NCBI GenBank assembly: GCA_964187785.1
Contig: OZ076409.1
Location: forward strand, 18,850,001 to 18,914,000
Source: Amphiscolops sp. MND2022
Taxonomy: Eukaryota
Direction: 5' to 3'
DNA length: 64,000 bases
Shown here piece by piece: positions 1 to 64,000 of this stretch (positions are counted from its first letter, which is position 1; every line of letters starts with the position of its first letter). The notes below the pieces were generated by a model that was not told the DNA's origin, did not search any database, and saw nothing but the letters and a program-made list of their open reading frames with translations. Both the position numbers and the translations under genes were made by a program.

Positions 1-142
1 CCAAAATTATCAATTTTGGCAAAAACTTTTGTTTCGTATTCTACTCAGCACCGAAAGAGCTATTTTTGCAGCCAACTAAAACATTTCACCGAAGAATCAA
101 AAATTGAACTTTGAAATTCTGAAGCCACTGTTGTTGGACTTA

Positions 143-1193
143 CACTATGGTAGCAAAAAACGACGTACAGCTGAAAATTAAATCTTATTCAGTGTGTGAA
201 GAACTTTTCATTTCCATTCTCAACCGGAAGTGAAATCAATCACTCTTGAATAAAACATTGTTTAAAATTGTCAAACCGTTGGATTCATACGTTGTTTGCA
301 AAATCGTTACACTTCGCGAAATGGGTTTATCATACAAAAGAATTAAAGGAAAAATGGGCCTTAAATCAGCGTTTCTTGAGAACGAACTCGTATGTGGCGA
401 AAAAACCTTCAGCCCGCCCAGAAAAGCTCAACGAAAAAGAGCAAAGACTAATAGTTCGAAGAAGTGGAAGAAGACCCTAAAACAACATCAGAACGAGTAA
501 AAGTACTACAAAGCTAGCTCTTTTTCAACGTCAAAAACAGTTTCTAGATGTACTTTTCGAAGAATCCTGAAGAAGTACGGAATTTTTTCTAGAAAAGCCG
601 CGAAAAAGTTCAACTTGAACAAAAAACAAAGACTGATCAGAAAACGTTGGTGCTCTAGAATGTTGAAAAAGACCCTTGATTTTTATCGAGCTTCAATTTT
701 CCACCGAAAATGGGAAAAAGTTTTGGACTTTTTTGGAAAAAAACCAGAAAGACATAAAAAAAGTTTCATCAAATCAATCACTTTCGTAGTGAACTAATAG
801 CGCTTTTGACGGTGCTCCCGATGATACACAAAAGTGAAGTTGTTCGCAATTTTCTGACACAAAAGCAATGGGAAGCGCTGGATTGGCCAGCTTACAGTCC
901 TGACCTGAATCGTATTGAAAATATTTGGGGCATTTTTTTAAAAAAAAAATTGCGAGGTCAGATTGTTACCTAGGAAAATTTAGAAGAAAATGTTTTGGAA
1001 GTGTGGAACAACATAAACCCTGAGGTTGCTCGCAACTTGTCTTCATCGTATGAGAATCGCCTAATGAAGGTAATCAAAATTCATGGAAGTTTGACGGGAT
1101 ATTGATTTATTATTTGTTTCAGCAGTTGTTTCAAGTTTTATTCTGTTCTGAGTTTTTTTTTAAATGTTGGTGTAGCTTTTTGATACCATAGTG
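143..1193 (+). mobile_element. Degenerate, internally deleted Tc1/mariner DNA transposon
   Basis: TIRs CACTATGGTAGCAAAAA (143) and TTTTTGATACCATAGTG (ends 1193), flanked by TA at 141-142 and 1194-1195; transposase remnants inside. Confidence 0.85.
246..1105 (+). pseudogene. Tc1-like transposase pseudogene (frameshifts, deletion)
   Basis: Fragments in different frames: HTH-like start (IVTLREMGLSYKRI), RPEKL, LNKKQRLIRKRWC, DGAP at 808 and the Tc1 motif DWPAYSPDLNRIENIWG at ~881-931. Confidence 0.85.
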
Positions 1194-1333
1194 TATATGT
1201 CGTGTCATTTTTGTTTACAAATTTTGAAAAAAAAATGTGTAAGTTTAGCGTGAAATTGGCCGAAAGTATCCTGACACTGCGCCGTGAAGTTATTGGTTAT
1301 TTAGCGTGCATTGCTGCGGAGACTAGCTGAGAA

Positions 1334-2040
1334 GTTGGGCGACCATTCGTCCAAAATTCCAAAAAGCGTTAATTCGTCAGAAGCGACAATTCGTCCCAAG
1401 CGACAATTCGTCCCAAGCGACAATTCGTCCCAAGCGACAATTCGTCCCAAGCGACAATTCGTCCCAAGCGACAATTCGTCCCAATTTGCAAAAAGCGACA
1501 ATTCGTCCGAAGCGACAATTCGTCCGAAGCGACAATTCGTCCGAAGCGACAATTCGTCCGAAGCGACAATTCGACTTAAATTCCAAAAAGCGACAATTCG
1601 TCCCTGGCGACAATTCGTTCCAAGCGACAATTCGTCTCAAGCGACAATTCGTCCCAATTTGCAAAAAGCGACATTTCGTCCGAAGCGACAATTCGACTTA
1701 AATTCCAAAAAGCGACAATTCGTCTCAAGCGACCATTCGTCCCAAGCGACAATTAGTCCCAATTTGCAAAAAAACGACAGTTCGTCCCAAGCGGCAGTTC
1801 GTTTCTTTTTGAAAAAGTGGCAATTCGTCTCATTTGTAAAAAGTGACAATTCGTCCCAAATTGTTTAATTGATCAGCTAATTAATAATCGTTTGGGACGA
1901 ATTGTCACTTTTGACAAATGGGACGAATTGTCGTCTTTTCAAAATGGAACGAATTGACACCTGAGACGAATTGTCGCTTTTTGGAATTTGGGACGAATTG
2001 TCGCTTGGGACGAACCGCTTATTAGGACGAATGGCCACTT
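1334..2040. repeat. Foldback/MITE-like element with inverted arms made of 17-bp units (AAGCGACAATTCGTCCC)
   Basis: Tandem units forward at 1334-1860 and reversed at 1890-2040 around the core TTTAATTGATCAGCTAATT; same family as 14251-14791. Confidence 0.8.
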
Positions 2041-2071
2041 TATGTAGCTCAGACCTAGTGTAATCACCTAC

Positions 2072-2210
2072 CGATTAGTTTTCCAGTCCATCCTTCCAGG
2101 TTGAATGCGGCTAGGAGAGCAGTGAGAAGAACGACACAGAGAAAGTAGCAGAAATAGTCCCACAGAAACACCGACAACCAGTATGTCAGCACGTTCACTC
2201 CACTCACCAT
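2072..2210 (-). CDS. ABCA exon (TMD2: [19 protein letters not shown]...GKLIG)
   Basis: Acceptor ttttcgcag, donor gtaggt; phase 0 to 1. Confidence 0.9.
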
Positions 2211-5200
2211 CTGCGAAAAGGTTGAAAGTACCATCTATAATAGTTACTGTTTAGCATGAGTGATTACCAGTAATTACCCTGGTCGATCTGGTATCTACTT
2301 CCAGCGAGAATCCTACACAATTTCAAAAAAATTGCATATTTTCTGCATGAATTTTGACACGAAGACACGAAAGACTTTTGGATGACCACCAAGGATTAAA
2401 AAGTAGTAACTTGAATGAAACATAGCTCAAAAATAAACATCGTATTGTATGTAGACTTGCATAATTTTACTTTTTTCCCATAATTTTTAATGAAGCTAAG
2501 TTTCTAGAAACGTTGCAATAAGTAAAAGGCCAGCGCCTTCGATTGAAACATTCAGTTGGAGGAAATTACTTCCTTTATTGTTGATGTTCCAAACATTTAT
2601 CATTTGGCTAATCAGCACATAAATCCTTGGAAAAAAAAACATTTGAGCTCGAATTGAGTGTGACACATTCGGCTGAAAAACTTGGACTTTGAACAATTCT
2701 AGAACAACAAAAAAGATTCCTCAAAATATTTTATTTTCTGCAAAGATCATAAATTTTTTGTGTTGAAAATGGTTTTGGGATGAACATATTTAAGATTGAA
2801 ATCATTTATTCCTGATGACTACTAAAACATAATGTCTGCCCCTTCCATTATTCGAATTACTTTCAACAAACGGTATTTTTTTCAAACCTTACCAATAATT
2901 CTGCAAAATTTTGATAGATATTTACTGAACGCTCAACAATATCAACGCACTTAAGTTTACGTAAGAGCCTAGCCTTACACTAGCTGTACTATAAACATAA
3001 TTTTTTAACTATTAAATTCAGTGATGCTAAAAAGAAAAAAGCTTCTGTAACGGCAAGCTCTGGTACAGCAATATCAACCGATTTTGCAACTTTGACATGT
3101 TCAGAAATTTTGTCAAAAATTCTAATCCGATGTGTGACGTGGCACTGAGCATGTGATTGCTCTTTTCGCTGTTTCCACGAAATTGGCAGGTACTTCGACA
3201 ACAAAGAGCAAGAACGAGCAAAAACACGGGCGCGCCGCCATGACAGAAGCCAGAGACGGCAAGAACATCCGAAAATAGACTCTTTTTGAGGTGCTAACAC
3301 CGGTTTTATCGATTTTCAGCATTATGCTACCCTATGTAGCGGAAACCGTAAAAATGAGTCTTTTCGCCTAAAGATCCTTGTTTGGTGCTTGGAGCCCCTG
3401 CGCCCCAGCTTTTTAGCTGTGTGGTTTGCCATATTCGTGCCTGTTTTCATGTATTTTCAGTGATTTTGGCTGTATTCAGTAGCGCTAGCGCTAGTTTAGA
3501 TCTTATTCCCCAATTTTAGATCTTCTTCACCGTTTCTGTGTCTTCACCGGACTGTCTCTGAGCTAGGGTCGGGTCATCGATTCCTGAACCCTAGCCAAAA
3601 AGTGGTTGCATTTTCGTAACTACCACCAAAATTAACGTTAGTGCCGAAAATTTGGTGAGCGTATCGGTCACCAAAGTCGAGAAAAGCTCTCTGACGTTTC
3701 GACTTCAGAGAAGCGTCAGAGGACCGAAAAAATCCAAAACTGCAGGACTGTCAGTGCCTTATACCAAACGGGCACAACCAATTGAGGGTTTATCCCAGTG
3801 CTACGGATAGTGGGGCAACACGTTGGTCCCATTTTGCCCGCCGTATCACTTTCTGAGGTGATCCTCTTGGTCAATTTGTGAAAAAAGTTGTCAAAAACAG
3901 TGTTTTTTCGCGTGTAACGTCCATAAGAAGTCGAAACCTCAAATAAGCGCTCGCGCTTCAACTCGACCATATCAGTGGCATTGTAGGTGCCCACTTGCAT
4001 AAACTACCAAGTTTGGTGCCGATCTGTGTGATACTTGTTGAGAAAATAGGAAAAACGTGGCACCCAAAAAAGTGCGCAAAAAGGCAGTTTTTTCTCAATT
4101 TTTCCAAGTAACCCGGGCACCTTAGCCGACGGGTGGGGCTATATTGCAGCCCACCATCGTAACCTGTGCTAGTCCCTGCGTTGCTGCAGAAAATTTGAGC
4201 TTGCTAGCTCTTGCCAGTGGACCGCAATCTTGAAAAAGACGTTAGAAACAGTGCATTTCGGTACATAGTGATACCTCACGTCTGTACCTAGGTGAAACTG
4301 TGTAGAAGGGGCGCAGCTCAAAACTGTTCATTTTCGTAAACCTACGTGTACCTAAGATCTGCTGGTCAATTTTGGGCTTGATACAGCGCTTCCAGCGCAC
4401 ACACGAGTCTCTTGAGTGTTGTGGTGCGATTTTTGGAAAATCCAAAAATTCTTTGAAATTCTTCCTGTGGGTGACTGGAGACTTTTTGCCCTAAACCAGG
4501 TTGATTTTCTGGCCCAATGTGCTTGTGGGAAAGCGCTGTGCAAATTTGAACAGCCTACGAGCCTTAGAACGTGTTTTGAAAAATCTTGGACGTTGAAAAA
4601 CATCAATTTTCTTAAGTCCTCACCGAGACGAGCAGAGGGCCAAATCCTTGAGGAGACCCCCTGAAGCCTACAAGCGTCTGTTTTACTATTCTAACAGCGT
4701 GGTTGGTGCCTACTGACAGCGTCTGCCAAGTTTGGTGTCAATTGCTACTATATCTGTTGAGAAATTGACTAAAACAAACTGCACAAGAAGGTGCGAAAGA
4801 AGGCGAATTCTACGAAGTCTTGTGGGATTGCCTGAACACCTTATTCAAAGAGTGGGGCCAAATTGCTGCCCACTATCGTAACCAGTGCAAACTTATCGTA
4901 TTGTTGCCGAAAAAACGAGCGTGAGCGCTGTTTGCAGTTGGCCAGAATCTGGGTTGACACGTGAAAAACAGTACATCTTGGAACACGGTGATACCGAAAG
5001 TCTCTACTGTGTTGAACCTTCACCTAGTCACCTCAGCACAAATCAGCTATTATTCCCGTGTATCTCATTTTACGTGGGATTGTGTGGTTGATTTTGAAGC
5101 CGATCCTGCGTTTCTAGCGTTAGCTCTAGCCTCTGGAGTTTTTTTAAAGTGGAGCTGAAAAACCCAAAAAATATCTGCAAAACCTCTGACCTGTGACTGG

Positions 5201-8200
5201 ATCCTAATACCTCGATTCTGGACTCATTTTTAGGTCAGTACATCAATCCAGAAGTGCTGTACACGTTTCAGCACACTGCGACCCTTGGAACTTATTTCGA
5301 CGCTTCTCGGACGTGCATATTCATTGTGTCAGAGGTCTCACCGAGACGAAAACTGGGGAAGTGAGAAAAAAGTCATTTCTACGTGTTGGAAACCTGTGGA
5401 AACCCCTAGTTTGAATTCCCAGTAGTTCGTTCATTGCTGTGCGTGTGATATTTGATCAGTATCGAGTGGGCTGCCTTGCTGGATTATAGCATTTTGTTAC
5501 TTGAAGTCGTGATATCCTGTGTATCGTAACGAATTAGATCATTTTTTGGAACTGTCGGCGCACCTTATTGGAAAGTTGGGATAACATTGCCCTGGACTAT
5601 TCCTATTAGTGTCAGTTGGTGCACTGTTGCTGGAAAAAGTGAGCTCGAGAGCTCAGCACTGTGGACGAGAGTCTTTGATTGCATGTGAAAAATCATGTCA
5701 ACCGAAACACGGTGATACGGAACGTCAGTATCAGATCTAAATCTTGCCCAGTGCTCTGAATTCTCATTGGTTGTTACTGTAGTGTAGCTGGCTATACGTG
5801 TGGTTGCGTGACCAATTTTGAGCCCGATACCACGTTTCCAGCACTAGTAAAAGCCATTTGAGTAATTTTCGAAAAAAAGTTGAAAAATCCAAAAATCGTT
5901 GAAAAAGGCTCTAGCTTGGAGCTGGAGGCAATTATCAGCTACGGAAGAACATTTTGCTGACTTGTGTAGCTGACGAAACGTGCTGTGTCATTTTTTACCC
6001 AGTACGATTGGTAAAACTGAATTTGACTTTGTTCAGACACACGTTTTGAACGAAAATCGCGAAAACGCCAGAAAAACTATCAGTGTAAATCTTCAATACT
6101 TCCACTGTACGGAAGGCAGACCCAAAAAGCCTTCTTTTTCCAACGGAAGGGATCCAGTAGACCTTCCTGGGTGCAAACGAGGCAAATCCCACGGTTCAAA
6201 AAAATTGCCGGCAGGGGTCATAAATTATGGACTCCTCTAGGACTTCGAAATTAGGTCCCGAACAGTTCAAGTCAGCAGTGTTGCGTGCCTGGGACGCACT
6301 CTCGACTACGGGACTCTGGATGGATGAGATATCAGACTTTTTGGAACAAAGCACGCTTTGCAGGGAGAAACTTTGCTAGCACAAATGCAGATCAATATTT
6401 CAGACGCCGTCGAATCAGAACCATTGACACCGCCAACAAAAGACATGGGGGTGGACCCAACATCTTTGGACACCACAACCATATGTATTGCTTTGTGTAT
6501 CGCTGAGACTTTGGCTGAAGATCACGCCGATGATAATGGGTTGCGCGAGCGCAACCACCACTCAAGTGATACGAAGAATGAACGAATATCAATCTCACCC
6601 TCCACTTCCTTATCGCAAGATTCTGTAAGCAATTCTCACTTCCCTGGAACAAAGTCCCTTATATCAACTACGAAGTTGCTACCGAGTTTGCTGAAAGACT
6701 CCTTTGAGCCACATTCTGCTGAACGTGGGCTACAGGATTTTATTCAGGTGGACCCGCCAGTCTTTATCAATTGGTTGCCTGGTGGTTCAGCTAAAACTCG
6801 ACCAACTGGTCATAGACGTGGTCGACCACCCCGCACAGACTGTGAGCACTCATGGAAAAAAATTTTGTTGTCCCTTTACGATGGACGTCGCCGTGGCCGT
6901 CCACCACGCCAAGTTCTACCATGGTCGCTTCGACCGAAGGGACATAGGCGTGGCCGTCCTCCGAACAACTATTCCAGTCTTGAGACAGACCCAGTCTCCA
7001 AGATTTTCTTTATCGAATTTCCTGATGCTTCATGCTTGTTGCATGTCCTGCTGCTATTGGATGGTGATGTCTACCCAGTCCGAACCACACTCCACTTCTT
7101 TTCAAGGGGGAGGAGGTGTCGTCAACGCTTAATGTTTACTGCTGCATTTTTATGTCAGGCATTCAATTTTGTCCATTCCTCACTATCCTTATGTGAAAGA
7201 GGGTGCTCAACTACTAAGGCCCGGGGAGTCAACTAAGGCCCGGGGAGCCTCAGTTGAAGACAAACACCCCTACACTCATCAACTCAATTGGATAACGCCC
7301 GGAGGATATCACTACGTTTGGTAATGGATACCTTGCAGCGTGATGTTCTTGTTGGAGCAGTTTTTTTCTGCAACTTTGTTTCGTAATTTTAGTAGTCATT
7401 TAAACGTACGTCGCGACATTTTTGTTTTAGTTTTATTTGAGATGTTTGAATTCAAATACTTCTGTTAATTCAATAAATAACCCAAAAACTCTACATGTAT
7501 TGCTACGCCCGAAAGGTGCTATTTTTGTTTTTTTTTTTCAAGATTTGTAGAGTTTCCTCCAGATTCCAATGTGATATCCGGAGAAATAAGGAGCGCGCGC
7601 GCTCCTGATCTGCAAATGGTTACTTTTGATCTACCTTTGTCTGCTTTACTCCAGTGCTTACTCTTACGAGCAGTTCGTAGTTTGCTTCTGATGCGCTCCT
7701 TGACAGATGCTACTGAACTCTATACAGATGGGGAGCTGCACATCAGTGCGTGTTGCCCAAACCAAGTCGAACTGTGAAAAAAGTATCTACGAAACAGCTT
7801 GTTTTCCTTTTAAACAGTAGTTTTACTGCTGAAAAGAAGTTTTAGCGAAAAGAACTTTTAACTGTGCTGCAGACTGAACTTTTATTGCCGTGGAAAAGAT
7901 GTTTTGCTGAGAACCAAGTGCACTTTAGAGCGTGAGCGCTCCGTAAAAGAATCTTTAGACGTCCAAAAACCAAAGTGCTAGCAGTATCCTATTCAGACTT
8001 TTGCAGAAAACTCGTGCTAAAAAAGTGGTGCTTTTCATTGATGTATGGAATCATAGATTTGATCAGTTTCAAGGTGCATTTTTGAGTACTGGTTTTCTAG
8101 CTCTCGAGCTAGCTCTGTTTCAACAGTTTCTGGACGATGCAGGTTCTCTGGATGGCAAGAAGCAAGACCTCATGGTTGCCCAATCAGCAAAAGATGACAG

Positions 8201-11200
8201 TGCCACTGGACCGTTGCAACATCACCAGCTTGAGACCCCCATGGATTGCACTCATGATGTGGCGATGTATTCAATGCCAGCCTCTCCGCATGACAGGGAC
8301 GTCATGCATAAAGCCCGGGGAGTGATGTAACGGCAAGCTCTGGTACAGCAATATCAACCGATTTTGCAACTTTGACATGTTCAGAAATTTTGTCAAAAAT
8401 TCTAATCCGATGTGTGACGTGGCACTGAGCATGTGATCGCTCTTTTCGCTGTTTCCACGAAATTGGCAGGTACTTCGACAACAAAGAGCAAGAACGAGCA
8501 AAAACACGGGCGCGCGGCCATGACAGAAGCCAGAGACGGCAAGAACATCCGAAAATAGACTCTTTTTGAGGTGCTAACACCGGTTTTATCGATTTTCAGC
8601 ATTATGCTACCCTATGTAGCGGAAACCGTAAAAATGAGTCTTTTCGCCTAAAGATCCTTGTTTGGTGCTTGGAGCCCCTGCGCCCCAGCTTTTTAGCTGT
8701 GTGGTTTGCCATATTCGTGCCTGTTTTCATGTATTTTCAGTGATTTTGGCTGTATTCAGTAGCGCTAGCGCTAGTTTAGATCTTATTCCCCAATTTTAGA
8801 TCTTCTTCACATGTCACCCTGGAACTGGAAATTTACTAAAATAGGTAGTACCTTATTCTTGGCATTGTTTTTATATGCTAGTTAAGCGGTGGTCTTTAGA
8901 GAGCCAGAAACATGCCCGTTACTATTAGCAATCAAAGACTAGGACCGGTTGGACAGTATTCGTCGAAGCACCCACGGCCCCGGGACGTATTTCACCCCTG
9001 GAGGCAAAATGGATCTGTGGCGATGGGCGCCTGTCCCGAGCGAATCATCCATTCCTGCAGGTTCCTCCACCTCTGTTAACGTGTTAAGCGACTGATAACA
9101 GCTTGCCGTTACATTCTCTTCATATTTTGAAATATTGAAGTGTAAACGGTACGATTAAATAGTACGACCAAATTTTCAACCTCAAACAAAATTATCAAAA
9201 ACTGAGCTGTTATTGACAAATTTGTTGTGGCACGATAAAGAATCAACTCGCATGGAAAGGACTCATATTCATTTTTTTCCGGAAACATGAAACTCTACAG
9301 ACAGCAGGAATAACAGCTCTTTAGCTTTTACAGCTCCCAGAAAAGTTCTTTGGCCTTCTCAAGCTTCGAACATTCCCCGCTTGTTCATGTTTTAATCTTC
9401 GAACTTTCATGTTGATTTTATGCTCAATTAACATTTCTGCTTTAACTCTAGTTGATTGAGAGATTTTGGAAATACAATTGGAATGAAACAATCTTTCTAA
9501 AACATTATTATCGCTTTTTGTTTTCCACTTTTGACTTCAGAAAAAAACAAGTACATATGTCTTATGAACCTAGTCCCGAACAGAATAGCATTTTTGAACC
9601 TTTGTAACTAAATGATGAACTTCTTGACTTCATGTGAAAACATTTTCATCAGTTTTACGTGATGATCAATTATAATGGCCAACCAAATATTCTGTGACCG
9701 CCCAAAATTACCGAAACACAACAAGGATATTTTTACAAGAAGGATATTTTTGCTACTCAAAGAGTGGCATTTGATCTTGACTCGAGACACGATACTTGCC
9801 TGTATGTGTTTAGCCTTGACTTCTTTTTCCTTGATGAGGAAAACGCCGAAACTGGCAGCAAGAAAACCAATACCGACCCCAACACAATAGAAAGACAGGA
9901 GAAAGCCACTGAGAGAACTAAAACAAAAGACATTTATACTTCCCATATACTTTTTCCGACGAAATATCAGAAACAGTATTCATATGACATCAGTTAGATG
10001 GATCCAATTACCTTTCGATTTCTCTGAAAAAAAAACAAATCAATTTTCATAACTCATAAATGCTTGTATCTGCGATGTTTAACGTAACCAGCTGCCTTTT
10101 AGGAGGTAACTAACAGAAAGGGTTATTATTGTTTGAACTCATTTTGGACTTCCTGTTTTTTTTCAAGAAGGCACGCTTGATTGAGAGAAATGAAAAAGAC
10201 CTTGGAATAATCTTGCAAGAATTTTAGCAAGATCTTTTAGACGATGCATCACTTTTCCAAGTTTCTTTCAAGATAGGTCTCAACTAGAAAGATTCTTCCA
10301 AAACATTTTGTTATCCTAAAGAGGAGGATCTTGTTAAATTTATACACAAAATTTCTTCATTCATGTGTGAAAAAAAGTATCCCAGTTGTTAATTCTGATG
10401 TTTTCCCAGTTGAATTTCTGAAAAGAATGAAACCAGTTAAGACATACCCCTGATCGGCAGCCTCTGCCTGTTGTTCCAGAGTCCTAGTGAGGGGGTGATT
10501 GACCACAGTCACTTGTGTGCCTTGTCCACTGGTCCAGAAATCATTCAGAGCATTCAGCAGAGCCTGCAGAGCCAGAGGGGCACTGTGCAGGGGTTGGCCG
10601 TTGAACCAGGCTGTGAACTTATTCATGCCATCTTCTTGCGTGAATGACGCGCCTGTGGAACACACAAAGTGGTAAACAAGACGCCCGATAAGCACCAGGA
10701 TATGTTCCGCTAAAAATGTAACGCATCATCACGGGTTCGAACCCACGACCTCGTGTCTGCCTGGCAGACGCACTACCAACTGCACCATTGTGACTAAATT
10801 TTACTAAATGAAGTAATAAAGTGGAGTTTTGGCAGAATTTGGAAAAAAAACCGCAACACAGATTATGATTTTCCTCCCCCATTATATGTGGGCGGAAAAT
10901 AATAAGGGTCAATATTTTTATGCGAAACTGTAGTTGAAGAGGAGTTTCACTGGAGGCAAGTATGATATTTTTGAAAACAACCCTCCTGTTCCTGAAAGGG
11001 ATATTCTTTCAAAATAAGATTGAATGGTCGTAGTAACTAAACTGAGGATTCATTTCAACTGCTCTCCGAATTAGAAAGCACCATATATTAACCCCAATTA
11101 ACCTAGCAATGCTTTAAAGCAGCCTACTGCGTCAACTTCTGTATCAATTTATCAGTAGCCAAAATTCTTCAGCCCAGATTATATTTCACATTTTTGTGGT

Positions 11201-14200
11201 ATACTGGGTTCGGTCCGAACGGCAGAAGGGCTAGAAAGAGTGGATTTTCTACGGTGTTGGCAAAATTTGGGTTTTCTGGGGACAAAATGGGTAATGTATG
11301 CAAAATAACAAACCTACACCCTTAAACAATAAAGTCTTGTACAACAAAACCACATAGGTTCCTGTTGTTACTACAAGTCCTGTGTCATACTCATACAATG
11401 TGCGAAATACCTCAAAAACTCGGCTTGAACTTCCACAAAAATGTTTGACCACCAAGGGAATCGAACTCACCGATAATCCAGTGGGCAACGTACTCGTCAA
11501 TGAGACCTTCGCCGTTGTCGGAGAAAAACTGCACAGGGTCTGTCACAGCAGAAGTGTCTGGGTATGTATGCTGTCCTGAAAAAAAAACAAGATACAGTTA
11601 AACAGAATTCAAGATTCATCGATCATGAATATCTCCAGGCAGCAACATGATGAGGAAGTTCCCAATAATATTTTGAACGAGTTCAAAAAATACAGCTTAG
11701 ATTTTGGTGAACTGTTCGATTTAATTTCTCAAAATTAGTTAGGAATGATTACAATAGAGGCAGTTATTGGACATGGAAATCTGACATTCCTATCTTGATA
11801 CAGGTAACTCCAAATATTTTTCCACAGCCAAAATCACAACTGAGTACTTTCGAAAACAAAAGTATATTGTCAATCAGAATGAGCAATTTGACTTTACTAT
11901 CGTACTATAGTATGGATCCCATATATATTTGTCGTCAGGAATTACGTCAAATTTTTAAATTTTATACCTTCTGCTAAACAGATACTAATTACTCAATTAT
12001 TGAATTGAGATCTTGAGAACAAGCTTCACTTTGACACCTCTATTAACACCATGGAGCAACTTTGAAGGCAAAACGTTAATTGCATTCTATTAACTCACCA
12101 AATAGTTAGCAAACAAATTTCCGCCCTGCATTATTTTAGCAACATACATTCGAAACATTGTTCAAAATTTGCACAACAAGTTCAAATATGCGTACCAAAA
12201 ATGAGTAGAAACAATATGATAATTGATGATATTATATGAAAAATTAGAAGTAAGTTTCTGAAACTTTTTTCGCAAAACCAATACTAACAAGACGCCCGCG
12301 GACCAGCGGGATATTTTCCGCCCCAAATTTCTTCGAAAAAGACTACTGGACAACAAATTTGTTCCTTGTTGATTCTTTTCAACATTCCAATCTACGAAGT
12401 CTGTCGAAAATTTGACAAAAATTACATAAAAAACTTTGAAACTTGGAAAATTTTGGGTTTTTTGTCATTTTCGGTTTCAATTTGATATATTTTTCATTTA
12501 GAAAACAGTCATTATCTCTTCGGAAAAGCATACTGGACAACGAATTCCTGCCATTCCTGTCACGTTGAGCGTTTTCAACATTCTAATCCACGAAGTCTAT
12601 CGAAAATTTGACAAAAATTGCATAGAAACGTTAAAAATCGAAAAATTTTGGAATTTTATCATTTTTGGGGTAATTTTTCTTTTTGAAAAAACGCATTTAT
12701 CTCCTTAAAGAATACTATTGGACAACGAGTTCGTGCCTTGTTGAACGTTTTCAACATTCTAATCCACGATGTTTATCGAAAAAATGACAAAAATTGCATT
12801 AAAACCTTAAAAGTCCAAAAATTTTGGAATTTTTGTCATTTTTTTGGTAATTTTTCTTTTAAAAAAACCGCATTTATCTCTTCAGAATACTATTGGACAA
12901 CGAATTCGTGCCTTGTTGAACGTTTTCAACATTCTAATCGACGATGTTTATCGAAAAAATGGCAAAAAAATGCATGAAAACGGTGAAAATTGGGAAAGTT
13001 TTGAATTTTTGTCATTTTCGGGGTCATTTTTGGGTCATTATGGGGTCATTTCTGTCATTCCCAAAACAGTCCAAAAATCTTTACAAATACATATCGCATG
13101 GAACTAAATTTATGTCAGTTGAATTCTGTGAATGTACTTCTTCATATTACGTAAACAATAATTCTTGGCAAATTTTGTAAAAAAAACCCGTTTGATTTAA
13201 ATATTTTCCTTTCCCATATGAAATATGGGCGGAAAATAATAAAAAGCAATGACAGCATTTATTGCAAATTTATTATGAATTGATATGATAAGTAGACCCA
13301 AGAACAATTGACAATAGACAAAATTTCTTACATCCCAATTTCTGACAACGAAATTTCTGGTAAAAATTATATCTATATTGCACAATTTTGACAATTCTTC
13401 GTATGATTTTTTGGAAGAGCACACATTTTGATGTTTTTTAGTTGTTTTTGAATCCTTTCTCTTGTTGATTCAGATTTTTTCTGCAGTTTTAAATCCCAAG
13501 TTAGACTATGCAAAATTTCAAGGTATATTTCGAGGGACCAGTTGTAGTTTTCCAAGTCAAAATTTCCGGTTTTCTGTCGGAGACACCCTTCAAGCTATCA
13601 GTTACCACCGAAGGGATCAATACAATTCCTCCGGTGGTCCCCCTGCAGTCGCCACAAAAGCTGCAGATTCAATCCCAGTGGCCCAGCAGTTGAACTTCTG
13701 TGGAGTATCGGTGACCACTATGGGAGTGTCGTAAAGGGTATGCGGAAAACTCGTCGAAAACAACTCGCCGAATGCAACTCGTCGAAAACAACTCGTCGAA
13801 AATAAAGGGCGGAAAACTGGTCGAAAATTAACTCGTCGAATAATAATTAAGTGCAAACTCGTCGAATTCTTACAGGTTACCCACTGCGATGATTCAGTTC
13901 TAATTATGATTTAATTTTCGGTAATTGATGCGTAAAATCTTAAGTTTTACGCAGAATATAGCCCCTTTTTAGTTATATAATTGCTTGAAAGGATTCACTT
14001 TTATAGTTTACAGTGTAATACTTCATAATAATTTAGAACTCCATAACACGGTATGATCACAAAGCTAGCACTATATTTGCCTGAGATCATTTTCTATTCT
14101 TGCGACGAGATTTCCGCCGGAGAATTTTCGGCGAGTTGCTTTTCGGCGAGTTGCTTTTCGACGAGTTTTCCGCCTAGTATTGTCGACGAGTTGTTTTCGG

Positions 14201-17200
14201 CGAGTTGTTTTCGACGAGTTGTTTTCGACGAGTTTTCCTAGATTCGTCGTAAAGCGACAATTCGTCCCAAGCGACGATTCGTCCCAAGCGACAATTTGTC
14301 CCAAATTCCAAAAAGCGACAATTCGTCCCAAATTCCAAAAAGCGACAATTCGTCCCAAATTCCAAAAAGCGACAATTCCTCCCAATTATTAAAAGCTGCA
14401 ATTTTTCCCCAATTTAATTGCCAATAAAGACCTTTGTAATAATGAATCCGGAAAGATTACAAGTAGAGGCAGTTAATTTTAACATTCTACGACTAGTACG
14501 TTAAAATGCAACATTTTCTAATTGTCGTCCCGTGCTTAAATGAATTCATTGGTAGTTGATTTGATTATTTCTTTCATTTCAACCTTCAAAAGATTGGTAA
14601 TTAGCTGATCAATTAAACAATTCGGGACGAATTGTCGCTTTTTACAAATGGAACGAATTGTCGCCTTTTCAAAATGGGACGAATTGACGCTTGGGACGAA
14701 TTGACGCTTGGGACGAATTGTCGCTTTTTGGACTTTGGGACGAATTGTCACTTGGGACGAATTGTCGCTTGGGACGAATTGTCACCCAACCGTGGAGTTT
14801 GACTAATTGCCGACACGGTTCATAACAGATATTATGTTTAGTGCCTGTGTGAGTACCTGTTTTCTCCTTGTAATCCGTAGTGAGAGCATTGAAGTTTCCG
14901 TCATTGAATACTGCCACGTAGTTAGGACTGTACTTGTTCAAAGAAAACGTAAAGGGCTTCTGATCCTCGGAAGGTGCGATAAATTTCTAAACAGAAACGC
15001 ATTGTTTTTTCATCTCGCAAGCCAAGTTCTTTAGTGGATAACACTTTGTTGTCTAATTCCTCAGAAGTTTGAATTTGAAGGCAACGAAAAGTTTTTGGAA
15101 AGTCTAGAAAATCGAACGAAAACTGAAAGTAGTATTTTGCAGACTCATTTCAGTTCTTGCATGCACCAAATGAGCCTTCACCAAAAAATCATCAATGTTT
15201 TTCCAACTGATTACATGTCAAAATCTCAGGTTAAAATGTCGTGAATAGAATGAAGTCAAAACGCTGGTTGTATGACTCGATCTTCCTCCTTCTCTAGGTC
15301 GGTCTTCGTTGTTAAAACCAGCCTCCGCTGGAACAGCAATGGTACGTCTCTTCGCTCCTGCATTTAGAGATTTATAAGTATGTGAACGTAGCTAATCACA
15401 ATTCCTTAATTTAGGAGATTTTGACCTAGGAGATTTTTGACTAGGAGAGAGATGTTAAGATTCTAACCTAAAGGAATTTAACCTGGCACTTACAACTTAA
15501 CCTTCGAGAAACCTAAAAGTTTAATCAAGCATTTCTACCTCTAGTTTCTATATTATATAAGTGAAGCAATGTAAGATTAACTGTGAAATTTACTCCAAGT
15601 TTAAGACCAAAAGCCCAGTGAGGTGGTTTTTTCTCAATAATCCAATGTTTCTTCCGCCTTAATCTTGGCTAGAGCATTTTCCTCTGCAGTGTTGTCAGAT
15701 GAATAGGCATTGGCCTTCATTTATGTTGGCAATGCAGGTGCCACTAAAATACAAAACCAGTGAGCTGAAATTAAGAGTTCTACATCTTAAAGAAGAAAAA
15801 AGATATGCAACCCAACTTTGTTTTTCAAAAATTCAACGTTAGGAATATGATTCAACCTTAATTTGTAAACAAATATTGAAATTTGCTGCTTTCCAGGTTT
15901 TCGCATGAAACATTTTTGTACAGAAGAATTGTTACATTCGAACCTGATTGGTTTTCTGTAGAAATTTCCAAATTATTACAGACTTGCTAAAAGCTTCCAT
16001 AGTTAACCCAAACATGTGGCGTTCTACCATGAATCTTCATGGATGAATCATGGGCTCTCATCATAGCTATGCTCATGGATGACTATCCATGATTCGAATG
16101 TTATGCCATGAAAAAGTCATGATCATGGATGAAAAGACGAGAATGAGCCATGATGGTGAACATTTGGATGCTCATGGATAACGACGAGTAAAACAAAAGT
16201 AGCTACTTCAGATTCCCTCATGATGTTTTTGAAGAAATTGTGTTTGGTGTCAGACCCAGTGGAACAAAATTCACTGTTCCGAGGTACTGTATATTAGAAT
16301 TTGAAAAAAAAATCAAGGTAAAGTCGCTGAATTATCCAAGTTTTCGATTTGAAATTAGTGCGCACGCTTTCATGCAACATGAACAAAGTTACAGTGAGTT
16401 CCTTAAATTTGATGGAATTTCCTTTAATTAAATTTTGCTTCAAGGAGCAAACCAACCAGGAACGGCCCAAGTCGGCTCCCCACTCCAGGTTCGAAAAGAG
16501 AATTTTTATATGCAAAAACATCCGAAAGGATATCTACAAGACTCGAAAACTGCTTCTCCCCAACTAGATACATTCAAAGCACAAATTTTGAAAAAAACTC
16601 GATTTTTTACGAATAAGTCTCTGAAAGCCGGAAAAGGAGCTTTCAACTCGCAAAGCTACTCTTTTTCCAAGCCGAAGTCAGTTATGAAAGTTTGTGGGCA
16701 CTCTTTGACCAAACGAAAAAAAAATTCAGGAAAAAAGTTGCACAGAGCCGAAAAAAACTAAACAAGGGACCCTCTACTTTTGCAAGCATTGAAAAAAGTT
16801 CGGTTTAGTTCGTGACTCGAGCATGCGATCTCCTGCTTCCCAGAAATCAGGAAATCCGCGTTAACCTCAAGGCCAAGTGACAGTTAGATGTTACCAAGTT
16901 ACAGCTAAGGGGTAGCTTATATTGCTTATAGAACCTGTCAGTTCGCTGGTCTTTAAAAAAGCCAATCCTATAGTCGGTTCTTTTTTCAAAAAGCGCCGAT
17001 TAAAAAAGAAAAAATCAAACTTGCATCCCAAACTCTTGCAAGCTTCGTTATGCAGCGCAAAACCTCGTCCTTTGATGGCAGCAAAAATTTTCATTGAAAA
17101 TTGGATTGACCTGTTTTGAAACGTCGTCACAGATTTAGAAAACATTTTTTAGAGCTGTCAATAACGAAATCTCGATTGAAGTGCACATGTTTTCCGTTTG

Positions 17201-20200
17201 ATGCACAGTAAGTTCCCCTCCATAAATGAAAACATCTTTATTTATACCATTTGAGAGCACTCTCAATTTTAAATAGCATTCTGCTCCCAAAAATTTGCAG
17301 TAGTGAGCGTCAAAAACCAAACTAATAAGCTTGGTATGAATCAATGGAAAATTACTTTTATGTTATCCTTTGTCATCCCCCAAGATTAAAAAAAGGTATT
17401 TCCTTGTAGTTCCTTTCATCATAACTTTTAGAAGCTCTACAGCTTTTGTAGGTTATCTTTTTTTACTATTCCTGAAAATATATCATGAAAATATAGATAC
17501 ACTGAGGTGATTGTTCTATAAATGAAACATCAACTAAAAGCATTACTGAAAGGTTCATTGTTCACTCAACGCATGGTTAAGATAAATACCTGAGGGTACT
17601 GTAGTTGAATTTTTCAGCATTATATTTATTTTCAAAGAATATAAAAAATCTTAGTCCTCCAACAATTTTGAAAAAACTTGAAATAATCGAAATCGACAAT
17701 TTCTCTCGTTCAGCAAGGTATAGATACCCAACAATTTTTTCCCAAATTTGACAATAATTGAAGCGTTTCTTCATCATTATATATTTACAAAAAAGTGAGA
17801 AACATCTGACGAACAATGAGCAGAAAACAGTTTTGCAACCGGAAGTGTTAACTGGTATCCAAATGTCGACTCTCGGCACACCTGAGACTTGCTGTTGTAG
17901 GTAGCGAATTGAAAAACTCCAAGAACTTGAAAACTGACAGCGAAAAAGTTTCTAAAAAGATGACCAAAAAATTGTTTCACTGTAAGGTTGAGTAGATTCC
18001 AATCTTACCATTCGGTAATGCTCGGTAACGATACAATATTCTACATTATTATCCGTCTTCTGTTTCTAATATCCTATTTCAAAATCCTATATACGTTAAG
18101 TTTTACTATATGTACGTTAGATCAAAACCTTCAATTCATACAGTTGGAAAAATGAAAAGGTGAACGCTGGTTAAATTCCTAATTAGACGTAAAACTAGGT
18201 TAATCTGGCGGAAGAGTGTCCGAAAATTGGCGTTATATGTGAAATATTTTGAAAGAAAGTTTTACCTCGTGCTCAAAATACTTTCGCGACGAAAAAAACC
18301 ACAGAGTTGAAGACAAGTCGAAAACGAAACGAGATTTTTTCTGAAGATTAGATTTTGAAGTTCTGCACGAAGAACACCTGTCGAGACTACCTGAACAATA
18401 TTCCTCCTACACTTCAATAGATGTTCTTCTTAATATTTTCAAATTTCTCTCTCAAATCAAATTATTCCGACATTTGATGGCTCAACCATTGGGCGGGTTA
18501 TTTAATTTGGAGAAAAATTAATCAATCAAAAAATTTCAATGGCGTTTAATTTTAGATAAGAGCAAAATTAGAACTGGAATTGATGAAAAAATAGCTTACC
18601 GCAGACAACAGAGCGAGCAGGGTGAAAATGACGGGAACCACAAGCTGGGCAATTGAGAGGGCGAATGATCTCTTGGTGTTGATATACCTCTTCTCCACCA
18701 TAGCCCTGAACTGCTGAGCAAACAGACGCAAACCCGTATTCTTTTCCACCACCGTGAAGGCTGGAAAACAGTATCCAGATTATCCAACATAATTTGAAGA
18801 AAAACAAAAAGAAGTTGAATGCAGGAGACTTCCAAGTGCGAACCCTCGTATAATTGATGAAAACATACTTGCTTTTTTGTGAGAAACATCCACAGCGTCG
18901 AACCAATTGAGATAAAGTTATCAGTTATGTTCATGAACGCCTAGTGACCTTAATGCAAGAAGCAAGTGAAGCGGAGCAACGCGACATTACCTCACAGGCG
19001 CCAGGTTTGACGAAAGAAGAGGCCAGAAGCAACTGGGAAGGAGGAAGGAGGAGCAATACAAACAAAAAATTATAAACGCTGATGAATACAGCAGGGAAAA
19101 GTCGGCGCCTTGGTGAATGTTAAAAAAAGCAATTCGGTCGAAAATATCAAGGGGCAACTTTTGTGAAAACCTCTTGTCATTCCTACAGTGCCAAAATACC
19201 CATGGGGTAACCTTGAGACTCGAAAACCATTCTTTCCCAACAAAAAAATATAAAAATTAAGTATGTTGAAACAATATTTGAAGAATCTGTCACTTCAAAA
19301 AGATATAAACAAGTCGGGAACATCCCAAGTCGGCGCCATATCTAAGGCTCAAAGATAGCAAAAGGACTTTAAATTGTCAATGTATTGGTGAATTGGGGAC
19401 CCTTTTATGAAAAAAAATTGAAAAAAAGTCTCACAATGCCAAAAAAACTGAAAGGGGGACCCTTTGGGATTTTCCAACATCCATTCTGTCGGAAAATATC
19501 AAAAAATTAGAGGTGGACTCTTCGGTGAAATTTTTTTTGTCGAAAAAAAAGTCTCACAGAGCCGCAAAAACTGAAAGGAGGGCTGAACTATTTCTGAAAA
19601 AATACTTCTGAAAGGAAACTGAAAAAATACTACTTCGTAAGCTAAGTAAGAATTATAAGAAATTGTAAAATTGTAAGAATTGTGAGAAAAGTGGACCATT
19701 CAGAGTGAGATTGTCAACTGAAAAAAACTACTCACTGTAAAAGTCGGGCTTTTTTTCTTAAGGGAAAAGGCGCCGACTAAAAACAAGACGGGAACGTCTA
19801 AAATCGGCGCTATATCTAAGACTCAAAAAGCGGAAATTTTTAAAATTGTAAAAGGGGGACCCTTTGGGCTTGTTGAAAATCAAGTTTGTTGCGAAATATC
19901 AAAAGAATTGAAGGGGGACCCTATGAAGGAACAAGACGGGAACGTCTAAAGTCGGCGCCATATCCAAGGCTCAAAAAGCGCAAAGTTTTTAAAATTGTAG
20001 AAGGGGGGACTCTTTGGGCTTTTTGAAAATCCAGTTTGTTGCAAAATATTTTAAAATGAAGGAGCAACCCTTCGGAGACATTGAAAAATTTCGAATTTTT
20101 TTAAATTTTCCAAAAAAATGAGAATTTTTAACAGTCTCATAGTGCCGAAAAATGTAAAAGGGGGCCCTTTAGGCTTTTTCAACACCCATTCAGGTGCAAA

Positions 20201-23200
20201 ACACCAAAAAAAATAAAAGGGAGACCTTTTGAAGACTTTAAAAATTTCGAAAAAAAGTCTCACAAAGCCGAAAAAGGGGCGGGGAAAGTCTCATAGCGCC
20301 GAAAAATTGGAAGGGGGACCCTTCTGGGTTTTGCATTTCATATAGAGGCCTTTGGATGCGTTCAAAATCAAGTACTGAGTACTTTTGGTAAAAGTGAATT
20401 TTTCACAAAAAAGTGGTACATACGCGATGAGTGAAAAGTCTGACGAAAAAAAATAAACTAGCCACTGTAATAGTCGGGCTCTTTTCACTAGAAAAGCGCC
20501 GACTAAAAAGAACTTTCGAGAAAAAATAAGCACAATGCCGAAAAAACTGAAAGAGGCGACCCTTCAGTGTCCTCCGCTTTCGCAAATGCTCGAAAATGTT
20601 TCTGGCCAAAGCAGGGACTGGAACTCGTGACCGGGAGCCTTTCATGCTCGATAAGACTGGGAACAAAAAAATGAATTTTGAAAAAAACTTTGTATTTTTG
20701 CCTTAAAATGTCATATAGTGCCGAAAATGTAAAAGTGGGGACCCTTTGGGATTTATTAACATATATTCTGTTGCAAAATATCAAAAAACTCGAAAGGGGG
20801 ATTCTTTTGAGACATTAAAAAATTTTCGAAAAAAGTCGCACAATGCCGAAAAAAAAATCGAAAGGGGGGACCCTTTAGTCTCGTCCGGTTTTTTAGGTTA
20901 CGTCAAAATAGTAAAAAACGAAAGGGGGGCCCTTTTGCACTAATTTCCGCTGACCGGACTTGGCCTTATGGTAGTAGTTTTAGTAGTTTCGATTGTAAGA
21001 AATGTGGCCCAATCAGAGTGAGATTATAGTCTGACGAAAAAAAGAGAAAAAGCTAGCCACTGTAATAGTCGGGCACTTTTCACAAGAAAAGCGCCGACTA
21101 AAAGATAGCCACTGTAATAGTCGGGCTCTTTTCACTAGAAAAGCGCCGAATAACAAAGCGGGAACGTCTAAAGTCGGCGCTATATCCAAGGCTCAAAAAG
21201 CACAAAGTCTTTGAAATTGTAAAAGGGGGGACCCTTTCAACTTTTTGAAAAACCAGTTTGTTGGAAAATATCAAAAAAAATGAAGGAGACCCTTTGGAGA
21301 CATTTAAAAAAATTCGGAAATTTTTTTGAAAAAAATTTTCGAAAAAAAAACGAAAAATTAGAAGTTTGAAACAGTTCAAAAGGTAGAAAGGGGAGACCCT
21401 TAAGGGCTTATTGAAACTTCAGTTTGCTGCTAAATATCAAAAAACTTGAAGGGGACCCTTTGGCGACAAAAAAATTTCGAGAAAAAAGTCGCAGAGTGCC
21501 GAAAAAAATTCAAAGGGGTTGAAAGGGACCCTGTAGTCCCGTCCGGTTTTGTATCTTACGTTAAAAATTGAGTACACGAAAGGGGGGACCCTTTGCACTA
21601 ACTTAGATGCGTTTCCGCTTGCCGGTCCAGTAGTTTAGTAGTTCTGTAGAAAAAGTGTCCACTACGCATACATTCTGTTGTCTGACGAAAAAAAAGAGAA
21701 AAAAACTTGCCACTGTAATAGTCGGGCTCATTTTGTCAAAATTCGCGACTAAAAACTGCCCACTGTAATAGTCGGGCTTTTTTCCTTCAAGGGAAAAGGC
21801 GCCGACTAAAAGCAACTACTACTGTCTGAGTTTTCCATCGAAAGCGCTGTTTAAACAGTGACGCTATTTGATTGGCCAAAGGCTCTTACGTTTGACAGTG
21901 GAGAATGACGTAATTGCGACAGTCCCGTTTCCCTCGTACTGGACTCCGTTCTCGTGGTTGTTACTCTCTCCGTTCGTGGCCTTGTCATCGTGCCCGTTGT
22001 CTATTGTCATGCTATTGGCCCTGCAAACACAAAAGGTCCATCTTAGTTGAATCTGCTGGTATTTGAGTTGACGCAGAGGTACCCCAATTGGTGATAAACC
22101 ACAAAATCCAATTATCCAAAATAAAAAGCATCCTTGTCTAAAAAGCTACCTGATAGTTTCAAGTGATTGAAAAACTTAATGATGGGGAACATATTTTGTC
22201 AAAAAGTTTTGGAGCAATGTTGCGAGGTAATAAAGTTTAGAATTTGAGTTAAAATGGGATACGGTGAATTTCATTCAATAAAGCCCAGAAAGATGAAACT
22301 GCACTATTTACATAGAGCATCGTGAGATAATGCGTTAATGTCACAATCAGTCGATAGATTTATTCTCATTTCATTAGTGAAACTGCGGGTATAAATCAAC
22401 GTTTCTGACGAATGCCCTGAATTACATTCGGAAAAAATACTGTTCATAAAACGCAATATGCCTCGTATCTCGACAAACACGACAGATATGGAAGAAACTA
22501 GAAAAATTAGCCCTAAGAAGTCTTCAAGAAGAAACTTGGAAGTGGAATGTCAGTTATTTTTCGAAACACTTTTAAAGAATTCATCTTTTGTAGATCGAAT
22601 TGGTCCTATGTTTCTTTGTTTCTTAAAGGAAAGTTCTTCACATTTAAAACAGGCAATGCGAGCGCTGCCATACCCGAAGAATTAAGCACTCAACTCCATG
22701 GAGCAACGTTCAATGGAAAATTTCAAATAATTATTATCAAATGAAAAATTCTTTAAAAAATTATTATCAACTGAAACTCAATAAATAATTATATCAACCA
22801 AAATTATTCAAGTTATAGATAGATTGATCCATGGAAGTATGATGCATGAAAGCGAAGAAGAATGCTCTTTTCTTTGAGTAATTTGTGCCTTAAAAACTAT
22901 TGTGTGAGCAGATCATGGCGTGAAATGAAGTCGCTGCAACTTACGAGGTTCCACTAATGTTCGAAAACTCAGGACAGCTGTCGACTTTGACATCTTCGCG
23001 TTTTCTGAGAAAACAAAAAATTGATAGGATTCCTTAATTCTGTCTCATGTAATAAGAAAGATCCTATTGTATGTTTTATTCAACCTAATATTAGGGAGCT
23101 TTAGAAAGTCAAAATTGTGTCTGGAAAAAGTAGATATAGCCTTTCAAACTTTATCATATTTCTATCACAGCCATTTACGGCATGCTGTGATTTCTTGACA

Positions 23201-26200
23201 AAACTATTAAAAATTTCGCCGATATTTTGTTCTAACTGGTCGTATGTTTACGAACATCCGCAAAATGTACCCCCAAAGATGTCGACACCCATAAGAAGTC
23301 CTATGACACACGATAGCACATCGATTCCGCAAATAATTCAAAATTCCGAAGTCGTGAACAAAATTAAAACGGTACTGGCGGATTCTGGTTTGCTTCTACA
23401 TTATTTATTTATACAAAGTTTCCACGCTCATGAATGTCGATAGGAAGAATTTGGCGAAACTATAGAAGGACTTGGAAATGAAATTATACTTATAGTTGAT
23501 ACTTATTTTGATGTGTTCAAAGTGTATGAATAATGAAAGACTTTTCTTTTCATTGATAACACCTGCTGAAAAGATTTCACAGTTTCATGTTTTGAAAAAT
23601 AGAACATTTTCATTGAAAGGTTATTTATTCTGGAGACGATTATTTTCAACAATTGATCAATAGGATCAATGATGCCGCGTAGAATAGAGAATAAGCCACA
23701 AAACACAGGTGTATGGATTGCCGCTTTATATGTTGTCAGAATAAAGCTTGTGAAGGAGTTCTATATTTGCGCAATTACCTGGGAGCGGCAGGGGTGGTGT
23801 TAGCTGATGAATAGGAGGGCGGTTTGACGTCACTGTTGGCTGCTCCTCCGTCTGCTTCGTCTTCTTCGTTCAGGTGACCCACTCTGGGAAATATTCAAAC
23901 ATGGGATAAGTTGATACAAACATAGACGCCTAAAGCGCAAAGGAGTGCGAAAATCTTCGAAATGGATAAAACTTTTTTCACGTGATACAATGAAACCACG
24001 ACACTTTTTTGGCGAGAGTGGTTTTGACCCAGTTGCCCCTACGCTAGCTTTGCTTTGGTTTAAACTAAATGAAGTTGATAAAATGTGTGAGAAAAATAAC
24101 TTAGTCAGTGATGTACGAAAAACGCTTTAACATGTCGAAAAAATTATTGAAAGTTTGTGGAACGAGTGCTCTTAACATGGTACTCTCAGGATTTTCAAAT
24201 TACATATTCCAAAAATAATTGGCATGTCTAGTTCAAGAACAATTGGTTCACTTTTGTTATCCAGTGATAACGATCTGAAAGGTTTGCTTCAAAATGATAC
24301 CGATATACAGTGAGTGCATCACGAAATTGTAACTTCTTCAATTTTGCTATTTTATTGTGACAATTGCGTTAGGCAGCGTATTCGACATTTTTCCGACGGC
24401 AAACCAGGAACGGACTATTGTCAGTAGTTAAGTACCTTGAAACTTTCTAACAGAAGTCTTTTGGTAGAAAAATTAATTTTCTCAAGAATACGAAAAATTA
24501 TTAATGAGTTGTTGTATTCTATCGATTATATTCAAAAGGAGTTAGGGAATGTAATACTGTATTGTAACTGTATCCAAGTTTCTTGTGTTGTTAAGATATA
24601 CAGTAATCTTCAGTACTATGTTAGCAGGTACATTATGTAATATGGTCATTGACAGTATGGTATGAAATTATGTAATCTTACATGACATAGTGACCTTTAC
24701 CATGCTCTATTCTACATTCCCCCCTTTACGGGCCAGATTGTACAATCTGTTAATAATAACTCAAAGGTTAATAACAAAATAAAGTTATCACACATACACA
24801 TTGATACATGAAAATGTTTTAGTTTTCATCGTTTGAACATAAGGTTCCAGGTAATACTTCTGGATCATCGCTCTTCTTCTGCTATGTTTGTCACCGGGTG
24901 TGACTTCGCGTGTTCTGCTTCTCCGTCCGGTCCTTTCTTATTCGCTCTGTGACTGGGTGAACTTCTCGTTGATTTTGTCAACGGTGTTTCCTGTAAACGT
25001 TAATGCGTTAACGGGTTTCCAAATCTTATTATTGGATTATTTGCTCTTAGTCTTGAAGATCTTCTGAAGATCTTCTGAAATTCTTGAAGATTGGTTGGTT
25101 ATTATTACTACTTCTTTCGCTTGTATTTGTAATTTCATTTATTTCTGTTTTTATGTAATTTTCGTTACCGTTATTGTCGATGATTGTGGTGGTTGTTGGG
25201 TTCTCGTTGATTGTTTCGAGAGCTTGTTCTAGTTGTTGTTCATTCATGTTTTCGACATGAAGCTTCAAGTTCCCTGCTCCTGGTGACTGTGGTTCGCCTC
25301 TTCTGATCGGTGTTGGTGGCGTGAATTCGAACTCTTCTTCCATCTGTTCTGTCGATGTTTCTGCTACCGGTGTGCTTTCTTTTTCCCCCTCTGATTGGGT
25401 TTCTTCTTCGTCCGTATCTTCCGTCTCCAGTGATGGTAAGGACATCTGTATGAATCGCCCATCTATTCCTCTCCTGTTCTCCCCGCGGCGAGAGAGTGGA
25501 TTCTGAAATGAATTTGGTAGGGGTTTGCTTGCCAATTTTCGGTGTATTACTTTATTTGTATCGGTTGTTATGGTATGTTTTGTTCCAGCTACCGCTGTTT
25601 GTGGTTTTGTTTGATATTCGCTCTCGAATTTGTTTTTTGTTTGTCTTTTTTCCAAAAATTTGTATGGAAAGTTATTACTCACGTCGCATTTGAGTTTTCT
25701 GGGCGTCTTCATGATTAGTTGGTCGTAGCCTCCCTTTCCGTTGTTAAAGGAGTACACTTGGAGAGTCTCCGGTTGGGCTGAAATATATTCATTATTACCC
25801 GTTGGTAAGTTTAGATAGTTTGTAAGTTCCGTTCTTGGCTTTCTGCCATAGTGTCTTTCAAATGGTGATTCTTTTGTTGTTGAGTGGACGGTCATTCTCA
25901 TTACCATTAGTGCTTGGTATAGTGCCTCGTTCAAATTGCACTTATCTTGTAAATTTGTTCGCATCAAGTCCTTTAAGGTTTTTATTCCTCTTTCGACTAA
26001 TCCCGTCGCTGTATGGATATATGGCGTGCCATATATTGGTTTTATATTTAAATTTTTGCATGTTTGTCTAAATTCCCTTCCGGTAAAGGCAGTTCCTTTA
26101 TCCGTTCTTATTGTCTGCGGTATCCCGTTTAGTACAATGTATTGTTCCAAGAAATTTTTTGCTGTTTTGCTATTAGGAGCTTCGCATATGCATGCGGCCG

Positions 26201-29200
26201 GCCATCTACTATATCGGTCAATTGATATGAGAATATAAAATCTCCGGTGCTTAAATCTTATTGGTCCGATGAAGTCCAATTGGATTTCCTGATTTGGTTT
26301 TTCGGCCGGTGGTAAGTAGTTAATTTCGGTCATTGGTAATTGTGGTTTAATACTCTTACCTGACATCTTGCAAGGGATGCATTCATTGCATTTTGTTTGG
26401 ATGTCCTTTGTCAGTTTAGGCCACCAGAATGGGCGGGCAGCGTGGCTCATTTTGTTGATCGCCGGGTGTCCTTTGTGCAATAACATAATGACGGTTTGTC
26501 TAAGTGGCTTTGGTATCACTATTTTGTCGTCGTAAAAGACGACTCCAAATCGTGTCGAGAGGTTGTTTTTGTATTGTTTGTACTCTTCGGGGATTTGTTC
26601 GAAATTTCTTCTCTCAAGACAAACCAGTGTCTTTAGCAGCTTTTCATCGTTGGTAGTTTCGTCTGCGATTGTTCGCAGATCCGTTGAGAATTTTTGTTCT
26701 GCTTGTCGTACCGTTTCTTCTAAATCCCACTTGTCTTCGTATTGTACTTTGCTTGCGGTTCCCATTTGAATGTATCTCACGCTTGTTGCGCCCAGATATC
26801 GTTTGAAGTTTATAGCCGGTACGGCTATTGTTTGGTCTGAGTCGGAAGACATTGTTTCCGTTTCATCTCTCTGGTCTACGTTTATACTCTCTTCTTCGTA
26901 CTGTGGTTGTTGTTGCTGTGTGTTGCTGCTGCTCGGGCCTGCTTCGTCTCGTTTAGGCAGATTTCTGATCTTCTCAATTACTCTGTGGAACTCCTTTTTC
27001 CGTGCTACTTCTTCCGGTGTTTCTTTACTATTCTTCTCCATTTTCTGCCAGATTAGTCTATTTCTTCTTTGCCATAGGTCTACTTCGATTCTTTTTAATT
27101 CGGCTCTCAATGTTCTCGGGGGTGCATATTTTCTCCACTGTCCTTGAGTAAATCGATAATCGCCCGGTTTGGTAATTTCTCTCCATCTGCTGGTAAGTCG
27201 AAGTGTATCTTCTGATGGATCATCTTTTTCAATGCTTTCAATTGTTTTAATATCCATGTTGATTGAACGGTGGTCAAATTTGTGATGTGAATCAATTGGT
27301 TCACTCGTTTGCAAAGTTTGGAATGGCTTGCGTTCGTTTATCTGATTTATGGTGAGTGGTTGTTTGTTCACGCTTCTTGTCTGTGATTGGTTGTTGTTTT
27401 GCTTCGCTGTGTTATTCTCCGTTTGCATCGTCGCTTTCTTTTCATCTGAGATGCTGCCATGCGTGTTAATGAACTCCAGTAGAGGTATTATGCAATTGAT
27501 TACGTATTCTTCATCGTAATTCTCAATTGGTACCGGCTTTGCTACAGGGTTTCTACTTAAATAATCCGTCAACGTCAAGTGTTTTCCAGCGACGTGCTTT
27601 ATGTTGATATCAAAGTGTGCCAGTCTATCCAGCCATCTTGTCAATCTTGCACTATAAGTTTTATTTGATCTATTCCTTTTAATTAGCGGCTCCAATGCTT
27701 GGTGATCGGTAAGTAATTCGATTGGCTTTCCGTATATGTATAGACGAAAATGTTCAAATCCCCACACTACGGCTAGCAATTCTAGTTCGTTTATTGCGTA
27801 CTTTTTTTCCGTGTCCGATAAAAATCTACTTGCAAATCCGATCGGCTTTAAATTTCCGTCTTTTTGTTTCTGCCATAATGTTGCCCCCAATCCTTTTGTA
27901 CTGGCGTCCGTTGTTAGGATATTTTCGTTATCGGTGTTGTAGTGGGCTAAGCATGGCAGTTGTGTTATTAACTTTTTTAAGTTGTTGAATGCCTTCGTAT
28001 GTTCTTGTGTCCAATTCCATTCATTTTGTTTTTTCAGTAATTTTCTGAGGATATCTGTTTGTGCTGACAAATTTTCTATGTATTTTGCCAGGTATTGGAT
28101 TGCGCCCAGGAATGATTTTAGTTCTTTTTCGTTCTTTGGTATTTCTATCTTTGTGATGGCTTCCAATTTATCTTGTAAAGGTCTGATCCCGTTTTGGTCT
28201 ATTCTGTGTCCAATCCATTCTGTCTCCTGTTTGAAGAATTCGCATTTGTTTGGGTGTAGTCTATACCCGGCTTTTTCTAGGTTTTCCATTGTCTCTTTTA
28301 CCTCCGCTTCGTGTTTATCTATTGTTCCTTTGGTTACAATTATGATATCGTCCAACCAAGCGGGGTGTTTGAATTCTAGTGTTTTGTCTATCCGTTCCTG
28401 GAAAATGGTTGGTATATCTGCCAGTCCGTAGAATCCTTTGAGGAAACGGTAGTATCCCGTGAATTCTCCTCCTGTAATGGTGAATATGCAGAGATTTTTT
28501 GTTTCATCGTCCAGTTTGATTTGTCCGTATGCGTAATCAAAATCTAGTTTTGTTAGCCATATTTCGCCTTCTTTTTCTTCAGATATTTTTCGTGATATTC
28601 TCGATATCAGCTCTTCCATGTTTGGCATTTGTGCTTTTCTTTTTATTGTTGCTTCGTTCAGTTTTCTTGAGTCTAAGGCAATTTTTATCGATTTGTCTTT
28701 CTTCACTGTAATTACCGCGGGGCTCACAAAGCAAATTTCGGTTATCTCAGTTGCTCTTTCAAGATAGCCGTTCTTTATTAATCGTTTGATTTCATTGGCT
28801 ACTTGTTCTTGCAAATGGATCGGTACTGGTCTGCCTTTCTGTTGTATTATTTTTGCGTCTGCTTTCAGATTTATCTTTACTGATAAATTCTTTATTTCCG
28901 TGTTGTTGTAAAATAGGTCCTTGAATTCGTTTTTTAATTTTAGGATCTTCTTTTGGGTTTCGTCCAGTTTGATGTTGTGTATTTTGACGTCTTCCGTTGT
29001 TGTGTTAAGAGCTATACCTAGCCGGTTCATCCAGTCTAGTCCCATTAACGGTGTTATGTTTGCTTTAGTAATTAGCAGTGGTAATTGTAGCGTCGTATTG
29101 TTTGTTTTCACCGTTGCTAGTGTTTGTCCCCGGAATTCAATTTTGTTGTCGTTTACATCTTTGTAGTTTGTGTTTAGCTTCGTCACCTCTGAAGTGCCCT

Positions 29201-32200
29201 TGAAAAGCTTTTGTGGTATTAGTGTGACTGGTGATCCGCTGTCTATTATGAATTTTATTGGTACATCGTTGACCAGTAGCGTTGCGTGGAAGAAATCTTT
29301 TTTCTTCTTGTTGTTGATACTTTGTATTTTGTTGTAATCCCAGTTGTCTTCTTCAGCTGAGGATGATATTTTATCCACGTATTGTATTCTTTTTGGGAGT
29401 CTACACATTTTTTCATAATGTCCCTTCTTTTTACAGTTTCTGCATTCTACCGTCCTGGCAGGGCAAACGTGTTGTCTTGACCAGTTAGGTGCTCCGCACT
29501 GTCCACACCGGTTATCTTTGTATTTTTGTTTCTGATATTCCGGTCTTTTCTTGTTCCTTTCGTAACTGGATTTCTCAGACCATTTTCTCTTTTGGGGCCT
29601 TTCCTGTACATGTTTTACGTTTCTTCCGTCGTTTGAGTTGTTTGAATCATTTAATCGATCATACATGTACTCATGTATAAGATCGGTAATGGTTTCAATT
29701 GTCATGTTGCTTTTCCGTATCTTTTTCTTTAGTTCATAGTCTCCCGTTGACCTTCCAATTATTGACAGGAACTTCGATGCAATAAGCTCGGCTGGTGTAA
29801 CGTTGTCGAATTCACAATTTTTCTCTGTCTGGAGAATTCTGGTCCAAACATCTTCAGCTGTTTCACTGGGTTCCCGTACTATTCCGAAAAAATCGGCTCG
29901 ACTATGGAACTTGTTTCTTTCTGGGATGAAGTGGAGTCTAAATAATGAATATAGTTGGTTTATATTCATTTTGTTTGGGTCATTGTCTCTCACTGTTTTT
30001 GTCATTTCGGTGACCGCTTCTTCTCCTAGGGCCCAGATAAAAATATCCTTTATTTTTATCTCCAGTTCTTCTCTGTATTCTTCTATAATCTCCTTGTCCG
30101 TTGTCATTCTGTTTAAATCGATCTTCTGTGTCATTTTGACATATTGTATAAATCGTCGCCACCATAGTTTGGCCTCTTGAATGGTCTTCTTCTCAAATAT
30201 GGGTAACGTTATTTTTTGGTGTGTTGTTGATCTCCCCTTCTTTTCTCCGGATTCTTCGCTTGAGGAGTTTCTGCTTGATACTTCTATCGGGTTCGTCTCG
30301 TTCTTTTGACTCATTCTGACTGCGCCATGTTGTATTCTATCGATTATATTCAAAAGGAGTTAGGGAATGTAATACTGTATTGTAACTGTATCCAAGTTTC
30401 TTGTGTTGTTAAGATATACAGTAATCTTCAGTACTATGTTAGCAGGTACATTATGTAATATGGTCATAGACAGTATGGTATGAAATTATGTAATCTTACA
30501 TGACATAGTGACCTTTACCATGCTCTATTCTACATGAGTGAAGGAACTGTTACCTCATGAAAACTTCCTCCAAGGTAGTAACGGAGACACCGTAACTCGC
30601 AACGCCCAGGGAGTCTTTCTGTTTGTCGAGACTGTCGAACATGCCTTAAATGGAAACCATTCATCTTGAATGAAAGAATTCGTTTCTTGGAATGGTGGAA
30701 TACTTCGTTTCAACGTTCAATTTACAACAGCGAAACATCCTTTCATTGAGTTTCTTTCTCATTTTTATATTCAAAAAATTTAGCCGAAAAACTTGTAACT
30801 TACTCGGAAAATTGGTAGCCGAGTCGTGAGGCAGTCGGAAAGAGAGTTCGGCTCCCACGTTCGATTCCTTTTCGACTCCAGGAACGAACTTGCGAATGAA
30901 CTCGAAGACATTGTCGGGGTTGCAGTTCTGCTTCTTTTCAGCCACCATGTGGTACCCCACACCTACAGAGAAAAAAAAACAGATTCAGAATATTTTTGAT
31001 TAAATACTTGTTTAGAAAATACCAAAAGAAAAAACAATTTGGTAGCTTATGAAAGGGGAGGGGAACAGTCTGTTAGATTCATCAAGTGACTGCCAATGTA
31101 AGTGCCCTACAAATATGAAATATGAAATTTTGAAAAAAAAAGCATTATTATTTGCTTTTTTTGTAAAGAAAAAGACCTCCCATTAGAAAAGTCTTCCCAC
31201 TAAAACTAACATCAAACGATCAGCTGACCGGGATTTTTGCGCAATTCTCAAATTCTTTTCCGCAACATGAACAATGTGAACAGAGGTCAACGGAACTGGT
31301 ATTTATGTTCCTGTTAAAGATAAGAAATTCAAGTTGCTTTAGTTCTAACGCTCAAACGAAACTTTGATTCAAACAAAACGCTAGTTGAAATTACAGCAAA
31401 GAAAAGGTATGCTTGTGATATATAGCGTCGCGTATTATATATATCTCACTTGTAATATATGGGATTTCTTGGAATATCAGAGAAAACTTACCCTGAGGCT
31501 GAACACATTTTGCTGAACTGATAACAACTTTTTTGTTTAGTAGTAATTGAATTTTTATATAACAGTTTTCTATTTGCAAACCATTAGGGGAAAGAGCAAA
31601 CAATGAAAAATGAAACATGCTGATTTATCCACATTATACAGTACACATCTAACCGTATTTGTTTTTGAGGAAAAGCGAGCTTCCGGCACACACGAGCTGT
31701 CCACTGGACATGATGGCGATTCGGTCTCCGAGGAAATCGGCTTCGTCCATGTAGTGCGTGGTCAAAATGATGGTGCGTCCCTTCCTGTAGTTCTGGATCA
31801 AGTCCCACGTCCTTCTTCTAGCCGAGGGGTCCATCCCACTAGTAGGTTCGTCCAGGATTACAATCTTTAACACAAAAAAGCAGGCAACAATTTCGCGAAA
31901 AATGTCGCACAGTGCCGAAGCAAATCCTTTCCTACAGTTTTATTGATCAAATGAAAATGTACCATTTCAAAGAGGCCTTTTGGTCATTTTGTAAGATCTG
32001 CATCAAAAACACAAAATGTACATTTTCCAGAACTTTTTTGTAACTTGAAAAAAATTGATTGACAAAAAGCCGCTATTAAATTCAATCCATACTTCCTTTT
32101 TAAAATACTTTTAAAATACTCCCTTTACTTAGCAAATACGCAACCTTGTTACGCAATTTTGAGTATCACTCATTGGGTGAAGCTACCTCAATACGGAATC

Positions 32201-35200
32201 TGTCGACGCAATTTTCAGCCACATGGACATTTTAGCTACAAACCATAATAGCAAGTATGTTTCAAAATAGAACGAAGGTTTTCTCCAATTAGCAATTTGC
32301 AGCAATTGAAAAACTGGAAGAGACTTTTTAAAAAAATCAGAACATCACTTCGTAATCAGTATGAAAACGCATCAGACTGCTTTTTTAGCGCAGGGCGGTT
32401 AAATTTGGCCCCAATGAGCGATTTAGTCCACTAAAAAAGCTTGGTAAAGTTTTCATTTTGCCCTGAAAAAAATTTTTTTCAAGCACTCGTTTGCGACTCG
32501 GAAACCGTTCGGTTTTTAACGCAACTTTCGCCCATAGCTGAAAAATCCTTTTGGTAGGTTAAACTTTGTTTTTTTTTCACTTAAAAATTGAAGTATTCTT
32601 TGCCATTCAAAGAAACAATTTGGTGCGTTTGGTTATATGATTGATCTTCAAAAATAATTTATGGAAAATTGACATCCAGTTTTTGAAATAAAACCCAGAT
32701 TAGCGCTAATTTTGAATAAAAATTCCCTTCAAAGTAACATTGTTTTGCTTGGAAGAGGAAAAAACATTCGATGCTGACACCAGAAAGCGAAAAAACAGCA
32801 GTCCTTTCGGACAGCCTTCTGTTGTGACGCCATTTTTGCCTAGGTCATGAATGACGTCATTAAAAGATTGAGACAGACAGCGCTTTAGGGTGTTCATTTC
32901 AATAACGTTTTTATTACGTCATCAAGCTAATGAGATGTAAAACGCGAGAAAACGAGAAAATAAAAATTTCGTTTGCTTGTAGTTGACTGAAGAGCTTCTG
33001 AAAAAAGAACTAGCATTAAGTACGGTGAAATGACTACTGAACATTCAATAACGACTAAACTATCTAGAGTGCTCGTTTTACTTCATAATGATTATATAGG
33101 CTTCAGAAATTAATTTTGAAACAATAAAAAATATTCCGTTGACTGATTAGAGCAATTAAAACAAACGAATCGCCGAGCGGCATGAAACAAATGAAAAAAA
33201 AACATTTCTCTGTGAAATGGAATGAACTCAGCGAATCCAAGTTTTATGGATCGAAATTATTTATTACCGATAAGTTGTGTTTTCTTGATGAAAAGATGCT
33301 GATTTTTTTTCAGTGAAGTTCTTCGAAATTAGCACTTTAAAAAGGAAAAAGTTGTGTGAAAAATTTAGCGCACACATCTGAAGAATGAAAAATAGATTTA
33401 ATCAAGTTCGAGCGGCTTCTTCAATTGGTTGAAAATTTTTTTGGTAATATTAGCAACTTGCAGGTTCTTAACTTTGCTGAAAGAAATTCCTTTTTCTTTT
33501 AAACCGGGAAACAATTAGTATGAAACTACCTTGGAGCCTCCACAAAATGCCAGCGCCACACTGAGTTTTCTCTTCATGCCCCCGGAGAGTTCACTAGATT
33601 TGGCGTTCTTCTTAGGGGTCAACTGCAGGTCACGGAGCAGAGTGTCCATCTCTTTGTCGATTTGAACTTTGTCACCCATCCCCTTCAATCTGTACGCACA
33701 AAATCTGGACTTGTATCAAATTGTCTTGTTATACAATTTTGCGATTAAATTACTGGTCTTTGGTTTTCTGCTGAAGCCACTTTTTAATTGTTGAGCTTAA
33801 GTAAACCTCATACGCTTTGTGGAAAGGAAAAGGAAAACGCATTTCATTTCATTCCTATGATTGTGTAACATTTAAGTCCCAGACATCTCAGTATCAAAAA
33901 CACAGTCAATTCAACCCCGCATAAGAATAAGTTTTATTCCCAAATTTTCAAAACCTGATCAAAGCGCTTTTCACTTTGGATACAAAATCTAATCAACGTT
34001 CAAGCCAAAGTCATTACGGATTAATATTGATAGAGACAAACTACTTTAAACTTCAATTTAAAACATTAATAATTAAACTACGGAATAATCTGATTCTGTT
34101 ATGTATATAATACATAACATATGTGAATTATTATTTTCCGCCCATATTTCATATGGGAAAGGAAAATATTTAAATCAAACGGGTTTTTTTTACAAAATTT
34201 GCCAAGAATTATTGTTTACGTAATATGAAGAAGTACATTCACAGAATTCAACTGACATAAATTTAGTTCCATGCGATATGTATTTGTAAAGATTTTTGGA
34301 CATTTTTGGGAATGACGGAAATGACCCCATAATGACCCAAAAATGACCCCGAAAATGACAAAAATTCAAAACTTTCCCAATTTTCACCGTTTTCATGCAT
34401 GTTTTGCCATTTTTTCGATAAACATCGTCGATTAGAATGTTGAAAACGTTCAACAAGGCACGAATTCGTTGTCCAATAGTATTCTGAAGAGATAAATGCG
34501 GTTTTTTAAAAGAAAAATTACCAAAAAAATGATTAAAAAATTCCAAAATTTTCGATTTTTAACGTTTTTATGCAATTTTTGTCAAATTTTCGATAGACTT
34601 CGTGGATTAGAATGTTGAAAACGCTTAACGTGACAGGAATGGCAGGAATTCGTTGTCCAGTATGCTTTTCCGAAGAGATAATGACTGTTTTCTAAATGAA
34701 AAATATATCAAATTGAAACCGAAAATGACAAAAAACCCAAAATTTCCCAATTTTCAAAGTTTTTTATGCAGTTTTTGTCAAATTTTCGACAGACTTCGTA
34801 GATTGGAATGTTGAAAAGAGTCAACAAGGAACAAATTTGTTGTCCAGTAGTCTTTTTCGAAGAGATTTGGGGCGGAAAATATCCCGCTGGTCCGCGGGCG
34901 TCTTGTTAGAAATTTCAATTCCCGCGGTCTCACGAAAACTGTTTTGATAGCATTCTTTTGAGAATCGATGAAGTCGCAATGAAAAATTATCAAGCTGAAA
35001 AAGTCTTTTTAAAGGAAATGGCGAGCTTCGAGTAAAAATAAATATTGGTATCAGTCTTGAGGTTATGACACAGCTAATTAGCGGTTTAGCGAATTAGCAA
35101 AGCGGGACGATTTCATCAGCGAACTGTTTTAGCGGTACTTTTAATTTTGTTGTCGATTTTTCAAGAGTGCCCTGGATAATCACCCCATACACAGTTTCGA

Positions 35201-38200
35201 GAAAACAGAGGCATCAAAAAGCTCTGCGAATCTACCAAATGCCAACGGATTTCGACGCAAGTTTTCTGAAGCTGCTGAAAAATTTGCATACGAAGTTCAG
35301 TTCTATCCATGAGCAACTTTTTTGCAGTCTGAATTTTGTTTACTACTCTGCGATCAAAATCAAATGGAGCAAAAAATACTCCCTAATTAGCGATTAGCGG
35401 TTAGAATTAGCAATGTCAGAATCCCTCTAATTTCCACATCTTGTTTGTAGAGGAGTTTCCATCAGCCTAATTTCAGTTTACTTCAAATTTGACAGTTTAA
35501 TTAACGATTTTGCTGTTTAAGACAACTCTGGTTTGTGCCTGTTGCTGAAATGTCTGTTAGTTCTAATCTTTCAAATCTGAAAAGAAAGTCGCATTCTTTC
35601 GTGATGGAAAGGAAATCATTTGAAAATGGTTGAATTCTGTCAGCAAGTTCTGTCCAATATTAATTATGACAAAATTATGACAAAAGTTGAAAACGAGGCT
35701 GAGAGATAAATTATTCTTTGCTGCATGAGATATAGGTGAAAAATACTAAAAATAAAAAATAATAACTAGGCTTCTGTTTGTTCGCCTAGAAAAAATGTTG
35801 ATGCAAAATATTTTTAATTATAGTTGTCAACAGCAGTGGTTAATGGAATTATGGGAATTTTGCTCATTAAATTATAGTTAGTCCTGAAATTATTACTTTT
35901 TAATTTATTACATTTTTATACTACCGTTTTTTTAATGATTGAATGTGCTTGTTCATTTCATTTTGAATTCGTTTTTCTAAGAGCTGCAGCTCTTGAAAAA
36001 ACGAATTCAAAATGAAATGAACAAGCACATTCAATCATTAAAAAACGGTAGTGTAAAAATGTAATAAATTAAAAAGTAATAATTTCAGGACTAACTATAA
36101 CTTAATGAGCAAAATTCCCATAATTCCATTAACCATGTCATGACTAATTAATTTGTGTAAGTCGGACCTGCAAAACATGTCGATGTGTTCAGCCACAGTG
36201 AGGTTGTCGAAGAGGACGTCGTGTTGGGGACAGATGCCCAGATTCTGTCGGATCTTGTCCATGTCTTTTCGGATGTCGAGGTTGTTGATGAACGCTGTGC
36301 CCGAGGTCGGCTCGTACAACCCTGAAGAAGAAAGTTTATTTTCCCAATTCGGCGGGGTGGACCCCGAATAAGCAGTTCTGCTTTTCTAAGTCGGCGCCCT
36401 TTCGGACACTATTGCCCCATGGCAAGCTATGGTACCATATTTGCAACCAAGTGGTCAAGCAATGGTGGGCTTGAATCGCTATTGTTTTGACATTGCTATT
36501 TGACATCGCTATTGTTTTTCGCTAATTGCTAAACCGCTAATTTCAAAATCGCTAATTCGCTGAATGACCTTTTTTCGATCTATTAAAGGTTTTTGACTTC
36601 AGGTTTTTTAAATAATTAAATGATAAATGAATTCAGATTTTTAGAAAAAAGTAAAGAGTTTTTCATACAGCGTGAGTTTTACACGGCTGAGAGTTACACC
36701 GCTAATTTCAATCGCTAATAAGATCGCTGAAAAATTCTGTGTCGCCGCTAATTCGTTATTTCGCTAATCACAAGGGGTGTCTTGTGGCTCCAAAATTATA
36801 TCCCTATTACAAAAGCATCCCTATTACCCATAGTCTGCCATAATAAACACATTATGAGTTCATGCTAATCATAGTCTGGGTGGGCCATATAAGATCATGC
36901 GAGGAAAATTGCATGACTTTTACTATCGCATACTTTGGCCTTGTCATGAAACCCGAAATACCCTAGATTTCAATCAAAATATATTGTTTTTTCAGGGACT
37001 TGGCAAATTAACTGTTCATTTTGAAAAGTCTTTTTAATGATAGACGTTTTCAAAAAGAATCTTCATTATTCCTCAAGGTTTCTAAATTCATCTTCAAAGG
37101 TCCTTAGAACGAAGAATTCTCGGCATGTTATCCAGAAAAGATTAGAAACATTGTATAAGGGTTCCTCAAGTTTCTTACATGTTGGACGTGTTCCATTCAG
37201 GGGTCTTGGAGGGATCTCAATTACTTTGGGAATCATAAAAGGAATCAGGAAATATACTGACCATGGAAAATATTTTGTTGCAATATATTTAACTATCACA
37301 AACATTTAAGCCTACAAAGGGAGGAAGTTTGATATCCCAGTCTAGGTGCAACAATTTTTTGAGAGTTCATTGGAGTTACAAAGGAAGAATTCAAGGACTT
37401 GGATTGAGTCGACACACATCTTCTCGTTTTCATTCAGTTGTTTTTGCGAGTTATAATTTAAGCGAAAACAATAACTGTAAAATTTTTAATTTTCCAGTAG
37501 CTTCAACTATTTGTTGAGAATAGCTCCACTACAACTCAATAAAACCCGTAGGTACCATGCACGAGACAAAGACTGGCTGAGTATCTACATAAATTTATAT
37601 TAACTCCGAAGAAGAGACGAATCAACTTGTTCGAAGGCGGTGTGTGTAAGTGTGAGGAGGAAATCACGATTTTTACAATTTTCCTATTTTTTCCGTCTTT
37701 CGGGGGTTTTGTCTCGCTACTCTTAGGCTGTTTTAGAGTATCTTTTCGCCGATGAAAAGAAGCAGATTGAACTTTAATTATTACGCAACAAATAAAAAGG
37801 TCGATTTATAGACACAAATACAATTTCATATCCACGAATAATAGAATGAATAATATGATAACATCGATAATAGAGGAGAATATTACGGAGTATATTAGGT
37901 GACATCTAGTACAGGAAAACAATAAACAAGGGTTTCAGCAAGGTTTAGGTTTGTATCCGTGAGGATGGAGGTGATATCGAAGATATCGGAAGAATCAACT
38001 TGACGCAAAATCTTTATCGGTCTTGGAGTGAAAACAAATATCGTGTATTATCAGCCCACTCAGACTTAACCGTGTATTATCAGCCCACTTAGGCTCAACC
38101 GTGTATTATCAGCTCACTTAGGCTCAACCGTGTATTATCAGCCCACTTAGGCTCAACCGTGTATTATCAGCCCACTGAGGCTCAACCGTGTATTATCAGC

Positions 38201-41200
38201 CCACTCAGGCTCAACCGTGTATTATCGGTCCACTTAGGCTCAACCGTGTATTATCAGCCCACTCAGGCTCAACCGTGTATTATCAGCCCACTTAGGCTCA
38301 ACCGTGTATTATCAACCCACTCAGGCTATTTTACATGTAATACGATAGACCAGCTGTCCGACATACTCCGGGGTCGAAATCCGTACTAGCGAAGAGCGGG
38401 GTAGCAATATATCAGGCTGCTTCAGGTTGTTTGGCTGACCGGCCAAACGAAGTGAATCTGCAATTTCGATAGTACGGTGTCTGATGCGGGATGCCAAAGC
38501 AGCAAACTGTTCCCTAGATTTCAACTCACTTTGTGTGTCGCTAAAATGGCGCACACTTCGGTCAAAGTTACTTTTTTGGCGGTTTAGTCATCTCATTTTT
38601 CATATTTCATCATCTCTCCTTTTCCGGGGCCTGACTAAGTGTTGACCAATACCGTTTTTCCTACTTCGGTACTGAGAGTTCATCAAGAGTACTTTTTCTC
38701 AGCACGACTCAGTCCTGGTTCTACCTTCTTGTCAATTATGACTAGTAGTTAAACTTCGTTTTCGGTTAAATTTAAGGGGAGGTGTTGCTGACTCAAATTT
38801 TCCCACTTTTGTAAGAACGACTTGAACTTCGTCTTACTGATTGCCATTTACACTTTCTGTCGGGTCTGTTTTTCCCACAAGGTCCCTGACAACTCTCTTC
38901 AGCTAAATATGACTGAAGGAAATGATTTCCAACATCTTACAATGACTTAAAATGCGATTTTAATTTATATTCAAAAAAGTCGATTTTCGTGTTACAACAT
39001 TGAAAGGCAAAAACTAGGTGTTCTGATCACGGGGGGCTAAAACCATTCAAAAGCACAATTACAGGGCTACAAAAGCTTACTCTTCGGTCAACTTTCTATT
39101 TCAACTCCTTTATGGTGAGAAACGTCCGTAATGTTTAGCGGTCAAAAATCACCAATAAATTTTCACGCAAGTCTCAACTTTGGAGGGCTTGTACTCATTC
39201 AATTTGAAAGATACAGGCTGGGGGCCTATATACATCGTTAGCCCAAGCCATTAGGAAGCTGTTGCACTCTAGATGCTTTAGATGAGGTCTCTAGCTTGTT
39301 TCAACAAAATTCGGTGACGCTTTTTCTGAAAAGGGTCATTTTTCGATTTTTCGTGACCTGATCTCCAAATTTAGAGGTCAATATCTCAACACCTTGTCAT
39401 TTTTCGGAAAAACTCTCCTGCCAAACGCTATGCGCAAGACTCTTGTGCGTCTACCCTGAAAGTTTCAGCTCGATAAAGTTCAAAACGTGCGGGGGGGGGT
39501 TAGCATTTTGGTAAGTCGATTCCAGTACTGACAACAAAAATTCTCTATTTCAATTCTTGGGGGATTCTCGCTAGCGCGCTGCAGCACTCTTTTTACCATT
39601 TCATTCACTCATCCACTTCAATTTTCAAATATGCCGCAAAGGGGGCGGCTATTGTGCGCCTATTCGTTGAGCACTAAGCGATAACACGCGAAAAACGGCT
39701 ATTTAGGCCATTTTAAGACCTTTTTTAACGTTTGCTGGGTCACATCTCAAAAACTACGGAATATTCTTTATTTTCCATTTAACAAAAGTTAGGACATTCA
39801 TTTATCTTTAATGTAAGCTATATCCAAACACTTTCTGACAGCTCTAGCGATTACACGAAAATTTTGAAGAAAACTCGTTTTTGGGAAATCGTCAAATTTT
39901 TATAAGTATTTATTTTCAAAGCTTCCCCCAAGTATGTTCCTGTGGTCGCACAAAGCTCAAATTTTCAACTAAAACTTTCCTTTAGACGGGCTGTCGAAGA
40001 CTGAAAACTGTTTGTTGCTATCTTTTTTCATCTTCGAGAAATCGGGTTTTGAATTTTAATTTATATTAAGAAGGGGAAGTAATTCAAAGTGTGCGGCGGC
40101 CGTTTTCTTATTAGCTACGCGTACAGCCACTCACAGCGCATTCTAATTTTCATTCCGTTCGCTTTCTGACACGCTTTGGTGAGTTGTATTCATATGCTCA
40201 TAGCACACTCTGCGAAGTTTCACTCTCGCTAACCCTCAAATACATGTATTAACATAGCAATTTGACTAATTTCTGTTCATAGCAAATTATGACTTTTAGT
40301 GAAACTTCTGTTGAACCTCATTCCTCAAAAGTTTCTAAAAGTTTACTCAACACGTAGTCAGGTCAAAAAGGGACGTTTACGTGGTTTAATTTTTCTTACA
40401 TTCGCAATAGGTATCGAGAAATTCAATGTAAAAGTTTCGTTCCGATTAGAATTTTCTTACATAGGTTTAGGTGGTGGCGGCCGTCTTACTGCATTAATAC
40501 GTTGTGTGGCCGCTTGCTAGCAGCTACGAATAGTTATTTTGGTTGTCCGCGGGACTTAAGACAATATTATTGACATTAAACAATAGTGCGAGGTACTTGA
40601 AGTACTTATTGTAATCTTTACTTTTATACGATATCACCCCCGGATATTCTACCTTGCTGATGATATAAAATTTAATAAACACCATAACATGAGCAGAAAG
40701 TCAAAAATCCTACAATAACCACCATCCTTACAACTCTAATCTTCTACACCACACTCCCCTTTAATGAAAGCACCGCTAGCTCGGTTCTAGCAGTATTTGC
40801 AAACAATGAGTATATGTTACCTGTGAGCATGGATATGGTTGACGTTTTGCCTGCTCCGTTGTGGCCCAGGAAAGCGGTGATCTGTCCTTCAAACATTTTG
40901 ACAGTCACTCCTTTAACTGCCAGTTTCCCATTCCCGTATTTCTACAATCACAAACAAAAAAAATAAAAAATAAAAAATGAACAATGAAAGAAAGAAAAGA
41001 AGACAATCGATTTGTTCATATGTTAGTGATGAGTGGAAATTTAATACTTGACTTCTGAAAGGATCAGGAAAAATGTTTTTGACTAGCTAAGTGTCGTAGT
41101 TTTGATATTTGACTGTTTTTGTCGCTGACTGCTTTTAGGAAACTTGGTTAGATTTAATTACGGATTTCGAACCTGGAGAAAAGTTCTGTAAAATTGAAGC

Positions 41201-44200
41201 AAGACTGTATCGGGAGTGGTTGTTCATAGTTAATGCTGCTTACAGCGGTTTCTGAAAGGATCTTCTTGCATAAGTGTTGTTATCAACGTTTTTTCACGAG
41301 ATTTTCTTGAGTAAATTTATTTCAGTGAACTCAGTGAATTCTTTTCAACTTTTGGATTTCTATATCATTCAAATTTGAACAAAAAGTGATTTTTTTCATG
41401 GAAAATGCTGACCTTTGACAGATTTTTGATGAAGATTCCGACTTCCATGTCTCCGGGGTCCTCCTCAAATGCGTCTCCCTGATTTGCAGGAGTTGTCACC
41501 CTATCAGTCTCATCTGCGCCCTCTTTGTTGTTACCCCCTGAACATTCATACTTTTCATGAATTACATTATATTTATTATGCCTTTTCTTCATTGAGAACG
41601 AGTACTGTGCAGCCCAATATGGGTATCAGGTAGAGGTTTATCGGACAACAAGTCCAGTCCGGTATCCGGCCGAATTTCAGGAAAATGTCCGGCCGGATAT
41701 TATCTTGAAATAATAATAATCTTAAAATTTCGGAATATCTAACATAGCAAAAGTGTATTGGTATAGAAAAATTGAATTTGTGACTGACTGTGAATCAAAA
41801 TTCATCAAATTATGGCGGAGGGAAATAGTTTTTCACCGCTCTGTGGTAAAAGCCTGCTTTGTTTTCCGTAATTCTTATTGCCCAATTCTGAAAACAGCCC
41901 TTCATCCCTTACAATTGAAGATAATGTCCGGTCCTGCCGGTATCCGGCTTCAATCAGTCCTGTCCGGTTGTTCGGCCGGACGGAAATTTCCCTGTCCGGT
42001 GCACCTCTAGTATCAGGTCAATTTTTCCTAAGTTAAAGTCTCTGAAATTAGCCGAAATTAGCTGAAAATAGGGTATGTAGCGACTACCTATCGAGTGCAC
42101 GATTTCGAAAATTTCGATGAAAATTTCGTTCAAGGGACTATATCTCCTCTACTAAAGAGTCATATTCCGCCAGACGGCAGCGTGTCTTTATTCAAGTACC
42201 TGTCCACGGAATTGAAGAGGATTTGAGCAAGAGACTCGAGAGAGACCCCAACCGAACGAGAAGATTGCAGAAAAACACGGCCACTATCAGAAAAAGACTC
42301 AAATTTCTGCCAAAACGGACTGAACTTTGTTCTAACCAGTGCTTTCTTCAGCGAAGCGTTACAAGACGCTGTGATTACCAAAAATGAGTCAATTAGCTTG
42401 ACCAAGCATCCGTGCTTGTGTCCCCGGCTAATTGCTGCCTCAAAAGTGCTAATTATGTAGTAATTTTCGTATTTTCTTGTTGTAACAGCTCGTGAGCTAC
42501 TCATTTCAATCTCCTGTGTAACTTCGATAAAACTTGATTTTTCCTTTCCACCACTTGCATTTTTTAAAGGCTGTCTAAGTGTTGATTTCGAAGAAAAAGC
42601 GTAATGCGCACTACTGATAGCAATTACAGACTGGATCAGGCCGGCGAGCACTTCACAAGAAGCGGAATCCTCCTCTGACGGGACAGTTTTTACCCGAAAG
42701 AGGCAAAATGAGCTCATGGTCATGGGCGCCTGTCCCGGGCAAATACCCATATCATGTGTTCCTCTAACTCTTATGGTTACGGCGACAATGGTGAGAGCTT
42801 GTCGTTACATAGAGACATCATTTTTTGGCGACCACAGAGGGATCGCTTCGAAGTGCTTCCCTTAATGGTTTTAAAATAGCCGACCCTCTGGTGATTGACG
42901 CCAAGTACGACCCGACTCTGATGGAAAGAAGAGAGAACCAGAGTTTTTCCACGTTTTTACCCTGTGTGTGTCATTGAAGATTTCAACCCCGGTGGATAAA
43001 GGTAAATCTTGTAAAAAAGCGCTGTATGTTGTGATTTTCATGCTTTTTTAGTAGTTGACAGGTAACGATTGAATTAGTCTACCCTCTTAACGGGTCACTC
43101 ATAATATTGGTCTAGCAAGCCGCTGGGAGGCTGCTAGAAGTGTTAACAGGTGTTTTCTAGCCTTTTTCAGCTTTTTATGACCAATGAAGTGAGTGTTGAG
43201 AAGAGGATAACCCTTACTCAGAGGAATCCTACAATCTGCCGAAACGAGTTATACGACTCACCGATCCCATTTCCCGTACAGGCAACCTAGAGAAATGAAA
43301 TTTGGTGGAGACGTACTACAAATGCTGACGTGTCTAATGGTGCAACCCGCTTGTCTCTGGCTGTTCTGGGTGATGAGCAAAAAGAACGGGAAGACACGAC
43401 TCGTCAGTCCGGGTTGTATGATATTTTTGAGTCAGGTTGAAAAATTTTTTTGGGTTGCTCAAAATTTTGTGTACGACCATTTGCCAATGTTTCTACGAGC
43501 CTTCTGTAACTAAGTGTGTGCTTTTGCACCAGTTTTGTGCGAAAAAAGTGCGTTTCCTCATGTATTTTCGACGAAAAGTGCCAAATTTGGCCATTTTGAG
43601 GCGAAACACCTACATGAGCGCGAGCGCTCTTGGTGCTAGCCACACACCTGCAGAAATTAAACAAAAGTAGCTCAGAACTCTAACGAGTTCGCAAAAAACG
43701 CGACGAAGTACTCAAAGTTGCCCGAAAAGGCACTTAGTATAAGTTTTGTGAGGAAGAAAACCCGTTTTTGAGAGATTGAACATTTTAGCACTTTGAACTC
43801 ATGGGGGAATTTGTGTGGAAGCTTTTAAACATCCCCGTATGGTTGCAATTAGGTTGGGGTACACCTGCCGGTACCCAACAATACTCATTTTGGTAATTAT
43901 AACCATTACTTCTTGAAAAAAGTTACAAAAACCGTGATTTTAAGGTTTTTCTATAGTACTCTTAGAAGAAACCCAACTTGACATTTGACGAACACTTCTA
44001 CGCTTAGAATAGCCCCCGGGCTATCATTTTCAGTTTATTCAGTAAATTTAACGATCCGCAGTGAAGACCGCATCCCGAAATTCCTTTCCAGTGCTGAGAA
44101 AAGTAGTAAAATACACTGAAGAACCTCCATTTTCCTAAAATCCGGACTGTCTCTGAGCTAAGATCGGACCATTGATTCTTGGACCTTAGCGAAAAAGTGG

Positions 44201-47200
44201 TTGTATTTCCATAACCACCACTAAAAATAACGCTAGTGCCGAAAATTTGGTGAACGTAACTTTCACCAAAATCGAGAAAAGTGCTCTAACGTTTCAACTT
44301 CAGAGGACTGTAAAACTACCGAAATAATCCAAAACTGAAGGACTGTCGGTGCCTCGTACTTAACGGGCACATCTATTCGAGGGTTTATTCTAGTGTTACG
44401 AGTAGTGGGGCAACACGTAGATCCCATTTTTTCAACCCTACCACTTTTTGAGGTGACCCTCTTAGCCAATTTGTGAAGAAAGTAGCCTAAGATTGTTTTT
44501 CTTTATGAGTGTTGTCCAAGTAAGGTCGAAACCTCAAATAAGCGTCCGCGCTTTCTTTTGATGGTCTCACCGGCATTGTACACACTCATCGGCTGTAACT
44601 ACAAAGTTTCGTGTCAATCCAACCTGTACTTGGTGAGAAAATAGAAAAAACGTACCACTCAAAAAGCTGGGCATAGAGGGTGATTTTTCAAATTTTTCCC
44701 GAGTGATCCGAGTACCTTAATTGAAACACAAGGTTGAATTGCAGTTCATTGCTACCATTTGTACCAGATATTACGTTGTTTTGCAAATTTTGAGCCCGCT
44801 AGCTTTTTTCAGTAGAGCACAATCTCGAAATAAGCATGAAAATTGATGTATTTTGATGACTGAAGGTACCGAACGTCCGGATCAACCTAAATCTTGAAAT
44901 AAAAACCCTAGCTTGGATTTAATTTTGCTATCGTGTAGTACACCTACCACAAGGTCAGGTGGCCAATTTTCAAGTGTTTCCGACGATTAGACGTTGCGTT
45001 CGAGGGATCTTAGTCATTTCCAAAGAAATTTAAAAAACTCAAAAATTGTCTAAAAACCCAATTGTTTGCGAATCAGCTATTCCGTAAGCCCCAAACGCAC
45101 GGTTTCCGGCCCCACACCACGGTATCAACACGCTGTGTAAGTTTCACGCCGGTACGACCCCTAGATCGATTTTTGACTTTTTCGAGACGTGCGAAATCAT
45201 GAAACCCAACAGTTTGCGTAACCTTTGGATTTCCATAACGAGAACATTAGGCCGCGCGAACACCCAGCGACGCTCTAATCATTCAAGAGGGGGGAGGAAG
45301 GACATCTCGCGATGCACTGAAACATCAAAGACACCAGATCCAACGGGGTGCGAGACAAACCTCAGTGCAATATCAGACTTGACCTCAGATCCCAAGGAGG
45401 AAGATTGGCCAACTGATGACAGTTTCATTATGGAACCCGATTTTTCAGACCCTATGTCAGACGACGCATCGGAGGAATATCAAGCCAAGCCGGTTGCCAA
45501 GACTACCGATGATATCGGAGGTTCAGCAGACGAAACAGGAAGTCAGGCGCACACGTCCAAATGGTTACAAGAACTCACCAAAGTAGCCGTCACACCTTTC
45601 GGTACTGACGAAGCAGGAACATGGCCCAACTCCAACAGGACAAACGCTGAGGAAGAAACTGAAATGAGTTGCTTGAATGCCACTGGACAACTCAAAGCTC
45701 CCAGCGTGGCCAGCGAGAGCACTGCGAACACGGCAGAGATATTGCAGCAAATGTCCTATGTCGGGGGTATGAACTATGCCAAGACACGTCTTCAAGAAGC
45801 TACAGCCCCCCGAGCATCTGGGAAGGGTAAGCAAGTACGGCCTCCAGCCTTACTAGCACAGACTGGCACTACAGGACCTCATGGCGACTCGCGCTCATCC
45901 TCACCTTCATCAAAAGCTGCATCTGCCCGATCTTCAGCATATCGAGCCGTACATGAAGCAGCGAAAGCACGCAAAGCTCTGTTAGATGCCCAGATAGGCG
46001 TGAAGCAAGCTGCTTCACAACTGTCTGAGCGTAAAGCAAGATGCGACAGAGAGCATCAGTCAATAATGGAAGAGATAGAAGCCGTACAAACTGAACTGCG
46101 AACTTCGACTGAGCGACAAGCGCAAGGACATGAAATTCAGGCAGCTCGAATGGATGCCATGGGTTATCGAATGGCCGAAATAAAAGACATGGTGACCGAA
46201 AGAGAGGTGCGCATGGAAGCTCAACTGCAAGAGGTATGTTCACAGATACAAGCAATGGGCACCATGTTGAAAAATATCCAACCTCAACCCGCACCAGTAA
46301 GCAACACTATCAAAGAATTGCTGCAAGACACTAATATATCACTGCCAAAACCCATGAAAAGCGTCTCCCTCAAACCAAAAGAGAGTGTGACGATTTCGAC
46401 AATCCCATCTGGCTCTAAACAACACTTGGCTAGGTACGCGCCCTTGCCACAAACTCTGGTCTCAAATGGAGAAGCTGCGTCAACATCGACGAAATTTATC
46501 CCATCTGCGGTATCAACAAAAAATATTCCACCCACAACCAAAACTCACAAGAAAGAACCAACATGCGAGGTGATAACTATCGACACTTCAAGCATGGGTA
46601 TTAGCGACCTGCGAGAGCCCACACGCGCAAACGTGCTAACCGAAGTCACTAGCACCTTCCAAACAGCAAATGCAACTTTGGGAGAATCAGCTGCAGAATT
46701 CCAAACCGCGAACGACGAATTACCCTCGGGCAACCCATGCGCTAGCAGTACTCGACGCCGAGAAGTGACTCTCCCCGAGAACACCGATGACTCCGTCAAC
46801 TCAACGCGAGGCAGCAGTATCCCGCCACCAGCTATCAGCGAAGAAACGCCTATATCACCGGAGCAACTCAGGTTTACCGAGGCAATATCTAAAGCCATGT
46901 CCAAGGAACTAGCACCGCTGATTGCTAATCGAGACAAAACTAGGGTGCGCCCTACGGTATACAAAGGCACTAAAGATGGTTCTGTCGATGGATGGCTCCC
47001 AGTGATGAAGCGATTTCTAGAAAGGGTGCATGCAAAATCCCCAAAAATCGACAGAGCCTGGGCTATCATCGACCACCTGGAAGGAGAGGCGAGAAATTAT
47101 ATTATCAACAAATCTGAACCTGAACGAGACGAGCCCGACAAGGTATTCTCTCTCTTGGCCAGCAGATTTGGAACCGGTGGGAATCGCATGCACGTAAGGC

Positions 47201-50200
47201 AAACCTTCATGTCTCGTGTCCAACAGGAAAAAGAAGATTGGATGCAATTCCTGGACGCATTAGAAGGTCTGCGCACCCAAGGTTTCCCAGATGAGCCTAT
47301 CACTACACGTCGTTATGAGATCCTGCAACGTTTTATAGATGGTGTCAATGATCCGACGCTGCGACAAGAGTTGGCCGTGGTATACGCTGCAGAGGCATAT
47401 CTGACCGAACCACCAACTGTAGAATCCCTAAGGTTCACCACGAGACAATTGCAACGGCATCGCCCAAACACGTCAAAACCTTACGACCCAAGGTATGCAA
47501 TGAGATCGAGGCCTCATCCTTTCGTGCCAGGAAAATTGATTCATCCAGCACCAGGCCTACCGCAAAACGTACTACCTCCTAACCAAGGACAACGAGAGGC
47601 TAAACCCCAAATGGCTCCACCAGCCCCTGCATCAGTAAAACAGGCTCCTGCACAACAGCAACCAGCGAGAGTGGTTCCCCAGGGAGCATGCTTCAACTGT
47701 GGGCTACCAGGTCACTTTGCAAGGGAATGCCCAAGTCGAGACCTAGCAAGGAAACCAGCGGCTCGCGCTGCACCTGAAGAGCGAGTAAACTTATGTGAGA
47801 ATAATGTGGCCTCTGCATGTTCTGGCCCCGTATTCTGTGTAAATTGTGGCATGACTGAACACTCTGCATCACAATGCCAAAATGTTCCAGTACATGAGGA
47901 TTTGGCCTACAGCCTCTGGGCTGAACAGCCACCTGCTTCTCAAACAATGAGTGACAGTGAAATGGTACTTATGCTTCGTCCTGCTGAAACCGCTCATGTG
48001 GCAACGCCCCTTACCGTCACATGTGGCAAGATTCAAATCCAGACGAACCCGGAGCCAACTACTTTTGATCCCTCGGGACGCACTATCATGTCTGTCCGAT
48101 TACTATTGGCGATTGAGAGGGAAACCCGCCCAGAACTCACCATAGACGCCCTGATAGACGAGATAACCGCAAACGAGAATTGCCGACAATTGACCCTGCC
48201 CCAACCGGAAGAATGGCAGGTAAAAGGTGTCACTTCGACGTATCATGCCTATTCTCCGATTCCAGTCAAAGTTTGCATAGATGGTGTTGACATGCGTTTT
48301 GGTGCCACTATCATTACTGACGCATTTCCTCCTGGAATCTGCTTGGGACCACAGGAGCTGCGCTGCTATAACATTGATGCTCAAGAACCAACTGGTGAAG
48401 CGAGAATCGATGAGCGTGCGTCGCTCGTAGTTTCATTCGTGGTTCCCGATGCTGCTCCCGTGCCATTACGTGGTCTGATAGACACTGGATCAGGAGTGTC
48501 CATCCTCACCTTCTCAGCCTACAATCGAGTCGCTGTGCGCACTGGGACACTCTTACGACCTTATGGTATTGACTTGTATGCCGCGAATGGGAAAACGATC
48601 AAAACTTTTGGTCTAGCGGAGAAAGTCAAGTTCCAATTGGGAGGCTACGAACTGGAAACTAACTTCGTGGTAGTTGACGACGCCATGGGAGTGGAAGACT
48701 TCCTCCTGGGCAGAAACTTCCTAAGAGCTTATCAAGTCTTGGTGGATCTAACCGCGATGAAGGTCATTGTCCGAGCTCCGTCTGAACCAGTGTGGTACCA
48801 TGCCCACACACAAGTAAGTAACGAATCACTCAATTCGTCGGTAGCGATTGCACAGGACGTAGTGTTGCAACCTTTTGAACGCGCAATACTACGCGCTAAA
48901 CTGCTTGTAGACAACTTAGAACCTTTCATATTTCGAACCGTGCTAATCAATTTCCAAACACCTAACCGAATGTTAAAAAACGCCATCTTTTTAGAGGACA
49001 CCGTGGCGACCGTGGGGGAGACTGGCTTCCTTTACGTCAGTTTAGGAAATTTTACCAGCAACGTGCAGCGGATTAAAAAGGGCACCCTTTTAGGAACCGC
49101 GGTACCCGTAACGATGGTTCACAAAGCCATCCCCCAAATTGTCCCCGGACAATCAAGTGAAACTCAGCAGTCAAATGCAAATTATGTTTGTAAAGTTTAC
49201 GAACAGATGAACCTTGACTCCTCTTCTGAATATAGTTCTTCATCTGAATTTGAGTTTTTGTCCTCTACCGAACCGTCAGAACTAGGCTTGTCCGAGCGCG
49301 AAGTAAAAAAACGAACCGATCCGGCGTTAATGGCTCCGATACCGGGCCCGGAAGCACAACTCGACGAAGTGCGCGGTTTGTGGGGATCGACCGCCAGCGA
49401 CACGCTTAGTAAACTTTTGAATGAATTTGATGATTTGTTTATGAAATTCAAAGCCGATATTGGTAAGTGTAAAATCGCCAAGCACCCGGTGGAAGTAGAG
49501 CCAGGGGCTGTACCCCACCGTGAAGGTGCAAGACGAATGTCGCCTGACAAGGCAGAACGTGCAAACCAAGAAGTCCGTGACCTGCTAGCTTTGGGAATGA
49601 TACAGCCTTCTCTATCCCCTTGGGCGAGTGGAATCGTCATGGTCAAAAAGAAGAGTGGTGAATTGCGATTCTGTTGTGACTTTCGACCACTTAATGAAGT
49701 GACCATCAAAGACGCTTATCCCTTGCCACGTATCGATGAAAGTCTATCCAGATTGGGCAAAGCCAAAATCTATACTAGTATTGACTTGGCATGGGCATTC
49801 TGGCAAATTCCTGTCCGAAAAGCAGATCGTCAAAAGACTGCCTTCGCTTGTGAACTTGGGTTATTTGAGTGGCGGCGTATGCCTTTTGGTATGTGTAACG
49901 TATCAGCAACATTTCAACGGGCAATAGCGCGAGCGCTACAAAGAATAGTGAACCGTGAAGGAAGTATGGTTATGGCCTACATCGATGACATTGTGATTGC
50001 TACCGAGACCATCGAGGATCACATGGATAGACTACGCGAAGTATTCCAATGCCTGCATGAGGCCGGGTTCAAAATGAGAGTCTCCAAGTGTGACTTCATG
50101 AAATCGGAGATCAAATATTTGGGCCGGGTCGTATCCGCAGATGGTATCAAGCCAGATCCAAAAGCTGTCACCAAGCTGAAAGAATGGGATATCCCGCGAA

Positions 50201-53200
50201 CCAAAACTGAATTGCAAAGTTTCTTGGGTTTTGCCAACTACTATCGGGATTTTATCCCATGGCATGCAAAACTAGTTGCCCCTTTACACGCGATAACGGG
50301 AGGAGCCTCTTCATTTTTATGGGGGGAGGAGCAGCAGCGAGCCTTCAACAGCATCAAAGTGGCACTAATGGAAGCCACCGCTCTGGCGCAACCTGACACT
50401 GAAGGCGAATTTGTTCTCGACACGGATGCTAGTGGTGTAGCTATATCGGGTATTCTGCACCAATGGCAAGGACCACCTGAGAGTCGCAAACTGCGACCGA
50501 TTGTATTCGGAAGCAAAAAATTAACTGCTACGCAAGCAAAGTATGGAGCCCCAAAATTGGAAATGTATGCTGCATACTATTTCATCTTGAAAAACCACAG
50601 TTACCTCTGTCCACGAAAGTTCACACTGAGGGTAGATAATCAGGCCCTATCCTGGCTAAAAACATATTCGATGGATCAGGCGATTATCGGTCGATGGATT
50701 ATGGCTCTTGAAAAATATCACTTCAGCATTGAGCATCGACCCAGAACGCAACATCGAAATGCTGATGGTCTTAGCAAACGAACAAATGATTACAAAAAAC
50801 ACGAAAAGCAACTAAAAGGCTTACCCGCAATTGCAGACAAATGGGATTTCCTGTCACAGGAGGAATATAACAAACTCCCGCTAGCCCCATGGTTCGACGT
50901 CCACGGACGCGTGATACCAAATCATCCAGAATTGCCTGCACACTTGCAGAGGTTGGGTAGCCAAAGTTCACCCGAGACCACAGTTGCCGCTCCCTCGCGA
51001 AAGAGCGGAGGAAGCAAACGAAATGCAACCATACGCGAGGAAGCCATGAGAGCGCCTCTACCTACATTGCCAAAACCAGAATTGACACTGCCCGCCGAAC
51101 TTTATCCAGAATATCCTGAGGATTGGTTAGAACTGACCGAGGAATATCAACGAGACTATCTACTCCCCACGCATGCTGCTAACGTACCATCAAGAACCAC
51201 TTACCCACTAATGGAAAAGCAAGCAACTAGCACTGCACCAGAGCACGTAAAACAAGCCGCGTTTGTGGTAAACAGCATATCAATGGAACTGCATGAACAT
51301 GCTAACACAGTCCATGGATTGAAGGATCTACTACTAGCACAAAACCGTGACGTCCATATATTGGCCATCAAGAAATTGGTAATGCAAGAATCAATAGATA
51401 ATGACGTCTTTCCGGAAAATGTGCGCACCTTTGCCAAAAACTACCACAAACAGAAGAAGAACCTCCTACTGATAAACGCCAACGGGATTTTGTGTGTAAA
51501 ATACTCCAAAACTCAAAGAGCTTTGCATGAACGCCCCTGTATGATAGTGATGCCACAATTGTATCAGCATGAGATACTATTCAAGGCCCACGACGCGATG
51601 GGACATCAGGGCATCGCGAAAGTCTTGGCCAGAATTCAAGAGCGCCACACTTGGCCAGGCATCCGCCGCACCATTGGACAATACGTCAGTCAATGTATCA
51701 CTTGTCAACAAGTACGCGACAAGCCTGGTGATGTACGCTTTCACTTGAAAAATATCCAAAGCGGTTATTTCAACGAGCTAGTCCAATATGACCACATGAA
51801 AATTTGTCCCTCTGATGATGGTAACACAGGGATATTGGTTATTATCGATCATTTCTCTAAGCTCGCAGAAGCTGTGCCATGTAACCACGATGAGTACGAT
51901 GCAGCGACCACTTCAAAGTTGTTGTTGCAGAAGTGGTTTGCCCGCCATGGAACGCCAACGAGGATGCAGTCAGACAATGCTCCCAATTTCACCGCGGCAG
52001 TATCTGCTGAGTTTATGAAAGCAGCCCAAGTGACCAAAGTAACCTCAACTGCTGGCCACCCCAGGACTCAAGGGTTGGTAGAACGACAAAACCGAACGCT
52101 ACTCACCCTACTGCGTGTATTCTGCTCTAGACGAATGCGTGACTGGGATCAGTACCTAGATGAAGTTATGGGTGCATACAACTCCACACGTCATGCCACT
52201 ACTGGATTTTCCCCGTATATGCTGACCAGAGGCATGGAAAAAGCTATACCCCTGACTTTTTTGTATCCGGAATTTGCAACTCAGTCATTCGAATCACACG
52301 AAGCCTATGTGGAACATGTGCTGGCTCGACAACAAGAGATTCATGACTTAGTCCGTCGCAACACGCATCAAGCCCAACAACGACAAAAATTGAAGTACGA
52401 CAGAGCAATTCGTGCTAAGGCCTACGAAGTGGGCGAACCTGTTTGGGTATTCTGCCGATACATTCCTCAAAAGGGATCTCCCAAATTGATGAGAGCGTGG
52501 CGTGGTCCTCACAAGGTAGCACGAGTGCTACAAGAGGGACGTGTTTACATACTTGACACTGGGCAGAAAGTGCATTTCGAACGATTGAAACCGCATCATG
52601 GTGGTCCAACAGAATGGGCAGCTGTTCCTGCGCATAACGGCGAGGTTGCTATTATCATGGACCCTGATCCAGAACAATCCCATGAGGAGGTGAGAGACGA
52701 TGCTTCACAACCTTCTTACCGTGCAGAGGAACCAATTTCAGAAGCCAGTGATGCCTCTTTGCCTTCTCGACAAAGACATTGGATGGACACACGGTTACGC
52801 ACACACATGCGCGCAGGTGGCAGCCGCCTACATTATCAACAATTTGGCTACTCTTCGACTGAGTCTGACGATGAACGTTCTGATGTACTCCTATCGAGTG
52901 CTCAAACAAATCCTGACGAAAGTGTCATCTTGCCATCACAAGTAGACGAGCCTGCGCCTATTCCCGAAATGCCAATATCACCACTACCTGCTATGGAGGC
53001 TCTATTTTCAGAGAATGAAGCAGTACCAGACGCATTAGATGTCGCCCCGAATCCTAATATCCACGTACCCACCGAAAGTGCCGCTACTTCTTTGACCGGT
53101 ACATCCGCCCCATTATTGACAAATCCATCTCTTACGAATATGTTGAGTAACTTTCCCATTTGGCCCCTAATCGATGACAATGACCTCAACCCAACCCTGG

Positions 53201-56200
53201 ACAACGATGGTGCTGACACACCAACGACCAATAACGAAAAGGGATCAATTCCCCCTGCAACAAATCCCATCAACAATGATGCAGCTACTACCACGAAGCT
53301 CCCCAATGCTCCTAGAGGGCGTGGACCCCGGGGACGTCCGCCAGGCAGAGCAAGGCCGCGAGCCTCGCTACCACGTGGTCACCAACGGAGAGGTGCTATT
53401 AGAGGCACTCGCAAAAGAGGCCGTCCCAGAGGTAGACCTCCTCGTACAACGCACGCCAGACCTAACACTCCTACCCATATTCGTAACACTCCATCAATGG
53501 ACACTGACTCTTCTGCCCCTAGCGCGGCGGTTACCTCAGATCAGGCAGCACCACCAGAATCGACCAACGCTCATTATGGACTGCGACGCAATCGTATTCC
53601 CAGATATCGTTGCGGAACATGTGGCCTACGAAACTGCGAATGTAACTACATGGTCCACGCGGGCTTCCCAATCGAATCCCAGGGAGTCCTACTAGCACGT
53701 GAACAGGAGAAACCACTTCCGAGCGGAATGGTTGACCGTTTGGTTATTCGAGCCGAGAAAACCTACACTGGGCTACAACGCAGTGACACTCCATATCCCG
53801 TGGACTATATCCTATCCAAAATGAAAGATTCTACGATAGCAAGGGCTCCGTGCCCAAGGTTCAAGGAGTGGACCTATGATCTTGTTGGTTTGGAGTTCAC
53901 CTTACCCATCACTGTTCCCCCTTTGCCTACAAATATTGCTTTTGGTCCTTTCAACTATGAGCGAGAGCCTATCCAAATGATACGCTGTATTCCTGCTGAC
54001 CTCTTGTACGACAAATACAACGTCACAGCAAAACCAGGAGACGTTTATCAGCCTACAAGCAACTGGTGGCTACTAGTTACGGCCAAACAAGCATCCGACT
54101 TGGTTCATCCCACTAACTTGAACACCTGTCTGGAGAGTTTGCGGACGATGGCCTCTCCTGATAAAATCACTTGTTTCCACACGATAGACCTATATCGTGG
54201 TAAAATTAAGTTTGAATGGTGGCTGGAACTTATTATAGCAGTTTTATCAAATTTCTCACGAATCAGATTCCTGGACGAATGGACACACTCATTTCCTAGT
54301 CCTGTATCCCTCCAATCGGCCCTGCACGCACTGGATACATGGTCCAGGGCTAACATTGATAATCAATCATTGCCGCGATCTGTATGGCAAGATTTGGGCG
54401 CAATCAAGGGCCTCCTCCCGAATGCATGTGACGATGCTCTTTCCAAGGACCCCGGACGAGAGTTAGTGTATCATGGAGCCGCGAGACCTCAATTGGTTGA
54501 CTATGTGCAGTATGCCAATACGGACTTCCTGCAGACTCCCCATCATATCGTTTTATGTTGTCCCGCAAATCTGGAAACTAGTTCTGCCGCTCTTCGTTAC
54601 GTCATTCGTGAGCATGGTGCAGATGCAATCTTTCAACTTCGACCGGAGGTTGGCAATATTGTAACGCTACCCACATCTTTGATAGACGGCCATCCTCAGA
54701 CTATCCACCTTCTAATCACACGAGCTACACCTCGCTGCCCCATGCTTGCTGATATTCTCTTTGGATGTCTTGATCATTTGAAAACGTTACTCGAGCGCTT
54801 GGAGGCGATAGAAGTACACTTTGCCATCGTCGATCCTGAGCGCCCAATACGTAATCTTTTTGATTTTTATGCCTGTTTGATGGACGTATTCGCCGACACC
54901 CCCCTGACCGTCGTTCTTCACGATCGCGTTTACGTATCTATTGCAAGCGTCGCTAGCTTTCCGTAAAACTTTCGTTTGTCCGCTTTCTTTTTTTTTGTTT
55001 TTCGTTTTTTTTTGTCCGCTCGATTAAGTTTAGTGAATCGATACGAAGTTTATTTGAGACTATTACGTTATCTTTTTCTTTAATGTTAATGTGTAACATT
55101 CTATTACTTTCCCTGGTATTACCCTTAAATGACCTATGGTGTTACCCTACTATCAAGTGTGCTACAATCGACCTACGCTCTTTCAGAACTGTCGTCATGA
55201 ACCAAGATAATGATAGAAGCAACAACGTCCCGCCGAGGTCTACAGACAACTCTCCTGCCTTGGGGCAACGCGTCTATGACACTGCGCGTGTCCAACGCAC
55301 CCCACAAATTGCCTTTATTCGAGACAGACTCGACCAAGGTCTGTCGCCAGCTGCAGTGGCCGGGGTAGCAGCAATAATTGCCCAGATGGAATCACAATTG
55401 CAAGCCCCAATGCTAACGATATCAATTACCTCAGGGTTTCCTGGATTTCAACGATCCATGACGTACCAAGATGGAGTGTGGCACGGCCATGATCTTACGC
55501 ATCACTTCACAGATGATCGTGCGGCGATCTCGTATAGTCTTGCGAATGGCGGAGTCCACCAGACTAGACCTTTACAGATCCCTTCTTGCCCGCCTCCACC
55601 TCCACCGCCACCTCCTGTACCAACACCACAAGCAGTAGTGCGCGCGCGCACTCCTGCTCCTATGGTGCCTAGCCTGCCCAATCAATCTATGGCGGAGCAA
55701 GCAGTCATTTCAGCGCTACAAGCAGTGGCTGCCAATCCCAATTACGATGACTTCATGCGATCCATGGAGCAGTGTTGGCCAGAGCTACGTCGAATTGCTC
55801 TGCCCACTGTCACTATTCGTAACGACAATGCGACTTCAACTGAAACACGTCAAGGTGTCATCACTATTCCCCACATCAATCCTCAGTCTGAACAGCCAGG
55901 ACACTCTCGCACCGTGACTGTGGAACGCAGTCGTTCGCCTTCCCGCTCTTCTCAAAAGGGGGGAGGAGAGAGCCGCCCTGCCTCCAGAAAGCGCAACGAC
56001 CCCTCCCCAACAAAGAAGACTCAACAACCATTGACTGCCCGTGACAGCCCCTCGAGCAAGCCACCACCCGACAAAAAGATTTCCAACGAGAAGGCCACAA
56101 CCTCCAAAGCGCCAGACCAAACGAAGTCAAAAGTGTCGGAAGCATGCGTGCTTCCCTCACCCCAATCACAACCGGACGTGACAGGCGAGCAACAAGGACT

Positions 56201-59200
56201 GCCGCAACCACCATCCACGCAGTCTACAACACGCGAGTCGCTGGCTCAACGAGCGACTCCTAAGCCCTCCACGTCAGGACAGCCACAATCGGAGCAAACT
56301 GTGGGTTATCAAGGCACCCCTGTATCCCAGCGAACTGTCAAGGACATAATGGGTGATTACCCAGGGTTGAAAGTGACCAACAGTGGTCCAACTGGAACCC
56401 CACTCCGGAAACAGGCGATTCAACATCCAACTAAGAGGACCTTTACGAAACAGCCGACGTACCTGAGTCCCATGCAGAACACAAAGGGCACATTGGTCAC
56501 CAAGGATTCCCGACGTATCTGGGAATCGGCAGTTATAGTATCGCCCGAATGGCTATTTGAGAAAAACATGTGTCCTCCAAATGACGAAGAGCACGCGAAA
56601 CTGAAGAAGGCAAATGTACCCGTATTCATGAATCGTCCAATCCGCCCAGACCACACTCCTACCAATGAGCCGCCATGGCTAGGGAAGGCAATGAATATGC
56701 TGCCAAACGTGGATGACAATTACCTAGATGCCCTCAACGTTGACCTTCGTGGGCAATTCGCCGATCGATATTTCCTCAACGCTGGAGAGACCTTTGAGAT
56801 CAACCCACGGTACGCCCGTGATCTCGAAGCCCAGCTACCAATGCCAAAAGAAAGGTTGCAGCGTGCGCGCTTCGCCTTACTTATTGACTCAACATTCCTC
56901 AAGAATGTCCCCATCGACAACGTGTTGTCAGACGTGATGGTTTTTACTCTACCGCTGTCACGTATTCCCGAGATGGCCGAAGTGTTGGTCACCATGTTTG
57001 ACCCTGAGATGACAGGAACCTTCAAAGAGCCACCTCCACGTAGAGTGATCATCAGCAACGTTTTCGATCACATGGCCTGTGAAGGACTAATGGCCCAGAT
57101 CGCGAACGTTGAGATTATGAATCCAAGTCCGGCTCAGCGAACAACGGTACGCAATGCAGCATTGAACATGGCCCGAGCCATGGAAAAAGCCCAAAACATC
57201 TTGAAAGACAAACTCAAGGTGCCAGCCCTGTTCGTGACACCCCCAGGTTTTTGCCAATGGCCCCCCGCCTTGCAGAGATTCATATACATGGTGACAGAAG
57301 TTTGCAAGTGCAGAGAAATAGACTTTGCGATCTGCGCGCCCAATATGCGGATTAGCTCCAATGACTTTCGCCCCTCCTGGCTGTCCTACATGGGGTACAT
57401 TGCCTCAGTGTCTAAAGTGCTACAGTCAGTAGAGAAAACAGGGAACGCGCAGCTGACAATCGACGATGCCATTTACTTTGATCACGGCACTCGCATGGGC
57501 TTGTTGGTGTTCAACAAGGACGGAGAAAGGCGAGTCCCAGAGCCCAGTACGGCCGAATGCGAGGCAATCCGCCTGAATAACTGGATAGAGCGCGCGCGCT
57601 CATCCGGTGGAAAGACTTGTATCAAAACCGATCTTGCAGAAGTCACTGCCACAATGAGCAAAGTCCCCAGCGACCGAGAAGTAGAACGAGCCATCCCGCG
57701 AGTTCAATTTGCCAAGGACCTCACAATCGATCAATTATCAGTGGGAATGAAGTACATTGCTGCTAAATTGACGAGCGAAACTCAGGCTGAAATCCAAGCC
57801 TTCAGCAGCACCTACGACGCCTGGTACCAGCGGCTACAAACTACCACCGTAGCAGACATTGCAAAAGAGCTTGGGATGTCAACCGACCAGTTTGCCATCT
57901 GTTTGGGATTGGGTTGGAGTCCCGATGTTATTCGAGTCGAGTTCGATTTAGAGGAGAGTTGGTTGATCGAAATCAGCGAGATTATCGGTACCGTGCAGGT
58001 GAACGAACTCTTTGCACTGATGCTCACTTTCGGGCAGAAACGCTTTGTAGCTGGCCCAATGATGATATTGACTGACCTGGTTACCGAGTGTAATCTGGAA
58101 TGGCTATTTTCATATCTGGTGATTGCACGAGGGAATATCTCAGGTCTAACCGCCCTAGCCAAGCTGTTGCAACGGAAAGACGCTCAGGATTATCCCGCTC
58201 ACCTGGAGCGTATGACAACTTCATTGTATCACTGGATGTATTGCAGTCTGGTCTTTGCCTCAGGACTCTTCGTGGGGGTGGATAAGCACCAACCGTTATA
58301 TGATGGACGTCAGCTAGTGACCGAGGTAGCTGGATTTTTGACACCCAACCAGCTGGCAGATTTCACTTTGGCTGAAGTCGAAGATCTTATACCGGTGTTA
58401 GCACCCGTGCTAACTCCGATATTTGGCCCAACCGGGATACTCCGATACCCCACCAAGCCTCTGAGACTGGCCTCGGAGACGTTAACGGTATCCATCCTAA
58501 CTTATCTGAAGAACGTAAAACCACACAACTATCAACAGATGCTTGAACGTGGGCTGTTTCTGCTAGTACCACGTATGTATACCACAATAAAGAATGAGAC
58601 ACAGAAAGACGAAAACCTGGCCGGTATTCTCAAAGCCCGAACAAAGAAGGCGTGCCCTTTACCTCGCGAATACGGCCCGGTGAATTGGTATAATTCTCCC
58701 CTAGACCACCTCGGAATCCCACAGCGATTCAATTGGAGTTTCGCACACCTCAGGAAGTACGTGACCGAGTGTGTGCAAACCATGGGCGGTCACACGAATC
58801 AGGAGTACAATTTCCAAATGATTAAGCTTCCAGCCAGGTACTGGCGAGGACCCATCGGTTATATCCGGGCCAAGCCAATCAGTATGGTCGAGAAGGGCTT
58901 TGATGAGCAGTATGCCTATCGCGACCACTACAAACTTGGCGTGTGGATGTCAAGAACCCTGGAGGAGCGCCAAGGACGCCTAAGAGGTTTAATCCTCCCC
59001 CCACTGACAATGCCTGTTTGGAATCCAGAGGCGAGGGTTACTATGGGAAGCGACATGCCAGCGGAGACTTGCTACCACGTCATGGAATTGCTAAGTGATC
59101 CCCTCGGACCCGAATGGGAAGCCTCTAGGCAAATCATAGAGCATGCGAATAGGGACAACTGGTCCAGAGCCTGCGGGCTCTGGGGCCGACCTGATCTACG

Positions 59201-61879
59201 CCCGAAACTCAGTGCGAAACAGAAACGACCCATTGCCACCCGCAATAGACCGCTGGATCTACCGCACTTGTTTAATGCTAGTAGACTGGATGTACAGATC
59301 CCAATCTCCACATCAACCACAAGTTCTGCCAATGTTAGCGGCTCAGCCAATGCAGCGCAAGAACATTCGCCAGAAGCATCAACTCCGGTAGCCGCAGAAA
59401 ATGGCCCTGGTGGCTCAAACACGGCTCCTAGGACCCATGAAACTGCCAGCGCAGAAACAAAGCCAGTCCTGCGAGGAGGAAATACGCGAAGAGGATCTCT
59501 GTCTGAACTGCAACCAAAGGCAGACGTTTCCCCCAGAGCGCGTCACTCCTCTGCCACCCAGTAAAACAGAACTAACTTTGTCGTCATTCAATTTCCAACT
59601 TCAATAGTCTTATGCTAGATAAAATTTTGCGGAATCTCATGGTTTCAATCTCTGTTGTTGCTAAGCTTCGATTATGGAAATGCCAATTGGTCATGGGTAA
59701 AAATCTCCGAGTGGAGATGAAGCCCCCGGGCTTCATCTTCCTTGTTATTCCGTTTTGGGACCGGCAACCCAACCATGAAACTGCGTTCTTGCCTTGCCTT
59801 AGTTAGATGCAATATTCAATTTGCAATTTGTGTTTGCAGTTAGTGCTTTTTCATGCTACTTCATGCTACAGGTGGATGCGCTGTGCGCACTCCGTGCTCT
59901 AAATTTTCGGTGCTATTACACCATTTTAGTTGCTAGTTATCGTTTACACTGTTGCCACTGTCGAAAAAGATAAAAAGAAAAGATAAAGGAAAAGGAAACA
60001 AGGAGGGAGAGATGAGAAATGAATAGAATAAAAAGATTGATGAACCTCGACCATTGTTTTTCTTGAGCTGCCTGATAGGATCGAGAGTAAGTCTCGCAAA
60101 AGAAATTTTAAATTGACCGTACTAATTAATTGATTTTATGGCAACTGCTTACCAAAAGAACTTTTATCAAACGCCAAGCAGTGCGAAGCTCCCGAGCTTC
60201 GGAAAATATGTTTCGAACAGTCATGTGATGGTCGTTGACCTTAAAACAAGTTTTAACGCTAACGGCAAATAAAAACTTTTTTTTGAATGGCCGAAAAGAA
60301 ATTTTAACGCCTGAATTGCTCACGACAGGCTACAAAAAGCAATGACTTTGCCGTATAAGATTTGTGTACAAAGTTGTATTGATTTGATCAAAATGCAGCA
60401 ACGCTGGGTCAAAAATACTTCCACGAGGCCAATTTGACGATGTCTCGATGAACCGTCCAGCGCTATTTGATGTGCACTCTACCTCCTCAGTGGGGCACAG
60501 ATGACTCTGGGTACAGACTCAATGACGCCAACCCACACTTGACGGGGACGTCAAGACTAGACCCCGGGGAGTGTATGTAGCGACTACCTATCGAGTGCAC
60601 GATTTCGAAAATTTCGATGAAAATTTCGTTCAAGGGACTATATCTCCTCTACTAAAGAGTCATATTCCGCCAGACGGCAGCGTGTCTTTATTCAAGTACC
60701 TGTCCACGGAATTGAAGAGGATTTGAGCAAGAGACTCGAGAGAGACCCCAACCGAACGAGAAGATTGCAGAAAAACACGGCCACTATCAGAAAAAGACTC
60801 AAATTTCTGCCAAAACGGACTGAACTTTGTTCTAACCAGTGCTTTCTTCAGCGAAGCGTTACAAGACGCTGTGATTACCAAAAATGAGTCAATTAGCTTG
60901 ACCAAGCATCCGTGCTTGTGTCCCCGGCTAATTGCTGCCTCAAAAGTGCTAATTATGTAGTAATTTTCGTATTTTCTTGTTGTAACAGCTCGTGAGCTAC
61001 TCATTTCAATCTCCTGTGTAACTTCGATAAAACTTGATTTTTCCTTTCCACCACTTGCATTTTTTAAAGGCTGTCTAAGTGTTGATTTCGAAGAAAAAGC
61101 GTAATGCGCACTACTGATAGCAATTACAGACTGGATCAGGCCGGCGAGCACTTCACAAGAAGCGGAATCCTCCTCTGACGGGACAGTTTTTACCCGAAAG
61201 AGGCAAAATGAGCTCATGGTCATGGGCGCCTGTCCCGGGCAAATACCCATATCATGTGTTCCTCTAACTCTTATGGTTACGGCGACAATGGTGAGAGCTT
61301 GTCGTTACAGTATCGCGATTAGCTACGTTCACATACCAATAGTGCTTTAAATGCAGAAAACGCCTAAAGCGAAGCGGGGCGACGTGCCACTACTGATCTA
61401 GCGGCTGGTTTCGACGACTGGTTTTTTTAGGAGATTTTAACTTGGGAGATTTTGACATATCCACTTTTGACGGTCCACTTTTCATGCAGCCTATAAAGAT
61501 GAATTTATTGAACAAAAAGGCAGAGAAAGGCTTCAATTTTTTCATGGGCATTTTTTTTTAAAATTCAGAGAAGCAATGTTTCTATTTAACTCCTTTTCTG
61601 AAAGAAATCGAAATCAATCAAAGTCATGAAAAACTTACATGCATTAATGAGCAAAGATGACATTCTTACCAGACGGTCGTCCACACCAGTAGGAGCGTTT
61701 CAAAAAGAAGAGCGGATGTTGGGCTATCCCGAATGTGCCGGGGAACACGTTGTCGAAGTACCAAGTCAGAATTAGGTACACGAAGCCGGAAACAAGTTGA
61801 CCAGTGAAAACCTGAGTCAAGGTCAGACTATCGTCGTAAGCTCTCTCAGTGTTGAAGCTGGAGCCCGAAACGCCGATGC
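2072..61879 (-). CDS. ABCA3: ABCA-subfamily lipid transporter, ABCA3-like (partial, 17 exons in window; orthology not established)
   Basis: Spliced frame is continuous across all exons: Walker [10 protein letters not shown]-loop CPQHDVLFD, signature LSGGMKRK, Walker [13 protein letters not shown]-loop [16 protein letters not shown], and TMD2 motifs [12 protein letters not shown] and KAKHIQ-MVSGV. The gene extends beyond both window ends. Confidence 0.92.
3046..3530 (+). repeat. Truncated 5' LTR (lacks the last ~300 bp and the PBS)
   Basis: Identity with the 3' LTR stops at TCTTCTTCAC and the sequence jumps into leader. Confidence 0.85.
3640..6100 (+). repeat. Degenerate ~180-bp monomer array in three ~720-bp higher-order repeats
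   Basis: Anchor motifs at 4007, 4189, 4366, 4540, 4726, 4909, 5088, 5261, 5446, 5633, 5812, 5988; every fourth monomer is most similar. Confidence 0.75.
6358..7236 (+). CDS. Putative AT-hook protein (three RRGRPP motifs) inside the non-autonomous element
   Basis: 292-codon ORF (first ATG about 6385); [16 protein letters not shown] and HRRGRPPN are in one frame; AATAAA at ~7472. Confidence 0.45.
   Translation: MQGETLLAQMQINISDAVESEPLTPPTKDMGVDPTSLDTTTICIALCIAETLAEDHADDNGLRERNHHSSDTKNERISISPSTSLSQDSVSNSHFPGTKSLISTTKLLPSLLKDSFEPHSAERGLQDFIQVDPPVFINWLPGGSAKTRPTGHRRGRPPRTDCEHSWKKILLSLYDGRRRGRPPRQVLPWSLRPKGHRRGRPPNNYSSLETDPVSKIFFIEFPDASCLLHVLLLLDGDVYPVRTTLHFFSRGRRCRQRLMFTAAFLCQAFNFVHSSLSLCERGCSTTKARGVN
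8326..9113 (+). repeat. Complete 3' LTR (788 bp)
   Basis: TG...CA ends with a perfect 14-bp terminal inverted repeat TGTAACGGCAAGCT / AGCTTGCCGTTACA. Confidence 0.85.
9800..9917 (-). CDS. ABCA exon ([15 protein letters not shown]...[11 protein letters not shown]), GC donor
   Basis: Acceptor tgttttag; donor CAG/GCAAGT; phase 2 to 0, joining MVSGV. Confidence 0.88.
10012..10023 (-). CDS. Putative 12-nt ABCA microexon (AGAAATCGAAAG)
   Basis: Acceptor ttttttttttcag and donor AAG/GTAATT; phase 2-2, frame preserving. Confidence 0.6.
10448..10652 (-). CDS. ABCA exon (GASFTQEDG...[12 protein letters not shown]...NHPL...DQG)
   Basis: Acceptor ttccacag, donor gtatgt; phase 1 to 2. Confidence 0.9.
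10675..10904 (+). mobile_element. Short Helentron/DINE-like non-autonomous repeat with an internal tRNA-derived segment
   Basis: Starts AACAAGACGCCCG and ends hairpin + GGGCGGAAAATAATAA, the same termini as 12284-13242. Confidence 0.55.
10723..10795 (-). pseudogene. tRNA-derived (SINE-head-like) sequence
   Basis: Minus strand has A box TGGTGCAGTTGG and B box GGTTCGAACCC; acceptor and anticodon arms are imperfect. Confidence 0.6.
11471..11575 (-). CDS. ABCA exon (QHTYPDTS...EYVAHWIIG)
   Basis: Acceptor tttttttcag, donor gtgagt; phase 1 to 1. Confidence 0.82.
12284..13242 (+). mobile_element. Helentron/DINE-like non-autonomous repeat with four ~180-bp internal subunits
   Basis: Subterminal inverted repeat ATTTTCCGCCC / GGGCGGAAAAT, 3' hairpin CCCATATGAAATATGGG; near-identical inverted copy at 34128-34909. 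Superfamily is inferred from structure only. Confidence 0.7.
13737..14245. mobile_element. Mutator/Foldback-like MITE with repetitive TIRs (AAAACAACTCGTCG units)
   Basis: 9-bp TSD GTCGTAAAG at 13728-13736 and 14246-14254; long inverted arms. Confidence 0.75.
14251..14791. repeat. Second copy of the 17-bp-unit foldback element, opposite orientation
   Basis: Same units and reverse-complemented core AATTAGCTGATCAATTAAAC; terminal GTCACCCAACC. Confidence 0.8.
14857..14986 (-). CDS. ABCA exon ([19 protein letters not shown]...YKEKTG)
   Basis: Acceptor ttctgtttag, donor CAG/gtactc; phase 0 to 1, bridging the neighbouring exons. Confidence 0.82.
15213..15450. mobile_element. Degenerate MITE (GTCAAAATCTC / GGAGATTTTGAC termini)
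   Basis: Shares GATTAGCTACGTTCACATAC (reverse strand) and termini with the MITE interrupted by the giant LTR element. Confidence 0.6.
16449..17004 (+). mobile_element. Helentron/DINE-like repeat, family 2 (diverged)
   Basis: 5' GGAAC..CCCAAGTCGGC and 3' CTATAGTCGG...AAAAGCGCCGATTAAAA match the units at 19308-21812. Confidence 0.55.
18600..18760 (-). CDS. ABCA exon (start of TMD2: [18 protein letters not shown]...LLALLSA)
   Basis: Acceptor ttttccag, donor gtaagc; phase 1 to 0. Confidence 0.92.
19308..21812 (+). mobile_element. Head-to-tail cluster of Helentron/DINE-like family 2 units
   Basis: Recurrent 5' AACAAGNCGGGAACGTCTAAAGTCGGCGC and 3' CTGTAATAGTCGGGC...AAAAGCGCCGACTAAAA; internal AAGGGGGACCCTTT motifs; duplicated 3' ends. 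Confidence 0.7.
21890..22020 (-). CDS. ABCA exon (inter-half linker, ANSMTIDNG...FSTVK)
   Basis: Acceptor tgtttgcag, donor gtaaga; phase 2 to 1. Confidence 0.8.
23779..23883 (-). CDS. ABCA exon ([10 protein letters not shown]...PAAP)
   Basis: Acceptor tttcccag, donor CAG/gtaatt; phase 2 to 2, continuing EEVFM-RVG. Confidence 0.85.
24510..24716 (-). repeat. 3' LTR of the Mag-like element
   Basis: Direct repeat of 30328-30534; preceded on the minus strand by PPT AAAGGGGGGAA (24717-24727). Confidence 0.95.
25047..30314 (-). CDS. Gag-Pol polyprotein (two zinc knuckles, PR IDSGS, RT WLDD, RNase H, integrase)
   Basis: Open ORF; first ATG after the PBS is at 30314 (MSQKNE); [28 protein letters not shown]...CIPC, LDFIGP/TDKG/VER. 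Confidence 0.93.
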   Translation of the reverse strand: MSQKNETNPIEVSSRNSSSEESGEKKGRSTTHQKITLPIFEKKTIQEAKLWWRRFIQYVKMTQKIDLNRMTTDKEIIEEYREELEIKIKDIFIWALGEEAVTEMTKTVRDNDPNKMNINQLYSLFRLHFIPERNKFHSRADFFGIVREPSETAEDVWTRILQTEKNCEFDNVTPAELIASKFLSIIGRSTGDYELKKKIRKSNMTIETITDLIHEYMYDRLNDSNNSNDGRNVKHVQERPQKRKWSEKSSYERNKKRPEYQKQKYKDNRCGQCGAPNWSRQHVCPARTVECRNCKKKGHYEKMCRLPKRIQYVDKISSSAEEDNWDYNKIQSINNKKKKDFFHATLLVNDVPIKFIIDSGSPVTLIPQKLFKGTSEVTKLNTNYKDVNDNKIEFRGQTLATVKTNNTTLQLPLLITKANITPLMGLDWMNRLGIALNTTTEDVKIHNIKLDETQKKILKLKNEFKDLFYNNTEIKNLSVKINLKADAKIIQQKGRPVPIHLQEQVANEIKRLIKNGYLERATEITEICFVSPAVITVKKDKSIKIALDSRKLNEATIKRKAQMPNMEELISRISRKISEEKEGEIWLTKLDFDYAYGQIKLDDETKNLCIFTITGGEFTGYYRFLKGFYGLADIPTIFQERIDKTLEFKHPAWLDDIIIVTKGTIDKHEAEVKETMENLEKAGYRLHPNKCEFFKQETEWIGHRIDQNGIRPLQDKLEAITKIEIPKNEKELKSFLGAIQYLAKYIENLSAQTDILRKLLKKQNEWNWTQEHTKAFNNLKKLITQLPCLAHYNTDNENILTTDASTKGLGATLWQKQKDGNLKPIGFASRFLSDTEKKYAINELELLAVVWGFEHFRLYIYGKPIELLTDHQALEPLIKRNRSNKTYSARLTRWLDRLAHFDINIKHVAGKHLTLTDYLSRNPVAKPVPIENYDEEYVINCIIPLLEFINTHGSISDEKKATMQTENNTAKQNNNQSQTRSVNKQPLTINQINERKPFQTLQTSEPIDSHHKFDHRSINMDIKTIESIEKDDPSEDTLRLTSRWREITKPGDYRFTQGQWRKYAPPRTLRAELKRIEVDLWQRRNRLIWQKMEKNSKETPEEVARKKEFHRVIEKIRNLPKRDEAGPSSSNTQQQQPQYEEESINVDQRDETETMSSDSDQTIAVPAINFKRYLGATSVRYIQMGTASKVQYEDKWDLEETVRQAEQKFSTDLRTIADETTNDEKLLKTLVCLERRNFEQIPEEYKQYKNNLSTRFGVVFYDDKIVIPKPLRQTVIMLLHKGHPAINKMSHAARPFWWPKLTKDIQTKCNECIPCKMSGKSIKPQLPMTEINYLPPAEKPNQEIQLDFIGPIRFKHRRFYILISIDRYSRWPAACICEAPNSKTAKNFLEQYIVLNGIPQTIRTDKGTAFTGREFRQTCKNLNIKPIYGTPYIHTATGLVERGIKTLKDLMRTNLQDKCNLNEALYQALMVMRMTVHSTTKESPFERHYGRKPRTELTNYLNLPTGNNEYISAQPETLQVYSFNNGKGGYDQLIMKTPRKLKCDVSNNFPYKFLEKRQTKNKFESEYQTKPQTAVAGTKHTITTDTNKVIHRKLASKPLPNSFQNPLSRRGENRRGIDGRFIQMSLPSLETEDTDEEETQSEGEKESTPVAETSTEQMEEEFEFTPPTPIRRGEPQSPGAGNLKLHVENMNEQQLEQALETINENPTTTTIIDNNGNENYIKTEINEITNTSERSSNNNQPIFKNFRRSSEDLQD
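30318..30327 (-). promoter_or_regulatory. Primer binding site, tRNA-Ser-like
   Basis: TGGCGCAGTC immediately after the 5' LTR; complementary to the 3' end GACUGCGCCA of invertebrate tRNA-Ser as I recall it. Confidence 0.7.
30328..30534 (-). repeat. 5' LTR of the Mag-like element
   Basis: Direct repeat of 24510-24716. Confidence 0.95.
30554..30644 (-). CDS. ABCA exon ([29 protein letters not shown])
   Basis: Acceptor catttaag, donor gtaaca; phase 1 to 2. Confidence 0.92.
30804..30962 (-). CDS. ABCA exon (GVGYHM...GAELSFRLP...NFP, regulatory domain 1)
   Basis: Acceptor ctctgtag, donor gtaagt; phase 1 to 1. Confidence 0.92.
31654..31864 (-). CDS. ABCA exon (Walker B, D-loop, H-loop of NBD1)
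   Basis: [13 protein letters not shown]...[18 protein letters not shown]; acceptor gttaaag, donor gttaga; phase 0 to 1. Confidence 0.95.
33530..33689 (-). CDS. ABCA exon (signature [12 protein letters not shown])
   Basis: Acceptor gcgtacag, donor gtagtt; phase 2 to 0. Confidence 0.95.
34128..34909 (-). mobile_element. Inverted copy of the 12284-13242 repeat with three internal subunits
   Basis: Reverse complement nearly identical to 12284-13242 but about 178 bp shorter. Confidence 0.75.
35837..36135. repeat. Spacer-less ~299-bp near-perfect palindrome
   Basis: Arms of 150 and 149 bp centred on AGAGCTG|CAGCTCT (35986/35987); about 4 mismatches and 1 indel seen. Confidence 0.92.
36168..36321 (-). 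CDS. ABCA exon (GLYEPTSG...[18 protein letters not shown])
   Basis: Acceptor tcttcag, donor CAG/gtccga; phase 1 to 2. Confidence 0.93.
38042..38327 (+). repeat. 29-bp minisatellite, ~10 copies (CCGTGTATTATCAGCCCACTTAGGCTCAA)
   Basis: Direct tandem units without spacers. Confidence 0.92.
38776..40760. mobile_element. Possible Kolobok-like non-autonomous DNA transposon
   Basis: TTAA on both sides (38772-38775, 40761-40764); imperfect purine-starting TIRs GGGGAGGTGTTG / AGGGGAGTGTGG; no ORF. Confidence 0.4.
40821..40941 (-). CDS. ABCA exon (Walker [13 protein letters not shown])
   Basis: Acceptor gattgtag, donor gtaaca; phase 0 to 1. Confidence 0.95.
41413..41537 (-). CDS. ABCA exon (GGNNKEG...[19 protein letters not shown])
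   Basis: Acceptor tgttcag, donor gtcagc; phase 1 to 0. Confidence 0.9.
41631..42009. mobile_element. hAT-type MITE (379 bp)
   Basis: 8-bp TSD GTATCAGG (41623-41630, 42010-42017); TIRs TAGAGGTTTATCGGACA / TAGAGGTGCACCGGACA; internal TCCGG repeats. Confidence 0.85.
42076..42809 (+). repeat. 5' LTR of the giant element
   Basis: TGTAGCGAC...GTCGTTACA; direct repeat of 60576-61309. Confidence 0.95.
42826..42843 (+). promoter_or_regulatory. Primer binding site, tRNA-Arg-like
   Basis: TGGCGACCACAGAGGGAT resembles the complement of the tRNA-Arg(TCG) 3' end (TGGCGACCACGAAGGGA, from memory); 16 nt downstream of the LTR end. Confidence 0.7.
45199..54966 (+). CDS. Gag-Pol polyprotein with a long C-terminal extension (AT-hooks, Cys cluster, two macrodomain-like units)
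   Basis: CCHC knuckles at 47689 and 47836; PR LIDTGSG at 48481; RT YIDD at 49978; RNase H DTDAS...ADGLS at 50419-50775; IN HHCC and D,D,E at 51588-52083; GPY/F-like WRGPHKV at 52498; no stops. The true start codon is uncertain. Confidence 0.95.
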   Translation: MKPNSLRNLWISITRTLGRANTQRRSNHSRGGRKDISRCTETSKTPDPTGCETNLSAISDLTSDPKEEDWPTDDSFIMEPDFSDPMSDDASEEYQAKPVAKTTDDIGGSADETGSQAHTSKWLQELTKVAVTPFGTDEAGTWPNSNRTNAEEETEMSCLNATGQLKAPSVASESTANTAEILQQMSYVGGMNYAKTRLQEATAPRASGKGKQVRPPALLAQTGTTGPHGDSRSSSPSSKAASARSSAYRAVHEAAKARKALLDAQIGVKQAASQLSERKARCDREHQSIMEEIEAVQTELRTSTERQAQGHEIQAARMDAMGYRMAEIKDMVTEREVRMEAQLQEVCSQIQAMGTMLKNIQPQPAPVSNTIKELLQDTNISLPKPMKSVSLKPKESVTISTIPSGSKQHLARYAPLPQTLVSNGEAASTSTKFIPSAVSTKNIPPTTKTHKKEPTCEVITIDTSSMGISDLREPTRANVLTEVTSTFQTANATLGESAAEFQTANDELPSGNPCASSTRRREVTLPENTDDSVNSTRGSSIPPPAISEETPISPEQLRFTEAISKAMSKELAPLIANRDKTRVRPTVYKGTKDGSVDGWLPVMKRFLERVHAKSPKIDRAWAIIDHLEGEARNYIINKSEPERDEPDKVFSLLASRFGTGGNRMHVRQTFMSRVQQEKEDWMQFLDALEGLRTQGFPDEPITTRRYEILQRFIDGVNDPTLRQELAVVYAAEAYLTEPPTVESLRFTTRQLQRHRPNTSKPYDPRYAMRSRPHPFVPGKLIHPAPGLPQNVLPPNQGQREAKPQMAPPAPASVKQAPAQQQPARVVPQGACFNCGLPGHFARECPSRDLARKPAARAAPEERVNLCENNVASACSGPVFCVNCGMTEHSASQCQNVPVHEDLAYSLWAEQPPASQTMSDSEMVLMLRPAETAHVATPLTVTCGKIQIQTNPEPTTFDPSGRTIMSVRLLLAIERETRPELTIDALIDEITANENCRQLTLPQPEEWQVKGVTSTYHAYSPIPVKVCIDGVDMRFGATIITDAFPPGICLGPQELRCYNIDAQEPTGEARIDERASLVVSFVVPDAAPVPLRGLIDTGSGVSILTFSAYNRVAVRTGTLLRPYGIDLYAANGKTIKTFGLAEKVKFQLGGYELETNFVVVDDAMGVEDFLLGRNFLRAYQVLVDLTAMKVIVRAPSEPVWYHAHTQVSNESLNSSVAIAQDVVLQPFERAILRAKLLVDNLEPFIFRTVLINFQTPNRMLKNAIFLEDTVATVGETGFLYVSLGNFTSNVQRIKKGTLLGTAVPVTMVHKAIPQIVPGQSSETQQSNANYVCKVYEQMNLDSSSEYSSSSEFEFLSSTEPSELGLSEREVKKRTDPALMAPIPGPEAQLDEVRGLWGSTASDTLSKLLNEFDDLFMKFKADIGKCKIAKHPVEVEPGAVPHREGARRMSPDKAERANQEVRDLLALGMIQPSLSPWASGIVMVKKKSGELRFCCDFRPLNEVTIKDAYPLPRIDESLSRLGKAKIYTSIDLAWAFWQIPVRKADRQKTAFACELGLFEWRRMPFGMCNVSATFQRAIARALQRIVNREGSMVMAYIDDIVIATETIEDHMDRLREVFQCLHEAGFKMRVSKCDFMKSEIKYLGRVVSADGIKPDPKAVTKLKEWDIPRTKTELQSFLGFANYYRDFIPWHAKLVAPLHAITGGASSFLWGEEQQRAFNSIKVALMEATALAQPDTEGEFVLDTDASGVAISGILHQWQGPPESRKLRPIVFGSKKLTATQAKYGAPKLEMYAAYYFILKNHSYLCPRKFTLRVDNQALSWLKTYSMDQAIIGRWIMALEKYHFSIEHRPRTQHRNADGLSKRTNDYKKHEKQLKGLPAIADKWDFLSQEEYNKLPLAPWFDVHGRVIPNHPELPAHLQRLGSQSSPETTVAAPSRKSGGSKRNATIREEAMRAPLPTLPKPELTLPAELYPEYPEDWLELTEEYQRDYLLPTHAANVPSRTTYPLMEKQATSTAPEHVKQAAFVVNSISMELHEHANTVHGLKDLLLAQNRDVHILAIKKLVMQESIDNDVFPENVRTFAKNYHKQKKNLLLINANGILCVKYSKTQRALHERPCMIVMPQLYQHEILFKAHDAMGHQGIAKVLARIQERHTWPGIRRTIGQYVSQCITCQQVRDKPGDVRFHLKNIQSGYFNELVQYDHMKICPSDDGNTGILVIIDHFSKLAEAVPCNHDEYDAATTSKLLLQKWFARHGTPTRMQSDNAPNFTAAVSAEFMKAAQVTKVTSTAGHPRTQGLVERQNRTLLTLLRVFCSRRMRDWDQYLDEVMGAYNSTRHATTGFSPYMLTRGMEKAIPLTFLYPEFATQSFESHEAYVEHVLARQQEIHDLVRRNTHQAQQRQKLKYDRAIRAKAYEVGEPVWVFCRYIPQKGSPKLMRAWRGPHKVARVLQEGRVYILDTGQKVHFERLKPHHGGPTEWAAVPAHNGEVAIIMDPDPEQSHEEVRDDASQPSYRAEEPISEASDASLPSRQRHWMDTRLRTHMRAGGSRLHYQQFGYSSTESDDERSDVLLSSAQTNPDESVILPSQVDEPAPIPEMPISPLPAMEALFSENEAVPDALDVAPNPNIHVPTESAATSLTGTSAPLLTNPSLTNMLSNFPIWPLIDDNDLNPTLDNDGADTPTTNNEKGSIPPATNPINNDAATTTKLPNAPRGRGPRGRPPGRARPRASLPRGHQRRGAIRGTRKRGRPRGRPPRTTHARPNTPTHIRNTPSMDTDSSAPSAAVTSDQAAPPESTNAHYGLRRNRIPRYRCGTCGLRNCECNYMVHAGFPIESQGVLLAREQEKPLPSGMVDRLVIRAEKTYTGLQRSDTPYPVDYILSKMKDSTIARAPCPRFKEWTYDLVGLEFTLPITVPPLPTNIAFGPFNYEREPIQMIRCIPADLLYDKYNVTAKPGDVYQPTSNWWLLVTAKQASDLVHPTNLNTCLESLRTMASPDKITCFHTIDLYRGKIKFEWWLELIIAVLSNFSRIRFLDEWTHSFPSPVSLQSALHALDTWSRANIDNQSLPRSVWQDLGAIKGLLPNACDDALSKDPGRELVYHGAARPQLVDYVQYANTDFLQTPHHIVLCCPANLETSSAALRYVIREHGADAIFQLRPEVGNIVTLPTSLIDGHPQTIHLLITRATPRCPMLADILFGCLDHLKTLLERLEAIEVHFAIVDPERPIRNLFDFYACLMDVFADTPLTVVLHDRVYVSIASVASFP
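55197..59564 (+). CDS. ORF2 of the giant element: unknown protein with an SGNH/GDSL-like domain
   Basis: Uninterrupted ORF (open from 55083; ATG at 55197 follows the acceptor-like CTCTTTCAG at 55186); Pro/Ser-rich disordered N-terminal part; SGNH-like block pattern at 56865-57425. Confidence 0.85.
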   Translation: MNQDNDRSNNVPPRSTDNSPALGQRVYDTARVQRTPQIAFIRDRLDQGLSPAAVAGVAAIIAQMESQLQAPMLTISITSGFPGFQRSMTYQDGVWHGHDLTHHFTDDRAAISYSLANGGVHQTRPLQIPSCPPPPPPPPPVPTPQAVVRARTPAPMVPSLPNQSMAEQAVISALQAVAANPNYDDFMRSMEQCWPELRRIALPTVTIRNDNATSTETRQGVITIPHINPQSEQPGHSRTVTVERSRSPSRSSQKGGGESRPASRKRNDPSPTKKTQQPLTARDSPSSKPPPDKKISNEKATTSKAPDQTKSKVSEACVLPSPQSQPDVTGEQQGLPQPPSTQSTTRESLAQRATPKPSTSGQPQSEQTVGYQGTPVSQRTVKDIMGDYPGLKVTNSGPTGTPLRKQAIQHPTKRTFTKQPTYLSPMQNTKGTLVTKDSRRIWESAVIVSPEWLFEKNMCPPNDEEHAKLKKANVPVFMNRPIRPDHTPTNEPPWLGKAMNMLPNVDDNYLDALNVDLRGQFADRYFLNAGETFEINPRYARDLEAQLPMPKERLQRARFALLIDSTFLKNVPIDNVLSDVMVFTLPLSRIPEMAEVLVTMFDPEMTGTFKEPPPRRVIISNVFDHMACEGLMAQIANVEIMNPSPAQRTTVRNAALNMARAMEKAQNILKDKLKVPALFVTPPGFCQWPPALQRFIYMVTEVCKCREIDFAICAPNMRISSNDFRPSWLSYMGYIASVSKVLQSVEKTGNAQLTIDDAIYFDHGTRMGLLVFNKDGERRVPEPSTAECEAIRLNNWIERARSSGGKTCIKTDLAEVTATMSKVPSDREVERAIPRVQFAKDLTIDQLSVGMKYIAAKLTSETQAEIQAFSSTYDAWYQRLQTTTVADIAKELGMSTDQFAICLGLGWSPDVIRVEFDLEESWLIEISEIIGTVQVNELFALMLTFGQKRFVAGPMMILTDLVTECNLEWLFSYLVIARGNISGLTALAKLLQRKDAQDYPAHLERMTTSLYHWMYCSLVFASGLFVGVDKHQPLYDGRQLVTEVAGFLTPNQLADFTLAEVEDLIPVLAPVLTPIFGPTGILRYPTKPLRLASETLTVSILTYLKNVKPHNYQQMLERGLFLLVPRMYTTIKNETQKDENLAGILKARTKKACPLPREYGPVNWYNSPLDHLGIPQRFNWSFAHLRKYVTECVQTMGGHTNQEYNFQMIKLPARYWRGPIGYIRAKPISMVEKGFDEQYAYRDHYKLGVWMSRTLEERQGRLRGLILPPLTMPVWNPEARVTMGSDMPAETCYHVMELLSDPLGPEWEASRQIIEHANRDNWSRACGLWGRPDLRPKLSAKQKRPIATRNRPLDLPHLFNASRLDVQIPISTSTTSSANVSGSANAAQEHSPEASTPVAAENGPGGSNTAPRTHETASAETKPVLRGGNTRRGSLSELQPKADVSPRARHSSATQ
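60541..60575 (+). promoter_or_regulatory. PPT-like region
   Basis: GACGGGGACGTCA...CCCCGGGGAGTGTA directly before the 3' LTR; conserved at 8292-8325. Confidence 0.65.
60576..61309 (+). repeat. 3' LTR of the giant element
   Basis: Direct repeat of 42076-42809 at an 18,500-bp offset. Confidence 0.95.
61670..61879 (-). CDS. ABCA exon (end of TMD1: [28 protein letters not shown])
   Basis: Acceptor gttttcag, donor gtaaga; phase 1 to 1. Confidence 0.93.
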
Positions 61880-64000
61880 CTGAAAACATGCATGGTTTTA
61901 TTTCAAAAAAGCTGTATTTGAGAAAAATCAGAGCCGCATGTGCGGTAAAGGTGTCGGAAATGGAATAAAATATTGAAAAACAAATTACGTACTTCATTGT
62001 CAGTTCGTCATTTTGAACTGATTTTGTCTGTTTCTCAGATCCTAGTCATACGATTTTGATGTCATTGAACACATAGAACCCTAATAGGGTGCAGAATGAT
62101 TGTGAAAATTTCGTTTGAATCGCATGGAGAGTTTTTTTAGAAAATAGAAAAAAGCCCAAAAATTGCCGTTTTTTGGTACTTTTTGGACTAATTTTGGTTG
62201 TTTCTCAGCGCCCAATAATACGAGTATGATGTGATTGCGCACGCAGGAACACCTTTAGGTGTAATTTGACTGTGCTAAATTTTGTTTAAAAAGTATGGAC
62301 AGTATAAAATAATGCATAAAACTGACTGAATTCACCAGGGTTTCAGAATTCAAATTGGTCCCTTCAGGGCTCATTATTATTCCCGTAAAAAACTTCAAAC
62401 AAATTTCAAAAAGTTCATCAATCGTTTTCATATATATTTTTGCTATAAAATCATTCAAAAACCTTTTCAAAAGTTGATCTTTTACTTCCGAACAGAATTG
62501 TCAAACAATATATAATTTTGAATGTTTCGAACGAAGTGCAAGAAATAATCCACTTGAGCTCATTGCTGTCCTTTTAATTTTTTGATATGATTGTCATACG
62601 GATGTCATACGTAGGAAGCTAAAAAATTGCATACGCTATCTATCATCAACGGATTTCGACAGAAATTCAAACTGTCGATATTGATATTACCACACAGCAA
62701 CCCACAATAACGACCTCCCTCAAAAATGAACTTTGTTTTAGTCAATCATCATTTGCCTTCTGACGTTAGCCAAAGACAAAAACATCATTTACCGTACAGA
62801 GGGTATGATCAAACATTACGAAAGGATAATTCCAAGACTTAGTTTGGACTGCCTACTATCCAATGTTGATCAATTGTGCGGTATTTGGACTTGATATCAA
62901 ACTTACTGTTGAAACAAAAATGTTCTTTTTTTTGCTTTGAAAAATTTGAAAAAAATAAAAAAACTATGAAACATTTTTCAACACAGCAAAATCCCAAACA
63001 ATCACAATTTTCAAATTATTTCCCGCAATAGTGCCCTCCAAAAAACTTCGCTAAACGTCACTTTTAAACGACGTGTAACTTCTGAAAAGTCAGCTGGTGC
63101 ATATGGGCGTTTGAAAAAATTGGCCTTCTTAGAAGTCACAAATGTTTCTGCAGCAGCAAAAAATTCCAAAGTTCCGGAAAGTTCGTCAATTTTCCACTGA
63201 AATTTTTAGAAGTTTCGAGGTGTAAATCTTTCAATGCGAAACGTTATATAAAAAAACATGTTTTCAATTTTGAAATTTTTTGAAGGTTATGAAGCTACAA
63301 AATTTATTAATTTTGACAGAGCATCCAATCTTTGGAGAATATTTTTTGGTAATTAAACGAAAAAATACTACTGAAAATTATCAACGATCTGTTTTCTTCT
63401 TATTTGTGGAATTCCTAACTTAGCGAAAGTTCAAATCGTCGAAAGAGAAAAATTGATCTCAAGCATCAATGTTTGATAATCGCGATTTCTGATTTGTCGA
63501 ATTTCAAAATCGAATTGAATTCAGTCATTTGAAGAGGCGCATCGCAAATTGCAGACTATTATTTGGAAGTAGTCACATAGATTCATATATCGATATGTCA
63601 CTGCTACTCCAGATGTTGATTTCAACAAAGGAGGGAAGAATGCAGAGACATACAACCAGCATTTACACACTGGTAGCAAAAAGCGATGTACAGCTGAAAA
63701 TTAAATCTTATTCAGTTTGTCAAGAACATTTCATTTCATTACAGTGCATCTGCAAGATAAATCGCCATAGACACTTTTCTGTGCGTGTATGTCCTCCGAT
63801 TCCGCAGACATGTCTTGAAGCGTGTAAAATCGGCAATTTAGCACTGATTTTGCGGAATCCACACCACGAAAATCTGCGTTTTTCGGAATCCGAGGGCATG
63901 GGTTAATACGTTAGCAGGTTTCAAATTGCGGAAACTGGGACCAAAAATATGCCGACAAATGCCGACTAGATGCCGCCAAATTCGTGTCTTGGATTCCACA

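Follow-up and report, generated by a model that had tools for sequence, protein, structure and literature searches.

Elements of the Ty3/Gypsy group (Metaviridae) combine TG..CA LTRs with a Gag-PR-RT-RH-IN order, CX2CX4HX4C knuckles, YXDD and GPY/F-like motifs, a tRNA PBS and a polypurine tract (PPT), and duplicate 4-6 bp of their target, a length that is typical rather than taxonomically defining. One exception to duplications of 4-6 bp has been described (PMC12440569), namely Troyka, the sole maker of target-site duplications (TSDs) of 3 bp named in Kojima 2025. Troyka elements or Kuafuorterviruses (PMC12440569, PMC11673190) have 3-bp TSDs with rare 4-bp exceptions, a single Gag-Pol, no Env and non-autonomous derivatives; they end in CG..CG (CGCCA..TGGCG), possess LTRs of 100-400 bp, an internal part of up to 7.7 kb, a CX2CX8-10HX4C knuckle and an IADD, VADD or LADD motif, and lack GPF/Y. 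According to a review on giant Gypsy elements (PMC6431247), which sets the cut-off for giants at 20 kb of internal sequence, planarian Burro and plant Ogre encode very long polyproteins with captured domains and accessory ORFs. Burro, present in thousands of copies, is longer than 30 kb, its captured domains being of the BIR, BCL2, MATH, ankyrin and Env-like kinds, whereas Ogre is large on account of its long LTRs. The bdelloid rotifer family Vesta1 (PMC5408684) has a family-specific and dispensable SGNH-type ORF at the Env position behind pol, its GDSL/SGNH ORF3s retaining their catalytic residues.

We analysed a window of 64,000 nucleotides from Amphiscolops sp. MND2022 (assembly GCA_964187785.1, contig OZ076409.1, positions 18,850,001 to 18,914,000 of the forward strand), containing a Ty3/Gypsy-type element of 19,234 bp (42076-61309; Table 1), together with its relatives in the genome, grouped into families A (that of the window element), B and C. 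The element shares all Ty3/Gypsy traits listed above except the TSD length, which is 3 bp, and differs further by a PBS offset of 15-16 nt, a size of 15-19 kb, an integrase tail of ~790 aa and an optional, non-Env ORF2. It resembles Troyka in TSD, single Gag-Pol, lack of Env and non-autonomous derivatives, whereas membership of Troyka/Kuafuorterviridae was rejected on termini (TGTA..TACA in the three families), LTR and internal sizes (713-788 bp and 13-18 kb across A, B and C), knuckle (CX2CX4HX4C, twice), GPF/Y (WRGPH) and RT motif (YIDD). Since the element departs from Troyka in each of these latter traits, the 3-bp stagger probably arose separately. The element is like Burro and Ogre in its long polyprotein with captured domains and its accessory ORF, and like Burro in the thousands of copies of its lineage, and unlike them in the named Burro domains and the cause of Ogre's size; its internal part of 17.8 kb falls short of the giant cut-off, and neither macro nor AT-hook has a match in the text of the same review. 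ORF2 has in common with the Vesta1 ORF its place behind pol, its restriction to certain families and its dispensability; unlike in Vesta1, the His of its SGNH-like domain is replaced and the domain lies within a protein of 1,400-1,500 aa.

Each accessory feature has a precedent: size in giant Gypsy elements (Burro, Ogre), a GDSL ORF3 in Vesta1, the 3-bp TSD in Troyka and a macrodomain behind IN in other Gypsy elements of this genome. What is most novel concerns the processing of the ends and their integration, to which a first-pass annotation of the window had given no more than a passing mention. The best explanation of the whole, to which we assign a probability of about two in three, is a recent Ty3/Gypsy element with modified end processing, a non-catalytic tail and an optional ORF2.

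Structure, classification and copies of the element

Table 1. Features of the 19.2-kb element and of the small element in the window (positions in the window)
Feature	Position	Strand	Remark
5' TSD GTA (3 bp)	42073..42075	.	identical triplet at 61310-61312
5' LTR, 734 bp, TGTAG...TTACA	42076..42809	+	0 differences from 3' LTR
16-nt LTR-PBS spacer with terminal T run; predicted unprocessed right cDNA end	42810..42825	+	genome junctions
PBS complementary to host tRNA-Arg(TCG)	42826..42843	+	16 nt after LTR
Leader, 2.35 kb, homologous in its 3' half to that of family C	42844..45198	+	
ORF1, single Gag-Pol polyprotein, 3,255 aa	45199..54966	+	first ATG 45199
Two CX2CX4HX4C knuckles (ORF1)	47686-47736, 47830-47880	+	
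PR (ORF1)	48463-48726	+	
RT with YIDD (ORF1)	49642-50124	+	
RH (ORF1)	50320-50718	+	
IN (ORF1): HHCC, D-D(35)E, GPY/F-like WRGPH	WRGPH at 52498	+	
AT-hook-like RGRP motifs, disordered linker	53310..53450	+	1-3 per family
Conserved Cys cluster CxxC-x4-CxC, putative zinc site	53611..53643	+	presumed metal binding
Macro-like domain 1, degenerate TARG1/OARD1 type	53893..54312	+	hhalign
Macro-like domain 2, degenerate TARG1/OARD1 type	54478..54942	+	hhalign
T-rich tract past ORF1 stop	54967..55015	+	indel-prone among copies
ORF2, 1,493 aa from first ATG	55083..59564	+	
SGNH-like domain, ORF2 residues 593-779	56859..57419	+	profile comparison
PPT GGGGAGTG + 2 nt ahead of 3' LTR	60566..60575	+	
3' LTR, 734 bp	60576..61309	+	
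3' TSD GTA	61310..61312	.	
Small element, non-autonomous member of sister family C	3046..9113	+	TSD TTC/TTC
Its shortened 5' LTR, without the 3' ~300 bp	3046-3530	+	
Its ~720-bp degenerate triplication	3978-5926	+	
Its ORF with three AT-hooks	6328-7236	+	
Its 3' LTR	8326-9113	+	

The size, the indistinguishable LTRs and the two long ORFs reported in the first-pass annotation were all recovered, the ORFs measuring 3,292 aa (45088-54966) and 1,535 aa (54957-59564) from stop to stop. ORF1 begins with a long N-terminus containing a coiled-coil-like stretch, which would be followed by a capsid-like region, and Pfam recognised CCHC-PR-RT-RH-IN; an Rfam search of the element, leader included, gave no match. 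The T-rich tract behind ORF1 is a possible splice acceptor for ORF2. The PR-RT-RH-IN order between direct LTRs, the TG..CA termini, the tRNA PBS and the PPT are those of Ty3/Gypsy elements, and among solved structures RT-RH is closest to Ty3 RT (1.7e-64). By similarity, compared without a tree, RT scores 221 bits with Ty3 RT, 153 with the next group and 125-128 with gammaretroviral RT, and the RT-RH tree was built from 13 rows, each taken from this genome or from a protein without a name. That we are dealing with an env-less, autonomous and very recently active Ty3/Gypsy LTR retrotransposon is virtually certain.

The genome contains about 3,000 LTR-PBS junctions of this lineage, with at least three sister families of the element, in agreement with the distinct and young lineage that had been proposed. 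The best 40 genome matches of the 5' LTR are 99-100% identical, and LTR pairs are identical in 9 of 16 further copies (11 differences in total), an estimate of youth that is biased young because the copies examined were those closest to the window copy. By hand count, ~60 of the best 150 matches to the second macro-like domain belong to open frames that measure 3,200 aa or more. The small element had been regarded as a non-autonomous partner. It is a relative indeed, resembling the large element in the leader (66% over 1,071 nt), in the LTR 3' end (65% over 257 nt) and around the PPT (70% over 96 nt), but it derives from sister family C, which has Pol-carrying members of its own; the window copy lacks a PBS.

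It is improbable that the element simply belongs to a Gypsy clade that is catalogued already, for instance in the Repbase/Dfam family set, with its odd TSD and PBS offset recorded outside the papers searched. RT, RH and IN are canonical, as such a clade would have them, and a macrodomain behind IN is common in Gypsy families of this genome: families L145-L167 share the order IN, disordered linker and TARG1-type macrodomain at the Pol C-terminus. These families carry one macrodomain, with canonical loops in most copies and a match to human OARD1 (1e-27), where the element has two with the loops lost, and their RT-RH is 23-26% identical and forms a separate branch. Against membership of a catalogued clade, Kojima 2025 gives 3-bp TSDs to Troyka only and 4-6 bp to other LTR retrotransposons, the homologues of tail and ORF2 are without names, and no such family was found in the literature, the comparison being with published descriptions.

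Target-site duplication and processing of the cDNA ends

Both the 3-bp TSD and the offset PBS noted earlier for the window copy extend to the lineage. Exact 3-bp TSDs flank 32 of 35 insertions (A 16/18, B 8/9, C 8/8); family B comprised 10 loci, one of which (L072/L073), showing no LTR pair, was excluded from these counts. In a control Gypsy element of the same window the TSD measures 5 bp and the PBS adjoins the LTR. Among 25 insertion sites (25/29 rows, 4 being dropped for want of a TSD recovered by the script), W occupies the TSD centre in 84%, with a weak preference for A at -4 and T at +4 (27/50 symmetrised), and AT-rich targeting was not seen, flank AT being 0.62-0.63 at all distances. 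The PBS lies 15-16 nt inside the LTR end lineage-wide and is perfectly complementary to host tRNA in each family (Arg-TCG in A and C, Lys-TTT in B); that of the window element matches a host tRNA-Arg(TCG) gene at all 15 non-CCA bases. LTR-spacer-PBS junctions number 3,010 in the genome versus 0 in the reversed control, with spacers of 14-16 nt and many different sequences.

Integrases of retroviruses and retrotransposons are generally described as trimming 0-3 nt off the cDNA ends. If minus-strand synthesis starts at the PBS, as established retroviral chemistry and one genomic junction suggest, the linear cDNA would extend 15-16 nt, ending in the T run, past the right-hand CA, and would also have 2 extra nt at its left end; integrase would then cut at both CAs, removing ~16 and 2 nt, and join the ends 3 bp apart. 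The junction in question, in family B (G000:C5:22090499), reads LTR, 15 of 16 spacer nucleotides, GA and LTR, with 2 positions differing between its two LTRs. It was the one full-spacer case among the matches listed (100 of 113 genome matches to the LTR-LTR pattern, with 47 in the reversed control), of which 4 junctions were inspected: a second has 4 nt between LTRs differing at 31 positions, a third resembles an insertion into the spacer and a fourth matched none of the LTR probes. From the 15/16 spacer bases and the 2-nt left overhang it follows that integrase probably removes ~16 nt from one end, and we consider such long asymmetric end processing likely.

Alternatively, the spacer might never become double-stranded cDNA, either because RT skips it by hairpin bypass or template jump or because it is trimmed by a nuclease ahead of the integrase step, so that integrase would be ordinary except for the 3-bp stagger and the LTR-spacer-LTR junction a recombination by-product. 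Such a route is unlikely, in our opinion. It would suit the singleness of the full junction among the matches listed, as well as the ability of the family B spacer to pair with U5 (-22.5 kcal/mol fold); this pairing is nevertheless weak in A and absent in C, so that a conserved U5-spacer stem was rejected. The junction furthermore stops one base before the PBS and continues with two PPT-side bases, the predicted unprocessed cDNA ends, and inheritance demands that the spacer, whose length is conserved across families, be copied.

The integrase tail, the leader and ORF2

The AT-hooks and tandem macro-like domains announced behind integrase were both found. In hhalign, domain 1 matches TARG1/OARD1 with a probability of 70% (E 4e-5, 110 columns) and domain 2 with 95% (E 4e-8, 132 columns), controls staying below 0.7% and both domains scoring above all 20 block shuffles each; fold assignments for tail and ORF2 rest on comparison of profiles of 20-44 rows. 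Sequence and profile searches of tail and ORF2 in PDB, Pfam and PHROGs found nothing significant, nor did a search of a phage collection find anything; in the ESM Atlas the tail drew a weak macro lead (0.78) and ORF2 none. Aligned to OARD1, both Gly-rich phosphate loops and the catalytic Lys/Asp positions, which in TARG1 we take to be Lys84 and Asp125, are replaced, loop 2 having acquired acidic residues (in domain 2 AGIA to SAAL, K to R and GCGLD to DPERP). The tail macrodomains thus look like disabled TARG1-type enzymes that lost their catalytic and ADP-ribose loops. Shared variants in domain 2 are 0 N : 12 S (p 3e-7), indicating purifying selection, and private variants in RT are purged (21 N : 36 S). 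A one-off chimera, with other copies lacking ORF2 and tail, is ruled out by the presence of the tail in 16/16 further full copies and in the sister families (41-57% identity), even though ORF2 is optional.

The tail, with its AT-hooks, Cys cluster and two pseudo-macrodomains, might serve as a non-catalytic grip of the integration complex on DNA or chromatin, required in cis, kept by selection and derived from the intact TARG1-type domain at the same place in other Gypsy families; judged from sequence, we put such a tether at even odds. ORF2 shows a disordered N-terminal third, an SGNH-like domain and a ~600-aa conserved C-terminal region, with no Pfam match. It had been described as SGNH-like and non-Env. 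The latter holds, as there is no furin (Rx[RK]R) site, no clear transmembrane anchor beyond one moderate internal hydrophobic peak and no Env homology in Pfam, whereas the SGNH likeness is statistically modest: the global profile score is 16.05 against 3.2+-2.1 (max 8.8) in 40 block shuffles, above all 40, with a probability of 3.4%, the local comparison gives a non-significant 1-2%, and the SGNH HMM does not separate the ORF2 domains from their reversals. The blocks are colinear, with block I DS retained (Ser in 21/25 rows), the block II Gly absent and the block V His an Arg in most rows, and the domain, with its putative SGNH fold, is probably inactive. Where the ORF2 profile is thin, at its end, a tobamovirus coat-protein match was dismissed as chance (E 0.04 with single-domain chains, 1.4e-5 with a tandem chain alone). 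ORF2 is not the fixed part of the lineage that had been implied, being missing from young sister copies: of the 9 copies of family B that have an LTR pair, 6 lack it and one more has the N-terminal part only, and it is absent from 3/3 Pol-carrying family-C copies; its N-terminal private variants look near neutral (22 N : 5 S). It could act in trans as an optional accessory protein, in all likelihood a scaffold for particle or membrane trafficking translated from sub-genomic RNA, and its role as a pseudo-SGNH scaffold is proposed tentatively, at somewhat less than even odds.

Slightly less probable than the two alternatives above is a counter-defence or chromatin kit, as the first-pass annotation had suggested, in which the macrodomains would read or erase ADP-ribose to blunt PARP/sirtuin signalling where the element integrates, the AT-hooks together with a nucleosome-phased leader would build the element's own chromatin and ORF2 would antagonise silencing. 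The parent domain is a TARG1/OARD1 hydrolase, the tail persists in all families seen and is under purifying selection, non-autonomous C copies retain an AT-hook ORF, and ADP-ribosylation participates in mammalian L1 silencing (PMC4695847). Against this stand the replaced phosphate loops and catalytic positions and the dispensability of ORF2. Of the ~180-bp phased leader, a weak A/T-tract period remains (band 165-195 bp, p 0.01-0.03, the strongest overall period being 124 bp), and the leaders of families A, B and C peak at 178-187 bp with p<=0.04 in 7/7 tests; yet self-BLAST finds no ~180-bp sequence repeat in the leader of the large element, and the period is common genome-wide, occurring in 12/54 background tiles at p<=0.02 and 15/54 at p<=0.04.

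Meaning for the Gypsy family

The most far-reaching interpretation would be an undescribed Gypsy lineage with a new integrase end chemistry, in which a 15-16-nt overhang would be removed from one cDNA end and the 3-bp stagger would be independent of Troyka. The duplicated dead macrodomain and AT-hooks would form an integrase subdomain holding the long end or reading chromatin, a trans-acting pseudo-SGNH protein would be shared among ORF2-less sister families, and thousands of insertions would be rejected by default structure-based LTR finders. We would give about one chance in three to all of this holding together. TARG1-type macrodomains fused behind integrase, intact in some of several Gypsy lineages here and dead and doubled in this element, were not found in print. 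If true, a canonical TG..CA Gypsy lineage with a 3-bp stagger and a processed 15-16-nt overhang would widen the capabilities of the integrase family. The defaults of LTRharvest (mintsd 4, maxdistltr 15000; PMC2253517) are unsuited to a 3-bp TSD and an LTR spacing of 18.5 kb, so that in this genome ~3,000 insertions would go unnoticed or be given wrong boundaries, and such lineages may be under-counted in other genomes.

Anatomy and classification

The element is an apparently new form of Ty3/Gypsy LTR retrotransposon, several single traits of which have precedents. Its length of 19,234 bp, its 734-bp LTRs (starting with TGTAG, ending with TTACA, 0 differences between the pair) and its reading frames bear out the first-pass annotation, which had described 19.2 kb, difference-free LTRs and two long ORFs. 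ORF1 is open over 3,292 codons and encodes 3,255 aa when counted from its first ATG; the figures for ORF2 are 1,535 codons and 1,493 aa. ORF1 contains two CX2CX4HX4C knuckles and the motifs YIDD, HHCC, D-D(35)E and WRGPH, and the closest solved structure to its RT-RH is that of Ty3 (1.7e-64). The RT-RH of its family (A), of two sister families (B and C) and of the protein P0002 share 74-88% identity and group as a single clade (support 100/99) in a tree of 13 rows, none a named reference; identity to six other Gypsy rows from the genome is about 25%.

GTA stands on both flanks of the element, and the 3-bp target-site duplication (TSD) claimed earlier proved exact in 32 of 35 insertions over the three families: 16 of 18 in family A (the window copy, 14 of 16 other LTR pairs and one solo LTR), the TSD copies of the remaining two differing by one base, 8 of 9 in family B, the remaining one being 4 bp, and 8 of 8 in family C. 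It is not an assembly artefact, since the window also contains an unrelated control Gypsy whose TSD measures 5 bp and whose primer-binding site (PBS) directly adjoins its LTR.

Precedents exist separately for the large size (Burro and Ogre, PMC6431247), for an additional ORF of GDSL type, for a macrodomain following integrase and for 3-bp TSDs. The last are reported for the Troyka group (Kojima 2025, PMC12440569), whose stagger the element has; Troyka membership was nevertheless rejected because the element lacks all the other traits taken from that paper and from Gong and Han (PMC11673190): CG..CG ends, 100-400-bp LTRs, the longer knuckle, absence of GPF/Y and the non-YXDD RT motif. The combination of canonical TG..CA ends, 3-bp stagger, putatively processed 15-16-nt overhang and doubled, probably dead macrodomain was not found in a search of the published literature, and a match to a family already catalogued in Repbase, Dfam or GyDB is unlikely.

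Coordinates of features in the window and in the host genome (C2 to C7, sequences of the genome)
Feature	Position	Description
Element, family A	window 42076-61309	
Small element, family C	window 3046-9113	
Control Gypsy	window 24510-30535, minus strand	young; LTRs of 208 bp that differ at 1 position, single 1,770-aa Gag-Pol, TSD TGAGT
Inverted repeat copies	window 12284-13242, 34128-34909	97% identical; 176-bp tandem units
Foldback- or MITE-like repeat	window 1305-2042, 14235-14786	17- and 27-bp subrepeats as long inverted arms; one family-A copy (L031/L032) sits inside such a repeat
Minisatellite	window 37984-38385	29 bp, ~10 copies
Pairs of LTR ends exactly 3 nt apart (examples of many in the lineage)	C2:74856649, C6:73643485, C6:73651210	as if elements insert at one another's termini, or tandemly at one site
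Shared LTR (L110/L111)	C2:33124979	single family-C LTR common to two tandem elements; polypurine tract (PPT) before, spacer and PBS after
LTR-LTR junction	C5:22090499	
tRNA-Lys(TTT) gene array (L116-L141)	C7:5219900-5255000 and beyond	tandem, ~193-bp period

Offset PBS and putative end processing

The offset PBS of the earlier annotation was confirmed, starting 16 nt after the terminal CA in families A and B and 15 nt in C. Genome-wide, 3,010 sites match an LTR end separated from the PBS by 12-17 free bases, against 0 in a reversed control; among the 100 matches listed, the spacer measures 14-16 nt, has many different sequences and ends in a T run. The PBS is perfectly complementary to a host tRNA-Arg(TCG) gene in families A and C and to a tRNA-Lys(TTT) gene in B. 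The pattern of this family-B primer tRNA has 893 genome matches, nearly all on one strand. Since minus-strand synthesis begins at the PBS, the cDNA should carry the spacer past the CA. Retroviral integrases are known to remove 0-3 nt from cDNA ends, and no relevant description of a long LTR-PBS spacer was found in the literature searched.

The pattern of an LTR end followed by an LTR start gave 113 matches versus 47 in the control, and four junctions were inspected among the 100 listed. One, on C5, consists of an LTR, 15 of the 16 spacer bases, the PPT-side bases GA, a second LTR differing from the first at 2 positions, the spacer and the PBS, the arrangement expected if two unprocessed cDNA ends were joined. 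Of the others, one has 4 nt at the junction, one is probably an insertion into a spacer and one is unmatched by LTR probes. This one junction supports, and does not prove, removal by integrase of ~16 nt from the right-hand end and 2 nt from the left-hand end.

Integrase tail and leader

Direct sequence and profile searches of PDB, Pfam and PHROGs with the tail (the ORF1 region behind integrase) gave nothing significant. A Pfam Macro search found other Gypsy families in the genome with a macrodomain behind integrase, a domain that matches human OARD1/TARG1 at 1e-27 (1,555 genome candidates, 150 scored). In profile-profile comparison with 20 of these domains, macro 2 reached 95% over 132 columns (E 4e-8) and macro 1 70% over 110 columns (E 4e-5). 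Control profiles, five in number, stayed below 0.7% and block shuffles scored lower than the real domains, in agreement with the tandem macro-like domains first proposed, albeit with degenerate loops. In macro 2, AGIA has become SAAL, GCGLD has become DPERP and Lys an invariant Arg; macro 1 lacks the Lys and a stretch of its first loop. The residues replaced here have catalytic roles in TARG1. Because of these losses, and because shared variants of macro 2 among the 16 copies are silent only (0 replacement versus 12 silent, p 3e-7), both domains are kept, but probably not as hydrolases. Elsewhere in the genome, many Gypsy families (L145-L167) have a TARG1/OARD1-type macrodomain after integrase, most intact and some degenerate, and a numerous ~834-aa frame also bears one.

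The AT-hooks were recovered as RGRP linker motifs in all families examined, and the flanks of 25 insertions showed no AT enrichment (4 of 29 rows dropped). As for the supposed ~180-bp phasing of the leader, A/T tracts do peak at 178-187 bp in each of 7 tests on the leaders of three families (p<=0.04), but at that threshold 15 of the 54 background tiles show the same period; the signal is real, weak and not specific. The family-A leader has no sequence repeat and that of family C a 720-bp triplication. A role of this accessory kit in chromatin organisation or counter-defence, as first suggested, is favoured by no result of the present analysis and is unlikely.

Family copies, the small element and ORF2

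The element LTR had 1,820 first-look candidates in the 1.07-Gb genome, of which the best 40 were scored (99-100% identical) and yielded 16 other LTR pairs. The pairs are identical in 9 of these 16 copies, with 11 differences in total, an age estimate biased young as the sample is closest to the window copy. ORF1 is unbroken in 12, 3 kb of ORF2 are missing in one, and the tail is kept in all 16; about 60 of the best 150 matches to the last tail domain lie, by a hand count, within frames no shorter than 3,200 aa. The sister families, present in the same genome, retain the tail in full, at identities of 53% and 41%. The element is no one-off chimera. ORF2 is missing from 6 of 9 copies in family B (14.8-15.1 kb, LTR pairs 99.4-100% identical) and from all three Pol-bearing family-C copies; of the remaining family-B copies, one has a partial ORF2 and two, of 19.2 kb, have an ORF2 with 28% identity.

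The LTR of the small element has 2,013 genome candidates. Among 11 loci examined, five are non-autonomous copies of 6.8-8.7 kb with full LTRs and an offset PBS, whose 315-462-codon frame encodes three AT-hooks and weakly resembles the Gag N-terminus (E 2e-5). Three more bear a Pol 76% identical to that of family A, their tail being 56-59% identical. Solo LTRs account for two loci, and at the last a 5' LTR is followed by sequence unlike the small element. These copies place the small element in family C, and the window copy has lost its PBS; the presumed partner is indeed non-autonomous, but its family has Pol-bearing members of its own. The Gag-N-like protein kept by non-autonomous family-C copies (L092-L094, L106, L108) may regulate in trans or serve as a decoy for packaging.

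Relatives of ORF2 range from 94% down to 25% identity, with no named homologue among 66 cluster members examined. The non-Env, SGNH-like character claimed for it held in part. Scanning found no furin site and no clear membrane anchor, and residues 593-779 scored 16.05 globally against 18 SGNH domains from the genome (3.2+-2.1 in 40 shuffles), with five colinear blocks in which DS is retained and the block-V His is Arg, but 1-2% in local comparison. An SGNH fold is likely, and catalytic activity unlikely; the GDSL-type ORF in the same position of rotifer Vesta1 is described as active (PMC5408684). Intact SGNH/GDSL domains also occur in the genome at no fewer than 27 loci above the Pfam cut-off (L169-L186; 150-760-aa frames), probably transposon-borne. 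Private variants of ORF2 look near neutral and shared ones in its N-terminal part silent (0:6, small counts), a pattern that fits action in trans. Two full-length ORF2 relatives (P0302 and P0312, 26-28% identity) lie on short contigs of 7-9 kb, possibly from other assemblies, in which case the lineage would reach beyond this genome.

Follow-up and report, generated by a model that had tools for sequence, protein, structure and literature searches.

A predicted tandem of pocket-altered TARG1-class macrodomains at the C terminus of a Ty3/gypsy Gag-Pol polyprotein

Human TARG1 (OARD1, C6orf130; 4J5Q, 4J5R, 4J5S, 2L8R) is a minimal macro fold of the ALC1-like class, a fold that normally removes ADP-ribose tags, and the best match, in both profile and structure comparisons, of two domains found at the end of a retrotransposon polyprotein from Amphiscolops sp. 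MND2022. The catalytic dyad of TARG1 has been attributed to Lys84 and residue 125 (PMC7050489, where residue 125 is given as Glu; the TARG1 chain has Asp). The TARG1 mutants G43E, I44E and G123E are reported to be inactive and not to bind ADP-ribose, G123E still binding RNA (PMC5928194). Since SCO6735, a hydrolase of the TARG1 class, is described as active without either catalytic residue (PMC7050489), the loss of the dyad is no proof of inactivity. Tandem macro folds within a polyprotein are known from SUD-N/SUD-M (Mac2/Mac3) of SARS coronavirus, which are reported to have been repurposed and not to bind ADP-ribose (2W2G; PMC2674928). A macro domain has also been recorded in the LTR retroelements known as fish epsilon-like endogenous retroviruses (Basta et al. 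2009, via PMC4977317), and chromovirus integrases such as that of MAGGY likewise carry an extra folded domain, the chromodomain, at their C terminus (bioRxiv 10.1101/2021.11.30.470311).

The locus studied here lies in a window of 64,000 nucleotides (contig OZ076409.1, positions 18,850,001 to 18,914,000; all coordinates below are those of the window). Its two units are 13-19% identical to human TARG1, their phosphate loops and Lys/Asp dyad are changed and, unlike TARG1, they stand in tandem and are fused to a retrotransposon polyprotein. SUD-N/SUD-M differ from the pair in belonging to another macro class, in presenting a basic Lys patch for G-quadruplexes and in adjoining an active Mac1 (PMC2674928); no active macro domain was found within the window element. 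The fish elements are retroviruses whose macro proteins are described as additional ORFs, unlike the Pol-terminal pair (PMC4977317), and the MAGGY chromodomain has an unrelated fold. Macro domains in LTR elements are already known, and the new part is the conserved, pocket-remodelled tandem. A search of the full-text literature, with subscription journals and Repbase reports outside its scope, found no paper in which TARG1-type domains of gypsy elements are described as tandem or degenerate, and the available parts of the chromatin-evolution preprint and of the bdelloid LTR paper PMC5408684 make no mention of macro fusions.

The retrotransposon and its copies

The pair closes the single Gag-Pol ORF of the element (45088..54966, forward strand, 3292 aa stop to stop). 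The domains follow each other as zinc knuckle, protease, reverse transcriptase, RNase H, integrase, a long tail and the macro pair, the gag-PR-RT-RH-IN part being assigned by Pfam, and this order is that of a Ty3/gypsy LTR retrotransposon. The element is likewise bounded by direct TG...CA LTRs (5' LTR, 42076..42809, 734 bp; 3' LTR, 60576..61309; both on the forward strand) without a mismatch between them over 734 positions, and by a target duplication, though one of only 3 bp, GTA (42073-42075 and 61310-61312). A stretch starting with TGG and resembling a primer-binding site in sequence is found at 42826..42843 (forward strand), 16 bases behind the 5' LTR; similar gaps occur in two sister families. 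The leader ahead of the first ATG is about 2.4 kb long (42810-45198). Nearly the whole LTR is covered by an antisense open frame of 214 aa (42160-42804 and 60660-61304, reverse strand), which has no Pfam match.

When the 1.07-Gb genome was searched with the second macro unit, all of the 150 scored matches (among 3506 first-look candidates) were 97-100% identical to it, and the 3292-aa frame was counted by eye in more than 40 of these. The family is recent, abundant and recently active. The nearest named proteins in a reverse transcriptase comparison are 33-38% identical, in a tree built without named reference elements. At least five tandem families are present in the genome: those whose frames measure 3292, 3193, about 3050 and 2999 aa, and that of the L074 type.

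LTR elements usually have target duplications of 4-6 bp. Three-bp duplications are found in 19 of the 21 LTR pairs of three tandem-macro families (loci L083-L112, L115-L116, L123-L124 and L128-L137): 12 of 13 pairs and one solo LTR in the window family, two of three pairs in the 3193-aa and 3050-aa families (three being found among six tried), and 5/5 in the 2999-aa family. None of the duplications of the lineage extends to 4 bp. This abundant lineage may therefore be missed or mis-trimmed by structure-based LTR finders set to longer duplications. Within the full-text literature, again with subscription journals and Repbase reports outside, no paper on 3-bp duplications of LTR elements was found; in the part of PMC10741241 that was available, 3 bp is given only for CACTA.

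The Gag-Pol ORF is followed by a second ORF (54957..59564, forward strand, 1535 aa stop to stop), conserved in sister families, whose globular middle is 31-44% identical between families. It has no Pfam match and no credible PDB match; its SGNH-esterase look, judged by eye, finds no Pfam or PDB support, and its PPR matches are repeat-sum artefacts. In the 2999-aa family the 3' LTR follows about 1.3 kb behind Pol, the second ORF is absent and the macro pair is present (5/5 copies), so that the pair needs no second ORF in cis.

Two other elements lie in the window. The LTR element at 3046-8810 has no pol similarity; its LTR start and 3' end resemble those of a sister family, 580 bp are 76% like the 5' leader of the macro-pair element, and its ORF 6328-7236 contains three RRGRPP motifs. 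It is likely a non-autonomous relative. The element at 24510-30535 (reverse strand) is an unrelated intact gypsy with a 1770-aa ORF, 208-bp LTRs, a 5-bp duplication, a strong A-rich skew and a weak NUDIX match between RNase H and integrase (E 0.0075, below the cut-off).

Fold, pocket and conservation of the terminal units

A preliminary description, made by eye, had placed tandem TARG1/OARD1-like macrodomains at the C terminus of Pol, and the motifs it quoted are all in frame within the ORF 45088-54966. This assignment is borne out by the predicted models, in which both units, within the last 345 residues of the polyprotein, are of the TARG1 class (AlphaFold2, Foldseek and VIA). The region had been taken to begin at 53950; it stands, with the start of unit 1 moved slightly upstream to about 53932. 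Unit 1 (53932..54279, 116 aa) is joined to the complete unit 2 (54493..54927, 145 aa) by a conserved linker (54280..54492; all on the forward strand) with two predicted helices and several conserved Trp (WSRANIDN...RSVWQD).

No Pfam family matched the terminal region at E<=1, and Pfam Macro matched none of 121 homologues at E<=0.1, so that the macro resemblance needed profile and fold tests; domains of this kind, being invisible to Pfam, have probably been missed in annotation. A PDB search with the single sequence returned nothing significant. A homologue search among cluster representatives found 253 sequences, and 120 of the best 150 were aligned with the window protein; the resulting 121-row profile matched only TARG1/OARD1 chains in the PDB (5/5 matches, E 0.022-0.032). 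The AlphaFold2 model of the pair (mean pLDDT 83, whole-model pTM 0.55) has TARG1 as its first Foldseek match (E 4.9e-9), and TARG1 is the top match of each unit. Unit 2 aligns with TARG1 over 137 residues (VIA Z 18.6, rmsd 2.0), followed by DarG, SCO6735 and Poa1p. Unit 1, modelled alone (pLDDT 87), also has TARG1 on top (Foldseek E 2.2e-6, TM 0.66-0.71; VIA Z 13.0, rmsd 2.4, 114 residues). Both predicted structures are thus of the ALC1-like/TARG1-class fold, closest to TARG1/DarG. Aligned with one another, the trimmed profiles of unit 1 and unit 2 give an hhalign probability of 94.0, with a score reached by 0/40 shuffles. Against the profile of 21 canonical element macrodomains (see below) unit 2 reaches a probability of 97.0 and unit 1 one of 62; the match of unit 1 to one such domain is weak (33). 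In the ESM Atlas unit 2 falls near viral clusters (0.90-0.91), one of them with Macro on 14% of its members. A Mab-21/OAS assignment of unit 1 from the same source (below 0.9, low recognition) was dropped after the fold result.

The preliminary description had also read GAGIA, LITK and GCGLD of TARG1 as replaced by SSAAL, LITR and DPERP in unit 2, which the alignment confirms. Equivalences were taken from sequence-profile alignments, with TARG1 numbering from PDB chain alignments; the unit-2 homologues comprise 42 rows, with fewer per column as many are fragments. The position of Lys84 is occupied by Arg in 39/42 of them (Lys in 1/42), that of Gly121 by Asp (28/30), that of Gly123 by Glu (23/30) and that of Asp125 by Pro (19/30), otherwise by Ser, Gly or Leu, with no Asp among the listed states. 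Ser35 is replaced by Pro (31/35) and, in loop 1, Gly43 by Ala (31/35) and Ile44 by Ala, Thr, Val or Met. The window unit 2 itself has Arg, Asp, Glu and Pro at Lys84, Gly121, Gly123 and Asp125. In unit 1 a deletion of about 17-20 residues has removed loop 1 together with part of helix 1; the position of Lys84 is Ala or Ser (46/49), and loop 2 reads D-x-Y-R-G-K. By these alignments, of the features on which TARG1 hydrolysis is judged, Lys84, the loop-2 glycines (Gly121/Gly123) and loop 1 (Gly43/Ile44) are changed or lost in both units, and the acidic residue 125 in unit 2. Since the changes in unit 2 include a published binding null of TARG1 (Gly123Glu), the pair has likely lost ADP-ribose binding; the inactive or altered site proposed at the outset is supported by these changes and by the fold searches. 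The net charge has also changed, from a median of +10 in the canonical element macrodomains (21 rows) to about -4 in unit 2 (18 rows) and about 0 in unit 1 (30 rows), a change that speaks against a basic face that binds RNA or PAR.

Unit 1 had been thought more decayed than unit 2, a view that does not hold: unit 1 is remodelled, under strong purifying selection and above unit 2 in identity in 14/15 pairwise comparisons. Between sister families the units are 46-93% identical and dN/dS is 0.03-0.08 where dS is computable, silent sites being near or at saturation. Individual dN/dS values are 0.062/1.54 for unit 1 and 0.086/1.40 for unit 2 between L078 and L062, and 0.102/2.15 for unit 2 between the window element and L143. 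Within the family, 30 copies of unit 1 carry 19 silent and 14 replacement variants (ratio 0.21), and unit 2 carries 30 silent and no replacement variants, a count biased by the choice of copies by unit-2 identity. By these sequence comparisons both units are under purifying selection. Organisms other than this one also have the remodelled domain, since P0035 (both units), P0127 and P0270 have best matches in this genome, among the scored candidates, of only 34-35%, 34-35% and 44-56%.

Macrodomains of related elements and their history

A Macro search of the genome gave three matches in long element ORFs, one of which, used as query, led to 150/150 scored matches; the search also recovered a host macroH2A-like gene (L033), with a histone fold exon and a macro exon. 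Among 21 surveyed element loci the macrodomain stands at the end of Pol behind integrase in 19, between RNase H and integrase in one and behind protease in one. Lys84, Gly123 and Asp125 are kept in 18/21. The three exceptions (L040, L041 and L050, at the end of Pol) have lost all three residues and have Glu at 123; by sequence, their pocket loss is independent of that of the tandem lineage, so that the pocket has been lost at least twice. The canonical Ty3/gypsy domains (such as L037, L042, L044, L054, L055, P0286 and P0292) share the fold class and mostly the end-of-Pol position with the window pair, from which they differ in being single and basic, the pair being remodelled, acidic and tandem; the surveyed families with a canonical domain at the end of Pol are far from the window element in the reverse transcriptase tree. 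Weak dUTPase matches occur between protease and reverse transcriptase in L037 and L044 (E 0.003 and 0.03).

The gypsy family at L054:4959-9809 has the canonical domain between RNase H and integrase. L055:1716-4220 (reverse strand) is an 834-aa ORF made up of gag, protease and a canonical macrodomain, with no reverse transcriptase in the stretch fetched; it is multi-copy, about 20 rows of 833-837 aa being found among the scored matches. In L081:7081-8766, reverse transcriptase, RNase H and integrase are deleted and the post-protease region is joined in frame to a point just before unit 1. These two loci indicate that macro domains can persist apart from integrase.

The history of the pair was studied with an RT-RH-IN tree of 39 rows, drawn from the 120 nearest RT-integrase relatives after near-duplicates and multi-element fusions had been dropped, and with a tree of the macrodomains; both come from quick searches and have long branches, and the support in the RT-RH-IN tree is SH-aLRT only. 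The tandem clade, supported at 100, has P0275 and the P0270/P0276 group as its sister lineage (98 together), and P0289 comes next (99). P0286 and P0292 fall outside these groups, within a 22-row clade (95), and have a single near-canonical domain at the Pol C terminus in which the equivalents of the Lys, Gly123 and Asp125 are kept. P0270 and P0275 have the Arg and D-x-x-R, and P0276 has kept the Lys, its end being disrupted. The rows without a macrodomain inside these clades mostly have truncated tails; the outer rows P0290, P0293 and P0300, as well as P0303, gave no significant macro match in the profile scan, the macro-like look of the P0300 tail included. In the macro tree, 16 remodelled rows, both units among them, are split from nine canonical rows (100). 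P0275 may have an upstream macro remnant, albeit a weak one: the segment reaches a probability of 20-22 and a score of 28 against a shuffle maximum of 16, and it groups with unit 1 in the macro tree (94). A second upstream macrodomain in eight other outgroup segments did not rise above shuffles.

The reverse transcriptase tree thus presents a series from near-canonical single domains through remodelled single ones (P0270, P0289) to the tandem pair nested inside. The simplest reading of these sequences is that remodelling came first and duplication second. The ancestor would have had one working ADP-ribose eraser at the Pol C terminus; loop 2 would then have been rebuilt to the D-x-x-R motif, with the catalytic Lys changed to Arg, and the remodelled domain would later have been duplicated, its first copy losing loop 1. 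Within one genome, intact TARG1-type domains, single remodelled ones and remodelled tandems occur in different gypsy families, a natural series in which to study whether ADP-ribosylation serves hosts against retrotransposons and how a pseudo-enzyme arises from an eraser. The pair also parallels coronavirus Mac2/Mac3 and, its domains being small and well predicted, it can be directly expressed and tested.

Possible functions of the pair

Several hypotheses may explain why such a pair is kept. The key binding residues are lost yet the domains are strongly conserved, which points to a docking surface rather than an enzyme. We hold with moderate confidence that the two pocket-altered TARG1-class domains are pseudo-enzymes, which likely serve, without catalysis, as a docking module for proteins on the integrase tail. 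This low-complexity tail contains R-G-R-P motifs, which we take to be AT-hook-like (53320..53442), in six of seven aligned tails, the seventh being internally deleted; upstream of unit 1, a conserved C-x2-C-x4-C-x-C motif (53611..53643, both on the forward strand; 6/7 aligned tails) is a possible metal site. In this view the AT-hook-like motifs would hold DNA, and a protein of the host or of the element, bound by the acidic pair, would help the integration complex to reach or act on chromatin.

A counter-defence role apart from integrase is somewhat unlikely. The non-erasing pair, probably after release by the protease, would act as a decoy, binding a PARP, macro-PARP or silencing factor of the host and so blocking it. 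Across the many gypsy families of this genome that carry it, the canonical domain is found at three places (behind integrase, between RNase H and integrase, or behind protease), a sign that its role may not depend on position; between families, the divergence of unit 2 outpaces that of integrase (46-56% against 89-90% identity), and macro activity is reported to have been lost repeatedly at fronts between hosts and viruses (PMC10221186). Nevertheless, whole-domain dN/dS gives no sign of positive selection.

Alternatively, the pair could be an altered enzyme or ligand reader, in which the Arg and Asp of unit 2 bind or cut a different ADP-ribose-like substrate and unit 1 is a structural helper. 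Besides the pocket Arg (39/42) and the loop-2 Asp (28/30), unit 2 retains an Asp that presumably lies on the adenine side (26/31) and the equivalent of Asp37 (26/35), and the pocket Arg and Asp could form a new site together with the adenine-side Asp. The activity of SCO6735 without the dyad (PMC7050489) sets a precedent. Yet both glycine-rich phosphate loops are changed, the surface is acidic, unit 1 is devoid of loop 1 and the change of Gly123 to Glu is known to abolish binding (PMC5928194), all of which makes this explanation unlikely.

Nucleic-acid binding in the manner of SUD-N/SUD-M, with element RNA, cDNA or G-quadruplexes bound during packaging or integration, appears quite unlikely. 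SUD is also made of two macro folds that bind G-quadruplexes and not ADP-ribose (PMC2674928), TARG1 G123E keeps RNA binding (PMC5928194) and both units have several conserved Arg residues, but the SUD and G123E precedents use basic patches and the net charge of the pair is neutral or acidic. As SUD ranks far below TARG1 in the fold searches (Z 8.6 against 13.0), it can serve as an analogy only. A neutral relic carried at the end of Pol, which the heavy loss of canonical motifs and the lack of a Pfam match might suggest, is highly improbable, being refuted by a dN/dS of about 0.04-0.06, measured between families whose silent sites are saturated or nearly so, and by the retention of the pair in no fewer than five families of this genome as well as in proteins of other genomes.

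Protein binding at the integrase tail is therefore favored over the three other functions, given the motifs of the tail, the neutral or acidic charge and the presence of the pair in elements devoid of the second ORF. More tentatively, an anti-ADP-ribosylation enzyme may have been turned into a new integrase accessory, with the disarmed and duplicated pair, AT-hooks and cysteine cluster as a new kind of tether to chromatin or trap for host factors; the integrase of this clade would also cut with an unusual 3-bp stagger. The preliminary idea of a targeting domain in the position of the chromodomain is unproven: no Chromo domain matched the polyprotein in Pfam at E<=1, the pair lies about 550 residues behind the integrase core, which sets it apart from the chromodomain of MAGGY, and related macrodomains occur elsewhere in Pol or without integrase. 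At the chromosome scale the copies do not cluster either: 141 of them, on the 13 large contigs to which the test was restricted (nine copies on small contigs were dropped), are uniform in position and number along the 13 chromosomes (KS p 0.25 and 0.75), with no centromere-style clustering. Pairs of copies less than 100 kb apart are marginally in excess, five being observed against 2.0 expected (p 0.048).
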